Source: Candidatus Aenigmatarchaeota archaeon
GTDB lineage: Archaea > Aenigmatarchaeota > Aenigmatarchaeia > CG10238-14 > SCSR01
Length of the DNA: 38,295 bases
Direction of reading: 5' to 3'
Assembly: GCA_039091335.1 (NCBI GenBank)
Contig: JAWCME010000003.1
Coordinates: 1 to 38,295, forward strand
Shown here: one piece after another, positions 1-38,295 of the stretch
Numbering within the stretch: the first letter of the stretch is position 1
Layout: each line of letters starts with the position of its first letter
Program-made: the position numbers and the translations under genes
The notes under the pieces: model-generated
The model's input: only the letters and a program-made list of their open reading frames with translations
What the model was told of the DNA's origin: nothing
Databases searched by the model: none

Positions 1-642
1 ACCGCTAATGGTTTAAATGAACAAGCAAAAGGTGTTGCACCAGATGCTAAAATATGGATGGCAAAGGTTTGTGATTATTCTGGCTCTTGTTACAGTAGCG
101 ACATAGCTGCAGCAATAGAATATGTTGTTAATAACAAGATAGCTAAAGTGATGAGCATAAGCTTAGGTGGAGGTGGTACTACAAAAGCAAACTGTGATTC
201 AAATTATCTTGCCCAAAAAGTTAATTGGGCTGTTAGCAATGGTGTTACTGTAGTTGCAGCAGCAGGAAATACCGCAGGAAAAGTTGCTTCGCCAGCATGT
301 GCTTCTAAAGCCATAGCAGTAGGGGCTGTTAACAAAAAAGACAAAAGGCCAAACTGGTCTGGCTCTGGTCCAGCTTTGGATATAGTTGCCCCTGGTGTTG
401 ATATTTATTCAACTCTACCAAACGATAACTATGCTTCTTGGTCTGGAACTTCAATGGCAACACCACATGTTTCAGCTGTTATAGCTCTGCTCTTACAAGC
501 AAATCCAAACTTGACAGACAGCCAAATAAAAAATGCCCTATATAAAACTGCAAAAGACTTGGGTTTAAAAGGATGGGACAGATACTATGGCTGGGGAAGA
601 ATTGATGCTTATGCTGCTTTGAATTATGTTTTGGCAGCTTAG
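1..642 (+). CDS. Subtilisin-like S8 serine protease, 5' end outside window
   Basis: Frame open from base 1 (TANGLNEQAKGVAPDAK...); GVAP, SISLGG, AAAGN oxyanion motif, DIVAPG, catalytic GTSMATPHV, YGWGRIDA. Confidence 0.95.
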   Translation, partial: TANGLNEQAKGVAPDAKIWMAKVCDYSGSCYSSDIAAAIEYVVNNKIAKVMSISLGGGGTTKANCDSNYLAQKVNWAVSNGVTVVAAAGNTAGKVASPACASKAIAVGAVNKKDKRPNWSGSGPALDIVAPGVDIYSTLPNDNYASWSGTSMATPHVSAVIALLLQANPNLTDSQIKNALYKTAKDLGLKGWDRYYGWGRIDAYAALNYVLAA

Positions 643-778
643 GTTCAATCTTGTGCTTCAAACAAAAACATTTCAAGATAACTATCTTTCATTTAAACCA
701 TACATCTTTTTCTATTCTGGAAAGTTTTATGGATAGTTGTCAGGACAAGAAAGAATTGAAATAGCGTTAGTTCAAATC

Positions 779-1489
779 CTAAACATAAATTATTTTTGTT
801 TTCCATATTTCTTCCAATATTTTTTCAAGTGATTTTTTGTTTATTTCCTTTATGTCTATAATCCTTCCAACTCTTTTTTCCTCTATTTTTTTGTCTATTT
901 TTTCACTCAAAAGCTTCTTTATAGTTATTCCAGTTCCTCCGAAGAATACGTAATCAAGCCTTTCTATATAAGGTTCAAATTTTTTCAATTCATTTCTAAC
1001 CCCCTTCAAAAAATTTTCAACCTCTAATTTCCTAATCCTACCAAACCTTGCAGCGCTTGAACCCCCCTTCTTCTGTTTTGCTGTTACAAATCTACTTCCA
1101 CATTTTGATAAAATTAGCTTATCCCCATCAAAAATTCCGATTGCATAATCCCCTATTCTAACAAGTATTACACCAATTAAGTATTTTTTTGTAAAAATTT
1201 CTTTTAGTTGTTCTACTCTGAATTTTTTATCTACATAAAATTCTTCTTTTATCGGAATTGGAGGAACTATTATTATGTTTTTTTCTAACTTACTCCAGTA
1301 AAAAACTATGGCTTCATTGTTCATCAAAATTTTTTCTAAAACAATTCTAATTTCTTCCGGAATTTTTTGTGAAATGGTGTCCCTCTTTTTAATGTAGGCT
1401 GATATCAATTCATCGGCTTCACCTTCATAACTTTCCAATTCTTTGATTAATTTAAGCATAGAACTTTTTCTTAAAATCTTTTCTTCCAT
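779..1489 (-). CDS. VLRF1/Vms1-like (eRF1 domain-2 fold) release-factor homologue
   Basis: GVILVRIGDYAIGIF...SKCGSRFVTAKQKKGGSSAARFGRIR...FFGG resembles acVLRF1/aVLRF1; ATG 1489 preceded by GGTGGGA. Confidence 0.75.
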   Translation of the reverse strand: MEEKILRKSSMLKLIKELESYEGEADELISAYIKKRDTISQKIPEEIRIVLEKILMNNEAIVFYWSKLEKNIIIVPPIPIKEEFYVDKKFRVEQLKEIFTKKYLIGVILVRIGDYAIGIFDGDKLILSKCGSRFVTAKQKKGGSSAARFGRIRKLEVENFLKGVRNELKKFEPYIERLDYVFFGGTGITIKKLLSEKIDKKIEEKRVGRIIDIKEINKKSLEKILEEIWKTKIIYV

Positions 1490-1514
1490 CGTCCCACCAT
1501 TTCGTCTAGAAAAA

Positions 1515-2003
1515 TTATTTAGCAATTTTTTCAAGCATCTTCTTTATTTCTTCGCTGCTTTTTCCAAAGTATCTTTCAAATCCTTGGGTTGTTGTGATTA
1601 TTTTTGTTCTTCCATGCTTTTCTGTTTTTATTAGCCCCTTTTCCTCTAATGCTCTAACATAGCCATAGGTTTTGTTACCTTGGTATTTTACTATAGTAGA
1701 TTGTTTTATTGGCTGTTTTACAGCAACTATTGCCAAAGTCCTCATCATACCATTGCCTATATCTGCAAGTGGTGCCAACTTTGCTACTTTTTCTCTGTAT
1801 TCTGCCTTTACCCTAAATTCATATCCTTCTGAGGTTTCTACGAGCTCTATTCCCCTTTCTTCCTTAGACAAATCTTGTTTAATTTGAAGGAGAATTGATT
1901 TAATTTCTTCTTCGTTAATTCCAGATATATCTGAAAGTCTTTCTATGCCCAATGGTTTATCTGAAACAAAAAGTGCTGCTTCTATCAATGCCCTTTTGTT
2001 CAT
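1515..2003 (-). CDS. scpB: Segregation and condensation protein B
   Basis: IEAALFVSDKPL, TLAIVAVKQPI, TTQGFERYFG; in operon with smc and scpA. Confidence 0.95.
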   Translation of the reverse strand: MNKRALIEAALFVSDKPLGIERLSDISGINEEEIKSILLQIKQDLSKEERGIELVETSEGYEFRVKAEYREKVAKLAPLADIGNGMMRTLAIVAVKQPIKQSTIVKYQGNKTYGYVRALEEKGLIKTEKHGRTKIITTTQGFERYFGKSSEEIKKMLEKIAK

Positions 2004-2110
2004 TAATTATATTTATCTTGAAAAAAATAATATTTTCAACATTTATTTTCTTTGTTTACCAAAATCACAACCGCAAATTAAACAATACTCATAGTTTCTC
2101 TTATTAAATC

Positions 2111-2815
2111 TTATGATTGATTCTCAGCATTCTGCTTAAGTATGTATATTTCTTTGAAAAACTCCTTTTGTTCGGTTTTTATTTTCTCCTTTTGTTCAAG
2201 ATGGAGCAATGGAACAAAATGCCCAACTATTTGATCTCTGTTCCATTCTTCGACTATTTGTTTGAATTCAATCCTATCCTGCTTTAGTTTTTTCATTAAT
2301 TCTTCAATTTCCATCATCACATTATTAATTCTTTTAGTTATATCTTCTTCCACACCGACTTCGGCTTGAAGTTTTACTTTCCAAGAAATTTTTCTTTCGA
2401 TTTTTCTTTCCCTCACAGCCAATGCTTTTTTAAGTGCATTTATTAGTTCTTCCAAAGTAACTTGTCTTTTTGGAATCCTTCTCATAGGAATTCCAAGCTT
2501 TATTAGATTTGGATTTATTCCCAAATCCTCGAATACTCCTTTCTCCTCAATTTTCTCAAAAGTTTCTTCTTCCTCGAATAGAGAAAGATAATCTGCCTTA
2601 AGCTTTAAAAGTACAACAGCAACAAAAACTATTTTTGCGGGTATTCTGAAGTCTAGCTCTTCAACTTTATTAATATACGCTAAAAAACTGTTTGTTAATT
2701 TGATTAAATCTATGTTCCATGGGTCAAGGTTCTCGATGCTTACTATATGATAAATTACCTCTTCCCAACTTTCTTTTTTTATAATAAGCTGGAGTATATT
2801 TTCTTCTTGCTCCAT
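2111..2815 (-). CDS. scpA: Kleisin ScpA
   Basis: LDPWNIDLIKLT, LLKLKA, RQVTLEELINAL, FVPLLHL; between smc and scpB. Confidence 0.93.
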   Translation of the reverse strand: MEQEENILQLIIKKESWEEVIYHIVSIENLDPWNIDLIKLTNSFLAYINKVEELDFRIPAKIVFVAVVLLKLKADYLSLFEEEETFEKIEEKGVFEDLGINPNLIKLGIPMRRIPKRQVTLEELINALKKALAVRERKIERKISWKVKLQAEVGVEEDITKRINNVMMEIEELMKKLKQDRIEFKQIVEEWNRDQIVGHFVPLLHLEQKEKIKTEQKEFFKEIYILKQNAENQS

Positions 2816-2819
2816 TCAA

Positions 2820-5340
2820 TCAGCTTGGGGGCATTTCTAAACTAAGTATTTTTGACTCTGATTTTTCCATTGTAACACCATATATTACATCACCATACTT
2901 TATCATTTGCTCGTTGTGTGTTATTATCAAAAACTGTGCATCCTTAGAAAGTGATTTTATAAGTTCTGCAACCTTTTTTGTATTCTCTTTATCCAAGGCT
3001 GCATCTACTTCATCAAGAATGTAGAAGGGTGCGGGCTTAAATTGTTGAATCGCAAAAAGAAATGCAAGAGCAGTCAAACTCTTTTCTCCTCCAGAAAGAG
3101 AGTCTATGTTTGTTAGTGTTTTTCCTCCGGGGTTTGCTTGAATTATTAACCCAGAGTCTAAATTAAGGGGGTCTTCCAACTCCAGGCTTGCATTTCCATT
3201 TGTCATCCTATTAAACACTTCGTTGAATTGTTTGCTAACTTCTTTTAAACAGTTATTAAATACTTCCATTCTTTTTTCCTCTATTTTTTGTATCATGTCT
3301 AAAACTGCTTTTTTCTCTTCAAGTATTTTCTCATATTTTTCTTTGTAATTGTCAAACTCTGATTTGAATTTTTCATATTGCTCTATTGCCTTAAAGTTTA
3401 CTGGACCAAGAGACAAAAGCCCTTGCTGAACTTCCTTTGTTTCTTGTTCCAAAACCCTTATACTTTTATCCATCGGCTCAACACCCTCATACTGAAGTAG
3501 TTCAATTTTTAAATTTTCCAATTCGGTTTCAATCTTTGCTTTTTGTATTTTTAGTCTACCAACTTCTGTCTGAAGCTTATACATTCTTTCATAGATATTC
3601 TTTCTTTCAATCTTAAGTTTCTCCAACTCTGTTTCTGCCCCAAAGTTAAATTTTTTAAAATCCAAAAATTCTTTTGTTTTTTCCACCTTAGAATATTCTT
3701 CCAGTTTTCTTTTAGCTTCCTCATTCTCTTTTCTAATCCTTTCTATTTCTTTTTCAAGTGCTTCCTTTGTCTTTATATATTCTTCAATTTTATCTCTTCC
3801 AAATTGTCTTATCTTTTCTCTTATCAAATATCCCCCAGTCATCGCTCCACTTCTTTCTATCAAATCTCCGTCTAAAGTTACCATCCTTACTTTTCCAATT
3901 CCTATCGTTCTTGCAACTTCTAAGTCCTTTACAATAAGCGTGTTTCCAAGAACAAATTCAATAGCAGGTAAAAACTTTTTATCAAATTTAACAAGTTTTG
4001 ATGCTATTCCAAGCACTCCGTTTTTCTTCAACATTTCCTTTTCTTTCAGCTCCCTTGGTTTAATTTTATTAAGTGGTAAAAATGTTGCTCTTCCTATCTT
4101 CTCTCTTTTTAAAAACTCTATGCAAAATTTTGCGGTTTCTTCGTTGTCTACCACTATATCATTCAAATGTTGTCCCGCTGCAATTTCTATTGCAATCCTG
4201 TATTTTTCCGGAACCTTTATTATGCCCGCAATCGTACCAAAAACTCCCTTTAAATTTTGTTTAATTATTTCGTTCACACTTCTTGAAAACCTTTCTTTTA
4301 TATCTGTTTCTATATCATTTATCTCCTGAATTCTTTTTATTAGCTCATCAAGCCTTTCTATTTCCTTCTTGTTGAATTCAATTTTTGTTTCATTGGTCGA
4401 GATATTTATTCTTAGAAGTGATGCCTTCCTATCGACCTCTATCAAGTCTGAAAAATTTGAAAACTTTTCTAAAAATTCTTTTACCTTTTTTTCAGTTTCT
4501 TCTAGTCTATTTTCAATCTCCTTTGCTTTTTTTTCAAATTCCAATAATTCATTTTCTTTCTTTTGTATCTCTTCTTCTATTGTTTTTAAATTTTTTTCAA
4601 ACTCACAATATCTTTTATGAGCTAAGGATGCCTTCAAGATTATAAGCTGTCTTTGAAGGTTTTGATATTTGAGTGCTGCATTCCTTTCCTCCTCCAGTCT
4701 TTTGAAAGTATCATATCTTTCGGATATTATTATTTCTGCTTCCCTGAGTCTTGCGTCTACAGCCTCCAAATCCTTTTTTGCCTTTTCCCTCTTTTCATTG
4801 TACTCCGCTATTCCGGAGATTTCGTCTATTATTTGTCTTCTTTCTATCGGGTTCATTTCAATTATGTTTGTCACATCACCTTGCAGTATTATGTTATGAC
4901 CGTCTGGATAAATCCTTGCAGCCGATAAAAGTTCTAGAACCTTTTCTCTTGTTGTAGTCTTACCCTGAATTTTATATACACAAACCCCCTTTCTATTCAC
5001 TTTTCTTGTGATTGAAACCTCCTGATCGTCAAAAGGAAATATTTTGTTCGAATTATCGAGATATAACACTACAGAGGCGTATTGTGCTGGTGAACTCCCG
5101 TCGCCTCCATGATATATAAGTTCATGAAGTCTTTCTGCTCTTAAAGATTTGGCAGAAGTTCTACCTAGAACAAAGCAGATGGCGTCGCATAGATTAGATT
5201 TTGGCCTCAGTTTAACCCCTGAGCTTACCAACACCGTTCGGACCACAAACTATGTTAACGCCATTGGTAAGAGGGATAGATATTCTTTTGTTAAAGCTTT
5301 TAAACCCCTGCAATACTATCCTCAATATCGATGTTTTCAA
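2820..5340 (-). CDS. smc: Chromosome segregation protein SMC, two exons (5340-5225, 5199-2820), 831 aa after splicing
   Basis: TTG 5340 after AGGTGA; exon 1 encodes ...LQGFKSF...CGPNGVGK, exon 2 SNLCDAICFVLG; hinge GRATFLPL and GAMTGG; LSGGEK signature; Walker B ILDEVDAALD. Confidence 0.92.
5200..5224 (-). other. 25-nt BHB intron in smc mRNA
   Basis: UGGU-AA^G-CUCAG-GGGUUAAA-CUGAG-GCCA-AA^A; removal gives GGT AAA TCT (G-K-S) and joins the two frames. Confidence 0.88.
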
Positions 5341-5344
5341 TAAA

Positions 5345-5350
5345 TCACCT
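5345..5350 (-). promoter_or_regulatory. Shine-Dalgarno-like site for smc
   Basis: AGGTGA ends 4 nt before the TTG at 5340. Confidence 0.7.
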
Positions 5351-5488
5351 TCCTATATTAATATATTAATTTTTTCAATTAAATCAGAATGTAAATTTAG
5401 TTGAAATTTAAAGTTTATTTTTCTTTTAAATCTACCATGCTCAAAATTGCTAGAATTAAATTTTTTATTTAAAAACTTATTTTTAACT

Positions 5489-6322
5489 ATGCCTGCAAAT
5501 CTCCCTAGGGAATGGTTTATTTTGGAAGAAGAAATGAGAAATACTAAAAGCATTCAAGAAAAAATAGAAAAATTAGAAAGGCTTATTGCACTTACACCCA
5601 AGCATAAGGGAACTGAAAATTTAAGAGCGCAGTTGAACAAAAGATTGGCTAAGTTGAGAAATGAGATGGAAAAGAGTAGCAGGAAAGAGCACATAAAAAG
5701 TAAATTTGAAAAAAATGGTGATGTTTTGGTTTCTATACTCGGATTTACTCAAATAGGAAAAAGTACCTTGTTAAAAAATTTAACAAACGCCTCTGTAGAA
5801 ATAAGTAACAAACCTTATACAACAAAGGAAATTGAAAGTGGAATATGCAAATGGAATGGTGTAAGCATTCAGTTTGTCGAAATACCATCGTTTTTTCTTA
5901 AAAGGCACTTAGCTGTAGCAAAAACTTCTGATTTGTTGGTATTGCTGGTAAGAGACGAAGAAGATTTAAAAAAATTAGAATATATTTTAAATGAAAATAA
6001 TTTTGCAGAGAAGAAAAAAATAGTTTTATTTAGCAATTTTCTAAAAAATTTGTTTGAAGTAAAGGATTTTTCTGAATTTTTGAATAAAATCTTAGAAGAA
6101 GTAAATGTTTTTAGAATTTTTACAAAGCCACCAAAAAAAGAAGTTAGTAAGGATGCGCTAGTTTTTAAACTAAAACCAAAAGTTAGAGATGTTTTGAAAA
6201 GAATAAATGAAAGTTTTCTTGAAACCTTTAAATTTGCAAAAGTTTTTAGGAAAAAAGAAATTAAACGGGTTGGTCTGGATTATGAGCTTGAAGACGGAGA
6301 TATCATTGAAGTTCATGCTTAG
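5489..6322 (+). CDS. DRG/OBG-family GTP-binding protein with TGS domain (divergent)
   Basis: MPANLP, PKHKGTENLRAQL, GFTQIGKST, KPYTT, C-terminal RVGLDYELEDGDIIEVH. Confidence 0.85.
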   Translation: MPANLPREWFILEEEMRNTKSIQEKIEKLERLIALTPKHKGTENLRAQLNKRLAKLRNEMEKSSRKEHIKSKFEKNGDVLVSILGFTQIGKSTLLKNLTNASVEISNKPYTTKEIESGICKWNGVSIQFVEIPSFFLKRHLAVAKTSDLLVLLVRDEEDLKKLEYILNENNFAEKKKIVLFSNFLKNLFEVKDFSEFLNKILEEVNVFRIFTKPPKKEVSKDALVFKLKPKVRDVLKRINESFLETFKFAKVFRKKEIKRVGLDYELEDGDIIEVHA

Positions 6323-6350
6323 TTTTTTTTAAACATGCAATAAGTCTTTA

Positions 6351-6494
6351 TGGGCTCGGCGGGATTTGAACCCGCGACCATTCCCCCTTATCGAACGGGT
6401 TGCTTCCTGGTATCAAAGCTTTTAATAGATAAAAGCTTCAGCTAGTTCCGCTGCTTTCGGCTACATTTCATCTACCATGCTGAGCTACGAGCCC
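6351..6494 (-). tRNA. tRNA-Lys(UUU) with four BHB introns (6456-6471, 6437-6447, 6401-6429, 6381-6394)
   Basis: Acceptor GGGCTCG/CGAGCCC, T-arm GCGGG-TTCAAAT-CCCGC; removing 16+11+29+14 nt yields a 74-nt cloverleaf with arm GCGGG-CTTTTAA-CCCGT. Confidence 0.85.
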
Positions 6495-6981
6495 TCATTT
6501 TTTTTAGCAATTCCTTACATTTATCTTTTATCTTTTTATCGACTTTAATAAAAGCTATTCCTTTGTTTGGCAAACCGTAAACTATATTTGTTCCTATTCT
6601 TGATTTTAATGCAAAAGCAAAAGTTGCTAAATCTTCTTCACCCCTCACAAATATTTTAAACCTTCCTTTATCATCTAAAACTTTACTAACAACTTCGAGT
6701 AATTTTTTAGATATACATCTAGGAGGATTTTTAACCACAATTTTTTTAGCTTTATATTTTTCAATTTTTTTCAGCATTTTTTTACTTGTTTTTTTCCTTC
6801 CAATAATCCCATCATAAACTAAAATGTCTGGCTTAATTCCTAAAACTAATGCTTCATAACTTACCATATCACCAACAACTACAAGTTTGCCAGAAAATTC
6901 GATTTTGCTTAAAGAATTAAGTACTTTACCATAAATTTTTCTAAATTCTGGTTTTATTTTTTCGGTCAAAACTAAATCCAA
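6472..6981 (-). CDS. DUF359-family GTP-dependent dephospho-CoA kinase
   Basis: VVGDMVS, VYDGIIGR, VKNPPRCIS, VRGEEDLA, YGLPNKG. Confidence 0.85.
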   Translation of the reverse strand: MDLVLTEKIKPEFRKIYGKVLNSLSKIEFSGKLVVVGDMVSYEALVLGIKPDILVYDGIIGRKKTSKKMLKKIEKYKAKKIVVKNPPRCISKKLLEVVSKVLDDKGRFKIFVRGEEDLATFAFALKSRIGTNIVYGLPNKGIAFIKVDKKIKDKCKELLKKMRARSSAW

Positions 6982-6986
6982 CTTTA

Positions 6987-7192
6987 CTACCTTTTTCTAT
7001 TTCTTCTAAAATTGTGGGTTTGCCAAGAATACTTTTTTATTTTTGAGCTTTTTCCATAGCCACAAGCGCTACAAACTTTACTTTTTACATTAAAGCTACG
7101 CCTTCCACACCTTTTGTGTTTAGCTAAACTAATCTACACAAGGTGTGGACAGGTTTCCTTCTTTTACCCATTGAAGGCGTTCCTTTTGCCAT
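6987..7192 (-). CDS. rpl37e: 50S ribosomal protein L37e, two exons (7192-7134, 7113-6987), 61 aa after splicing; absent from ORF track
   Basis: Spliced product [61 protein letters not shown] matches the eL37 pattern. Confidence 0.93.
7114..7133 (-). other. 20-nt BHB intron in rpl37e mRNA
   Basis: GUGU-AG^A-UUAG-UUUAG-CUAA-ACAC-AA^A with complementary flanking exons; removal gives TGT AGA AGG TGT (CRRC). Confidence 0.9.
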
Positions 7193-7211
7193 GTTTTCCA
7201 CTAACTACTTT

Positions 7212-7844
7212 TTATATTTGATTTTTATAATAGTTTTGCATGTTTAAAATTTCAAATTCCTTTAAGATTTTATTCGCTCTTTCCAGGTCATCTTTTGTAT
7301 CTATATCGAAAAATTCGTTTGTAGGCATAGATATTGGTACAAACACCTTATTCTTGGATTTTTCAATTATTTCATTTAGATCTTTTTTCGGACCACAATT
7401 TTCAAAAATCTTCTTTTTATATATTCCACACAGCGTTTCATACTTATTTAATCCCCAAAAGTAGAGTATACAATCTACCATCTCTTTCGTCCTAGGTAAG
7501 AGCTCTCTTATTGTCCTATCCTGAACAAAAGGCATGTCGCACGCCAAAAGAAAGAAGTAATCGTTTTTAATATGTTTTATCCCTTCCTTTATTCCTGCTA
7601 CAGGAGAAAAAACCCTTTTGTTATCGGCAATAACCTTTACATTTTTCGAATATTTTCTAACTTCTTCTATAACTTTTTCTCTTTCTTCTCTATTTTTTAC
7701 AACAACCACAATATCAGAAAAAAAATTTTTTGCAACAAACAAAGAATATGCTATTAATGCTTTTTTGTCAAGAAGTACTAAAGCCTTTTCATTTTTCATC
7801 CCCCTTATTTTACCACCCGCGAGAATTATACAGCTAACCCCCAT
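7212..7844 (-). CDS. MobA-like NTP transferase
   Basis: IILAGG, SPVAGI, LACDMPF, FFDIDTKDDL. Confidence 0.8.
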   Translation of the reverse strand: MGVSCIILAGGKIRGMKNEKALVLLDKKALIAYSLFVAKNFFSDIVVVVKNREEREKVIEEVRKYSKNVKVIADNKRVFSPVAGIKEGIKHIKNDYFFLLACDMPFVQDRTIRELLPRTKEMVDCILYFWGLNKYETLCGIYKKKIFENCGPKKDLNEIIEKSKNKVFVPISMPTNEFFDIDTKDDLERANKILKEFEILNMQNYYKNQI

Positions 7845-7941
7845 TAAATCTTTTTTTGTAAATTAAATGCTATATTCTTTTCTTTTGAAATTTCTTGTTT
7901 TAACGTTAACAAATAAATTTTTCTGTATTAAAAAGTATTCC

Positions 7942-9093
7942 ATGGAATGGCAGGAAATTTTGGTAAGATATGGAGAAATATTCCTAAAATCGGAGTTTGT
8001 CAGAAGAGAATATGAAAGAAGGTTGGTGGAGAATATAAAACATGCGATTAAAAAAAAGAATATAGAATTTGAGATTTATAGGGAAAGGGGAAGGATTTTT
8101 ATTAAAACAAGAAAAATTTCTCCTGTTTGCAAAATCCTTAGAAAAATTTTTGGGATAATTTCTTTTTCTCCCTGCGTGCATTTGAAAACGGATAAAAAAG
8201 AGGAAATAGTTGATTTTTTTAAAAACAATTTCAATAGCTTTATAAAAAAAGGAAAGACTTTTGCCGTTTCCGTTAAAAGAGTTGGTAAACAAAATTACTC
8301 GAGTCAAGAATTGGCTAGAGATATAGGAAATGTTATTAAAAGAAGGGTTAATCTTTCAAATCCAGATGTAAAGATTTTTGTAGAAATAAGGGACGGAAAT
8401 ACTTACATATACACAAGAAAAATTAGGGGTTTGGGTGGAATGCCTGTTGGAAGTTCAGAAAAGGCTGTAGCTTTAATCTCTGGTGGCATAGACTCTCCTG
8501 TTGCCTCTTGGTTCGCAATGAAGAGGGGATGCAAAGTTGTTTTTGTTCATTTCCATAGCTTTCCACTTGTTTCAAGAAAAAGTATAGAAAAGACTAAAGA
8601 ATTGGTAAGGGTTTTGAATGAATATCAAGGGAGGAGTAAGCTTTATTTAATTCCTTTCTCAGAGATTCAGAGTAGGATAAAAACATCTGTGCCAGCAAAG
8701 TATAGAATAATATTCTATAGAAGGATGATGTTTAAAATTGCAGAATTAATTTCAAAGAAAGAAGGAGCAAAATCTTTAGTTACAGGCGAAAGCCTTGGTC
8801 AAGTTTCTTCACAGACATTGAGCAATATTGCTGTTATAGAAGAGGCAACAAAAATCCCTATATTGAGGCCATTAATCGGGATGGACAAATCTGAAATAAT
8901 TGAAATTGCAAAGAAAATAAAAACTTATGAAATATCAATAAGACCGCAAGAGGATTGTTGTACCCTATTTGTTCCAAAACACCCAACAACCAGGGCAAAA
9001 GAAGAATTGGTTAAAAAAATAGAAAGTAAGTTAAAAATGAAAAAAGAGGTCAAAGAAGCAATAAAGGGAGTTGAAGTTGTTTTTTATAAATAA
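7942..9093 (+). CDS. thiI: tRNA 4-thiouridine synthase ThiI
   Basis: VRYGEIFLKS, THUMP region, GLGGMPVGS, PP-loop SGGIDS, TGESLGQVSSQTL, EDCC. Confidence 0.95.
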   Translation: MEWQEILVRYGEIFLKSEFVRREYERRLVENIKHAIKKKNIEFEIYRERGRIFIKTRKISPVCKILRKIFGIISFSPCVHLKTDKKEEIVDFFKNNFNSFIKKGKTFAVSVKRVGKQNYSSQELARDIGNVIKRRVNLSNPDVKIFVEIRDGNTYIYTRKIRGLGGMPVGSSEKAVALISGGIDSPVASWFAMKRGCKVVFVHFHSFPLVSRKSIEKTKELVRVLNEYQGRSKLYLIPFSEIQSRIKTSVPAKYRIIFYRRMMFKIAELISKKEGAKSLVTGESLGQVSSQTLSNIAVIEEATKIPILRPLIGMDKSEIIEIAKKIKTYEISIRPQEDCCTLFVPKHPTTRAKEELVKKIESKLKMKKEVKEAIKGVEVVFYK

Positions 9094-9131
9094 AAAAATT
9101 TTTATTTTAATTTAACCTATTTTTAAATTCT

Positions 9132-9836
9132 ATGAGAGTATTGGAAGTAAATAATGTGACAAAAATATTCAAGAGCAACAGAAATGTTGTCGCACTCAAT
9201 AATATAAATCTTAAAATAGATGAAAAAGAGTTTTTTGGGTTACTTGGCCCGAATGGCGCTGGAAAAACAACCCTTCTAAACATAATATTAACTATAATAA
9301 TTCCTGATAAAGGAGAGGTTAAAATTTTTGGTAAAAACCCGTTTTTAGATGCTGAAGCTCTGCGAAAATTAAATTATGTTCCAGTAGAAAAACCATATTC
9401 TCATCTAAAGGTGAAAGACTTCTTGTATTGTTATGCAAAATTGTATGGAGTAGAAATAAAAAGAATAAAATATGTTATGAGAAAGTTTAAGCTTTCTAGC
9501 CTGAAAGAAAAGGAGTGTTGGACTCTATCTACGGGGGAGCTTAGTCGTGTTGCACTTGCTAAATCTCTTCTCAACAAACCAAAACTCTTGATTTTAGACG
9601 AGCCAACCTTTGGCCTTGACCCGAAAAACAAGATTGAAGTTCAAAAAACATTGAAAAAAATTAATAAAAATGGTACTACCATATTTTTTGCTACCCATGA
9701 TATGGTTGAGGCTGAGAGACTCGCTACTAAAGTAGCATTTATAAAATCCGGCAAAATTCTTGATGTTAGAGAAAAAAAAGAAATTGTTAAAAAATTTGGA
9801 AGTTTAGAAGAATACTGGATAAGGTTGGGAAAATGA
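9132..9836 (+). CDS. ABC transporter ATP-binding protein
   Basis: GPNGAGKTT, LSTGE, LILDEPT, THDM. Confidence 0.93.
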   Translation: MRVLEVNNVTKIFKSNRNVVALNNINLKIDEKEFFGLLGPNGAGKTTLLNIILTIIIPDKGEVKIFGKNPFLDAEALRKLNYVPVEKPYSHLKVKDFLYCYAKLYGVEIKRIKYVMRKFKLSSLKEKECWTLSTGELSRVALAKSLLNKPKLLILDEPTFGLDPKNKIEVQKTLKKINKNGTTIFFATHDMVEAERLATKVAFIKSGKILDVREKKEIVKKFGSLEEYWIRLGK

Positions 9837-10606
9837 ATATTTCAAGGATTGTAACACTTGTTAGAAGGGACTATTTGATGTTTATTAAATCTAAGTGGAG
9901 GTGGATGGAGTTTTTCTATTTTCCAATAACTTCTTTGATAATGTGGGGGATATTTACTCTATGGACAAGGGAATTTGCAAGTGTGGCTGGAAGAGTTGCG
10001 CTCGTAGTAAATGTTTTTTGGAGTTATGCCTATGTTGTTCAAAGCACCATAAATTTGAGTATTAACGAGGATGCATGGCATGGTGAGATTCATCATCTCT
10101 TTATTACTGGGATTGGGAAATGGGAATATTTGTTTGCAAGAATAGTATTTGGTGTTTTAGTTTCCTTTGCAAACCTTATTATAATGATTTTAATTATGCA
10201 CTTCCTATTCCTAAATATTTCGAGTATAGTATTTCCAATAATTTTGTTCTGTATATCAACTGCCTTTATTTCAGTTGCATTGGCAATTTTAATTACTGGC
10301 CTAATATTTATGCTTGGGAGAGATTTTACATGGCTCGCTTGGTCAGCTCTGCAGTTTTTTATCTTACTTTCTTTCCCTTTGGCGCCACTTGAAATTTTTC
10401 CTTATAACATTCAAACTATAGCAAAAGTTATGCCTTATGGAAATCTGTTTCAAAGTATAAGAAATTTAGTGATGTATAAGCCTTGGGTGGAGTATCTAAG
10501 GTCATCAGTTTTATTGGGTTTCGTATATCTTGTAATTTCTTTGTTTTTATACGATTTTGGGTTTGATTTTTCAAGAAAAACTGGGAAGTTTGCGAAGATG
10601 TTCTAA
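9833..10606 (+). CDS. ABC-2 type transporter permease
   Basis: About six hydrophobic segments; ATGA overlap with the ATPase gene. Confidence 0.85.
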   Translation: MNISRIVTLVRRDYLMFIKSKWRWMEFFYFPITSLIMWGIFTLWTREFASVAGRVALVVNVFWSYAYVVQSTINLSINEDAWHGEIHHLFITGIGKWEYLFARIVFGVLVSFANLIIMILIMHFLFLNISSIVFPIILFCISTAFISVALAILITGLIFMLGRDFTWLAWSALQFFILLSFPLAPLEIFPYNIQTIAKVMPYGNLFQSIRNLVMYKPWVEYLRSSVLLGFVYLVISLFLYDFGFDFSRKTGKFAKMF

Positions 10607-10707
10607 CTCGGCAATTGTTGTTTTTAATTTAAGAATAGATACGAAAATTAAATCGAACTTTACACCAGATGTAGTGGGATATGCAAAATCAAAATTAGTT
10701 TATTATA

Positions 10708-11325
10708 TCAAACTAGTTTCATCGCTTTATATAACATCTTTTCTAATTTCATTAACTTTCTTTGGTAAGAAGGAGTAGCAAGGTTTATGCTACTTTCTGG
10801 AACTTCTCTTGGAGCACCTAACATACTACTCGCAAAAAATTCTTTTCCATATCCCAGCTTAAGCAGCATTCTATCTGAGATGTACTTAACCATTTCCCAT
10901 CTTTTATCCCTTTTAACTTCTTCTTCAGTTCTAGGATCGCCTGCCAATAAGCATTCTATTTGATATTCTTTTCCCAAAATTTTTCTAGCGTCATAACTTA
11001 GTCTTGGAATATGCCAATAGTTTGAAATAGGACATACTTTATCTACATGCTCTAGAGAAGCAAGAAGAGAAAGTAACATCTTACAATAATATAAGTTAGA
11101 TAGTGTACTATAAGAGAATGGTTCTACCACAATTTTTTCTCTATCAACGCCTTTATTTACTATATAAAAAGTAATTGAATCTGCTTCATTTTTTCCACAA
11201 ACTATGAGCATGTCTACTATAGAAGTGCCATATGCTTCAATTGCTCTATCAGCCCTTGCTTTTGTATGAAGTTGTAAACTTCCGTCTGGATTAATACCAG
11301 CCCCATGAACTATTCCTACTTTCAT
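10708..11325 (-). CDS. YdcF/DUF218 (ElyC/SanA-like) protein
   Basis: VHGAG, ARADRA, IVCG, EPFSYSTLSN, SNYWHIPR. Confidence 0.8.
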   Translation of the reverse strand: MKVGIVHGAGINPDGSLQLHTKARADRAIEAYGTSIVDMLIVCGKNEADSITFYIVNKGVDREKIVVEPFSYSTLSNLYYCKMLLSLLASLEHVDKVCPISNYWHIPRLSYDARKILGKEYQIECLLAGDPRTEEEVKRDKRWEMVKYISDRMLLKLGYGKEFFASSMLGAPREVPESSINLATPSYQRKLMKLEKMLYKAMKLV

Positions 11326-11359
11326 GATATTATGAAAAATCTTAAAAGATTTAAATCTA

Positions 11360-11608
11360 TCATCTAGATTTCCAGCGCATAATCAGAAAGAAAGAGATTA
11401 TAACAATAAAGGAAAATAATATCATCCAAACAGAAAATTCAGGAATAGCTACTTGATATCCTGTAATAGAAGGTTGTTGTGAAATCCAAATAAATCTTCC
11501 TTGCAAAGAAGAAGCAAAGATTAAAGTAATAACTGATAATACAACTAAGGCTGAAGCTACTATACTTCTCTTATGAAATTTCCAAACTTCTTTTAATATT
11601 TCTTCCAT
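11360..11608 (-). CDS. Small membrane protein with PEF-CTERM-like tail
   Basis: N-terminal hydrophobic helix; IPEFS + TM helix + basic end RWKSR. Confidence 0.6.
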   Translation of the reverse strand: MEEILKEVWKFHKRSIVASALVVLSVITLIFASSLQGRFIWISQQPSITGYQVAIPEFSVWMILFSFIVIISFFLIMRWKSR

Positions 11609-12006
11609 TTAAACCAACTCGCCTCTATATCACATATTTGATGAATTAATAGATTAATTCCGATGATTAAAGAATATGAAGGAAAAAGATTTAAAGTTAA
11701 CGAATACACTAAAAGTGAGATTATAGCGTGAAAGGCTGATCTACTCCAAGAAGGATAATACAATTTTCCCTCTTTATAGAATTCAGAAAATAATTTACTA
11801 GGCATATATTTTTCTCTTAAAATGATTTTTATTGCACTTTTGCCTCTTGTCATAATAGAATACAAAAGATGATCAAGATCTATTAGAGTACCAAAAATTA
11901 CGCCGACAATTATCCAAATTATACCATTTTGTATGTCTAAACCAAGATAAGTAACTAGTATGTAAGAAACTACCATACTTATAGCTGCATGTTGCCAAAG
12001 GTACAT
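11593..12006 (-). CDS. Membrane-bound putative metal-dependent hydrolase (YdjM-like)
   Basis: N-terminal His, IDLDH, FH and HQICD motifs among TM segments. Confidence 0.7.
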   Translation of the reverse strand: MYLWQHAAISMVVSYILVTYLGLDIQNGIIWIIVGVIFGTLIDLDHLLYSIMTRGKSAIKIILREKYMPSKLFSEFYKEGKLYYPSWSRSAFHAIISLLVYSLTLNLFPSYSLIIGINLLIHQICDIEASWFKWKKY

Positions 12007-12214
12007 ATTAGAAAATGGGGGCTTTAGAGAAAAATCTTTATACTTTTAAACTTTTCGTGAGAATTTTAAAATTTAAAATTATTCTACTCCTACAAGAGTA
12101 GCAACTATAATTTCTCTTAAGTTCAGTGATTGATAGCAATCTAGCTATGAATGAGTATAAATAAAACATATTATGACAGAAGGAAAAATAATAATTAGAA
12201 GGTAAGATGAGAAA

Positions 12215-13810
12215 ATGAGTAAAAATTATCTTGTGTCGATATTCGCATTTCTTATAATTTTACTATTTACATTATCTTTAGTTAAAGCCGACGGAGGAAT
12301 GATAGTAAGACCAATCATACTTAAGTCAATAGCTGAAACACACCAAATAGCTACAATTAGATTAGATTCGGACCAGAAGACTGCAGAAATTAGCTTGTTT
12401 ATTTCTCTTACTGATTTATCTTCAGAATCGCACGATATAAAGTTTTTTATACCATTTAAAGACAAACCATTAAGTTTCAATATAGTCGACACAACTCTTA
12501 ATGATTTTTCAAAGACCGAGGGAATAGATGAAATTGACCAGAAAATAGCAGAACAAGAAAGATTGAAGAGTGAAATAAAAGATCATTATTTGACCTCTCT
12601 CATAGGTCCCGGTCTTTTAATTTCACCAGCTCCTTTGGCTTACTTTTATATTAGTGGTACTTTTATGGGAGGTGGATTAGGACCATCAGAGATATTACAA
12701 TTTGGAACATCTCGTGTTGAAATATACCAAATAACTTCTGAAGCAGATTTAAATTCTCTTATTCAAGAAGTAGGTTTACCAGAAAATATTGCAAGTAGAT
12801 ATAGAGAATATGGCAATATGTACATTTATCTTGTGAATATGAAATCTTCACCAGTAATAACAACAGCTACTAATTTACAGACAAATTGTCCTGAAACATA
12901 TAAGAAAGTTATCGATTATATTCGGGAGCATAAAGAAATAACAACTTACAGATGGGAACCAGTACCTCGTGAAGCATACATATTTATAGCAGAATGCCCC
13001 CAAGCAGAAGATGATATAATTAATCTTTTTAGAGGGATATTTACTCCAACAGAAAGAGAAATAAAAGGTGCGAAGTTAACATGGAAGCTAAGTCTTACAC
13101 AAAAACCTGAAGGGTATTATGTATGGTATCCCTTAGGAACCGGTAAACTTTGGGATTATCCAATTGATATGATTAAGATTTATACATTCCCAGGAAATTT
13201 TAAAAATATTAAACTTTCCCATTCTTCAACAAAATTATCTCTTAGTGAAGATGTTCATATAGTGAAATTAGAAAATGCAAATCCAAGTAATGATTTGGAA
13301 ATTTATGCTTCTACTGAGCTTTCGTTAGTAGACAAAATTAGTTCATCATTCTCCAGAAGTATAAAAGGGTTTGCTTTTAGTTTACTTACAGTAGCAAACT
13401 CTTGGGTTATATATCCGATTGTTCTGTTAACTTTTGTAGCTTCGTGGATAGTCGGATTTAAATTATTTTTAGTGTACGTATTAAAGAAAGATTTGAAGTT
13501 TCCAAGCTTAATCAAAGAATCTTTACTAAGCTTTGGTGTGTTTATTGGATCATCTTGGATTGGAACAATATTAACTGGTATTTTAGTAATTCCATTAATT
13601 TTTGTAGGAGCTTGGATCTTGGCTATACCGCTCTTACCCATAGGAGCACTTGGTTTATTTGCATTTTATAACAAATCTAAATACAAAACAACATGGAAAC
13701 AGGGATTTGTATTTAGTTTACTTTTACTTGTCAAATGTCTACTAGTATTTGGGGTATTGTTTGGTATAGGATATTTACTAATTCTTGGCCTATCTGCAAT
13801 TGTATTCTAA
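12215..13810 (+). CDS. Membrane-anchored surface protein of unknown function
   Basis: Signal peptide ending VKA-DGG, large soluble region, several C-terminal TM helices. Confidence 0.7.
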   Translation: MSKNYLVSIFAFLIILLFTLSLVKADGGMIVRPIILKSIAETHQIATIRLDSDQKTAEISLFISLTDLSSESHDIKFFIPFKDKPLSFNIVDTTLNDFSKTEGIDEIDQKIAEQERLKSEIKDHYLTSLIGPGLLISPAPLAYFYISGTFMGGGLGPSEILQFGTSRVEIYQITSEADLNSLIQEVGLPENIASRYREYGNMYIYLVNMKSSPVITTATNLQTNCPETYKKVIDYIREHKEITTYRWEPVPREAYIFIAECPQAEDDIINLFRGIFTPTEREIKGAKLTWKLSLTQKPEGYYVWYPLGTGKLWDYPIDMIKIYTFPGNFKNIKLSHSSTKLSLSEDVHIVKLENANPSNDLEIYASTELSLVDKISSSFSRSIKGFAFSLLTVANSWVIYPIVLLTFVASWIVGFKLFLVYVLKKDLKFPSLIKESLLSFGVFIGSSWIGTILTGILVIPLIFVGAWILAIPLLPIGALGLFAFYNKSKYKTTWKQGFVFSLLLLVKCLLVFGVLFGIGYLLILGLSAIVF

Positions 13811-14122
13811 TTTCACTAATAAGCAATTCATCAAAATTTCTGTTATTGTGTGCGCATTAGTGTTGTACGTAACAAATTATGAGCAAAACTGCGAGTTAAT
13901 CTATCAAATTAACTATCAGTTATAGTAAAAATTAAAGTAAGAAATCTAATAATGCAACAGCCTCTAACAACCTACATTTCCCTAATCCATCGGGATAATT
14001 TGGTTTCCCTTCTAGGGAAATGTTGGAAGGGTCTAGATAGCAAGAAGAGAATTACCGACACTTCATAATCATATAGAAGCATAAGTGATGTGTCGGTAAA
14101 CTGAGCAAGACCAGATCATATT

Positions 14123-14401
14123 TTAACTAATGTGTAAATAATTTATCTTCCTATTCCTTTTCACTACAATTAAGACTTTGCATTTAACTTTACTTCGCAA
14201 TTTTCTTAATTCATCAATTTCCTCTTTAGTCACTTCTTTAGTTTTGCATTGAATCAAAACTGGAATGCCTTCTTTTATTGCCACTAAATCAATGGGAGAC
14301 TTAGACCCAGCACTTCTTATCACAAAATACCCTTTATTTTCAAAATCTTTCTTAATTCTCCTTTCAAAGTTTACCCCATTTACATAGTATTTGTTAGGCA
14401 T
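14123..14401 (-). CDS. Hjc-like PD-(D/E)XK nuclease
   Basis: GVNFER, GYFVIRSAGS, IDLVAIK, LIQCK. Confidence 0.8.
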   Translation of the reverse strand: MPNKYYVNGVNFERRIKKDFENKGYFVIRSAGSKSPIDLVAIKEGIPVLIQCKTKEVTKEEIDELRKLRSKVKCKVLIVVKRNRKINYLHIS

Positions 14402-15249
14402 ATGACCTCACTTATTTTTCTTTCTAATTCTTTCAAATGTTTTTCAGTTACTAGCAGTATGTTTTCAGAACGGTAGTGAATGTAAACATTAGTATTAAAC
14501 CCATATGCTATCATAACTGGTAGAATTACTCCATCAAAATGTCTTATCTTCTGCAAGAATTCTACTACCTGATTCAATCCAACTACAAAAGATTTTATCT
14601 CTATCAGTAGCTGAATTGGTGGTAATATTCCAAACAACTTCAAGCTTATCTTAGCATCCAAGTACTTACCTTCGGGAGTACCAGGATGTCTTATAAGTTC
14701 AGCAGAATGACCTTTACTTCTTAGATAATCGCGTAATCTTTCTAAGAAGCTGAATACTTTCTTTTCAAATTCCAATCCTTCTATTCTTATCTTAGATTTG
14801 ATATCGTCAATACTCTTATCTATTTCAGAATAGTCTGGTTTAATATCATACCTATAAAATACAATGAATCCTTTGTATCTCTCAGATTTAACATAACCCC
14901 AGTTAGAGAAAGTTCTTCTAAGCCAATTCTCCATCTCATCTACACTAAGACCAGTTTTACTCCTTAATTCTTCGTAAGTAAAAACTCTAGGAGAAGTCAT
15001 TATCAACTTTAGACTTTCTCTTACAGAAGAAGAACATAGACTAAACAGTTTGATATTAATCTTCTTGTAATCTTTTAACAAGGAGTAAATGTAACCATAA
15101 GTACTAGCCAAACAAGAACTTCTAGTGATATATCCTTTCTTATACAACTTACAAAGAATATTCTGTACGAACTTCCTTTCTTTATTAGAAGAAGCATTCA
15201 TAGAGTTAGATATTTCAAAAGAACTCAAAGGACCTCTTTCTTTCAGCAA
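14380..15249 (-). CDS. Winged-HTH plus restriction-endonuclease-like (Mrr-type PD-(D/E)XK) protein; start uncertain
   Basis: N-terminal wHTH-like segment (LKERGPLSSFEIS...LCKLYKKGYI); GLEFEKKV, YLDAK, IEIKS; TTG 15249 chosen, frame stays open into tRNA-Pro. Confidence 0.65.
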   Translation of the reverse strand: MLKERGPLSSFEISNSMNASSNKERKFVQNILCKLYKKGYITRSSCLASTYGYIYSLLKDYKKINIKLFSLCSSSVRESLKLIMTSPRVFTYEELRSKTGLSVDEMENWLRRTFSNWGYVKSERYKGFIVFYRYDIKPDYSEIDKSIDDIKSKIRIEGLEFEKKVFSFLERLRDYLRSKGHSAELIRHPGTPEGKYLDAKISLKLFGILPPIQLLIEIKSFVVGLNQVVEFLQKIRHFDGVILPVMIAYGFNTNVYIHYRSENILLVTEKHLKELERKISEVICLTNTM

Positions 15250-15328
15250 TAGAATTATTTTCTTACTACTTTCACTCCTTACCTTTTTCAGTACATCTTT
15301 AAAACTAAGGAAAAGATAGGAATTGAGA

Positions 15329-15403
15329 TGGGGTTGCTGGGATTTGAACCCAGGTTTTGCGGGCCCAAGCCGCAAGGCCTAGACCAAACTAGCCGACAAC
15401 CCC
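15329..15403 (-). tRNA. tRNA-Pro(UGG), intronless
   Basis: GGGGTTG/CAACCCC acceptor; TGCGG-CTTGGGC-CCGCA anticodon arm; CTGGG-TTCAAAT-CCCAG T-arm; 75 nt. Confidence 0.95.
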
Positions 15404-15464
15404 ATAATATGCATTATTTAAAATGAGCAAATAAACAATATTAAATTTAAATTTTTTTATCAAA

Positions 15465-15551
15465 TGGGGCTGCCGAGATTTGAACTCGGGTTGCCGGCAC
15501 CCCAAGCCGGAGTACTAGACCATTCTAGATTATTACCTATACTACAGCCCC
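15465..15551 (-). tRNA. tRNA-Pro(GGG) with ~12-nt D-loop intron (about 15523-15534)
   Basis: GGGGCTG/CAGCCCC; CCGGC-TTGGGGT-GCCGG; D-loop 12 nt longer than in the neighbouring tRNA-Pro, relaxed BHB. Confidence 0.9.
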
Positions 15552-15584
15552 AACATTATTTCTTTTGAAATTAAAATTTAAATT

Positions 15585-16859
15585 ATGGTCTATGAAACAA
15601 TAGTTGGAAGAACAAAAGAAGATTTTGAAAAATTTGGTTATTCTTGCTCTGGTTATATTGGAAAACACATAGTTGGAATAGGAGAAGACGCACATCTCAC
15701 AACTCCGGTTAGAATTGATTTACTTCGCCCACACGTAATACTTTGTTCAGGAAAACGGGGAAGTGGAAAGAGCTATTCCATTGCCGTAATACTTGAGGAA
15801 TTTTTATCTTTAGAGAAAGATTATAGCGAAAAAACCGCTGCTGTTGTTTTTGATCCAATGGGTATATACTGGAGCATGAAGATGCCAAACTTAGAGCAAA
15901 TAAACCTTTTAAAACAATGGAACTTAGAACCAACCGGCTTTTCAAAAGTTAAGGTTTATGTCCCTTTAGAACTTAAAGAGGTATATGAAAACGCAGGAAT
16001 TCCTGTTGACCAAACTATTTCCATTTCTACAAGAGATTTTTCTCCTGATGATTGGGCCTTAGCTTTTAACTTCGAAAAGACAAGTGAGTTTGCAATTCAT
16101 CTTGAAAGAAAAATTAACAGCATATTAGAAGAAGGCATAGATTTTGATATAGATGAGATAATCACTAGGATAAAGGATGATATGCAAATATCACAACATG
16201 TGAAAAATGTTTTGAATAGCTATCTTGAAGTTTCCAAGGGCTGGGGAATTTTTTCAAAAAAAGGAATGAATATAAACGATATTGTTAAAGGTGGTGAAAT
16301 TAGTGTAATAGACCTTTCTAGAGTAAGAGGGGAAGAGTGGGGGGTAAGAAATCTATTGGCTGCATGGATTACAAGACAAGTTTACAAAGAAAGAGTGTTA
16401 GCCAGGAAGGAGGAAGAAGTTGCAAAAATCGAAAAGAAAGAAATAAAGAAATCTTTTCCTCTTACTTGGCTTGTGTTTGAAGAGGCCCACAATTTTATTC
16501 CATCAGACAAACAAACTGTATCATCTGAACCTATAAAAATAATAGCAAAGCAAGGAAGAGAGCCAGGAATTGGTTTGATTGTAATTACACAACAGCCAAA
16601 TAAGGTTCATACTGATGTTTTATCACAATCTGATATTGTTTTTTCTTTTAGATTAACAGCAAGGTCTGACTTAGATGCTTTGAGTGCAGTGATGCAGAGG
16701 TATGTGACAGAAGAACTGTGGAAATATATTAATAATTTACCACGTGGAATACATGGAGCATGTGTAATTCTTGATGACAACTTAGAAAAAATATTCTCGG
16801 TTGCAATTAGACCAAGAAAATCTTGGCATTCTGGAGGCACTGCAGCAATTTCTGTTTAA
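15585..16859 (+). CDS. HerA/FtsK-superfamily ATPase (DUF87-type)
   Basis: GKRGSGKS, VFDPMG, VFEEAH, KQGREPG, ITQQP. Confidence 0.88.
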   Translation: MVYETIVGRTKEDFEKFGYSCSGYIGKHIVGIGEDAHLTTPVRIDLLRPHVILCSGKRGSGKSYSIAVILEEFLSLEKDYSEKTAAVVFDPMGIYWSMKMPNLEQINLLKQWNLEPTGFSKVKVYVPLELKEVYENAGIPVDQTISISTRDFSPDDWALAFNFEKTSEFAIHLERKINSILEEGIDFDIDEIITRIKDDMQISQHVKNVLNSYLEVSKGWGIFSKKGMNINDIVKGGEISVIDLSRVRGEEWGVRNLLAAWITRQVYKERVLARKEEEVAKIEKKEIKKSFPLTWLVFEEAHNFIPSDKQTVSSEPIKIIAKQGREPGIGLIVITQQPNKVHTDVLSQSDIVFSFRLTARSDLDALSAVMQRYVTEELWKYINNLPRGIHGACVILDDNLEKIFSVAIRPRKSWHSGGTAAISV

Positions 16860-16861
16860 AA

Positions 16862-18442
16862 TTAAGCATATTTAACGATTTTCGTTATAGTTCCTATACC
16901 TTTTGTCCTTCCTTCTCTAAAAACAAAACTGTCGTTTAGTTGTATAAACCTTGGTTTATACTTAAAAGTTATTCTAACATTACCGCTTTCTCCAGCTTTC
17001 AAGTATTTTTTATCAAGCAATTCAAATTTTGCAGATTCTTGAATTGTTTCTATGCAAACAACGGGCTCATACCCAGAACTTATTCTAGTAGGATGATTTA
17101 GTACAAGAACTTCTGCCTCAAAACTTTTTACTGCCTTTGGATTCAGTTCTTCATCGCATAATATCATCCCTCTTTCAACATCTTCATTCTTTACTCCCTT
17201 TATCGCAATTCCAACAATAAAACCGGCGTTTGCTTCCTTTAATGGGTAATAATGCATTTCTATGCTTTTTGCTCTCACCTGTTTGAATTCTCCTAGCTCG
17301 TTCGGACCTATCAGTAGCTTAGAACCCGTTTTAAGTTTTCCTTGTCTTATTGTGCCTGAAACAACAGTTCCTGTTCCAGGAATGTTATATATTCTATCAA
17401 TAAACATCAAAAACGGCTTTTCTATTTCCTTCCTTCTTCCTGGAAGAATTAAAAGGAGCTTGTTTAGAAGATTATAACCTTCAAGAGTAACAGCAGAAGT
17501 CCTAATTATAGGAACTGAAGTATCTAGTTTATCAGATATTATAGTTACGTCTCTTTCATCTCTAATCTTGAACGGAACCTTTCCAACAAGTTTAAACAAC
17601 CCTTCTATATTATTTTCAACCTCTTCCAATCTTTTATTCCCAACCTTATCTGTTTTTGTGATGCAAGTTATTATCGGCAAATTCATTGCAAGTAACAATC
17701 CCATATGCTCCTTTGTCATATATGTTACACCATCATCAGCTGAAACAACAAGTATACCATAATCTATGTACTGACCTATAAGCCCCCTAATCGCTGTATG
17801 TAAAAAGGTTTCATGCCCAACAGTATCAACAAAACTTACTACTTTATCTGCACTTTCAATTAAAACTGCCCTCTCCTTTTTGTCGAGTGGGTTTTCAAGA
17901 TTTATTGGTTTACCGTCTTTGAAGCCATAAAGAGTAAAATGTAGGTCTGCAGATAATCCCCGCTCAATTTCATGAGGGAGTATATTAAGGTAGAGCCACG
18001 CCTTTCCGTTTACATCTCTTTTCCCCCTAATTAGTGTTGCTATCAGTGTTGATTTTCCAGAACCAACATGTCCCGCTGTCGCAACAATTATATGACTTTT
18101 AACCTCAGCCCCGTACCTTTTTGATATCAAAACTCTTCCTATTGTTTTCCCATTTTCACTAAATTTTTCTACCTTTAAAATTTCAGCGTCATTTTCAGCT
18201 GCTATTGCCCGCAAAACAGATAAAGTTTCTTCAAATTCAATTTCCGTTAATCCTTTTGTAACTCCGTCATCACTTACTCCAATTACATAAATGGCCCTTC
18301 CATTTCCTACTTCTAGCCTAAACTTCATTTGGCTTGCGAGCTGTTCTTTTCTTCCCTCTCTTAGATGATATCCTATACTAAGTTTTTCTTTGAATTCTAT
18401 GTTTTTGTTTTCTTTCCTTGGAATTTTTGTCTTTTCTATCAT
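16862..18442 (-). CDS. GTPBP1/2-like translational GTPase (EF-Tu-like domains)
   Basis: NIEFKE...QMKFRLEVGNGRAIYVIGVSDDG N-domain; GHVGSGKST, DTVGHE, TKTD, FREGRTKGIG. Confidence 0.9.
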   Translation of the reverse strand: MIEKTKIPRKENKNIEFKEKLSIGYHLREGRKEQLASQMKFRLEVGNGRAIYVIGVSDDGVTKGLTEIEFEETLSVLRAIAAENDAEILKVEKFSENGKTIGRVLISKRYGAEVKSHIIVATAGHVGSGKSTLIATLIRGKRDVNGKAWLYLNILPHEIERGLSADLHFTLYGFKDGKPINLENPLDKKERAVLIESADKVVSFVDTVGHETFLHTAIRGLIGQYIDYGILVVSADDGVTYMTKEHMGLLLAMNLPIITCITKTDKVGNKRLEEVENNIEGLFKLVGKVPFKIRDERDVTIISDKLDTSVPIIRTSAVTLEGYNLLNKLLLILPGRRKEIEKPFLMFIDRIYNIPGTGTVVSGTIRQGKLKTGSKLLIGPNELGEFKQVRAKSIEMHYYPLKEANAGFIVGIAIKGVKNEDVERGMILCDEELNPKAVKSFEAEVLVLNHPTRISSGYEPVVCIETIQESAKFELLDKKYLKAGESGNVRITFKYKPRFIQLNDSFVFREGRTKGIGTITKIVKYA

Positions 18443-18498
18443 AATCAAACTTATTTTATCTTTTAAAACTTAAGTTTATGGATGGAATAAATTAAATT

Positions 18499-19344
18499 GT
18501 GAAAATATATCTTGGAAGTGCCGGTATACCTACAGTCTCAAAGGACAGAAGCACTATAGGAGGAATAAAATGTATCTCTGAGCTTGGTCTTTCGGCGCTT
18601 GAAGTTCAGTTTGTAAGAAGGGTTGCAATGAGTTCAGAAATTGCGAAGGAGGCAGGAAAACTTTCAAAGGATTTGAACATAAAATTATCTGTGCATGCTC
18701 CCTATGCAATAAACCTGTGCTCAGAGGAAATGAAAAAAGTAGAGGCGTCGAAGAATAGGATAATTGAATCAGCAGAAAAAGCAGATTTGATGAATGCTAA
18801 TATAGTAGTATTTCATCCAGGATATTATGGAAAGCTAAGTCCTGAGAGGGCAATAGAATCTGTAAAACAAGCATGCTCTGATATGGTAGAAGAGATGAAA
18901 TCAAAAGACATTGAAGTTAAGCTTGGTTTAGAAACAACAGGAAAACAAGCTGCCTTTGGAACCTTGGACGAGATAATAAATATTTGTAAGGAAGTTAAAG
19001 ATTGTCGTCCTGTAATAGATTTTGCTCATCTAAACTGTAGATGTGCCGGATGTTTAAGAAGGGAAGAAGATTATGCAAACATTTTTAAAAAATTGGAAAA
19101 AATTAAAATTGATTGTTTGCATACTCATTTTACATGTGCAGAATTTTCTGTTGTTGGGGTTGGAAAAGGGAATGAAAGATTTCATCTAGAGTTAAAAGAA
19201 AACAAGCCTCCTTTTGAACCTTTAGCAAAGGAAATTTTGAAAAGGAATATTGACATTACAATAATAAGTGAAAGCCCTATACTTGAACAAGATTCTTTGA
19301 AAATGAAAAAAATTTTTGAGGACTTAGGTTATAAATCAGAATAA
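18499..19344 (+). CDS. nfo: Endonuclease IV / AP endonuclease family 2
   Basis: SVHAPYAINL, VFHPG, LETTG, IDFAH, HTHF, ISESP. Confidence 0.88.
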   Translation: MKIYLGSAGIPTVSKDRSTIGGIKCISELGLSALEVQFVRRVAMSSEIAKEAGKLSKDLNIKLSVHAPYAINLCSEEMKKVEASKNRIIESAEKADLMNANIVVFHPGYYGKLSPERAIESVKQACSDMVEEMKSKDIEVKLGLETTGKQAAFGTLDEIINICKEVKDCRPVIDFAHLNCRCAGCLRREEDYANIFKKLEKIKIDCLHTHFTCAEFSVVGVGKGNERFHLELKENKPPFEPLAKEILKRNIDITIISESPILEQDSLKMKKIFEDLGYKSE

Positions 19345-19941
19345 TATATTGTTCTCTTCCAGCCCATGGTATAATCTTTTAATTACCTCTTCCATATATT
19401 CAATTCTTGGAGTAGGACAAACAAATTTCCCGTTTGAAAATAGCAATATGGTTAAATTATTCAATTTAAATATTCCTCCTGGAAATTGTTCTGGGTCATA
19501 AAAAAAATCAGGAGCAATTTCATTGATTTTTTCTAAATCAACTCTTCTATTTAAATATCCGCTTACCACAAAATTTACAACACTTGCCTTGGTTTCTATA
19601 TTTTTGGATGGAAAATGATTCGATAGTTTACTCTTCAAGTCTTCGTCCACTCTTCTCAATTCCTCTTCTGTTTTAAGTCCTGTGCATATGATGTTTGTTT
19701 TCCCCCCCCACCTTCTTTTGAAAATAACTGTTGTATATGGTGGATTTCCCCAACGAATAGAAATTGCCGGAAATGCTCTTCCATCAGGATTTTTTCTTTT
19801 CGTAGGTCTGTATTTTTCTATAATTTCTGCATTTTCTTTATCAGCAATTTCAAGAAGCCCGTAGACTAATTCATCGTTGTCAATTCCATTAAAATCTATC
19901 TTTCCAACAATGTTCACTACCCTATAAATGTATTTTTCCAT
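19336..19941 (-). CDS. tbp: Divergent TATA-binding protein family member
   Basis: Two repeats: VVNIVG...FPAI...VIF...ICTGLK and VVNFVVS...YDPEQFPG...LLFSNGK. Confidence 0.8.
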   Translation of the reverse strand: MEKYIYRVVNIVGKIDFNGIDNDELVYGLLEIADKENAEIIEKYRPTKRKNPDGRAFPAISIRWGNPPYTTVIFKRRWGGKTNIICTGLKTEEELRRVDEDLKSKLSNHFPSKNIETKASVVNFVVSGYLNRRVDLEKINEIAPDFFYDPEQFPGGIFKLNNLTILLFSNGKFVCPTPRIEYMEEVIKRLYHGLEENNILF

Positions 19942-19966
19942 ACTATTAACTATGAAAATAAAAAAT

Positions 19967-20635
19967 TTATATACTTTTTAAAATCTCCCTATAAAATTTT
20001 AATTTTTTGGGCTTGAGACCAAGAGTAAAGACAATACCAAAAACAAAACCTCCAACATGCGCCCAGAATGCCACATTACTTCCAGAAAAACCAAAAAAGC
20101 TTATAGTAGCAAAAACGAACTGTAAAACAAACCAAAAACCTATTACAATGTATGCTGGTATGTGGATAAAACTGTATCCGAACCTTGTTAGTATCATTTC
20201 TTTCGGAAAAATTAAAAAATAAGAACCTAATATTCCTGATACTGCGCCAGAAGCACCTATAGCAGGTATTTCTGACCCAATATTTGTTAAAAGGTGAAAA
20301 AAGGATGCAACAATTCCTGAGAAGAAATACAGAATAAGAAATTTCAATCTTCCAAACCTATCCTCTATATTGTCTCCAAAAATCCAAAGATACCACATAT
20401 TTCCAAATATATGGTCAAAACCACCATGTAAAAACATTGAAGTAAAGAGTGTTAGCAAAGATGGATGAGCAGGAATAAATCCAAAGCTAAGGATAAAAAA
20501 TTCAAAGTCTTGTAAGCTTAGAATAAACACAAAAACATTAAGAGTTATTAAAGTTATAGTAACTAAAGGAAACTTTCTTCTAGGTGCTGTATCAGAAAGA
20601 GGAAAAAACTGTCCTTTTCTGCTTTTAAAAAACAT
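19967..20635 (-). CDS. Rhomboid intramembrane serine protease
   Basis: SMFLHGG, HIFGNM, GASGA, WAHVGG. Confidence 0.95.
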   Translation of the reverse strand: MFFKSRKGQFFPLSDTAPRRKFPLVTITLITLNVFVFILSLQDFEFFILSFGFIPAHPSLLTLFTSMFLHGGFDHIFGNMWYLWIFGDNIEDRFGRLKFLILYFFSGIVASFFHLLTNIGSEIPAIGASGAVSGILGSYFLIFPKEMILTRFGYSFIHIPAYIVIGFWFVLQFVFATISFFGFSGSNVAFWAHVGGFVFGIVFTLGLKPKKLKFYREILKSI

Positions 20636-20785
20636 AAATAGAATTGTCCTTTTCTTAATTTATATCTTTCATTTCTCTTACTAAACTCCTTTCTCCTATA
20701 CTAAAAAAATATTAAAAATTTGGAAGAAAATTTAATAAAATAAAAGGTTTAAAAATTTTTAATATTAAAATTTATTAGTGAAAAA

Positions 20786-21091
20786 ATGGAAGAAAAGGTT
20801 AAACTTACACAAAGATTGTTTCTAGACATACTAAGGGATACGGGCTATGCACCAGACCCAGAGCTTGTCAGAAAAGTAGCAGAAAACAATAGCTTATCAA
20901 ACTTGAAAAAAACCTACGAACTTTTAAAATATTTGAATACTCCTGTCCTAGAATTTAGGGAAGGAAGAGAAAAAATAGTAGCTAGAGCTATGTGCTACTA
21001 TGTTTCAATGGCAATCGATGAAACTGGAAAAATACTGTCAATGAATATCTACAACTATAAGCCAAACGAAAGGATAAGAATTGTTAGGTAA
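20786..21091 (+). CDS. Hypothetical protein
   Basis: 101-codon ORF after an AT-rich intergenic region; no motif recognised. Confidence 0.6.
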   Translation: MEEKVKLTQRLFLDILRDTGYAPDPELVRKVAENNSLSNLKKTYELLKYLNTPVLEFREGREKIVARAMCYYVSMAIDETGKILSMNIYNYKPNERIRIVR

Positions 21092-21103
21092 TTTTTTTTC
21101 TTT

Positions 21104-21886
21104 TTATACAACTCCAACCAACACTTCTTCCTCTAAATTTTTTGGAATTTCATCTTTTAGAATGTTGTGAAGACAGTACGAAAAAACCAAAGAAGTTTGC
21201 ATTGGACCATGTTTATTGATATAATTAGAGATTGTTTTTATGAGTGGTTGTCTATATATTATTTTTTCTTGAATTATTTCAGGGAAGAATCTGCTCTTAA
21301 GAACCTCTGCATGTCCTTTATAGAGAATTTCATAATCTTCAGTTTCAATAACATGTGGTAGAATTGGTTGTACAAGCTCTAAATAAGCAAAAACCATATT
21401 TGCCCTTTTTATCGGATTGGTTTCGATAATACATGCCCTGGGTATTTTTTCACATTTTTCTACAATTTCTCTGGTTTTAAAAGCGAAGTCTTTTGGGTCT
21501 TGTCCACCATACTTACAGCTATTCCTTACGGATGTACTAATATAAAGATCACCCGTAGCAACTTCAAGTAGAAATGAATCTACTATTGTAATCATCCAAG
21601 GTGGCATTCTTTTATATCTTTCTAATTCCCAGCTTACTGTTTTTAGTCCTTTCATCCTTTTTATCATATTTTTTCTTTCCTCTTTGTATCGCGATGTTGG
21701 ATCAATATACCTATCAAGCTGGTTTAAATTGCTCCTGATTTCGTCAATATTGGATTTAATTATAAGCGGGTTGCGATTGTTAAATTCTTGATATTTTTTT
21801 GAGAGTATAGATAGGGTAGTCGCATATAGAGTTTCTTCATGGAATGGGTCATACTCTCCAATTCGCATATAACCTACTTCTTTCAT
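21104..21886 (-). CDS. Hypothetical protein
   Basis: 260-codon ORF; no motif recognised. Confidence 0.65.
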   Translation of the reverse strand: MKEVGYMRIGEYDPFHEETLYATTLSILSKKYQEFNNRNPLIIKSNIDEIRSNLNQLDRYIDPTSRYKEERKNMIKRMKGLKTVSWELERYKRMPPWMITIVDSFLLEVATGDLYISTSVRNSCKYGGQDPKDFAFKTREIVEKCEKIPRACIIETNPIKRANMVFAYLELVQPILPHVIETEDYEILYKGHAEVLKSRFFPEIIQEKIIYRQPLIKTISNYINKHGPMQTSLVFSYCLHNILKDEIPKNLEEEVLVGVV

Positions 21887-21966
21887 AAAAATTTATTTTT
21901 AATCTTTGTCAACTTTTTAAATAAAATTTGAAAACTATTTATTTTTTTAATTTCGTTAATTAATCG

Positions 21967-23427
21967 ATGAACTCTAGCTTGGGTCGAATCAGAGAAAGTC
22001 CGCAATACCTTAAATATAGATTTAAGCAGGAAGAGATTCTAAACAAACTTTCATCACAGCTTGAAAACATTGCTTCTGAAGCATACTCCAGAATAAAAAG
22101 GGAAAGGAAGATCTTTAAGCTATACTGTATAATAGAGCTACCGATACCAAAAGACGATAGAAAAATCCTTGGAAATTTTCCTACAAAACTTTTTGAATTG
22201 TCTTTACCAACAGTAGAAAAAATAGAACTACCAAGTAGGGAGTGGAGAGATTTTTCCATCTATAGGTTTGGATTACAATCGTATATTCAAAACAAGGAGG
22301 ACATAATAACACTTTTAGGTCTAATTCTCGAAAATGAAAGATTAAATTATTTGCCGTTTATTGGTTCAGAAGTAGGAATTTCTCATTCTTCTGAAGGAAA
22401 AACAAGTGTGTATTCTTATCATAGACTTGCTTCCACCACATTTAAAAAAGAAAGATTTCAACCTCCATTTAAAGATCTTTTTGAATTTCTTCCATATTAT
22501 CTTTCTGTGGTTGATAGTGGAAAAATGTTCATAAAAGAGTTATATGATAGAAGAAACTTGGCTGTGTGCAGAATGTCAGAAGGACTTGTTTGGATAAGGA
22601 GAACAAGAAATGGAAAAGATATTCGCATTAACAGTCCAGATGAAATTACTGATGATTTGGTACCGTGGGGGGCATTCGAATTTTTTGTTGAAGATAACAA
22701 ATGCTGGTTGGAAAAAACGAACTGTAGTGAATGCGATAAATTGTGTTTTCCAAACGTTTGTTTTGATTTAGATCCAGGAGAAAAAATTGAGAGAGAAAAA
22801 TGCATTCATGTGCTAACGCTAATTCAAAAATTTTTGGAAGATAAAGGAATTCATTATGTCATAAAACACACAGGAGGAAGGGGTTATAACATAGATATTT
22901 TTATAAAAAACTTCACTCCTCCAGAGGCTGGAGTATACATTCCATTGAATGTTTTGAAGCATCAAAGAGAAATGTCTTCAAAGAGGATGAAAGAGATAAT
23001 AGAAGAAAAGGCATATAATCCATATGATGTAATAAGAGATTTTGTAAGGATGATAACCGATTATTTAAGGGGCGATTTGGATTTCCTTGTTCATGATATG
23101 TCTAGTTCTGCATGGCAATTGAATACAATAACCGTAGATGCAGGGAGCATTAAGAGAAGGTCCTACCATAAGGCATACTATACATTAACAGAGAAAAAAA
23201 CAATGTGTCTTCCTATTTCCCCTGAGACAAATAAGGAAGAGATTAAAAAAATAGACGAAATTTCAAAAAAATTTTCAGATATAGGAGAATATCTAGATCA
23301 ATTGCCTTATGTTGAGATAAAATACATTGATTCGACCTTTATAAGAGATTTTATTGAAGACGAGGAAAGAAGGTTGTATAAAGAGCTTTATGATGATTGT
23401 TTGAGAAGATTAAGGTTTTTGGGTTGA
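21967..23427 (+). CDS. Archaeo-eukaryotic primase superfamily protein, LigD-polymerase-like domain with unknown N-terminal region
   Basis: LVPWGAFEF, CFDLDPG (DxD), KHTGGRGYNI (motif II region), ITVD (possible motif III). Confidence 0.7.
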   Translation: MNSSLGRIRESPQYLKYRFKQEEILNKLSSQLENIASEAYSRIKRERKIFKLYCIIELPIPKDDRKILGNFPTKLFELSLPTVEKIELPSREWRDFSIYRFGLQSYIQNKEDIITLLGLILENERLNYLPFIGSEVGISHSSEGKTSVYSYHRLASTTFKKERFQPPFKDLFEFLPYYLSVVDSGKMFIKELYDRRNLAVCRMSEGLVWIRRTRNGKDIRINSPDEITDDLVPWGAFEFFVEDNKCWLEKTNCSECDKLCFPNVCFDLDPGEKIEREKCIHVLTLIQKFLEDKGIHYVIKHTGGRGYNIDIFIKNFTPPEAGVYIPLNVLKHQREMSSKRMKEIIEEKAYNPYDVIRDFVRMITDYLRGDLDFLVHDMSSSAWQLNTITVDAGSIKRRSYHKAYYTLTEKKTMCLPISPETNKEEIKKIDEISKKFSDIGEYLDQLPYVEIKYIDSTFIRDFIEDEERRLYKELYDDCLRRLRFLG

Positions 23428-23443
23428 GTTTAAAAGAATTAAA

Positions 23444-23546
23444 AGTTGGTACGAGGTTTAGATTTTTTTGACTTTCAGAGGTTTCCGAAGAAACTCTCGA
23501 AAGTCGCTGTAGCAAATGCTACATCTAAACTTCCTCCCAACTACAA
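23444..23546 (-). ncRNA. Candidate structured ncRNA (three-way junction), family unknown
   Basis: Nested inverted repeats; C(UUCG)G tetraloop on the minus strand; BRE/TATA-like box upstream; T-run at 3' end. Confidence 0.5.
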
Positions 23547-23566
23547 CTTAAATTTAAATTAACTTA

Positions 23567-23580
23567 CTTATAAACTTTTC
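23567..23580 (-). promoter_or_regulatory. BRE + TATA-like box upstream of the candidate ncRNA
   Basis: Minus strand GAAAAG-TTTATAAG, about 25 nt before the first paired base. Confidence 0.4.
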
Positions 23581-23624
23581 CTTTATATTTATTCTAAATT
23601 TTTTAGAAAAAATAAAAAAATATT

Positions 23625-24047
23625 ATGAAAAAATTTGAATTTGTTGACATAACAACAGCTGATGTAGCGTTTAGGGCATATGGAAAAAGCTTGGAAGAAC
23701 TTTTTGAAAATGCTGCTTTGGCTATGTTTGAAGTTGTTGTTGACACTAAGAAAATTGAGCCATTGGTAGAGAAAAAGTTAAAGGTAGATGGAATTGATTT
23801 AAAGTCTTTATTGTTCAATTGGTTAAATGAACTGCTTATATTTGTGGATTCAGAAAATCTCGCTTTTTCTCAATTCAAGGTTAAAATAGACAAAGAAAAA
23901 ATGAGCTTAGAGGCTGTTTGTAAAGGAGAAAAAATAGACAGAAAAAAACATGAAACAAGAACGAATGTTAAAGCTGCAACATATCATAAAATGGAAGTTG
24001 AGAAAATGGGAGAAATTTTTTATGCACAAGTAATTTTAGATATTTAA
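23625..24047 (+). CDS. Archease (RtcB cofactor)
   Basis: TADVAFRAYGKSLEELFENAA, WLNELL, VKAATYH, terminal LDI. Confidence 0.95.
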   Translation: MKKFEFVDITTADVAFRAYGKSLEELFENAALAMFEVVVDTKKIEPLVEKKLKVDGIDLKSLLFNWLNELLIFVDSENLAFSQFKVKIDKEKMSLEAVCKGEKIDRKKHETRTNVKAATYHKMEVEKMGEIFYAQVILDI

Positions 24048-24120
24048 TTTATCTTGTTTTTGAAATAAACAAGTTTTTCATACATTAAAATGTTTTAAAT
24101 GGGAATTGTAGAAAAAGGCA

Positions 24121-24257
24121 TGCCCCCACCGGGATTTGAACCCGGGTTTGCTGGAGAACTCTCAGCCTTTCATCTTTTTTTCAAACCTTTCGAAATCAAT
24201 CGAAAGGGCTGCATCCTTGACCGGATTTTCCTGGCAGACCATCTAGACTATGGGGGC
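24121..24257 (-). tRNA. tRNA-Glu(UUC) with three introns (24219-24236, 24169-24200, 24148-24160)
   Basis: GCCCCCA/TGGGGGC acceptor; removing 18+32+13 nt gives a 74-nt cloverleaf with CAGCC-CTTTCGA-GGCTG. Confidence 0.88.
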
Positions 24258-24314
24258 TTTTAAATCTAATAGTTTTAAAAATAATTAAACTTTTTTAAAA
24301 TTTAATTATTTTAA

Positions 24315-24929
24315 TTATGTTTTTGTTAGCTCACCTGATACTATTTTCCAAATCTTCTCATGATTCTCTGTTATATCTTTTGAGCCATCTATAACAAACC
24401 ACTTTACCTCTTTATCTTTTCTAACAATGTCTAGATAAGCCATTCTTATTTCTTCCATAGTTTCTTTTTCCCTCTGTAACCTTTCCAAAATTTCTCCCTT
24501 TGTAAAATCTTCTATAGTTAATTGTTGAATTCTTTGAATACTTATTTCAATAGGCACATCTATCAAGAAACCTATATGCGGTTTAATGTTGAGTTTCTCT
24601 ATGCATATTAACCATTCTAATGGTACACCTTTAACTTTTTGATGCACAAAATTGCTGTAACAGTATCTATTACACAGCACTATTGTTCCTTTTTCTAGAA
24701 ACGATTTTATCCTTTCTTGACTTCTTGTTCTATCGGCTGCAAAAAGAAGGGATTGAGTAATCGGATCAAATTCTATTCTTCTTGTTAATCTTGCGATTTC
24801 ACCATCATAATCAGGAAAGCTAATAATCGTTACTTCTCTTCCAATGCCTTTAAGCCTCTCTGCTAATAATTTTATGTGTGTTTTCTTTCCAGCTCCTATT
24901 ATTCCTTCGAAAACAATAAATAAACTCAT
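24315..24929 (-). CDS. tmk: Thymidylate kinase family protein
   Basis: FIVFEGIIGAGKKT, SFPDY, LLFAADR, CNRY, IDGSK. Confidence 0.8.
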   Translation of the reverse strand: MSLFIVFEGIIGAGKKTHIKLLAERLKGIGREVTIISFPDYDGEIARLTRRIEFDPITQSLLFAADRTRSQERIKSFLEKGTIVLCNRYCYSNFVHQKVKGVPLEWLICIEKLNIKPHIGFLIDVPIEISIQRIQQLTIEDFTKGEILERLQREKETMEEIRMAYLDIVRKDKEVKWFVIDGSKDITENHEKIWKIVSGELTKT

Positions 24930-25025
24930 TAAAAAAAGGTTGTGTTCTCTGTTTTTAAGTTTTTAAAATTTAAATAAAAAAATTTAGAAAAAAACGGCAA
25001 ATTTCTATTAAAATTAAAGGTATTA

Positions 25026-25125
25026 TGGGCGAGGCCGGATTTGAACCGGCGACCGTTCCCGGTAAAACTCTCGGTTATCAGCCGATTAAGCTAATTGTGC
25101 TCCAACCAGGCTGAGCTACTCGCCC
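25026..25125 (-). tRNA. tRNA-Ile(GAU) with two non-canonical introns (25086-25096, 25056-25069)
   Basis: GGGCGAG/CTCGCCC; removing 11+14 nt gives CTCGG-CTGATAA-CCGAG arm and a 75-nt cloverleaf. Confidence 0.92.
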
Positions 25126-25182
25126 GTAAATAAAATATGAATCAAGATTAAATTTAAGCTTTTATTGTTTTTGGTTATTAAT

Positions 25183-26313
25183 ATGAGAAAAGTTGGAATA
25201 GCAGAGCTCCCGCTTCATTGGGGAAATGCTCCTAAGTGGTTGTTTGATAGAATGGTTAAACTGGGGAGTAAAATAACTGAAACTATTGTTTTTGAATATG
25301 GAATTGAAGAATTTCTTCGAAGGCTTTCTAATCCGTTTTGGTTTCAATCCTTTTCATGTGTTTTGGGTTGGGACTATCATTCTAGTGGCTCAACCACTGT
25401 ATTAACTGCAGTTCTCAAAGATGCTATCAACCCACAAAAATTTGGGCTTGGAATAGCAGGAGGGAAGGGAAAAGCAAGCAGAAAAACACCAGAAGAGATA
25501 AAAAAAATTGGAGAAGATTTTTCACTCTCTAGCTCAAAAATTGAAAAATTGGTTTATTCAAGTAAGATGTCAGCTAAAATTGATAATGTTGCGATTCAGT
25601 CCGACTATCATTTATACCATCATTCTTTCTTCTTCACAGAAAAGGGAAAATGGGTAGTGATTCAGCAAGGTATGGATGTTAATACGCAAACTGCTAGGCG
25701 CTATCACTGGTTCTCTGAAGAAATGAAATCTTTTGTGGAAGAGCCGCATTCAGCAATTTGTTGTGATTTAAAAAAAGAAAATGTTTTAGACATGACATCA
25801 AGAAAAAGCGAGGAAGCAAGGAAGGTTTCTTTAGATTTAGTTAAAGAAGGGCCAAGAAGAGTTAAAAACGATTTACTCTCTTTAAGACCAGTTTATCAAA
25901 AAAACTTATCGGAATTTATTCCAACTAAAACAAAAAAGGATTTTGTGACCTACATTTTAAAGATGCCCAGGAAGGTTAATTGGAAGGTTTTAGAAAAAGC
26001 TTATAATTTTCAACCAAGAAATTATGAAGAACTTTTAGGAATAGAGGGAATTGGTCCTAGCACAGTAAGAGGATTGGCACTAATTTCTGAAATAATTTAT
26101 GGTTCTCCTCCAAGCTGGAAAGACCCTGTGAAATTTAGCTTTGCTTATGGAGGAAAAGATGGTGTGCCTAAGCCTGTAAACAGAAAAAGTATGGACGAAT
26201 CAATAAATTTTTTAGAGGAAATTCTAAAACAAGCTGAAATAGAAAAGAGAGAAAAGTTAGAGGCTTTAAAAAGGTTAAAAAATATTATACCAAACAAACA
26301 AATTCTGGAGTAA
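25183..26313 (+). CDS. DUF763 family protein
   Basis: LPLHWGNAPKWL, WDYHSSGSTT, YHLYHH, QQGM, ARRYHW, HhH-like GIGPSTVR, GGKDGVP. Confidence 0.9.
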   Translation: MRKVGIAELPLHWGNAPKWLFDRMVKLGSKITETIVFEYGIEEFLRRLSNPFWFQSFSCVLGWDYHSSGSTTVLTAVLKDAINPQKFGLGIAGGKGKASRKTPEEIKKIGEDFSLSSSKIEKLVYSSKMSAKIDNVAIQSDYHLYHHSFFFTEKGKWVVIQQGMDVNTQTARRYHWFSEEMKSFVEEPHSAICCDLKKENVLDMTSRKSEEARKVSLDLVKEGPRRVKNDLLSLRPVYQKNLSEFIPTKTKKDFVTYILKMPRKVNWKVLEKAYNFQPRNYEELLGIEGIGPSTVRGLALISEIIYGSPPSWKDPVKFSFAYGGKDGVPKPVNRKSMDESINFLEEILKQAEIEKREKLEALKRLKNIIPNKQILE

Positions 26314-26347
26314 ATTATAATATTTTTTCTACTAATCCTATTCACAT

Positions 26348-26366
26348 CGAAAAATTTATTTATATA
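26348..26366 (+). promoter_or_regulatory. BRE/TATA-like promoter of tRNA-Ala
   Basis: CGAAAAATTTATTTATATA 20-38 nt upstream of the tRNA 5' end. Confidence 0.5.
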
Positions 26367-26385
26367 CTATTTTATCTATAAATGT

Positions 26386-26468
26386 GGGCTCGTAGTCTAA
26401 TGGCAAAGACGCTGTCTTCGCAACTTTGGAAAAGACAGAGACTCCGGGTTCGAATCCCGGCGAGTCCA
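26386..26468 (+). tRNA. tRNA-Ala(CGC) with 10-nt canonical 37/38 intron (26423-26432)
   Basis: G3:U70 pair (GGGCTCG/CGAGTCC); CTGTC-TTCGCA^A-GACAG; BHB helix UUCG/UGGA. Confidence 0.95.
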
Positions 26469-26581
26469 TCCATTAACTTCATAATAATTCTAAAGAAAGT
26501 TTTTTGAGCAACCAAAACTCGAAAAACTATATGTTTTTCGTTAAATATTTTTTATTTTATTTTTTATTAATTTTAAGTAAA

Positions 26582-27862
26582 ATGATAATGAAAAACATTG
26601 AAAAAATTATTGAAAGAGAGAAAAACGGGTTTGTTTATCCACTCTATGAAAGCTTTTGCATATCTAGCATTCCATCCACAATTTTAAATTTTTTTAACAT
26701 TAATACAAAAAGACCTATTTTGCCTATGGAAATTTATAAAAATATAGAGATAGAAAATTCTTCTAAAATCGTGCTTTTATTGATTGATGGACTAAGTTAT
26801 AATGATTGGATAAAAAATTATGAAAAATTCACCTTTTTCAATCTTCTCACTAAAAAAGGAGCAGTTGCACCAATAACTTCTGTGTTTCCTTCAACAACAG
26901 CATCAGCTCTTACCACAATAAACACAGGACTAACACCACAAGAGCACGCATTGTTTGAGTGGGTCATGTATTTTAAAGAAATTGATATGGTAATTAATAC
27001 TCTTCCTTTTACACCAATAGATAAAAAAGGTCAGGACAAACTATTAGAGATTGGGGTAAGCCCAAAAATTTTATATAAAGGAAACACAATCTATCAAACT
27101 CTTAAAAAAAATGGTATTAAATCATTTAGTTTTATTAACGAATCTTATGCTTATAGCGCCTATTCCAAACTGATGCATAAAGGAAGTACCATCATTCCTT
27201 TCATAAATTCTTCTGATTTGGTTGTTAGGTTAAGAAAGTTTATTGAAGAGGAAGACGGTTATTTTCATGTTTATTTTGATGTTATCGATGCAATTGAACA
27301 CAAGTACGGCCCAAAAACAGAGGAGCTACGTGCCGAACTTTCTGTGCTTTCCTTTCTTTTAAAAAATGAGTTATTGAAAAAAATAGACAGAAAGGTTGCA
27401 AGTGAAACGTTGTTTTTAATAGTTTCTGACCATGGGCAGATAAACATTTCACCAAAAGAAACAATTTACCTCAACAAATATAAAAAGTTGATAAAGTCTT
27501 TTCAAAGCGATAAGAAAAATAGACCAATTCCACCAATAGGAAGCCCACGCGACGTTTTTCTTCATATTAAGCAAAATTGTTTGGAGGAAATTCATGCTTT
27601 TGTTTCAGAGAAATTAAAAGAAATTGCTAAGGTGGTTAAGACCAGAGATGCGATAAAAGTGGGGATGTTTGGTATTGGAAAACCAGTAAAAATTTTTTAT
27701 GAAAGAGTAGGAGATCTACTAATTTTACCTTATAAAAATCATACTGTTTGGTATCAACATGTAAAAGGAAAAAAGACAGAATTACTTGGACATCATGGAG
27801 GATTAAGCAATGATGAAATTTTGGTTCCATTTGCGATTTCAAAACTTTCTAGTTTGATTTAA
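26582..27862 (+). CDS. Alkaline phosphatase superfamily (type I phosphodiesterase / nucleotide pyrophosphatase)
   Basis: LLIDGL, FPSTTASA, DAIEHKYGP, VSDHGQ, GHHGG. Confidence 0.9.
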   Translation: MIMKNIEKIIEREKNGFVYPLYESFCISSIPSTILNFFNINTKRPILPMEIYKNIEIENSSKIVLLLIDGLSYNDWIKNYEKFTFFNLLTKKGAVAPITSVFPSTTASALTTINTGLTPQEHALFEWVMYFKEIDMVINTLPFTPIDKKGQDKLLEIGVSPKILYKGNTIYQTLKKNGIKSFSFINESYAYSAYSKLMHKGSTIIPFINSSDLVVRLRKFIEEEDGYFHVYFDVIDAIEHKYGPKTEELRAELSVLSFLLKNELLKKIDRKVASETLFLIVSDHGQINISPKETIYLNKYKKLIKSFQSDKKNRPIPPIGSPRDVFLHIKQNCLEEIHAFVSEKLKEIAKVVKTRDAIKVGMFGIGKPVKIFYERVGDLLILPYKNHTVWYQHVKGKKTELLGHHGGLSNDEILVPFAISKLSSLI

Positions 27863-27865
27863 TTA

Positions 27866-28291
27866 TTAACCTTTTACCAAATTTATTGTTAATGAAGAAT
27901 TTGAAACCTTTTCATTTTCAACAAAAACCTCGGCATATAGCTCATAAGGTCCAGGAAAAACACCACCACACCCAGAGGTGCAAAAAGGGGTTTTTGTTGT
28001 AAAAGCTATTTTATTTTCTCCAACCATCAAGTTAACTGTTTTTGATAAATCAACATATGCATAATTCCGTGGCTTAATTCCCCAAATTTTTATTGAAACG
28101 TTTTCCAAGTTTTTTGATGCTTTCAATACCAAAAAAATTTTCATTTCTTCATAGGATGTGTAGGTAGTTTTATCTGTGGTGAAATTCAAAATTTCAATTT
28201 CTTTGTTTGTTTTAAAGTTTGAATTCAAAAGAAAAATAAAAACGGTTAAAAGCAAAGTAAAAAATAGGATTTTAATCGGGTTATTTAGCAT
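27866..28291 (-). CDS. Secreted or membrane-anchored hypothetical protein
   Basis: N-terminal hydrophobic anchor; TDKTTY, beta-rich pattern, CTSGC. Confidence 0.65.
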   Translation of the reverse strand: MLNNPIKILFFTLLLTVFIFLLNSNFKTNKEIEILNFTTDKTTYTSYEEMKIFLVLKASKNLENVSIKIWGIKPRNYAYVDLSKTVNLMVGENKIAFTTKTPFCTSGCGGVFPGPYELYAEVFVENEKVSNSSLTINLVKG

Positions 28292-28303
28292 ATTATTATA
28301 TTT

Positions 28304-29056
28304 TTAAAAAAGATGTACAAATTTTTTTCCATCAAACTTTTCTTTTAAATCCTTTCCAATCTTTTCATAATATTTTTTTACCTCCTCAGAAAGCCAAGTC
28401 TTCTCTACCATTTTCTCAAGCCCGGGTTTATAGTTAAACTTATCAAAGTATATTCTATCTGAAAAGCTTACCATATCGACGATTTCAGCAATTTTTTCAA
28501 TTGGAGTAAATGGCAATATCGGACCTATAAACGCAAACGTTTTTATTCCTTCTTCATGAAATCTTCTTAGAACATTTATTCTTTCTATAGAAGGAGAAGC
28601 TAACGGCTCTATTTTTTTTCTAATTTTTTCATCAAGAGTAACTATTGTAAATCCTATTTGGGAATTCTCAAATTCTTTTATTAAATCAAAATCTCTTAAA
28701 ATAAGAGTTGATTTTGTTTGTATTATCAGGGGATAATTGTGCTTTAACAACAACTCTAAAATCTTTCTTGTCATGCTATATTTTTTTTCAATTGGTTGAT
28801 ATGAATCTGTTAATGAGGAGAGATAAACAATCCCTCTGTCCTTCTTTAAAATTTCTTTTTTAAGTAAGTTAATAGCATTGTATTTAATTAAAACATAACT
28901 TCCCCATCTTTCGTCAATTCCATAAATTTTTCTTGTGTAGTAGTATGCATAGCAGTAATTACAGGCGTGCAAACAACCTATATATGGGTTAATACAATAA
29001 TCTCCTATAAAACTCTTATTAAGTATGGACTTTGCAAGAATTTCTCTCACTTTCAT
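28304..29056 (-). CDS. Radical SAM protein (SPL-like DNA-repair type)
   Basis: INPYIGCLHACNYCYA (CxxxCxxC), TDSYQPIE, IQTKS. Confidence 0.9.
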   Translation of the reverse strand: MKVREILAKSILNKSFIGDYCINPYIGCLHACNYCYAYYYTRKIYGIDERWGSYVLIKYNAINLLKKEILKKDRGIVYLSSLTDSYQPIEKKYSMTRKILELLLKHNYPLIIQTKSTLILRDFDLIKEFENSQIGFTIVTLDEKIRKKIEPLASPSIERINVLRRFHEEGIKTFAFIGPILPFTPIEKIAEIVDMVSFSDRIYFDKFNYKPGLEKMVEKTWLSEEVKKYYEKIGKDLKEKFDGKKFVHLF

Positions 29057-29093
29057 AATTATAGTTAATTTTTAAATACATGAAATATTCTTT

Positions 29094-30308
29094 ATGAAGG
29101 AGTTAAAAGTATTGACAAAAAATTTTAAGACAAAAAAAATTATAGCAAAAGAGATAAACGAACTTCTTCTCAAAAAAACAAAGAACATTTTTTTGTCTAT
29201 AAAAAACAATCAAATTTGTGGCTCAAGCCCACCAGAAATTTTTGTAGGTAGGATTGGATATCCAAATGTTTTTATAGGGCCAATAGTTCCGCCTTTGACT
29301 GAAAAAACTGAGAATTTTGCTTTTGTTGAGGGATGGTATGGTAAAAGTCTGTGGGAAATTGTTGAGATGAGATTGCAAATGCTTAGGGGAAAAAAGAGAC
29401 TAAGGGTTTTTCAAGTAAATGAAAGGTATGCATTAAAACTCAAGGAGATGTTGCTTTCAAGAAATTCTGTTTATTCTGAACTTAAATTAAAATCATTTCC
29501 TTCAGGTTTTTCTTTTTCCGAGTATCATCAACCTTTTGGCCCATCTGCAATTTTAGAAGATTTTTTTGCCTCTCCTTCAAGAACAGAATTTAAATTAGAA
29601 AAGGTTTTTTATGATACTGATTTTAAAGCAAGCGATGCAATGTTTTGGCTTTACGAAAAGGAATTACCTGTTTCAAAGATCCAACAGGCAATGAGTGCAG
29701 GAATGTTTGGTTTGGAAAGGGATAGGAAGTTTGTTCCAACAAGATGGAGTATAACTGCTGTAGACGATACATTATCAAAAAAAATGATTGAAAAAATAAG
29801 GTATTATCCTGTGATAGAAGAGTATAGGGTTTATTCTGGAGAGTATATGAAAAATAAATGGGTAATAATATTGATACCAAGACCTTGGAGCTATGAATTT
29901 ATAGAAGCCTGGTTTCCAGGAACGATAAACGAAAATCTTGCTATTGGTGGTGATTATGAACTTTTTAAAGGAAAAAAAGAGTACGCAAAGATTGGAGGTT
30001 GCTATTACGCCTCTAGGTTTAGTACAACAGAATTTCTTGAAAGGGAAAAAATACAAGCTACAGTAATTGTTTTAAGGGAAGTTTATAAGGGGTATTTGCC
30101 TCTGGGGGTTTGGTTGACAAGAGAAAGTGTAAGGAACATACTCAAAACAAAGCCGTTTTGTTTTGATAGTTTTGACAAAACAATAAATTTTGTAGGAAAA
30201 TCCTTATACTTGCCTATTAAAGTTTGGGTTGAAAATTCAAATTTGTTTAAGAGTTTGTATACGCAAAAAAGCATTTTTAATTTTCTGAATAAATTTTGTG
30301 AAATCTAA
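29094..30308 (+). CDS. nre: Nre-family DNA repair protein
   Basis: GSSPPEIFVGRIGYP, VPTRWSITAVD, GGCYYA, LGVWLTRE, C-terminal PIP-box-like QKSIFNF. Confidence 0.9.
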   Translation: MKELKVLTKNFKTKKIIAKEINELLLKKTKNIFLSIKNNQICGSSPPEIFVGRIGYPNVFIGPIVPPLTEKTENFAFVEGWYGKSLWEIVEMRLQMLRGKKRLRVFQVNERYALKLKEMLLSRNSVYSELKLKSFPSGFSFSEYHQPFGPSAILEDFFASPSRTEFKLEKVFYDTDFKASDAMFWLYEKELPVSKIQQAMSAGMFGLERDRKFVPTRWSITAVDDTLSKKMIEKIRYYPVIEEYRVYSGEYMKNKWVIILIPRPWSYEFIEAWFPGTINENLAIGGDYELFKGKKEYAKIGGCYYASRFSTTEFLEREKIQATVIVLREVYKGYLPLGVWLTRESVRNILKTKPFCFDSFDKTINFVGKSLYLPIKVWVENSNLFKSLYTQKSIFNFLNKFCEI

Positions 30309-30759
30309 AACCAAATTCATTTGTGTCTATTTTTTTGGGGACTATAAATCCAATTTCTTCTTTTACTTCATCAAAAAAGTCAAGGTATTCCCCCAGCTCA
30401 ACTTTTTTCGGATATTCAGAAATTAGGGTTTTAAAATTTTTAGTAAAATCATAATTAGATTTTTTGTCATAAATTTTTACTGAGATTACCTCTGACATTG
30501 GAAAAATCTCATTTATTTTATCGTAGGAATATACTATAATGTTGTGGATACGTATTTTAAAAGAAAAGAAAGTCTTATGTTGGTCCTCGTAGAGAAGTAA
30601 AAGATGATTCGGCTCTATTAAAACATATTTTAATTCGTATCCAAATGATTCTATAAAATTGGAAGCGCTCTCTGGAAAAAGTAGTATGTCATTTTTCTCC
30701 TTATCGTACAGATATAATATCCAATCCTTGTCCAAGAATATTTCTCGAAATTCGTTCAT
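30277..30759 (-). CDS. Hypothetical protein
   Basis: 160-codon ORF; no motif recognised. Confidence 0.55.
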   Translation of the reverse strand: MNEFREIFLDKDWILYLYDKEKNDILLFPESASNFIESFGYELKYVLIEPNHLLLLYEDQHKTFFSFKIRIHNIIVYSYDKINEIFPMSEVISVKIYDKKSNYDFTKNFKTLISEYPKKVELGEYLDFFDEVKEEIGFIVPKKIDTNEFGFRFHKIYSEN

Positions 30760-30835
30760 AATTTAAGTTTGTTTAAAAAATTTAAGTTTTTAAGATAAAA
30801 ATTTGAAAATTAAATTTAATAAAATAAAGGATTAA

Positions 30836-31069
30836 ATGGTAGGAAAAAAAGAAATAAGAAAAGTTTTGGAAGAAGTAATAGACCCTGAAACAGGTGTTAG
30901 TATTGTTAAAATGGGAATGGTAAAGGGCATTAAAATTAAGGGCAAAGAAGTAAACATAGAATTTTCTCCCACCACCCCATTCTGTCCAATGATAGGGTAT
31001 TTGGTAAAAGAGATAGAGAGAGTTGTTAGAAAATTGGGGATAGACGCAAAGGTTGAGATAAAAATATAA
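30836..31069 (+). CDS. DUF59/MIP18/SufT-like Fe-S assembly protein
   Basis: VIDPETGVSIVKMGMV, PTTPFCP. Confidence 0.9.
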   Translation: MVGKKEIRKVLEEVIDPETGVSIVKMGMVKGIKIKGKEVNIEFSPTTPFCPMIGYLVKEIERVVRKLGIDAKVEIKI

Positions 31070-31102
31070 AAGTTTAAATTTTTTTCAGTTTTTTCTTACT
31101 AT

Positions 31103-31363
31103 ATGTGGGTGAGAATAAGTACAAGAACAAAAAAAATTCTGTTTGAAAATATTAACAACTATACTACTTTAACGAGTGAAATTTATTCAATAAAAGAAGT
31201 AGAAAAAAATCAGTTAATAAATAAAATAGAAAAAATTATAAGAGGGTACAATTCTTCTATTTTGAAAAAATATGAAGTGATGTTAAGAGAGAGTGAAAGC
31301 CATGATGGTAGTTTGTTTTACTGTTTTTTCCTGAGAAAATCTAAAAGACTAAAACTTCATTAG
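31103..31363 (+). CDS. Hypothetical protein
   Basis: 86-codon ORF filling the gap; weak support. Confidence 0.4.
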   Translation: MWVRISTRTKKILFENINNYTTLTSEIYSIKEVEKNQLINKIEKIIRGYNSSILKKYEVMLRESESHDGSLFYCFFLRKSKRLKLH

Positions 31364-31696
31364 GCTTTCAACTAGCTTTCTTGTAGCTTCCTTTTCTTCT
31401 TCCCTTTCTGGTCTTATTATTTGTGTTATGAATTTCTCTATTGTTCTTTTCTTTTCTGCCTCTCCGATCGCAACTATCGATTTGAATGGTTCTTCTATTT
31501 TTCTCAACAGGCTTGTCATTTCTTTAATTTCTTTATTCATTTCTGCTATGGCGCACCAAAGTTGTGCAACCTTTACATCATCAGCTTTCATATAAGCGCA
31601 TTTATGCTTTCTAATTTTCTCGAATATATTTGCTAGTATGTTTCTTGTCTCTTCTTCCAAACACTCTTTCCAATCTTCTTTTTCCATTTTCACCAC
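31349..31696 (-). CDS. Hypothetical helical protein
   Basis: 115-codon ORF with charged helical pattern. Confidence 0.65.
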   Translation of the reverse strand: MVKMEKEDWKECLEEETRNILANIFEKIRKHKCAYMKADDVKVAQLWCAIAEMNKEIKEMTSLLRKIEEPFKSIVAIGEAEKKRTIEKFITQIIRPEREEEKEATRKLVESLMKF

Positions 31697-31783
31697 TACT
31701 AAGTATTAAACAATTAAATTTAAATTCTTATCGCTTAATTTAATACAAACTGTTTTCTAATTATTTTGATAATTAAATAATAT

Positions 31784-32500
31784 ATGATTATTGCTGCTAC
31801 TGGAGATGTTCATTCACCAAAATATTATAATGAATTTTTAAATGCAATAGAGAAACTTGGCGTAAATCCAGACCTATTTCTTATGGTTGGAGATATGATA
31901 GATAGAGGGATTATCAAAGAATTTGAAAAAATTTACAATACATTGTTTGGGAAGATAAATTGCCCTATAGTTTCTTGTTTCGGTAACAACGAATATCCAG
32001 AAATAAGGGAGAGGATTAAGGAAGAATATAAAGATATAAGGTTTTTGGACGATGAAACAGTAACACTAACGATCTCTGGTGTTAACATAGGAATAATAGG
32101 AACAACAGGAAGCTTAGATACTCCAACGCCGTGGCAAAAAAAGAATGTCCCTGACATAGAAATTTTGTTTAAGAATAGATTAAATTTTGTGGATGAAAAC
32201 CTAGAAAAGCTTGTTTCAGAGCTAAGGTTTGTAATACTCTTAATACATTATTCTCCGACTTATAAAACGCTTGAAGGTGAGAACCCAATGTTCTATTCCT
32301 CCCTTGGAAGTAAAGCATATGAAGAAATAATCATTAAAAGAAAACCATGGTTAGTTGTTCATGGTCATTCGCATAGGGGTAGTAGACATGCTTGGATAGA
32401 CACAATCCCTATATTTAACGCATCCTTTCCCTTAAACAGAGAAATATTAATAATCGACACCGAGAAGGACCTAAAACCAGGAATAACAAAGTTTATTTGA
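31784..32500 (+). CDS. Metallophosphoesterase (calcineurin-like)
   Basis: GDVH, GDMID, GNNE, HYSP, HGHSH. Confidence 0.92.
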   Translation: MIIAATGDVHSPKYYNEFLNAIEKLGVNPDLFLMVGDMIDRGIIKEFEKIYNTLFGKINCPIVSCFGNNEYPEIRERIKEEYKDIRFLDDETVTLTISGVNIGIIGTTGSLDTPTPWQKKNVPDIEILFKNRLNFVDENLEKLVSELRFVILLIHYSPTYKTLEGENPMFYSSLGSKAYEEIIIKRKPWLVVHGHSHRGSRHAWIDTIPIFNASFPLNREILIIDTEKDLKPGITKFI

Positions 32501-32531
32501 TTTTTTATAATTTAAATAAAAAGGAAAAGAT

Positions 32532-34871
32532 ATGAAACCAAAAATAAAGGAGAAAAATTGGAACCCAATCATAGAAAAAGTTCTATTCAAGAAATGGCAA
32601 AAAGAAAAATTGTTTAAGTTTAAAAAAAACAAAAAGCTTTATAGTATAGATACGCCCCCTCCATATGTTAACACTCCAATTCACATAGGGCATGCTTATA
32701 CTTATTCTTGGATTGACATGTTTGCAAGGTTTAAGAGAATGTGTGGATTTAACGTTCTCTTCCCAATCGGGCTTGATAAGAATGGTCTCCCCATAGAAGT
32801 TCAGGTTGAAAAAGAGTTTGGAATGCCAATGCATAAAACCCCAAGAGAAGAGTTTATTAGAAGATGTAAACTACTTTTGAAAAAGTATGGTGATATTTCA
32901 TTAGAAACTTTCAAAAGACTTGGACTAAGCTGCAATTCTTGGGAGATTTCTTATAAACTTGGGGGGAGGTATGATACCGATAACCCAGAGTATAGAAGGT
33001 TGACACAAGAAACTTTTATTCATCTTTGGAAAAATGGACTTATTTATGAAGACTTTAGACCAACAAACTATTGTACTGTTTGTAGAACTGCAATATCGGA
33101 CGCTGAAGTAGAGTATAAGGAAAGAGAAAGAGAGCTTGTATACGTAAAATTTAAAATAAAAGAAAATGGAAAGGAAGTTGTGATTGCAACCACAAGACCA
33201 GAATTACTTTGTTCGTGCAGAATAGTTATTTTTAATCCTGAAGATAAAAGATACGAAGATCTTAATGGTAAACATGCGATAGTTCCTATTTATGGGCATG
33301 AGGTTAGAATAATTCCACACCCGTATGCAAAGCAAGATTTTGGCTCAGGGCTGGTTATGATATGTTCTTTTGGGGATTATACCGACATAAGACTTTTAAG
33401 GGAGCTTGGGATAGAACCAATTTATAGCATAGACGAAGAAGGAAAAATGAATGAAAATGCTGGAAATTATGTTGGGTTGAGTGTTGAAGAGGCGAGAAAA
33501 AAAATAGTCTCGGATTTGAGTAAATTGGGGCTTATAGAAAAAATCGAAAAAATAGTTCATAGAGAGCCGATATGCTGGAGGTCCAAGAATCCCATAGAAT
33601 TTATAGGACTTAAGGAGTTTTATTTGAAGCAGGTTGAGTTTAAGGAGAAGATCTTTGAGATAGCAAACAACATTAAATTTTTTGCACCTGAGAGTAGACA
33701 AATACTTATAGATTGGATAAACTCAATAAATGTAGACTGGGTCTTATCAAGAAGAAGATATTATGGAACAGAGATTCCAATTTGGTATTGTAAAGTTTGT
33801 TCTTACCAATATGTACCAAATCCTGGAAAATATTACATACCTTGGAAGGAGAAATGCCCTATTAAAAAATGTCCAAGGTGTGGAAGTAGAACATTCGTTG
33901 GAGAAACAAGAACGTTTGATACATGGTTTGATTCTTCAAACTCAGAATTATATATATTGGGTTATCTGTGGGATAAAAAATTCTTTATGAAAAATTTTCC
34001 TTGCACCATTCGACCGCAGGGAAAAGAGATTGTTCCAAGTTGGTTATATTACACCCTACTGAAATCTTTCCATCTATTTAAGAAAAAACCTTTTGAGGTT
34101 GTTTGGCTTCATCATCATGTGGTTGATGAAAAAGGGGAAAAGATGAGTAAGAGTCTTGGAAATGTCATAGACCCAAATGAAGTTATTAAAAAATATGGAG
34201 CAGAAGCATTTAGAATATGGAGTTGTTTGGAAGGAGATATAACAAGGGGAGACATAAAATGCTCTTTTCAAAGAATAGAAGGGGCTTCAAAATTCTTGAC
34301 AAAACTTTGGAACATTTCACGTTTTATATCATCTTTTCCAATTCCAAAGAAAGCGAAGCTTATTGAAACTGATAAATGGATCTTAGCAGAACTTTCAAAT
34401 TTAATAGAACAAGTAAGGAATATGTACGAAGAATATAGGATGAGTGATGCTGCAATTCTAATTAGAAATTTCTCCTGGAATGTTTTTGCATCTCATTACA
34501 TTGAGCTTGTGAAAAAAAGAGCATATGGGAAGGGGTTTTCAAAAAATGAAATGATTTCATCCTGGTTCACTTTGCATACTTGCCTTAAATCAATACTTCT
34601 TTTGCTTGCTCCAATCATCCCATTTCTCACTGACTATATTTGGAGAAAAATGTACAGCAAAAAAAGCATTCATATAGAGCAATTTCCAAAACCAAAATGG
34701 AAATCAAAATTGATTGGGTTAACACCAAAGATAATAGAGTTCAATTCCATTGTTTGGAGTAGGAAAAAGGAAATGGGAATTAGTCTAAAAGAAGGAATAG
34801 AAATAGAAATACCAAAAGAACTAAAAAAAATTAAGAAAGATTTGGTTGCCATGCATAATATTAAAGATTAG
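32532..34871 (+). CDS. valS: Valine--tRNA ligase
   Basis: DTPPPY, HIGH, ATTRPE, DWVLSRRRYYG, DTWFDSS, KMSKS. Confidence 0.95.
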   Translation: MKPKIKEKNWNPIIEKVLFKKWQKEKLFKFKKNKKLYSIDTPPPYVNTPIHIGHAYTYSWIDMFARFKRMCGFNVLFPIGLDKNGLPIEVQVEKEFGMPMHKTPREEFIRRCKLLLKKYGDISLETFKRLGLSCNSWEISYKLGGRYDTDNPEYRRLTQETFIHLWKNGLIYEDFRPTNYCTVCRTAISDAEVEYKERERELVYVKFKIKENGKEVVIATTRPELLCSCRIVIFNPEDKRYEDLNGKHAIVPIYGHEVRIIPHPYAKQDFGSGLVMICSFGDYTDIRLLRELGIEPIYSIDEEGKMNENAGNYVGLSVEEARKKIVSDLSKLGLIEKIEKIVHREPICWRSKNPIEFIGLKEFYLKQVEFKEKIFEIANNIKFFAPESRQILIDWINSINVDWVLSRRRYYGTEIPIWYCKVCSYQYVPNPGKYYIPWKEKCPIKKCPRCGSRTFVGETRTFDTWFDSSNSELYILGYLWDKKFFMKNFPCTIRPQGKEIVPSWLYYTLLKSFHLFKKKPFEVVWLHHHVVDEKGEKMSKSLGNVIDPNEVIKKYGAEAFRIWSCLEGDITRGDIKCSFQRIEGASKFLTKLWNISRFISSFPIPKKAKLIETDKWILAELSNLIEQVRNMYEEYRMSDAAILIRNFSWNVFASHYIELVKKRAYGKGFSKNEMISSWFTLHTCLKSILLLLAPIIPFLTDYIWRKMYSKKSIHIEQFPKPKWKSKLIGLTPKIIEFNSIVWSRKKEMGISLKEGIEIEIPKELKKIKKDLVAMHNIKD

Positions 34872-34976
34872 ATTTTGTTTGTTCTTTCTGCAATTTTATC
34901 TGTTTTCAAAATTCTTTAAGGATTAATTTAAAAATATCAATATAAGATTAAAGAAATTTGAATTTAGAAAGATAGC

Positions 34977-36182
34977 ATGGAAGAAGAAAAAACATTAAAA
35001 TTGAAAAAATTGATTAAAGAGCTAGAATCAATAAGAGGAAGACATACTGAGCTAGTTAGCGTATACATACCTTCTGGTTTTAATTTAGCCGAAACACTAA
35101 ACATGCTTAGGGAAGAATATACCCTTGCTCAAAATGTTAAAGATAAAACTGTTAGAAAAAATGTAATGTCTGCTTTAGATAAAATAATTCAGCATTTAAG
35201 GTTTTTTAGAAGTACCCCTGAGAACGGGCTTGTTGTTTTTTGCGGAAATGTTTCGAGCGATTTAGGAAAAACAGAAATAAAATTATGGAGCATCATACCT
35301 CCTGAAAAAATTACAGCCAAAATATATCGTTGCGACCAAAAATTTATCCTTGACCCAATAAAAGAGTTGATAAGGGAAAAGGAAATTTACGGTTTAATAG
35401 TATTAGACGCAAGAGAAGCTAATATTGGATTACTAAAGGGAAAGAGAATAGATAGCCTCAAGCATTTGGAATCAACTGTTCCCTCAAAAACAGTAAAGGG
35501 GGGGATGAGTAGCGGAAGGTATGATAGGTTAAGGGAAGAAGCTATTCATGAATTTTTAAAGGAAGTTGGAGAGAAGGCGTCTGAAATATTATTGAAAGAA
35601 AATAATTTGACTGGGATAATAGTTGGTGGGCCAGGGCCATTAAAAGAAAGATTTGTAAAAGAAGATTATCTTCATCCTGATTTGAAGAAAAGAGTGCTTG
35701 GAACAAAAGACACAAGCTATACGGGAGATTATGGTCTAGAAGAGCTTGTAAAAAAATCTGAAGAAATTTTAGAAAATACTAGTGTTGTTAGAGAAAGGGT
35801 TGTTTTAGAAAGATTTTTCTCGGAATTGCAAAGAGGTGGAAATGTAACTTATGGTTTTGAAGAAACTTTGAATGCTCTAGAGATGGGGGCTGTTGAAAAA
35901 ATTTTAATTTCCGAGAATTTTGATTGGTATACAGTTAAGTTAAGGTGCGAGTGTGGAAATGTTTTGGAAAAAAACCTGCCAAAAGAAAAAATTGATTCTC
36001 AGGTTTGTAACAAGTGTGGAAAGATTATGATGGTAGAGGAAAAAGAAGAGATGATGGAAATGATAATAGAAAAGGCAAAAAGCGTTGGTAGTGAAGTTGA
36101 ATTTATATCAATTGATACAGGAGAAGGAATGCAATTCAAGGAATTGGGTGGAATTGGTGCTTTTCTAAGATATAGAATTTAA
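34977..36182 (+). CDS. prf1: Peptide chain release factor aRF1 (GGQ replaced by GGM)
   Basis: GRHTELVSVYIP, YRCDQKF, GGPGPLK, zinc-ribbon insert CECG/CNKCG, GGIGAFLRY. Confidence 0.93.
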   Translation: MEEEKTLKLKKLIKELESIRGRHTELVSVYIPSGFNLAETLNMLREEYTLAQNVKDKTVRKNVMSALDKIIQHLRFFRSTPENGLVVFCGNVSSDLGKTEIKLWSIIPPEKITAKIYRCDQKFILDPIKELIREKEIYGLIVLDAREANIGLLKGKRIDSLKHLESTVPSKTVKGGMSSGRYDRLREEAIHEFLKEVGEKASEILLKENNLTGIIVGGPGPLKERFVKEDYLHPDLKKRVLGTKDTSYTGDYGLEELVKKSEEILENTSVVRERVVLERFFSELQRGGNVTYGFEETLNALEMGAVEKILISENFDWYTVKLRCECGNVLEKNLPKEKIDSQVCNKCGKIMMVEEKEEMMEMIIEKAKSVGSEVEFISIDTGEGMQFKELGGIGAFLRYRI

Positions 36183-36205
36183 ATTTTTCTCTCAAAAAAA
36201 ATTTT

Positions 36206-36523
36206 ATGAAACCTCAAAAACTATTTATAAGATATTGCATCGAAGAACAGATCTTTCAGAAAGGCTTTATGATATGCAGCCCACAGTCTTTCGGTAGACG
36301 TAAGAAAAAATTGGAAAAATACGCATACCAAATAATGTATTTAAGTGAGAGTCCTGGTTTTTTAATCTATAGAGTTAGAGGCACAAGAGATTATTTAGAT
36401 ATGATTTTGAAGAGAGAAAAAAACAAATCAACTCATACCGTGTTATTTCAAGATGCTGCTGAAAAATTTGCGAATTTGGAAAAAGCAAAGCTTCTTGACT
36501 GGTTTGTTGAATATAAGAAGTGA
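36206..36523 (+). CDS. Hypothetical protein
   Basis: 105-codon ORF directly after prf1; no motif recognised. Confidence 0.55.
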   Translation: MKPQKLFIRYCIEEQIFQKGFMICSPQSFGRRKKKLEKYAYQIMYLSESPGFLIYRVRGTRDYLDMILKREKNKSTHTVLFQDAAEKFANLEKAKLLDWFVEYKK

Positions 36524-36533
36524 AATAAAAATT

Positions 36534-37289
36534 TTATAACCTTAAATTAAAAAAATTAATCGCATTTTCTGTTGTTATTTTATCAACTTCCTCAAAGCTA
36601 ATTTTTTTTATTTCAGCAATTTTTTCAATAACTGTTTTTACCGATCTCGGGTCATTTCTTTTTCCTTCTGGACCAAGCCAAGGCGAATCTGTCTCTGTCA
36701 TTAAAAAACTCAATGGAATATCTCTGACAACCTTTTTGTGTTTTTTGCTTCTCAAAAGTATTGTGTTAACAGAAACATACCAACCATTATCTATTACTCT
36801 TTTGACTAAATGGTTTGCACCAAACATATGGAGAAGAACTTTCTCACTTCCTTCCTCTTCCAAAATTTTTATTGCATCTTCATACGCAGCTCTACAATGG
36901 ACAACTATCGGTTTTTTTAATTCTTTTGCAAATGAAATAAACTCGGTAAAAAGCTCCCTCTGTTTTTCTCTACCTTCTTTATCTTTAATCCAATCAAAAT
37001 CAAGACCAACCTCACCTATACCACAAATCTTTTCTTTGTTCTTCTTCAATATCTCTAAAAATTTGTTTTTTTCTTCTTCTCCTATTTCTTTAATATATTC
37101 TGGATGTATTCCTGCTGTACAGAAAACAAATCCATTATATTTTTCAACCAAACTTAAACTCAAATCTAAATCTTTAGGATGTGCGCAACTACTTATTACC
37201 GCTTTTAATTCTTTTTTACATTTCTCTATAACTTCGTCTCTATCATTATAATAATCCTCTTGCTCTAAGTGGCAATGACAATCAATCAT
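36534..37289 (-). CDS. tatD: TatD-family nuclease
   Basis: IDCHCH, GIHP, IGEVGLD, VHCR, ETDSPW. Confidence 0.95.
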   Translation of the reverse strand: MIDCHCHLEQEDYYNDRDEVIEKCKKELKAVISSCAHPKDLDLSLSLVEKYNGFVFCTAGIHPEYIKEIGEEEKNKFLEILKKNKEKICGIGEVGLDFDWIKDKEGREKQRELFTEFISFAKELKKPIVVHCRAAYEDAIKILEEEGSEKVLLHMFGANHLVKRVIDNGWYVSVNTILLRSKKHKKVVRDIPLSFLMTETDSPWLGPEGKRNDPRSVKTVIEKIAEIKKISFEEVDKITTENAINFFNLRL

Positions 37290-37343
37290 AAAATTTAATT
37301 TAATTGTAAATTTTAAAAACTCTTCCTAGTTTTATTAGTCTAT

Positions 37344-37742
37344 TTAAACTTTCTTTTCCTCGTTGGTTAAAGCTATCGCATTAACTATTCCATGTTGAGA
37401 AGGTCTGGAAGTAACTATTGCATTTCCTATTTCGGTTTTAATTATACTTCCTCTTACTATTATTTTTCTCCTTGCAAAATGAGGATTCGCAGGAGTTTCA
37501 ACTACATCAATTATTTTAACTTTTTTTGATGTTTTTGTTTTTGGGTCTAAAACATTTGCAAACTGAACAAAAAATGCCTTTATTTTTCTGTTCCCACCCT
37601 TTGTTCTTATCTTCTTTCTTCTTTCTTCCCCTATCTTGGTATGAGTAGGTAAGCTACCAAGTTCGTGTTTTCTCTTCTTCCTTGCTATTTTTATAATTCC
37701 GCCTGTTTTCTTTCTTCCTTTTTCCCCATGCCACATTGTCAT
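37344..37742 (-). CDS. rps8e: 30S ribosomal protein S8e
   Basis: RKKTGG, KKRKHELG, RTKGGN, VTSRPSQHGIVNA. Confidence 0.97.
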   Translation of the reverse strand: MTMWHGEKGRKKTGGIIKIARKKRKHELGSLPTHTKIGEERRKKIRTKGGNRKIKAFFVQFANVLDPKTKTSKKVKIIDVVETPANPHFARRKIIVRGSIIKTEIGNAIVTSRPSQHGIVNAIALTNEEKKV

Positions 37743-37825
37743 AAAACCACAAGTATTTGATTTTTTGTTTGAATAGATTTATTAACTTTAAACTTAATAT
37801 TTGTTTTATTAATAAAAGGGAGAAG

Positions 37826-38050
37826 ATGACCGAAAGACCAATAGATGCATTAGATAAAGCGAAAGGTAAGAGAGTTATTATAAAACTTAAGAATGGAGAA
37901 GAAATTACAGGAATACTTAAGGCATTGGATTTGCATCTGAACATTTGGCTTGAAGAAGCAGAAGTACAAAAAAACGAAAACAAGACAAAGCTAGGAACAA
38001 TTTTGGTAAGAGGAGATACAATAGTATACGCTTCACCAGTACAGCTATAG
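37826..38050 (+). CDS. Sm-like archaeal protein (SmAP1/LSm)
   Basis: RPIDAL, LKNGEEITGILKALDLHLNI, LVRGDTI. Confidence 0.95.
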   Translation: MTERPIDALDKAKGKRVIIKLKNGEEITGILKALDLHLNIWLEEAEVQKNENKTKLGTILVRGDTIVYASPVQL

Positions 38051-38110
38051 TATATTTATTTTTTACAGTAATATCTCTTATATTTAAAAGAATGGATAAA
38101 AATAATTAGA

Positions 38111-38295
38111 ATGGATGTCTTGAAAAAATACATAAATGAAGAAAATTATCAATATAATCAACAAGATAACTCTTATGTAACTATTTTAAATTTTTTGTCA
38201 GAATGGAATTTTGGAGCAAAATATGGCCAAATAAAAAGGGAGTTGAAAGTTGAAAAATTAAAGACAAAATTGATGAAACTTCGTGATGAAGGTAT
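38111..38295 (+). CDS. Partial hypothetical protein, possibly winged-HTH, running off the window
   Basis: Open frame MDVLKKY...ILNFLSEWNFGAKYGQIKREL...LMKLRDEG to the end of the sequence. Confidence 0.45.
   Translation, partial: MDVLKKYINEENYQYNQQDNSYVTILNFLSEWNFGAKYGQIKRELKVEKLKTKLMKLRDEG

Follow-up and report, generated by a model that had tools for sequence, protein, structure and literature searches.

The interrupted smc gene

The window, by which we mean the whole 38,295-nt stretch of DNA that was analysed, belongs to a metagenome bin of a hot-spring archaeon and carries on its minus strand a gene for the chromosome-organisation protein SMC, which is split by a short insert and followed by scpA and scpB. 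The features on which the argument turns are the following:

5345..5353, minus strand: 9-nt Shine-Dalgarno-like GGAAGGTGA, read from the sequence, 4 nt 5' of TTG 5340 (the smc start)
5225..5340, minus strand: smc exon 1 by translation, comprising 38 codons from TTG and the first 2 nt of a Lys codon (GFKSF..GPNGVG-K)
5200..5224, minus strand: 25-nt insert in smc, a proposed bulge-helix-bulge (BHB) mini-intron of relaxed HBh'-type, with an in-frame TAA at 5214-5212
2820..5199, minus strand: smc exon 2, beginning with the third base of the Lys codon and continuing via SNLCDAICFVLG, the hinge and the C-terminal head up to the stop
2111..2815, minus strand: intact scpA, the kleisin partner of SMC, directly 3' of smc (Pfam SMC_ScpA, E = 5.7e-16)
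1515..2003, minus strand: intact scpB, 3' of scpA (Pfam SMC_ScpB, E = 2.3e-37)

Read from TTG 5340, a start that alignment places in register with the MKT.. starts of relatives, the minus-strand frame passes through LKTSILRIVLQGFKSFNKRISIPLTNGVNIVCGPNGVGK and LRG to a TAA stop, and the downstream frame, 5198-2820, opens with SNLCDAICFVLG at an offset of 1 base from the upstream one. Translation of this strand confirms the original prediction that the SMC N-terminus is out of frame with the remainder and meets TAA inside a 25-nt insert. Exon 1 corresponds to positions 2-36 of the Pfam SMC_N profile and exon 2 to positions 38-216 together with SMC_hinge (self-match 100%), and since the SMC_N match breaks off at 36 and resumes at 38, nothing but the split Lys codon separates the two pieces. 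Excision of 5224-5200 (25 nt) yields GGT AAA TCT, that is G-K-S, continuing as G-K-S-N-L as in relatives, so that the in-frame GPNGVGKS foreseen for the spliced product is borne out by the sequence and the Pfam positions alike; because of the A run, four adjacent excision registers give the identical SMC protein. The borders of the insert are set by protein homology, independently of any fold. The unspliced message encodes a truncated 42-residue product, and a frameshift reading through the insert would leave 8 surplus residues between GK and S, so that, with the TAA in frame, only precise removal can work; the insert contains a stop codon, is not a multiple of three and, in contrast to an intein, must be taken out at the RNA level.

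In principle the ribosome itself could skip the insert, leaving Lys AAG (5226-5224) and landing on AAA (5201-5199), 25 nt downstream, to make the same protein without any splicing. In phage T4 gene 60 translation bypasses a short untranslated gap with a hairpin and with codons that match at either end, and we looked accordingly for a hairpin where the ribosome takes off, a stop as the very next codon and a landing codon identical to the take-off codon. As in gene 60, there is a gap in the coding sequence and a hairpin in it, and the two Lys codons stand at exactly the needed spacing; however, take-off AAG and landing AAA are not identical, and no stop directly follows take-off, the next codon being CUC and the TAA coming four codons later. 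T4-type bypass is not known to occur in archaea, and inserts of the same type lie in untranslated rRNA and tRNA genes of this genome, a distribution that can be accounted for by a splicing enzyme but not by a ribosome; bypass thus appears extremely unlikely.

Apart from the insert, smc appears from its sequence to be free of decay and to evolve no faster than in relatives: exon 2 is open throughout, with 792 residues before the terminal stop (793 positions in all), dN is 0.157 with dS saturated, and own-specific changes at otherwise invariant SMC sites number 10 here vs 12 in the nearest relative. A second intact smc beside a decaying copy, which the original prediction had named among the outcomes that would speak against it, was not found; the bin contains only one smc, and its exon 2 is stop-free. 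These observations weigh on the most serious rival explanation, namely that a very recent inactivating insertion, 25 nt in length and BHB- or hairpin-shaped, is spliced poorly or not at all and that smc is heading for loss. In favour of such a course, 22 of the phylum's 371 genomes, many of which are incomplete, yield no smc match at E <= 1e-30, and about ten frame changes of 1-2 nt occur in other genes of the bin when these are compared with the relative G019. Against it, smc is found in all of the high-quality genomes of the phylum (98/98), a second lesion is absent over 2.4 kb of the gene, there is no rate acceleration, and scpA and scpB are intact. We regard incipient loss as unlikely.

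Contigs of the bin and of sequencing runs around the insert

The bin comprises 29 contigs, is 87% complete and contains contigs of more than one related population with stretches duplicated between them, so that, with the small frame changes noted above, both mixtures and broken genes are found in it. Such material could in principle generate an insert by assembly or binning, the 25 nt being either absent from the DNA of the organism or taken from a minor variant. Contigs built separately from two sequencing runs nevertheless hold the insert: that of run X1 covers 5038-5331 (294 bases, 0 differences), and that of run X2 covers 4950-5800 (851 bases, no gaps, one unrelated difference). These agreements are to be read with the proviso that both runs belong to one study, that the bin itself may derive from one of the two, and that contigs lose rare variants. 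A joint skipping the insert was not reported among the contigs of the runs, and a structured 25-nt insert with both flanks perfectly conserved would be an unusual assembly error, so that an artefact is very improbable. None of the listed runs is registered as RNA. In the one run labelled as metatranscriptomic, the contigs at this locus cover 4623-4773 and 4907-5057, neither of them extending over the insert, and one contig of another organism has an uninterrupted Walker A loop.

Fold of the insert

In the BHB register the elements of the transcript are these:

5227..5230, minus strand: 5' strand of the central helix, UGGU, in exon 1; 4 bp with GCCA 5205-5202
5224..5226, minus strand: 5' bulge AAG, unpaired in the lowest-energy fold; predicted cut at 5225/5224, 3' of the second A
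5206..5223, minus strand: inner hairpin; CUCAG 5223-5219, 8-nt loop 5218-5211, CUGAG 5210-5206
5202..5205, minus strand: 3' strand of the central helix, GCCA, on the intron side
5199..5201, minus strand: 3' bulge AAA; predicted cut at 5200/5199, 3' of the second A; outer helix of zero length

Archaeal BHB introns reportedly include relaxed HBh' and hBH motifs as well as non-canonical positions, as described by Marck and Grosjean in 2003. When a BHB with one flanking helix missing is counted as acceptable for an EndA of broad specificity, the smc insert has the relaxed form, with a fully paired central helix (4/4), a 3-nt 5' bulge and a 5-bp inner helix; the strict canonical hBHBh' form is not present at the insert, which has no outer helix in this register, in keeping with the weak outer helix and relaxed motif originally proposed. 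In the lowest-energy fold UGGU/GCCA is lengthened to 5 bp (UUGGU/GCCAA), and at the 3' site the first A is paired and a 1x1 internal loop with 3 bp takes the place of a clean AAA bulge. Thus the predicted AAG bulge and CUCAG/CUGAG stem are recovered by folding, but the clean AAA bulge is not; in the folding model the canonical 3' bulge would be an alternative conformer, the strict outer helix being absent. The lack of this helix is a point in favour of an inactivating insertion that is not spliced.

The significance of the fold depends on the length of the segment folded, z being -0.22 for 61 nt (74/200 shuffles as good) and -3.31 for 44 nt (0/200 as good). A different measure is the frequency with which the geometry arises when the borders are held fixed, and for this a Monte Carlo procedure accepted any of 5 registers in which the central helix was 4/4 paired and the inner stem had 5 bp or more. 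Out of 200,000 trials each, shuffling the insert produced this geometry 67 times, and drawing random inserts with the base composition of contig C23 produced it 454 times. BHB geometry at exactly the homology-defined borders of the smc insert is therefore rare by chance, which counts against an arbitrary inactivating insertion.

The insertion site in related genomes

A pattern scan for inserts of 13-60 nt in the Walker A loop of smc returned only this genome among the 371 of the phylum, and the loop is uninterrupted at 27 of 29 relatives' loci. Among the 150 smc matches listed for the phylum this is the only one to stop just 5' of the Ser, and the closest metagenome relative, with an SMC protein 79% identical, is without the insert. 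Alignment with the smc of relatives, proposed at the outset as a check, hence gives the intron no covariation support, since the insert is common to none of them; an intron kept in related species with compensating helix changes was not found in the 371 genomes. Uniqueness in the phylum and absence from the nearest relative are also what an inactivating insertion would predict. The insert has no further copy in the bin, even when up to 5 mismatches are allowed, and so does not represent a repeat family there.

In all of the relatives examined for it (5/5), an SMC intein is inserted where the Lys codon meets that of Ser in GPNGxGK|SN, and by register the smc insert is at the same place or 1 nt upstream. 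These inteins measure 529-556 aa in some relatives, and 16 of the 150 smc matches listed have frames long enough for an intein. The coincidence could suggest that the 25 nt are the scar of an imprecisely deleted intein. An intein, however, passes through translation and then excises itself at the protein level; we required a stop-free in-frame insert with a Cys, Ser or Thr start and a His-Asn end before Ser, Thr or Cys, and the smc insert is of 25 nt, has TAA inside and shows no intein end motifs. It is likewise without the Cys/Thr-Leu/Val-x-Gly-Asp start and ..His-Asn end of the relatives' inteins, its length is not a multiple of three, and pairing with the upstream exon is not expected of a scar. 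An intein scar is accordingly scarcely conceivable.

Because the insert falls within 1 nt of the relatives' intein insertion point, the mini-intron might instead be tied to homing-endonuclease traffic at this site, in either of two versions. The insert may break the recognition DNA of the endonuclease, rendering the host immune to intein invasion while being harmless as RNA, or it may be what is left, after reduction, of a mobile BHB intron whose homing target was this conserved sequence. No homing endonuclease gene was found beside smc or rpl37e, the neighbours being genes for a GTPase, a DUF359 protein, a nucleotidyl transferase and ThiI. We consider a connection of this kind, in one version or the other, speculative and on the whole improbable.

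A second interrupted protein gene

Comparison with the relative G019 uncovered a similar insert 1.8 kb from smc, in the ribosomal protein gene rpl37e:

7134..7192, minus strand: rpl37e exon 1 (7192-7134)
7114..7133, minus strand: 20-nt BHB-type insert, layout gugu AG|A ... acac AA|A
7113 to at least 7008, minus strand: rpl37e exon 2

Excising the 20 nt restores ..HTLCR-RCG.., the CRRCG of the zinc knuckle, and the two pieces match the Pfam L37e profile at 2-19 and 19/20-50. The fold of this insert has z = -4.77 (0/200 shuffles as good), and Monte Carlo sampling gave 315 of 200,000. The support that this case lends to smc is qualified by contig C8 of the bin, which carries an intact rpl37e with no insert. 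No rpl37e intron was seen in relatives, among which a second copy in G012 ends at a contig end exactly at the site; other weak rpl37e matches in relatives are different zinc-ribbon proteins.

Other candidates were discarded. Junctions C1:1832 and C13:4749, flagged against G019, proved to be gene boundaries viewed in antisense frames, another on C2 contained a run of N, and two more were in-frame differences of about 300 nt with no convincing motif. The reverse comparison, of G019 with this genome, pointed to 16 places; inspection of three of these showed antisense frames or boundaries between genes, and the others lay in rRNA genes or were changes of 1-4 nt. A genome-wide de novo scan for BHB motifs fusing open frames (inner stem of at least 4 bp) gave 2,171 candidates, mostly gene boundaries, and was dropped because its filter missed both real cases, smc and rpl37e.

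Splicing in the host

Small introns abound in the stable RNAs of this organism. Of 25 tRNA genes in the bin, 13 are at least 90 nt long; the window alone contains a tRNA gene with a single intron of 10 nt and a further one with two, and the 16S and 23S rRNA genes carry four inserts and one, respectively. For the tRNAs, both ARAGORN and a loose BHB scanner gave many chance solutions, and only those with a long outer helix, or else the Infernal alignment, were used. The mini-introns of 16S, 23S and tRNA are 10-97 nt long. A cut after the second base of each bulge, the rule that the original prediction took as established for the archaeal splicing endonuclease, fits the alignment-defined borders of the five rRNA inserts, which it reproduces exactly or within 1-3 nt. 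The 97-nt 16S insert likewise lacks an outer helix, and the bulges of the rRNA inserts are A-rich, like those of smc. That comparable inserts occur in rpl37e and in rRNA and tRNA genes, where function demands removal, argues against a merely inactivating event in smc. Archaeal tRNA and rRNA BHB introns with relaxed motifs at non-canonical positions are also described in the accessible text of PMC5829648, according to which single-unit EndAs of DPANN with an extra loop accompany heavily disrupted tRNA genes.

The endonuclease EndA was not found in the 87%-complete bin with either a Pfam profile or tblastn using a relative's protein, a result that taken alone would favour an unspliced insert. 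All of the relatives examined for it (40/40) nonetheless have EndA, for which a single-unit form of about 190-230 aa is seen in relatives (a frame of 193 aa in G019), and its neighbourhood in G019 maps to the gap between contig ends C27 and C2, where the missing gene probably sits. The many tRNA and rRNA introns of the host themselves imply that the enzyme exists. The ligase RtcB is present (PF01139, E = 4.6e-85), its match covering profile positions 1-209 of 426 and being cut by the end of contig C25.

Proposed maturation of smc and its relation to known systems

The homology-defined borders and geometry, the presence of the insert in contigs of two runs, the intact state of the gene, the BHB introns of the host and the rpl37e case together make an intron the best reading of the smc insert. 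We consider it probable that the 25 nt are a young, ORF-less archaeal BHB mini-intron that is spliced from the pre-mRNA. The cutting and rejoining that we infer for smc RNA would begin with pairing of exon UGGU and intron GCCA to form a central helix, with the AAG bulge and the CUCAG/CUGAG hairpin on one side and unpaired AAA on the other. EndA, the tRNA and rRNA splicing endonuclease of the lineage, would cut after the second base of each bulge, and RtcB would ligate the exons. The joined mRNA, ..GGU AAA UCU.., would then encode an SMC whose Walker A loop, GPNGVGKS, is unbroken, able to act with the ScpA and ScpB encoded just downstream.

The geometry and the predicted cut rule are thus shared with tRNA and rRNA BHB introns, but in those cases the substrates are stable RNAs and here it would be a translated message. 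For messages the precedent lies in the Crenarchaeota, where a BHB intron in cbf5 pre-mRNA is said to have been reported by Watanabe in 2002 and Yoshinari in 2006. The pre-mRNA of this pseudouridine synthase gene is cut by the tRNA splicing endonuclease with restoration of the frame, and the intron is common to most Desulfurococcales and Sulfolobales, according to the accessible text of Yokobori 2009 (PMC2738675). In smc, as in cbf5, exon joining would restore the frame, although splicing is experimentally established for cbf5 and predicted for smc. The two differ further in that the cbf5 intron is widely shared and the smc insert confined to a single genome, in the enzyme, which is a heterotetrameric EndA in the crenarchaeal hosts of the cbf5 intron whereas relatives of this DPANN-type host have a single-unit EndA, and in the gene itself, the site here being the Walker A loop of smc. 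The original prediction rightly cited cbf5 as the well-known archaeal mRNA intron, to which a 2023 review adds a second case in its accessible parts, HVO_1309 of Haloferax volcanii, whose mRNA is a substrate of the splicing endonuclease and is spliced in RNA-seq (PMC10485636; primary paper PMC7714728). HVO_1309 resembles what is proposed for smc in being a non-crenarchaeal archaeal mRNA acted upon by the tRNA splicing endonuclease, but gene and lineage differ. In the searchable literature archaeal mRNA BHB introns are described for cbf5 and this one Haloferax gene, and the same review, as far as its accessible parts go, expects more (PMC10485636).

Implications

If the smc case is true, it would place a BHB intron in a DPANN-type archaeon, in a gene of chromosome organisation and in the catalytic loop of its product, and would extend the reach of single-unit EndA to relaxed motifs outside tRNA. 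Since annotation pipelines would call such genes truncated, the gene content of reduced archaea may be underestimated. The overlap with an intein insertion site suggests, as a testable idea, how tiny introns could arise or persist. Should the link to homing-endonuclease traffic also hold, inteins and tRNA-type introns would be rivals for the P-loop codons of essential ATPases, and mRNA splicing by EndA and RtcB would belong to the everyday expression of genes in these reduced archaea.

Interruption of the Walker A loop

The smc gene is divided as follows:
5340-5225, minus strand: exon 1
5224-5200, minus strand: 25-nt insert in the Walker A loop
5199-2820, minus strand: exon 2

The frame from TTG 5340, which is preceded on the minus strand by the Shine-Dalgarno-like GGAAGGTGA and lines up with the Met of the MKT.. 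starts in relatives, runs through GFKSF, GPNGVGK and LRG into a TAA stop inside the insert, so that translation bears out the original prediction of an SMC amino-terminus out of frame with the rest. The downstream frame (5198-2820, minus strand) starts SNLCDAICFVLG, is offset by one base and encodes 792 residues before its own stop. When 5224-5200 is taken out, GGT AA and A TCT join to give G-K-S, restoring the loop as had been proposed, and the two pieces match Pfam SMC_N at positions 2-36 and 38-216 (the latter with the hinge domain), only the split Lys codon lying between them. Because of a run of A at the insert borders, several 25-nt registers are equivalent, the same protein being obtained from four neighbouring ones. 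Judged from the sequence, a working loop would be possible through precise removal of the insert only: a stop codon lies in frame within it, and after a frameshift of any kind eight foreign residues would separate GK from S. A bypass of the insert by the ribosome, from AAG to AAA, would be a poorer fit and is decidedly improbable, more so than an assembly artefact.

Fold of the insert

The original prediction cast the insert as a bulge-helix-bulge (BHB) intron. In the lowest-energy fold the predicted AAG bulge and CUCAG/CUGAG inner stem are present and the central helix is lengthened to five pairs, but on the 3' side a 1x1 loop and three pairs replace the expected 3-nt bulge and outer helix; no base pair of the outer helix forms in strict register. 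As modelled, the motif is thus a relaxed form with a central helix, one proper bulge and an inner helix. The significance of the fold varies with window size, z being -0.22 for 61 nt and -3.31 for 44 nt (0 of 200 shuffles folding as well). The better test, since homology sets the borders of the insert, is a fixed-border Monte Carlo in which flanks and insert length are held and five registers allowed: a fully paired 4-bp central helix together with 5 bp or more of inner stem was obtained in 67 of 200,000 insert shuffles and 454 of 200,000 random inserts. The central helix by itself, found in 34,604 of 200,000 shuffles, is weak evidence.

The loop in relatives

The smc loci of 29 relatives were read. 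The loop is uninterrupted in 27 of them and holds an intein in another, while the remaining locus is truncated at a contig end. No interruption occurs in the nearest metagenome relative either (79% identical), and this smc alone, among the 150 matches listed for the 371 genomes of the phylum, has a frame ending just upstream of Ser. A pattern scan for a 13-60-nt loop insert matched 3 of the 371 genomes, this one included (the reversed control pattern gave one match); the other two were rejected, the match being an uninterrupted ABC-type ATPase. Because relatives' loops lack the insert, it appears to be young and is without covariation support.

Sixteen of the 150 listed matches have intein-sized frames of 998-1,398 residues, and all five long-frame genes examined have the intein precisely at the Lys-Ser boundary of the loop:
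L131, in relative's genome G006: intein between Lys and Ser
L132, in G138: intein between Lys and Ser
L133, in G129: intein between Lys and Ser
L134, in G160: intein between Lys and Ser
L135, in G153: intein between Lys and Ser

The SMC inteins of relatives comprise 185 to 556 residues, the first being Thr or Cys and the last two His-Asn. The present insert lies within 1 nt of this homing site; an origin as an intein scar would nevertheless be a poorer fit, and we regard it as the least probable of the readings. Separately, a stretch related to these inteins lies inside another gene of this organism's metagenome bin (contig C26:19743-21089; tblastn E down to 1.8e-16).

A second interrupted protein gene

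Comparison of the bin with the whole genome of a relative, G019, by tblastn in both directions flagged 28 junctions on the bin's side. Two of these are protein genes interrupted in BHB fashion, namely smc and rpl37e:
7192-7134, minus strand: rpl37e exon
7133-7114, minus strand: 20-nt insert, layout gugu AG/A .. acac AA/A
7113 to about 7008, minus strand: rpl37e exon

This insert splits the zinc knuckle; its removal yields ..HTLCR-RCG.., with the CRRCG motif back, and the pieces match the Pfam L37e profile at 2-19 and 19/20-50. The fold is strongly BHB-like (z = -4.77; fixed-border chance 315 in 200,000), and its outer helix comprises 9 bp. An uninterrupted copy occurs in the same bin (C8:2086-2238). 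As the interrupted copy is close to smc, the same arrangement being seen in many relatives, it is probably the native one, though the organism might also carry the intact copy. C8 and parts of contig C23 are 71-82% identical and partly syntenic. Since small contigs repeat stretches of large ones, syntenically and at about 50-90% protein identity (C8/C23, C13/C27, C7 and C10/C1, C3/C28), the bin, so read, holds at least two related populations, though its estimated contamination is 1.1%.

Side observations from the same bin are a run of N inside a 705-residue gene (C2:1486-1551) and a stop-free 333-residue frame (C18 from 2553, plus strand) joining two genes that are separate in G019 and which we take to be those of ribosomal proteins S13 and S4.

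The splicing system of the host

The bin (570 kb, 29 contigs, 87% complete) contains many interrupted RNA genes, and 13 of its 25 tRNA genes above the cut-off are at least 90 nt long.

Stable RNA and ligase genes
24121-24257, 25026-25125 and 26386-26468: the three interrupted tRNA genes among the four of the window
C1:92675-94420: 16S gene, 1,746 nt long where the model has 1,478 positions
C1:83872-87099: 23S gene, 3,228 nt long where the model has 2,987
C25:37091-37729: rtcB (RNA ligase), stopping at profile position 209 of 426, 18 bases short of the contig end

In one tRNA of the window the D loop and the anticodon loop each carry an insert; in another, the tRNA-Ala (G3-U70), the intron at position 37/38 is only 10 nt long and has no inner helix. 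With borders defined by alignment to relatives' genes, four 16S inserts (81, 56, 44 and 97 nt) and one of 17 nt in 23S show BHB geometry; two further 23S inserts, of 31 and 69 nt, have no good BHB motif. The cut sites predicted for these five inserts coincide with the borders set by the alignment or lie within 1-3 nt of them, so that the rule of cutting after the second base of each bulge has been checked on this organism itself. Their 3' bulges are mostly AA/A or UA/A, as in smc, and the 97-nt intron similarly lacks an outer helix.

The remainder of rtcB was not found in the bin, nor was the tRNA splicing endonuclease EndA, which is present in 40 of 40 relatives. Because 36 kb around EndA in G019 has no counterpart in the bin, synteny being regained where contigs C27 and C2 end, the gene most likely sits in an assembly gap. 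One study associates the single-unit EndAs of DPANN that bear an extra loop with tRNA genes that are heavily disrupted (PMC5829648).

Integrity of the DNA and state of the gene

Two studies of hot-spring metagenomes supplied the six runs in which parts of the window were found. Contigs of two runs cross the insert, X1 (5038-5331) with no differences and X2 (4950-5800) with one unrelated difference and no gaps, although both runs are from the same study and one may be the bin's source; an assembly artefact would thus fit poorly and is very improbable. No insert-skipping contig was found among the assembled contigs, which can conceal minor variants; run X6 holds a different organism with an uninterrupted loop.

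The main rival is a very recent lesion in smc, which we consider rather unlikely. In its favour are the uniqueness of the insert to this genome, the relaxed motif, the absence of EndA from the bin and about ten 1-2-nt frame changes in other bin genes relative to continuous G019 orthologs (C10, C15, C28, C29, C4, C25 and, outside the window, C23:40786-40801), which may be sequencing errors, real frameshifts or decay. Against it, exon 2 is stop-free, scpA and scpB downstream are both intact, and divergence is not raised: over 207 aligned residues this smc is 78% identical to three outgroups and its nearest relative 74-77%, with 10 and 12 specific changes, respectively, at otherwise invariant sites (dN 0.157; dS saturated). 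The contrary case that had been envisaged, a second intact smc beside a decaying copy, is not borne out within the 87%-complete bin, which has a single smc. If dead, the gene would have been inactivated very recently.

Splicing of archaeal messenger RNAs

The cbf5 intron of Crenarchaeota, named in the original prediction as the well-known example, is indeed the classic archaeal mRNA case (PMC2738675). A 2023 review counts two known spliced archaeal mRNAs, cbf5 and Haloferax HVO_1309, and expects more (PMC10485636). A 2026 review of non-canonical splicing gives archaeal BHB motifs for tRNA only (PMC13149111). The literature check on DPANN protein-gene introns that had been advised found no report of a BHB intron in smc, rpl37e or any DPANN protein gene in the full-text literature searched, in which subscription journals are largely uncovered.

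Apart from a slim chance, somewhat above that of an artefact, that some other explanation applies, we lean towards RNA splicing, in which EndA would cut the insert out of the smc transcript and RtcB would join the exons. Removal by these enzymes is favoured because it would explain the geometry of the insert, the rpl37e case and the like elements in the rRNA and tRNA genes of the same organism.

Follow-up and report, generated by a model that had tools for sequence, protein, structure and literature searches.

A hot-spring archaeon most likely depends on tRNA-splicing machinery to make essential proteins from intron-cut genes

The window analysed here, a stretch of 38,295 nucleotides from a Candidatus Aenigmatarchaeota archaeon, carries short inserts in five of its six tRNA genes and in two protein genes, smc and rpl37e, raising the question of what these inserts are and whether the two proteins can be made without their removal. 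We propose as the probable answer that all of them are archaeal bulge-helix-bulge (BHB) introns and that production of both proteins depends on splicing. In the folded primary transcript a 4-bp helix would lie between two 3-nt bulges. The tRNA-splicing endonuclease EndA would cleave each strand behind the second nucleotide of its bulge, and RtcB, aided by archease, would then join the exons. The tRNA products would be canonical cloverleaves, smc would be restored to GPNGVGK|SN and rpl37e to LCR|RCG, both back in frame, and the products of aIF5A, TyrRS, Kae1 and Sec61-beta would likewise be splicing-dependent. The original prediction counted 13 introns of 10-32 nt, 11 in five tRNAs and two in protein genes, and all 13 were re-derived here. 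The tRNA genes, with the archease gene among them, are arranged as follows.

6351-6494, minus strand: tRNA-Lys(UUU) with four introns, recognised by ARAGORN after intron removal
6456-6471 (16 nt), 6437-6447 (11 nt), 6401-6429 (29 nt) and 6381-6394 (14 nt), minus strand: introns of tRNA-Lys(UUU)
15329-15403, minus strand: tRNA-Pro(UGG), without intron
15465-15551, minus strand: tRNA-Pro(GGG) with a single 12-nt D-loop intron at 15523-15534, recognised by ARAGORN after intron removal
23625-24047, plus strand: archease (RtcB cofactor family), PF01951, E 5.8e-46
24121-24257, minus strand: tRNA-Glu(UUC) with three introns, recognised by ARAGORN after intron removal
24217-24234 (18 nt), 24169-24200 (32 nt) and 24148-24160 (13 nt), minus strand: introns of tRNA-Glu(UUC)
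25026-25125, minus strand: tRNA-Ile(GAU) with two introns, recognised by ARAGORN after intron removal
25086-25096 (11 nt, at 27/28) and 25056-25069 (14 nt, at 43/44), minus strand: introns of tRNA-Ile(GAU)
26386-26468, plus strand: tRNA-Ala(CGC), G3:U70, with a 10-nt intron at 26423-26432 (37/38), recognised by ARAGORN after intron removal

With the 11 introns removed, ARAGORN reads all five tRNAs (Lys, Pro, Glu, Ile and Ala) as canonical. In the raw DNA the multi-intron genes are missed or miscalled by ARAGORN and Rfam, and ARAGORN labels tRNA-Ala as Arg or Leu and misses tRNA-Lys. The spliced tRNA-Ile aligns without gaps to an intron-free tRNA-Ile on contig C18. Parsed by hand, the 4-bp helix has all four pairs in seven of the tRNA introns and three of four in the other four, and 12 of the 13 window introns, tRNA and protein-gene alike, terminate in AA in the register used here, so that the predicted AA ending holds while its count of 11 shifts by one. 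Archease does adjoin tRNA-Glu, at a distance of 74 nt. The predicted mature tRNA-Lys is matched exactly by a contig from run X6, which joins 6471 to 6380 through 20 letters identical to the predicted exons 2-4; this run is labelled metatranscriptomic but flagged as probably DNA, and the contig may therefore be the intron-free gene of a relative.

The two protein genes are divided as follows.

5225-5340, minus strand: smc exon 1, of 38 codons and 2 further nt, beginning with TTG, ending ...GPNGVGK and aligning with the SMC N-termini of relatives
5200-5224, minus strand: smc BHB intron, 25 nt, in the Walker A motif, UGGU/AA^G-CUCAG-loop-CUGAG-GCCA/AA^A
2820-5199, minus strand: smc exon 2 (SNLCDAICFVLG... 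to the stop), with SMC_N and hinge
7134-7192, minus strand: rpl37e exon 1 (MAKGTPSMGKRRKPVHTLC + AG), Pfam L37e positions 2-19
7114-7133, minus strand: rpl37e BHB intron, 20 nt, in the CRRCG zinc knuckle, GUGU/AG^A-UUAG-UUUAG-CUAA-ACAC/AA^A
6987-7113, minus strand: rpl37e exon 2 (A + RCGRRSFNVKSKVCSACGYG... to the stop), Pfam L37e positions 19-50

As the original prediction held, both inserts lie in conserved motifs and each contains an in-frame stop. Removal of the smc intron at its bulges brings back the frame and a Walker A motif reading GPNGVGK|SN, with GGUAA|AUCU as the predicted RNA joint and ...NGVGK-SNLCDAICFVLGR as the predicted junction peptide, and since the SMC proteins of relatives read GPNGxGKSN unbroken (27 of 29, and 6 of 7 in a further set) this yields the ancestral sequence. 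In three relatives (L050, L051 and L084) the SMC P-loop instead holds LAGLIDADG inteins, at the same GK|SN site as the window insert. The smc fold has the 4-bp helix, the bulge on the 5' side and an inner stem of 5 bp, with the 3' bulge and outer helix relaxed (HBh' form, outer helix weak), and it only modestly beats shuffled sequences (z about -2; 5-8 of 200 shuffles as stable). Removal of the rpl37e intron at its bulges likewise restores the frame and rebuilds LCR|RCG, with UGUAG|AAGG as the predicted RNA joint, and every full-length L37e match in the family has an unbroken ...CRRCG.... This intron has an outer helix of CACACC/GGUGUG and a full hBHBh' in the centroid fold, and none of 200 shuffles is as stable (z -4.77). 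None of 36 SMC genes of relatives contains the smc intron, and none of the other 51 family genomes with an L37e match contains the rpl37e intron, so that comparison with relatives lends no support to either one individually; partial L37e matches in two genomes (G012 and G013), considered as shared introns, are cuts at contig ends.

Both inserts mostly form the BHB in the minimum-energy structure, and their structure at this position exceeds chance: among 300,000 trials per gene with random or shuffled inserts of equal length, a 4-bp helix with an inner stem 4 bp or longer at the frame-restoring register arises in 0.05-0.16% per gene. Window scans for frame-restoring BHB inserts by motif only return hundreds to thousands of matches in this AT-rich DNA and do not locate the rpl37e intron, which came to light when small frames between the genes were read. 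Other classes of insert do not fit. An intein needs an in-frame Hint domain, a +1 Cys/Ser and a terminal Asn, and these inserts are only 20-25 nt long and contain stops; the ribozyme core of a group I or group II intron takes hundreds of nucleotides, against inserts of 10-32 nt, and no Rfam intron family is present in the window. The likeness between the smc site and tRNA-Lys intron 1, from which a spread of introns from tRNAs into mRNAs had been argued, is real in that the quoted strings are literally present, but the letters in common are the ones that pairing with the UGGU exon word dictates, together with the AA bulge. The likeness is therefore no sign of common origin, and the proposed spread is left a conjecture.

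Protein-gene introns also occur outside the window. The genome-wide scan suggested by the original prediction for BHB inserts in broken genes, run in restricted form, yields four more, in aIF5A, TyrRS, Kae1 and Sec61-beta, each at a conserved motif where the family model runs across or begins at the insert. The aIF5A intron lies at the identical site in a genome of another genus (G023; 28 nt vs 24 nt), where the stem differs and the helix and bulges are the same. Further introns were thus rightly expected, but the density of two in 38 kb proves an overestimate, the total being six in 570 kb by a scan blind to introns flanked by long exons on both sides. A second genome-wide scan, covering gaps only and with the AA requirement dropped, gives no convincing candidate by eye in the best 45 of 220 rows. 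High-scoring scan matches at Nop10 and its neighbour, L21e/RpoF, S14 and its neighbour, and glutaredoxin/thioredoxin reductase are adjacent separate genes, as are the end matches of Rpr2 and aIF2-beta.

The enzymes that the model calls for are partly in evidence. RtcB is encoded on contig C25 (37091-37729, cut by the contig end) and archease in the window, while endA has no match by HMM or tblastn in the organism's own assembly, which is 87% complete; the broad-specificity endonuclease invoked by the original prediction thus leans on the EndA of relatives, encoded in 20 of 20. EndA from one of them (L003) follows M. jannaschii EndA (1a79) colinearly over residues 24-191, with six additional residues in the Tyr-His interval, roughly as in ARMAN-2 4fz2. 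By sequence the relatives' EndA therefore appears alpha4-like with an added loop, possibly the 'L3' loop of Kaneta 2018, and the EndA of this lineage would be of the same kind, with an extra basic loop beside the active site; the subunit type is in this way answered for the relatives only. In the available text of Kaneta 2018 (PMC5829648), ARMAN-2 EndA is of broad specificity, and DPANN alpha4-type EndA with an added loop accompanies more tRNA gene disruption.

Could the protein-gene inserts of the window instead be recent inactivating insertions, BHB-like but poorly spliced, in young pseudogenes, with smc being lost and rpl37e covered by another copy? Each insert occurs in this genome alone, the smc motif has a relaxed form, and a second, uninterrupted rpl37e on contig C8 of the bin means that the window copy could be dispensable; no RNA run is listed as containing the window stretch, and neither a spliced smc nor a spliced rpl37e joint is among the joints listed (10 further joints exist). 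We nevertheless find this unlikely, as smc and rpl37e each have exactly one lesion, BHB-shaped and excisable to ancestral codons, the same pattern recurs in six essential genes, the aIF5A intron persists in two genera despite its changed stem, and scpA and scpB beside smc are intact. Furthermore, C8 is only 60-80% identical to the window region at the protein level and may therefore belong to a different organism. The assembly is a bin of 29 metagenome contigs, of which at least two small ones (C8 and C18) duplicate window regions at lower identity, and chimeric joins or mis-assembled repeats might be suspected of producing the inserts as artefacts of assembly or binning. This is extremely improbable, because DNA contigs of separate runs match without mismatches or gaps and with the introns unchanged, X2 over 5150-6000 for smc and X3 over 6941-7501 for rpl37e, and because the inserts are specifically structured and sit at frame-restoring positions.

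Two further readings accept splicing and differ in what they add to it. Splicing might double as a regulatory switch, for example by coupling translation and chromosome protein synthesis to EndA/RtcB activity, a notion suggested by hosts that act in translation (aIF5A, TyrRS, L37e, Kae1), secretion and chromosome segregation, and by unspliced smc and rpl37e messages that would terminate at early stops, giving only truncated peptides. We give this little credence, since the introns are lineage-specific and vary from one close relative to the next, a pattern more in keeping with selfish or neutral gain than with a conserved control circuit, and in-frame stops would be expected by chance in AT-rich 20-25-mers. 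Rather unlikely, too, is that mobile BHB micro-introns (16-28 nt), homing-type selfish elements or their descendants, underwent a recent burst and landed in the protein motifs under the strongest conservation (P-loop, zinc knuckle, hypusine loop and HIGH motif). These could derive from stripped endonuclease-bearing introns or from insertion by a reversed EndA/RtcB reaction, and would persist since imprecise loss at such sites would be lethal; the one micro-intron at GK|SN, the site of the relatives' LAGLIDADG inteins, would point to a homing-type origin. Were such a burst to have occurred, the expression of essential genes in this 0.6-Mb genome would hang on the tRNA-splicing machinery.

Under the favoured model, BHB introns whose removal the proteins require, tRNA-type splicing appears necessary for no fewer than six core genes in a single, very small genome, and EndA, RtcB and archease would form an essential mRNA-maturation pathway in this archaeon. 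Splicing of mRNA by such enzymes is familiar from HAC1/XBP1, where IRE1 cuts and a tRNA ligase or RtcB joins the exons in a stress-regulated switch. Both cases involve spliceosome-free splicing at stem-loops, joining by a tRNA ligase system and a change of frame upon removal, whereas the nuclease here would be the putative EndA in place of IRE1, with regulation only a rival reading. The SMC inteins of relatives resemble the smc insert as selfish elements at the same GK|SN site that are removed after transcription, but they are removed at the protein level and span about 430-550 residues by frame length, in contrast to 25 nt of non-coding RNA. A closer precedent is the BHB intron of cbf5 pre-mRNA in Crenarchaeota, which Watanabe in 2002 and Yoshinari in 2006 are said to have described. 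This too, so far as the accessible accounts go, is a short BHB or relaxed-BHB intron in a protein gene, presumably cut by the tRNA-splicing endonuclease and re-ligated, and cbf5 is the only BHB-interrupted archaeal protein gene described in the literature open to search. The present case differs in its hosts (smc, rpl37e, aIF5A, TyrRS, Kae1 and Sec61-beta), in falling within DPANN, in having several interrupted genes in one 0.57-Mb genome, and in a lineage whose endonuclease looks alpha4-like and not heterotetrameric. The cbf5 intron has been gained and lost among related lineages, according to the available text of Yokobori 2009 (PMC2738675).

Intron-bearing genes of this kind come out broken or mislabelled from standard gene callers and tRNA finders, so 'frameshifts' or 'missing tRNAs' in DPANN surveys may be introns. 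The tRNA genes themselves share with the multi-intron tRNA genes of Thermoproteales and DPANN, which carry introns at non-canonical positions and are treated in the available text of Kaneta 2018 (PMC5829648), as many as four introns in one tRNA, placed in the D-arm, the anticodon stem and the variable region. Archaeal tRNA introns range over 11-175 nt in the portion of Yokobori 2009 (PMC2738675) at hand; those of the window extend down to 10 nt and, the protein-gene introns included, all but one of the 13 end in AA.

The mechanism is the known pathway of bulge-helix-bulge (BHB) introns, the tRNA-splicing endonuclease EndA and the ligase RtcB, which in this one very small genome is predicted to act on several essential mRNAs as well. 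The basic observation of the original prediction, that BHB introns interrupt both tRNA and protein genes, is confirmed; cutting the inserts from smc and rpl37e restores frame and motif in each, and the unspliced frames meet stops.

5200-5224, minus strand: intron of smc, 25 nt
7114-7133, minus strand: intron of rpl37e, 20 nt

The long frame of smc begins at ...SNLCDAICFVLG, and a separate 38-codon frame upstream ends in ...VCGPNGVGK, then LRG and a stop. The 25 nt between them read UGGU AA^G CUCAG GGGUUAAA CUGAG GCCA AA^A (^, cut site), and the cut joins GGU AA|A UCU AAU, or G-K-S-N. In the minimum-energy fold the central helix has five pairs, UGGU/GCCA of the template and a single flanking pair; the AAG bulge forms, as does an inner stem of 5 bp, and the second bulge and outer helix are poor (z about -2). 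The rpl37e gene came to light only when the small frames of the gap 6981-7212 were listed: MAKGTPSMGKRRKPVHTLCR meets a stop, a further frame reads ...KRCGRRSFNVKSKVCSACGYG..., and the 20 nt that separate them are GUGU AG^A UUAG UUUAG CUAA ACAC AA^A with flanks CACACC/GGUGUG. Its centroid fold is a textbook hBHBh' (z -4.77, equalled by none of 200 shuffles), and splicing in silico gives LC-R-RCG in a protein of 61 residues. For the two genes, 0.05-0.16% of random or shuffled inserts placed at the frame-restoring register (300,000 trials per gene) form the BHB helix together with an inner stem of 4 bp or longer. Assembly error is very unlikely at both inserts, as contigs from other DNA runs span them without differences; the DNA runs containing the window stretch are labelled hot-springs metagenome. 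In a 2026 preprint on Nanobdellota, split and truncated genes are counted as assembly frameshifts and introns are not considered, and the accessible portions of the literature searched name only cbf5 of Crenarchaeota as an archaeal protein gene interrupted by a BHB intron.

Neither window intron occurs in any other genome examined: the SMC and L37e genes of relatives lack them. L37e is full-length and unbroken in the 51 other family genomes that had a match (69 others searched), save for one shorter match and a copy in G012 that is ended by the contig end, a genome that has an unbroken copy too. The SMC motif GPNGxGKSN is unbroken in 27 of 29 relatives' loci and 6 of 7 loci of named MAGs. The remaining three (L050 in G006, L051 in G023 and L084 in an Aenigmatarchaeota MAG) carry an insert ending ...VHN|SN, an intein located at GK|SN of the Walker A motif; LAGLIDADG-like motifs are present in L050 and L051, the L084 insert having been read at its end only. 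The C-terminal junction of these inteins and the window intron (5199/5225) lie at the same GK|SN site, with a 1-nt offset in DNA. The SMC frame of another relative, G036, is of similar length (1352 aa) to those bearing the intein.

The original prediction had proposed a genome-wide scan for further BHB inserts in broken genes, and a restricted scan of the genome yielded four more accepted cases. Its targets were AA-terminated BHB inserts linking a short exon, situated in an intergenic gap, with a second open frame; rpl37e and smc came out among its top matches.

C1:83461-83484: intron of aIF5A, hypusine loop ...STSG|KHGAAK
C1:30935-30955: intron of TyrRS, ...EPSG|IAHLG
C28:369-384: intron of Kae1, ...GIESTA|HTFG
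C25:27102-27117: intron of Sec61-beta, ...GGL|IRY

All four fold as a BHB or its bulge-helix-loop variant. The aIF5A and TyrRS inserts are in frame with one TGA each and are spanned by the family models; the family-model matches of Kae1 and Sec61-beta begin directly after the insert. Since the scan is blind to introns between two long exons, the six protein-gene introns are a lower bound. Unbroken aIF5A is found in 33 of 34 relatives with a match; the exception comes from another genus: in G023 the match begins at model position 35, and the DNA has a 28-nt BHB insert at the identical GGU AA^ hypusine-loop site (C45 about 6612-6670; L099 413-470). Compared with the 24-nt intron here, helix and bulges are alike and the inner stem is different and longer, which is the one comparative sign of structural constraint.

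Rfam and ARAGORN find six tRNA-like genes in the window, of which tRNA-Pro(UGG) alone is clean; on raw DNA two of the remaining five give weak tmRNA-like matches only and one is misnamed, ARAGORN's 'Arg' being tRNA-Ala, with G3:U70 and anticodon CGC after excision of a 10-nt intron at 37/38. We re-parsed the 11 predicted introns against a BHB template (4-bp helix, 3-nt bulge per strand, cut after the second bulge nucleotide), with manual adjustment where one helix pair mismatched. They measure 10-32 nt: four lie in tRNA-Lys, three in tRNA-Glu, two in tRNA-Ile and one each in tRNA-Pro(GGG) and tRNA-Ala. Once a script had removed them, ARAGORN recognised each of the five as a canonical tRNA, 73-75 nt long, the anticodons being UUU (Lys), GGG (Pro), UUC (Glu), GAU (Ile) and CGC (Ala). 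The junction register of tRNA-Ile is independently checked, because the spliced form aligns without gaps to the intron-free tRNA-Ile of contig C18, with differences at paired positions. That contig and C8 repeat window regions at lower identity and with different intron content.

C8, 8.6 kb: ABC pair, intact rpl37e, 189-nt tRNA-Lys
C18, 4.1 kb: tRNA-Ile (intron-free), tRNA-Ala

C8, from the same bin, shows synteny to the window across the ABC transporter pair, L37e and a multi-intron tRNA-Lys, at a protein identity of about 60-80%. The two contigs come from a relative binned together with this genome, or else reflect a duplication that has diverged. No run recorded as RNA contains the window stretch; run X6, whose library text reads 'metatranscriptomic', is flagged as probably DNA. 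One X6 contig (depth 36) links 6471 with 6380 via 20 letters which, reverse-complemented, are identical to exons 2-4 of the tRNA-Lys parse. This is consistent with mature tRNA-Lys, and a close relative's tRNA-Lys gene, if intron-free, would give the same picture; among the joints listed for the three DNA runs, none is of this type. The origin of the introns from tRNAs and a regulatory role of splicing stay hypotheses of the original prediction.

Of the enzymes that the original prediction presupposed, rtcB is present (C25:37091-37747) as a copy that the end of its contig truncates beyond model position 209 of 426, the remainder not being found in the assembly, and an archease gene, of the RtcB cofactor family, lies inside the window. 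In the 87% complete assembly neither the Pfam model, whatever the threshold, nor a tblastn search with the protein of a relative gave a match to EndA, yet it is present in 20 of 20 relatives searched, mostly in one frame about 180-236 residues long. As to subunit type, the L003 protein of a relative aligns colinearly with the alpha4 enzyme of M. jannaschii (1a79); six additional residues (YERGVKLKRGPKAPHEH) separate its catalytic Tyr and His, a segment about equal in length to that of the ARMAN-2 enzyme. DPANN alpha4-type EndAs with an added loop accompany more disrupted tRNA genes, according to Kaneta et al. 2018 (PMC5829648). Upstream of the EndA start in L003 (G006:C14) an open frame translates tRNA-like (..GGVAQPGRATE..), which suggests a putative tRNA immediately 5' of endA.

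The assembly comprises 569,737 bases in 29 contigs (1.1% contamination, about 32% G+C), and the window, bases 1-38,295 of its contig C23, holds an archaeal gene set of SMC/ScpA/ScpB, TBP, an aEF-like GTPase, eRF1, S8e, Hjc and archease. The Pelota/eRF1-like frame (779-1534, minus strand, 251 aa) matches eRF1 domain 2 only, domain 3 being absent up to the next gene. In the TBP gene (19336-19941, minus strand) the Pfam match is limited to the second repeat; the first repeat reads ..VIFKRRWGGKTNIICTG.. where other TBPs have a shorter ..IFxSGKxVCTG.., and the DNA at that place has a run of eight G.

Follow-up and report, generated by a model that had tools for sequence, protein, structure and literature searches.

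Is a 144-nt segment on the minus strand of an archaeal contig a working tRNA gene interrupted four times, and how could its transcript be spliced when its internal exons are only 8, 7 and 6 nt long? The segment occupies positions 6494-6351 of the window, by which we mean the whole 38,295-nt stretch of DNA analysed. A preliminary description had proposed that it encodes a tRNA-Lys(UUU) that resolves to a 74-nt cloverleaf once four introns are removed, and had given the lengths of the introns and internal exons. All of this was reproduced. Excision of gene positions 24-39, 48-58, 66-94 and 101-114 yielded a 74-nt product with all stems paired, the introns being 16, 11, 29 and 14 nt long and the exons 23, 8, 7, 6 and 30 nt. 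The introns lie between tRNA positions 22/23, 30/31, 37/38 and 43/44, a numbering that follows from the 9-nt D loop, with one extra nucleotide, 17a. The spliced cloverleaf has a 7-bp acceptor stem, a 4-bp D stem, a 5-bp anticodon stem and a 5-bp T stem, with a 7-nt anticodon loop containing U33 and the anticodon UUU, and a variable region of 5 nt.

The first 23 and last 30 nt of the gene are clear tRNA ends, with an acceptor stem, U8, a GG-containing D loop and a UUCAAAU T loop. Exon 1 (23 nt, 6472..6494, on the minus strand like the other exons and the introns) comprises the 5' strand of the acceptor stem, positions 8-9, the 5' strand of the D stem, the D loop and G22; its sequence is the same or nearly so in 15 Lys(UUU) genes compared below. 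Exon 2 (8 nt, 6448..6455) supplies positions 23-30, which are the 3' strand of the D stem, position 26 and the first four bases of the anticodon stem. Exon 3 (7 nt, 6430..6436) spans positions 31-37 including the anticodon UUU, and exon 4 (6 nt, 6395..6400) spans positions 38-43, made up of A38 and the 3' strand of the anticodon stem. Exon 5 (30 nt, 6351..6380) contributes the variable region, the T arm, the 3' strand of the acceptor stem and a discriminator A, and does not encode CCA at its 3' end. Upstream of the gene, an ORF with a DUF359 domain overlaps exon 1 by 23 nt. No distinctive promoter was found in the A+T-rich leader by a scan with a sigma-70-type model, which is not made for archaea, and 34 tRNA upstream regions compared by eye shared only a general A+T richness. 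The L37e gene, 500 nt upstream, carries a 20-nt bulge-helix-bulge (BHB) intron of its own; an Rfam search of window positions 6900-7300, the stretch containing the L37e gene, gave no match.

The identity of the spliced product was assessed with ARAGORN, which called the spliced form tRNA-Lys(ttt) of 74 bases and found 0 genes in the unspliced form. The same call was returned for the spliced products of all six genes submitted, namely this gene, a second Lys(UUU) gene on contig C8 of the same bin, and those of G030, G007, G038 and G046 (5 genomes in all). After splicing, 66-70 of the 74 positions are identical to those of five other Lys(UUU) genes. The expectation that standard scanners would overlook the gene was borne out for ARAGORN and for Rfam RF00005. 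ARAGORN reported 3 genes in the window, and 28 in the whole genome when run in intron mode, none of them at this locus. With Rfam RF00005, 4 tRNA matches at gathering score were obtained for the window and 29 for the whole genome, likewise none at this locus, and a permissive Rfam scan of positions 6250-6600 (E up to 10) returned 11 weak matches, none to a tRNA.

Four freely chosen deletions leave much latitude in building a cloverleaf, and the junctions were therefore fixed independently, by related genes; once they are set in this manner, the splice motif can serve as a separate test. Sixty relatives and this genome were searched at the DNA level, and the order's 118 genomes by two pattern searches, which together provided 23 fully parsed Lys(UUU) genes, 15 of them parsed by script and 8 by eye. 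In a spliced alignment of 15 Lys(UUU) genes, all intervening sequences fell at 22/23, 30/31, 37/38 or 43/44, with the sole exception of the single intron of G053, which lies two positions 3' of 37/38. Once the introns were removed, none of the 315 stem cells (21 pairs in each of the 15 genes) held a non-pair, and compensatory double changes were seen at nine stem pairs. The intron-free Lys(UUU) genes of G059, G047 and G039 align to the spliced product without gaps. A further intron-free counterpart was found on a 64-kb contig of another organism in sequencing run X4; its sequence agrees with exons 1 and 5, which are separated there by 20 letters that correspond to the joined exons 2-4, as read by eye.

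Among the 23 parsed genes, that of this window is the only one with four introns. Five have three introns (the C8 copy, G030, G075, G076 and G014), eight have two (G007, G038, G046, G044, G082, G073, G078 and G107), six have one (G026, G011, G023b, G001, G053 and G066) and three have none (the genes of G059, G047 and G039 named above); G022, only partly parsed because of a long 37/38 insert, stands outside this tally. At each of the four sites, some of the 23 genes have an intron and others do not, so that orthologues carry or lack each intron at the very junctions first proposed. The 22/23 intron also occurs in G030, G075, G076, G022, G044 and G066 and in a Lys(CUU) gene of G041, with the same bulges as those of intron 1. 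Introns at 30/31 and 37/38 are present in 7 and 10, respectively, of the 15 script-parsed genes. At 43/44, an intron is also found in C8, G078, G107, G073 and G014 and in a Lys(CUU) gene of G097; the pattern search for this site returned 19 matches, of which 12 fell in acceptor stems belonging to other tRNAs and were set aside, leaving 7 true interruptions. The intron end GGGGGAA at this site is common to the four-intron gene, G078 and G107. Introns 1-3 are shared by the orthologues of three g11 genomes (G030, G075 and G076), and intron 3 of G030 is identical to ours at 27 of 29 positions. A tblastn comparison of five neighbouring window proteins with the tRNA-Lys loci of seven relatives and with C8 gave no match at E 1e-3.

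Pairing at the four junctions was scored in the register of EndA, which cleaves each 3-nt bulge after its second base. This register agrees with the motif definition in the available portion of an Asgard preprint (10.64898/2026.10.13.758758). The four central helices named in the preliminary description are all present, the last of them with three of its four pairs. Intron 1 (16 nt, site 22/23, 6456..6471) has the central helix UGGU/GCCG with 4/4 pairs, two of them G-U, bulges AGA and AAA, an inner helix of 2 bp and no outer helix (HBh' class). Intron 2 (11 nt, site 30/31, 6437..6447) has the central helix CAGC/GCUG with 4/4 Watson-Crick pairs, a 3' bulge AAG and an outer helix of up to 5 bp, its 5' cut lying inside a 7-nt hairpin loop (hBH class). 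Intron 3 (29 nt, canonical site 37/38, 6401..6429) has the central helix CUUU/GAAG with 4/4 pairs, one of them G-U, and an inner helix of 2 bp; its outer helix is the anticodon stem formed after removal of intron 2, which completes a full hBHBh' motif. Intron 4 (14 nt, site 43/44, 6381..6394) has the central helix ACCC/GGGG with 3/4 pairs and an A.G mismatch, bulges GUU and AAU, an inner helix of 1 bp and no outer helix, and it fits the relaxed class only. Under a criterion of at least 2 bp in a flanking helix (h or h'), the values were h' 2 bp for intron 1, h up to 5 bp for intron 2, h' 2 bp for intron 3, and h 0 and h' 1 bp for intron 4. Intron 4 has the weakest motif of the four. At their ends, introns 1 and 2 start with A, and introns 1, 2 and 4 finish with AA; intron 3 starts with U and finishes with CA, and intron 4 also starts with U, so that an A...AA pattern holds in part.

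The same helices recur with changed sequence among the relatives. Over the 23 introns of the 15 script-parsed genes, the central helix had 4/4 pairs in 19 and 3/4 pairs in 4. Covariation was seen in the helix of intron 1 (GCCA in G030 and G044), in that of intron 2 (compensatory CGGC/GCCG in G038) and in that of intron 4 (compensatory ACCA/UGGG in C8, whose anticodon stem differs). As a control for chance, the letters of each intron were shuffled 20,000 times with the junctions kept. The observed pair count was reached in fractions of 0.063, 0.0025, 0.060 and 0.145 of the shuffles for introns 1-4, and the observed pairing at all four introns jointly was reached in 0 of 200,000 shuffles. When decoy introns of equal length were put at other places in the gene, the observed count was attained in 1/120, 4/125, 3/107 and 17/122 cases, the true place included.

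These motifs bear on whether the gene might be a real tRNA gene with other junctions or another number of introns, for example with intron 4 cut one base further 3' or removed by a route that does not involve EndA. Introns 1, 3 and 4 can each slide by one base (in intron 4, by one U) with the same product, and intron 4 falls outside the strict motif classes. Such slides leave the count at four, however, and at each intron no equivalent register gives as many central-helix pairs as the one used here. Moreover, the 3' strand of the D stem and both strands of the anticodon stem have no contiguous alternative in the gene, as read by eye. We consider it very unlikely that the junctions or their number differ from those described.

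The preliminary description had suggested a check for another tRNA-Lys(UUU) in the genome. There is one: a gene of 189 nt at C8:2293-2481, with introns at 30/31, 37/38 and 43/44. Contig C8 also doubles, in diverged form, genes of the window, namely an ABC-transporter pair (63-64% amino-acid identity) and L37e, both detected in a nucleotide and tblastx comparison; it holds the bin's only Lys(CUU) gene as well. Contig C18 doubles the window's tRNA-Glu and thymidylate kinase. Nine small contigs are covered over 13-76% of their length by matches of 66-81% identity to large contigs. Since single-copy genes are doubled here in a genome of 0.57 Mb, these contigs may be fragments from elsewhere, and on this sequence evidence the bin probably contains parts of a second, related population. 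If so, the C8 gene would be the orthologue from the other cell and the four-intron gene would be its host's sole reader of AAA; if both Lys(UUU) genes share one cell, the four-intron copy could be dispensable. AAA is a very common codon in this genome of 33% G+C.

The existence of the C8 gene raises the alternative that the four-intron gene is a decaying or redundant copy, processed inefficiently while AAA is read via the three-intron gene, and the marginal splice motifs of introns 1 and 4 would fit such decay. Several observations speak against it. Every stem pair of the four-intron gene is intact and all conserved tRNA bases are kept, and in the acceptor and T stems its differences from G030 are paired and compensatory, which indicates selection on the spliced fold. 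G078 and G107 share the weak motif of intron 4 and its GGGGGAA end, which points to a conserved design, and C8 itself looks like part of the second population. A decaying copy is therefore an improbable explanation, if a little less so than wrongly placed junctions. The signs of a second population in this 29-contig metagenome-assembled genome (MAG) could also hint at an artefact of assembly or binning, the four-intron gene being a chimera that exists in no genome. Against this, an independently built Logan contig from run X1 covers window positions 6000-6832 and another from run X3 covers positions 6199-6450, each with 0 differences; X1 and X3 may be the source samples, and their match counts only against assembly error. 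The presence of introns 1-3 in the g11 orthologues, with intron 3 of G030 nearly identical, argues against a chimera too, and we regard an artefact as the least credible of the alternatives. The preferred reading remains that of an intact gene which is spliced.

Splicing of such a gene would take place as follows. The 144-nt precursor would be transcribed, trimmed at both ends and given its CCA; EndA would cut the bulges of each motif in the register described above, and RtcB with Archease would ligate the exon ends. Introns would be cut out and the ends rejoined one at a time, such that no mini-exon is freed on both sides. The motif needs six exon bases 5' of the 5' cut and one to three 3' of the 3' cut, and with exons of 6-8 nt neighbouring motifs consequently share bases. 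Introns 2 and 3 both draw on C32-U35, the former for its outer helix and the latter for its central one. The central helix of intron 4 takes up A38-C41, which intron 3 requires as the 3' strand of the anticodon stem. Because the motifs are unable to form all together, splicing would be stepwise, and the mini-exons would never be cut off at both ends.

The order of these steps was examined by folding. The full set of motifs was absent from the minimum-energy structures at 37, 60 and 75 C, and pair probabilities and constrained folds were therefore used. For the naked RNA, to which all folding figures refer, the conformer with all splice motifs lies at about -27 kcal/mol compared to a minimum free energy of -49.7 kcal/mol (37 C), while forcing any single motif in the primary transcript costs +2 to +7.6 kcal/mol. 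Partition-function folding of the primary transcript gave a probability for the least probable central pair of 0.64 in intron 2, 0.25 in intron 4, 0.03 in intron 1 and 0.009 in intron 3. In intron 3, the least probable pair attained 0.50, and only when the other three introns had been removed. In this model, introns 2 and 4 are thus predicted to be the first to become accessible, and the canonical intron 3 the last. Whether intron 1 or intron 3 goes first is less clear, as the value for intron 1 rises to 0.27-0.43 once introns 2 and 3 are gone. In the red alga Cyanidioschyzon merolae, the non-canonical introns of a three-intron tRNA were shown experimentally to be removed before that at 37/38, according to the accessible part of that study (PMC3728597). 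The available sections of the tRNAscan-SE 2.0 paper likewise describe introns that must go before the next motif can form (PMC8450103).

Intron 3 has a further feature, which resembles a guide RNA. It contains 7 nt complementary to positions 31-37, then one spacer base and then UUGA, as read by eye. The consensus of the D/D' box is CUGA, from which UUGA differs. With the 'fifth-nucleotide' rule of box C/D guides applied, the pairing in intron 3 places U34 at the fifth pair (also read by eye). The partner box C/C', GAUGA, is absent from intron 3, and a kink-turn cannot be argued for the four-intron gene for this reason. GAUGA is present in the 37/38 introns of G046, G026, G023b and G001 and in the Glu, Gln and Leu(CAA) tRNA genes of the host genome; variant boxes occur in G038, in G011 and in the host genome's CAU tRNA gene. 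Box C'/D'-like guides are thus a side observation in the 37/38 introns of several tRNAs. A box C/D guide nested in the intron of an archaeal pre-tRNA-Trp has been described, as stated in the available part of the source (PMC4090602). By sequence reading, intron 3 resembles it in its complementarity and D'-like UUGA, and differs from it in its tRNA-Lys host and its missing GAUGA partner box. A separate C/D pair, composed of a GAUGA at the junction of exon 1 and intron 1 and a CUGA at the end of intron 2, was considered and rejected: the CUGA is accounted for by the GCUG helix and the AA of the bulge, and in G044 the GAUGA is absent at that junction.

We then asked what kind of cell would splice this transcript. 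The host bin has 29 contigs with a total of 569,737 bp at 33% G+C and is 87% complete. Judged by the ThiI protein, its nearest named relative (68% identity) is a hot-spring MAG of Candidatus Aenigmatarchaeota, and the 5 sequencing runs listed for this DNA are all hot-spring metagenomes, none of them on record as an RNA run. The host is an Aenigmatarchaeota-like DPANN archaeon and not a member of the Thermoproteales. Parsing by eye indicated that most of its tRNA genes are interrupted, with three introns each in Ile(UAU), Gln(UUG) and Glu(UUC), and more than four introns were seen in none of them.

Two of the three proteins of the proposed pathway were found in the bin. RtcB is encoded at C25:37091-37729 (E 4.6e-85) by a gene broken off at the contig end, and Archease at window positions 23625-24047 (E 5.8e-46). 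Searches of the 87%-complete bin with Pfam PF01974 and PF02778, and by tblastn with the enzymes of nine relatives, revealed no EndA (best tblastn E 0.11). Of the 61 genomes searched, among them this bin, 59 encode EndA, and its apparent lack here is best read as incompleteness of the bin. In family f1, EndA is a single ORF in 33 of the 35 genomes with a match, of about 190-236 residues among the matches listed; for the relatives in general, it is one ORF of ~180-230 residues per genome. The EndA of one relative aligns end to end with the homotetrameric enzyme of M. jannaschii, 1A79 (E 1.8e-29). It has six extra residues between a Tyr and a His that we take to be catalytic residues, and a basic insert of the KLKRGPK type is present in all nine aligned EndA sequences of relatives. 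Loops near the catalytic His have been reported to confer broad specificity on EndA, and single-subunit EndA in DPANN archaea to go with heavy disruption of tRNA genes, in the available portion of Kaneta 2018 (PMC5829648). The single-unit EndA of the relatives, with its small basic insert, bears on which features of the enzyme permit relaxed substrates.

Collectively, these results make it highly probable that the locus encodes a functional tRNA-Lys(UUU) with four protein-spliced BHB introns, and its host probably has no other Lys(UUU) gene. From the DNA we infer that this tRNA is transcribed, trimmed and spliced, and its junctions and their order are predictions. A broader proposal is offered more tentatively, as one that we doubt somewhat more than we believe: that the only tRNA reading AAA may need four ordered cycles of cutting and joining by a single-subunit EndA, with the order enforced by the RNA itself, and that the four sites may be permissive slots filled and emptied independently across the order. 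If the slots are indeed permissive, the order would provide a natural series of 0-4 introns for testing intron gain, loss and tolerance. In any event, 23 Lys(UUU) genes of one order with 0-4 introns at the same few slots form a compact data set on how introns are gained and lost. For annotation, the result means that a probably essential tRNA is invisible to ARAGORN and Rfam, and that Lys(UUU) would be reported as missing from this genome or credited to the C8 copy alone. The same concern for DPANN and Asgard genomes is raised in the accessible text of Kaneta 2018 (PMC5829648). Our literature search for tRNA introns of Aenigmatarchaeota found nothing, the name occurring only in the definition of the superphylum in Kaneta 2018.

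Protein-spliced multi-intron tRNA genes are known from Thermoproteales, Thaumarchaeota, ARMAN, Asgard archaea and a red alga, and there is no new mechanism here. One of the closest parallels is with the Thermoproteales, for which the preliminary description had cited multi-intron tRNAs with a commonly quoted maximum of three introns. That maximum is indeed given in the available part of the tRNAscan-SE 2.0 paper, as up to three introns per gene, in contrast to four here (PMC8450103). The same sections describe features in Pyrobaculum, Thermofilum and Caldivirga that are shared with our gene: short protein-spliced introns, canonical and non-canonical sites and relaxed BHB motifs, as well as introns so closely spaced that one must leave before the motif of the next can form. 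The host here, by contrast, belongs to the DPANN archaea. The enzymes also differ, the crenarchaeal EndA having two subunits whereas that of the host's relatives has a single subunit of M. jannaschii-like length. In ARMAN-2, EndA is reportedly a three-unit protein, unlike the relatives' single unit of ~190 residues with its 6-residue basic insert. The disrupted tRNA genes of DPANN archaea share non-canonical introns with the gene studied here, together with an extra loop in EndA proposed to widen its specificity, according to the available portion of PMC5829648. Nuclear tRNA genes of Cyanidioschyzon merolae also carry multiple short introns, including some at D-arm sites, but this organism is a eukaryote and has at most three ectopic introns per gene in the accessible part of the report (PMC3728597).

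Another close parallel is found in the Asgard archaea. In three Asgard genomes, 92-95% of the tRNA genes were found to be interrupted (Valentin-Alvarado et al. 2024), and the available text of the preprint cited above, dated October 2026 (10.64898/2026.10.13.758758), reports as many as five intervening sequences for a single Asgard tRNA gene. Four introns are accordingly no longer beyond everything in print. As described there, the Asgard genomes resemble that of our host in having intervening sequences in most of their tRNA genes, many of them overlooked by standard annotation, with repeated gains at sites that permit the motif. The Asgard archaea, however, belong to another superphylum, and in our case a single isoacceptor has its introns, in many combinations, at the same four sites across an order. 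The four-intron tRNA-Lys is an extreme case, near the top of the known range.

The gene for ribosomal protein L37e in the window (6987-7192, minus strand) is interrupted by an intron of 20 nt at 7114-7133, which separates exon 1 (7192-7134) from exon 2 (7113-6987). The intron is flanked by a strict bulge-helix-bulge motif, with a central helix of GUGU/ACAC (4/4 pairs), bulges AGA and AAA, an outer helix of 3 bp and an inner helix of 5 bp. Removal of the 20 nt restored a 61-residue L37e frame, equal in length to the uninterrupted L37e at C8:2083-2268, on the contig of the source bin that holds a second, three-intron tRNA-Lys(UUU). This C8 copy matched the Pfam L37e profile with an E value of 1.9e-24, and exon 2 of the window gene alone matched profile positions 20-50 with an E value of 3.5e-12. 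Bulge-helix-bulge introns within protein genes reportedly have a precedent in cbf5 of Crenarchaeota.

The tRNA-Lys(UUU) gene directly follows L37e in C8 (C8:2083-2481) and in two relatives of the same order, G073 (locus L111) and G107 (locus L118). In C8 and G107 the L37e gene was intron-free, and the stretch read for the G073 copy starts just downstream of the intron site. In the window, L37e and tRNA-Lys(UUU) are separated by a gene for a DUF359 protein (6472-6981, minus strand; Pfam E value 1.1e-30, with the domain reaching residue 162 of the 169-residue product). The last 23 nt of this ORF overlap exon 1 of the four-intron tRNA-Lys(UUU), and its stop codon, UAG, coincides with tRNA positions 21-23. 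If the DUF359 gene and the tRNA share a transcript, maturation of the tRNA 5' end would strip the stop codon off the mRNA.

Other tRNA genes in the window are also interrupted. In an Rfam alignment, the 137-nt tRNA-Glu(UUC) gene at 24121-24257 (minus strand) showed three inserts (22, 35 and 14 nt), which interrupt the D loop, the 37/38 site and the variable region. ARAGORN wrongly typed this gene as Leu. Two further interrupted tRNA genes lie at 15464-15552 and 25026-25125 (minus strand); one was left untyped by ARAGORN, and for the other the Rfam alignment leaves 41 interior bases unaligned. Inspected by eye, the untyped gene reads as a tRNA-Pro(GGG) with a D-loop insert. A diverged double of the tRNA-Glu(UUC) was found at C18:588-709, and the doubled parts of the bin also include L37e, thymidylate kinase and tRNA-Lys(UUU). 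When small contigs (C3, C4, C6, C7, C8, C10, C13, C18 and C22) were compared with large ones (C1, C23, C25, C27 and C29), matches at 66-81% nucleotide identity covered 13-76% of each small contig. Although its contamination is estimated at 1.1%, the bin probably combines a main population with pieces from a related one.

Among the splicing proteins, Archease is encoded in the window at 23625-24047 (plus strand), 73 nt from the tRNA-Glu gene, and RtcB at C25:37091-37729, where the gene is broken off at the contig end. Alignment of EndA proteins of relatives (loci L060, L062, L064, L065 and L067-L071) with M. jannaschii EndA revealed a conserved basic insert of the KLKRGPK type in 9/9, positioned between the residues that we take to be the catalytic Tyr and His. 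An additional ORF of ~250-410 residues with two endonuclease domains was present in genome families f2, f5 and f7, with one weak case in f1.

Inspection by eye of the 37/38 introns of tRNA-Lys(UUU), Glu(UUC), Gln(UUG), a CAU tRNA and Leu(CAA) revealed a common layout, in which a stretch of 6-7 nt that is complementary to positions 31-36 is followed by a single base, YYGA, a further 3-9 nt and finally GAUGA or a sequence close to it; the CAU gene has AUGA here, G011 has UGACGA and G038 has UGAUGG. Sites lie in the window at 6401-6429 and 24121-24257 (minus strand), elsewhere in the bin at C18:588-709, C27:12666-12812, C1:95264-95388 and C27:403-515, and in relatives at loci L044, L054, L076, L083, L086 and L091. 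The site at 6401-6429, intron 3 of the four-intron tRNA-Lys(UUU), has no GAUGA box. Under the usual box consensus and fifth-pair rule, the layout resembles a box D'/C' kink-loop guide in which nucleotide 34 would sit at the fifth pair. Genes for fibrillarin and Nop5 are present at C28:5766-7307. In a review (PMC4090602), the tRNA-Trp intron is described as the unique case of an intron-borne guide.

Follow-up and report, generated by a model that had tools for sequence, protein, structure and literature searches.

A candidate tRNA-type mini-intron in the gene for ribosomal protein eL37 of an Aenigmatarchaeota MAG

The split eL37 locus

The window (the whole stretch of DNA that was analysed, 38,295 nucleotides, on contig C23) carries on its minus strand a gene for ribosomal protein eL37 that is split in two by a 20-nt insert; every element marked in the first-pass annotation was recovered in place (Table 1). 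The gene lies between those for a MobA-like nucleotidyltransferase and a DUF359 protein, the latter probably being co-transcribed with eL37. Both flanking proteins form singleton clusters in a collection of 15 billion proteins, and the main organism, judged by its sequences, is a poorly sampled lineage.

Table 1 Features of the eL37 locus and elements of its predicted RNA fold; coordinates are those of the window
Feature	Position	Strand	Remarks
MobA-like nucleotidyltransferase gene	7212-7844	-	upstream of eL37
eL37 exon 1	7134..7192	-	ATG 7192-7190, 19 codons and AG (first two bases of codon 20)
Insert (proposed BHB-type intron)	7114..7133	-	20 nt, A-UUAGUUUAGCUAA-ACAC-AA; in-frame TAG 7126-7124
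eL37 exon 2	6987..7113	-	last base of codon 20, 41 codons, stop TAG 6989-6987
DUF359 gene	6472..6981	-	PF04019, 106 bits; start 5 nt past eL37 stop
Outer exon-exon helix, 5' strand	7141..7149	-	UCCACACCU; RNAfold
Outer exon-exon helix, 3' strand	7104..7112	-	AGGUGUGGA; RNAfold
Central 4-bp helix, 5' strand	7136..7139	-	GUGU; includes Cys19 codon
Central 4-bp helix, 3' strand	7116..7119	-	ACAC; in intron
5' splice-site bulge	7133..7135	-	AGA; predicted cut between 7134 and 7133
3' splice site	7113..7115	-	AAA; 2-nt bulge or 1x3 loop opposite U7140; predicted cut 7114/7113
Inner hairpin	7120..7132	-	UUAG(U)-loop-(G)CUAA; strands 7132-7128 and 7124-7120

Read from its ATG, the exon-1 frame gives 19 residues and continues as AGA TTA GTT TAG, the whole ORF (7124..7201) having 25 aa; as had been noted at first pass, the eL37 frame does run into a TAG inside the insert, on which the translations and the 25-aa ORF agree. 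The exon-2 frame (7112 downward) reads RCGRRSF...RNRKR, 41 residues to the stop at 6989-6987. When compared with the Pfam model PF01907 (Ribosomal_L37e), the exon-1 ORF matches positions 2-19 (28.4 bits) and the exon-2 piece positions 20-50 (46.6 bits), both above the cut-off of 27.6 bits, and the same two pieces were recovered by a six-frame search of the genome. After excision at the canonical cut sites, PF01907 positions 19 and 20 abut without gap or overlap; since positions of the model are neither lost nor repeated, the 20 nt (7133..7114) constitute an insert that follows base 2 of codon 20.

The insert separates the two cysteines that make up the first CxxC of eL37. The zinc-ribbon cysteines, residue 19 of exon 1 and residues 2, 14, and 17 of exon 2, become Cys19, 22, 34, and 37 in the joined product (C-x2-C ... 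C-x2-C). Spliced in silico, this product has 61 aa, the length of an intact eL37 copy on another contig of the same MAG (C8:2083-2268), and it scores 108.1 bits against an HMM built from 72 intact eL37 homologues, whose own scores are 97.6-119.8; canonical cuts therefore yield the full-length protein that had been predicted. At the insert site the C8 copy reads TGTAGAAGGTGTGGA, which equals the predicted spliced junction of C23.

Predicted fold and a second insert-bearing gene

Unconstrained RNAfold on 7155..7095 recovers the fold that had been drawn by eye (-24.8 kcal/mol, z -4.4; none of 200 shuffles folds as well). The GUGU/ACAC helix, the AGA bulge, and the UUAG/CUAA inner stem are all returned unprompted, the inner stem with 5 bp (UUAGU/GCUAA) and the outer helix as UCCACACCU(U)/(A)AGGUGUGGA; the flanking exons are complementary as described, UCCACACCU pairing with AGGUGUGGA at 9/9 positions. 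The AAA bulge stands in part: the three A are present at 7115-7113, but they do not form a clean 3-nt bulge beside the 9-bp helix, as the two are compatible only if U7140 is unpaired opposite the bulge. In the minimum-energy fold U7140 is paired and the bulge reduced to AA (2 nt), with an outer helix of 9-10 bp; a strictly canonical BHB register also exists at the insert, the outer helix then having just 3 bp, CUU/AGG. As modelled, the 3' site is relaxed, BHL-like in the terms of the relevant passages of PMC5829648.

A strict BHB motif is in itself common, with 10,550 occurrences on both strands of the 570-kb AT-rich genome (inserts of 10-150 nt). A strict BHB whose register agrees with the homology boundaries was obtained with 419 of 200,000 shuffled inserts and with 120 of 200,000 random genomic 20-mers placed at the insert site (0.06-0.2% over both controls). 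The improbable part is the agreement of the motif register with the homology boundaries, not the motif itself.

One of the 80 best out of 386 metagenome relatives of eL37, on metagenome contig L119, matches over 215 nt rather than 183 nt. Its insert of 32 nt (1422-1453) occupies the same phase-2 position of codon 20, and the product spliced in silico again has 61 aa (115.2 bits with the HMM of 72 intact homologues). The predicted fold (-26.8 kcal/mol, z -5.7) comprises an 8-bp exon-exon helix, a central GUGC/GCAC helix, an AGA bulge, a 10-bp hairpin, and, at the 3' site, a 2x4 internal loop with AAAA opposite AG. The 5' side of the BHB definition (4-bp central helix, 3-nt bulge, inner helix) is found in both C23 and L119.

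When the two loci are aligned, 17 base pairs are shared, with 34/34 cells paired and none broken; partners slid by 1-3 columns are paired in 29-44% only. Three compensatory double changes are seen, one per helix (C-G to U-A, U-A to C-G, U-A to C-G), that of the central helix being U-A to C-G, and two one-sided changes still pair; the five pairs common to both inner hairpins hold one compensatory and two one-sided changes. Since just two intron-bearing genes are known, the covariation rests on two sequences, which cannot give significance; in the shuffle control, 67 of 500 shuffles reach the observed value. The compensatory changes indicate selection on RNA pairing.

Complementarity between the exons in the outer helix amounts to 9/9 in C23, 8/9 in L119, and 7/9 in the intact C8 copy; in 87 intact homologues, filtered for Cys at positions 19 and 22, it ranges over 3-8 of 9, with 8 reached by three only. 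Such pairing above background would be a further sign of selection on the RNA. Part of the complementarity comes free from the His and Cys-Gly codons, which may explain the acceptance of an intron at this site.

The two hosts are well separated, their DUF359 neighbours being 41% and their eL37 proteins 75% identical. L119 has the classical arrangement LSm-L37e followed by DUF359 (adjacency of eL37 and DUF359 was seen in 10/94 intact loci with enough downstream sequence), and its eL37 is 85-90% identical to intron-less genes, that is, closer to these than to C23, so that the intron would have been lost repeatedly or have moved. A protein search with the L119 exon-2 ORF returned three proteins, all apparently normal eL37.

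The region reads as an imperfect palindrome, and the insert could in principle be a feature of the DNA only: an artefact of assembly, a mobile palindrome of MITE type, or a palindrome bound by protein. We consider this very unlikely. As to an artefact, the insert (7114-7133) occurs with 0 differences in Logan contigs of three hot-spring metagenome runs (X1 record 3, 597 nt; X2 record 9, 561 nt; X4 record 20, 234 nt), and its absence, which had been proposed as a refutation, was not observed in these contigs. No insert-free contig joining across the site was found among the Logan contigs, that of X3 not spanning the insert; five sequencing runs are listed with DNA of the C23 locus, all of them DNA runs. 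X1 may be the source sample, and the support would then amount to two or three cases from one study, not four. By their difference counts, divergent short contigs in these runs do not fit C8 (5, 10, and 2 differences seen versus 7, 11, and 5 expected). As to a mobile element, the insert is single-copy in the 570-kb assembly (longest other match, 12 nt), and there are neither target-site duplications nor terminal inverted repeats beyond the BHB helices. Against any DNA-level origin, the boundaries match the homology break to the base, and the changes between C23 and L119 point to RNA pairing as the thing selected.

Alternatively, the insert might be kept in the mRNA and recoded, by a -1 frameshift at AGA or by ribosomes hopping across its 20 nt. 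The length of either insert is 3n+2, the exon-2 frame is open through both, and a stable hairpin follows the shift site; a frameshift at AGA would add 7 residues in C23 and 11 in L119. This is extremely improbable, as no slippery heptamer is present at UUGUGUAGAUU (C23) or CAGGUGCAGAUC (L119) and no matching take-off and landing codons lie 20 nt apart. The first C-x2-C would become C-x9-C or C-x13-C, when all 87 intact homologues (so filtered) keep Cys19 and Cys22, and the inserted residues differ between C23 and L119 and are not conserved.

The intact copy and the splicing system of the host

The first-pass annotation had named expression of an intact paralogue as a finding that would overturn the intron. 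An intact eL37 does exist on C8 in the same bin, but the evidence points to a co-binned population. The MAG (G000; completeness 87%, marker contamination 1.1%) was submitted to an all-against-all ORF comparison, in which small contigs (C3, C4, C6-C11, C13, C15, C18, C22) repeat stretches of the large ones (C1, C12, C23-C29) in gene order, at 40-87% aa identity: C7 repeats C1:72.6-82.5 kb (10 genes), C13 repeats C27:16.3-21.3 kb, C6 the end of C29, and C8 parts of C23. Genes present twice include those for a class II aminoacyl-tRNA synthetase (68%), CDC48, TFB, MinD, LSm, and eL37; the synthetase, CDC48, TFB, and MinD genes are normally single in genomes of this sort. A homologous multi-intron tRNA adjoins eL37 on both C8 and C23. 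By its DNA, C8 comes nearest to genus g25 (78-87% identity; collinear with G024). The 90%-identity cluster that contains its eL37 has 14 members, several of them labelled Aenigmatarchaeota; for the ThiI and ABC genes of C23, the best identity to any relative is only 69-73%. Despite the low marker contamination, the MAG very probably mixes two related populations, and because the small contigs duplicate the large ones in gene order, usually single-copy genes included, C8 is probably a co-binned relative and does not carry a paralogue of the C23 gene.

A tRNA-like gene was seen on the minus strand at window ~6320-6480, downstream of DUF359, its 3' half (..GGTCGCGGGTTCAAATCCCGCCGAGCCCA) being homologous to the multi-intron tRNA of C8. 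Neither ARAGORN nor Rfam gave a call at this position, and the gene is therefore probably heavily interrupted.

Were C8 and C23 to come from one cell, expression of the interrupted copy would not be required, and the C23 gene could be a pseudogene hit by a small palindromic insertion, with C8 supplying eL37. Besides the intact 61-aa gene in the same bin, the distance of the C23 gene from LSm (30 kb) speaks for this, whereas C8 keeps LSm close. We regard it as improbable: the exons are undamaged apart from the insert, and the protein obtained by joining them has a score inside the span seen for intact homologues; a host with a DUF359 of only 41% identity has kept a homologous insert, with compensatory changes; and the exon-exon pairing of C23 exceeds that of all 87 intact genes. 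The C8 gene, moreover, probably belongs to the other population, given the duplicated stretches (synthetase, CDC48, TFB, LSm, and tRNA among them) and given that its product clusters at 90% with 13 others, while the neighbours of the C23 gene are singletons.

Inserts are also present in the stable RNAs of this genome. The SSU rRNA gene (C1:92675-94420) has 1,746 nt, compared with 1,478 positions of the model, and three inserts were seen in it (82, 56, and 46 nt); that of 56 nt, checked by hand, is a canonical BHB (GGUG/CACC, bulges AAA and UAA, 3-bp outer helix), and canonical cuts restore the rRNA consensus. The LSU rRNA gene (C1:83872-87099) has 3,228 nt, compared with 2,987 model positions. 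Among the tRNA genes of the window, inserts occur in the anticodon arm and, in the tRNA at 24121-24257 (minus strand), in the D-loop as well; according to the Rfam alignment, the D-loop insert of this tRNA has ~20 nt and its anticodon-loop insert ~32 nt, and its variable arm is long. A simple BHB scanner gave no clear motif for the three tRNA introns of the window.

As to the enzymes, RtcB is present (C25:37091-37729, 284.5 bits, profile positions 1-209), cut by the contig end. EndA (PF01974) gave no match even at E<=10 in the G000 assembly, which is 87% complete; it was found in 30/30 relatives, those of the family having it as one frame of about 190 aa (195 aa in G017) that looks alpha-type. 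Classical alpha4 EndA is described as strict in its motif. The missing EndA match and the relaxed 3' sites of C23 and L119 count against a spliced intron, as does the intact copy on C8. According to the passages of PMC5829648 on enzyme types, the enzymes that cut relaxed motifs are those of the (alpha-beta)2 and epsilon2 types, and DPANN EndA of an alpha4 type with an extra L3 loop is linked there to heavily disrupted tRNA genes.

Taken together, the 20-nt insert is best read as a genuine tRNA-type (BHB) mini-intron in the eL37 pre-mRNA, spliced by EndA and RtcB, to which we assign a probability of about 0.8. This reading is founded on the anatomy, on the exact restoration of PF01907, and above all on the divergent L119 gene with covarying helices at the same codon phase, and it upholds the original proposal that the first CxxC of eL37 holds a BHB-type intron. 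The anatomy, the presence in DNA, and the conservation are observed; for cleavage, ligation, and translation we infer the following course. The gene would be transcribed with its insert; nt 44-52 of exon 1 would pair with the start of exon 2, the region of the Cys19 codon and the 3' end of the intron would form the 4-bp central helix, and the intron hairpin would close the motif. EndA is predicted to cut after the second base of the AGA bulge and after the second A past the central helix, and RtcB to join the exons, completing codon 20 as AG|A. The mature mRNA would then encode all 61 aa of eL37, its zinc ribbon (C-x2-C...C-x2-C) being intact; from unspliced RNA only a 22-aa peptide would result.

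Occurrence among relatives and comparison with known systems

Split eL37 genes were looked for by six-frame PF01907 search. A single intact eL37 was found in 54/60 relatives, 53/69 other genomes of the family, and 93/117 other genomes of the order, and no other split eL37 was found in the 69 family or the 117 order genomes. Five genomes without eL37 were searched again at E<=5, giving just hits of 10-16 bits, two of which on reading proved to be an unrelated zinc-ribbon protein. Two matches in G012 represent one gene, seen twice because two contig ends overlap, and that in G037 is partial owing to a contig end. Weak extra PF01907 hits (19-20 bits) occur in G007, G089, G091, and G092, and a partial match in G071.

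In genus g21, eL37 was matched in neither G020 nor G034, one of which has a completeness of 91%; the strongest of the weak hits in this genus come from an unrelated zinc-ribbon protein of 47-68 aa (MLTKNI.CPRCGKP...).

A pattern scan for the intron with its exon flanks over all GTDB species representatives gave 55 hits, 48 of them with bacterial or unclassified titles. Among the seven archaeal hits no further intron-bearing eL37 was found; four are intact thaumarchaeal eL37 genes, the second CxxC of which mimics the pattern, and three are unrelated ORFs. A genome-wide scan for strict BHB motifs with an ORF-fusion test gave 1,483 candidates, mostly chance fusions of neighbouring genes.

In the thaumarchaeal loci L152, L158, L176, and L187 (Nitrosopumilales / Nitrosotalea), the DNA before the second CxxC (..AGACACAAAAGATGTGGAAG) closely resembles the intron 3' end with the start of exon 2 of the window gene. 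This likeness of AGACACAAAAGATGTGGAAG is probably a coincidence arising from coding constraints.

The first-pass annotation had further supposed that ribosomal proteins scored as absent in DPANN genomes may be hidden by such introns. For eL37 this found no support where it was searched: with no other split gene in the 117 genomes of the order, the idea of hidden ribosomal proteins is unsupported there, and the survey suggests that an intron-hidden eL37 is rare. The closed Mia14 genome is reported without L37E, S17e, and S27e in a passage of PMC5498576. Gene callers miss such interrupted genes entirely, and eL37 is counted as present in G000 just via the probably foreign contig C8; statements on DPANN marker completeness or on a 'missing ribosomal protein' can therefore err in single cases.

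It is doubtful, although conceivable, that the mini-intron is an old device kept by selection, coupling the supply of eL37 to RNA-splicing capacity and to the balance of translation and folding. Synthesis of eL37 that needs EndA and RtcB would tie its supply to splicing capacity in an organism with intron-rich 16S, 23S, and tRNA genes, and, exon 1 being part of the motif, to the balance between translation and folding as well. The identical codon phase in hosts with 41%-identical neighbours, with intron-less genes closer to L119 than C23 is, would be in keeping with such a device; a mobile intron, entering GUGY-AG|A sites anew through reverse splicing, would be the alternative.

Introns in protein genes are very rare in archaea. 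A BHB intron in the cbf5 pre-mRNA of Crenarchaeota was reportedly described by Watanabe (2002), Yoshinari (2006), and Yokobori (2009), and since 2002, in the papers searched, cbf5 of Crenarchaeota has been the sole published archaeal protein gene with a tRNA-type intron. In the full-text literature searched, with subscription journals outside its coverage, no tRNA-type intron in eL37 or in any ribosomal-protein gene was found, and that of eL37 would have no predecessor among ribosomal-protein genes. A second gene, if true, from another superphylum, for a ribosomal protein, and with covariation in its support, would mean that mRNA splicing by EndA/RtcB is not a crenarchaeal oddity. The locus would also offer a natural substrate of ~60 nt for testing what DPANN endonucleases accept (compare the extra-loop alpha4 enzyme in the passages of PMC5829648 cited above).

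In the passages concerned, the cbf5 intron is placed in Desulfurococcales and Sulfolobales (PMC2738675), cbf5 is called 'one mRNA' with a BHB (PMC7714728), and for BHB introns of protein genes only the cbf5 papers are cited (PMC5829648, PMC12397907). The introns of cbf5 and eL37 are alike in being short tRNA-type introns in protein genes of informational pathways, with a motif often relaxed, a patchy occurrence among relatives (gain and loss), and a removal presumed to be by EndA and an RNA ligase. They differ in the gene, in the DPANN host, with close homologues labelled Aenigmatarchaeota, and in the position, the eL37 intron splitting a zinc-knuckle CxxC; splicing of cbf5 has been shown experimentally and that of eL37 is predicted from sequence. 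As the gene is eL37 and cbf5 of G000 is one uninterrupted open frame of 314 aa, the intron would be one of the same kind and not a member of the cbf5-intron family.

Another mRNA substrate is HVO_1309 of Haloferax volcanii, in the 5' region of which, according to the passages on it in PMC7714728, a BHB is processed by EndA; both are mRNAs, but what is described there for HVO_1309 is cleavage, with no frame-interrupting intron. With the BHB introns of archaeal tRNA and rRNA, removed by EndA and RtcB, the eL37 insert shares, apart from its relaxed 3' site in the favoured fold, the helix-bulge-helix geometry and the predicted cut two bases into each bulge, and G000 itself has a canonical BHB insert in its SSU rRNA and further inserts in tRNAs. 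Unlike in these, the outer helix of eL37 consists of coding sequence on both sides; with an mRNA as the substrate and exon 1 as part of the motif, splicing would have to compete with the translation of exon 1.
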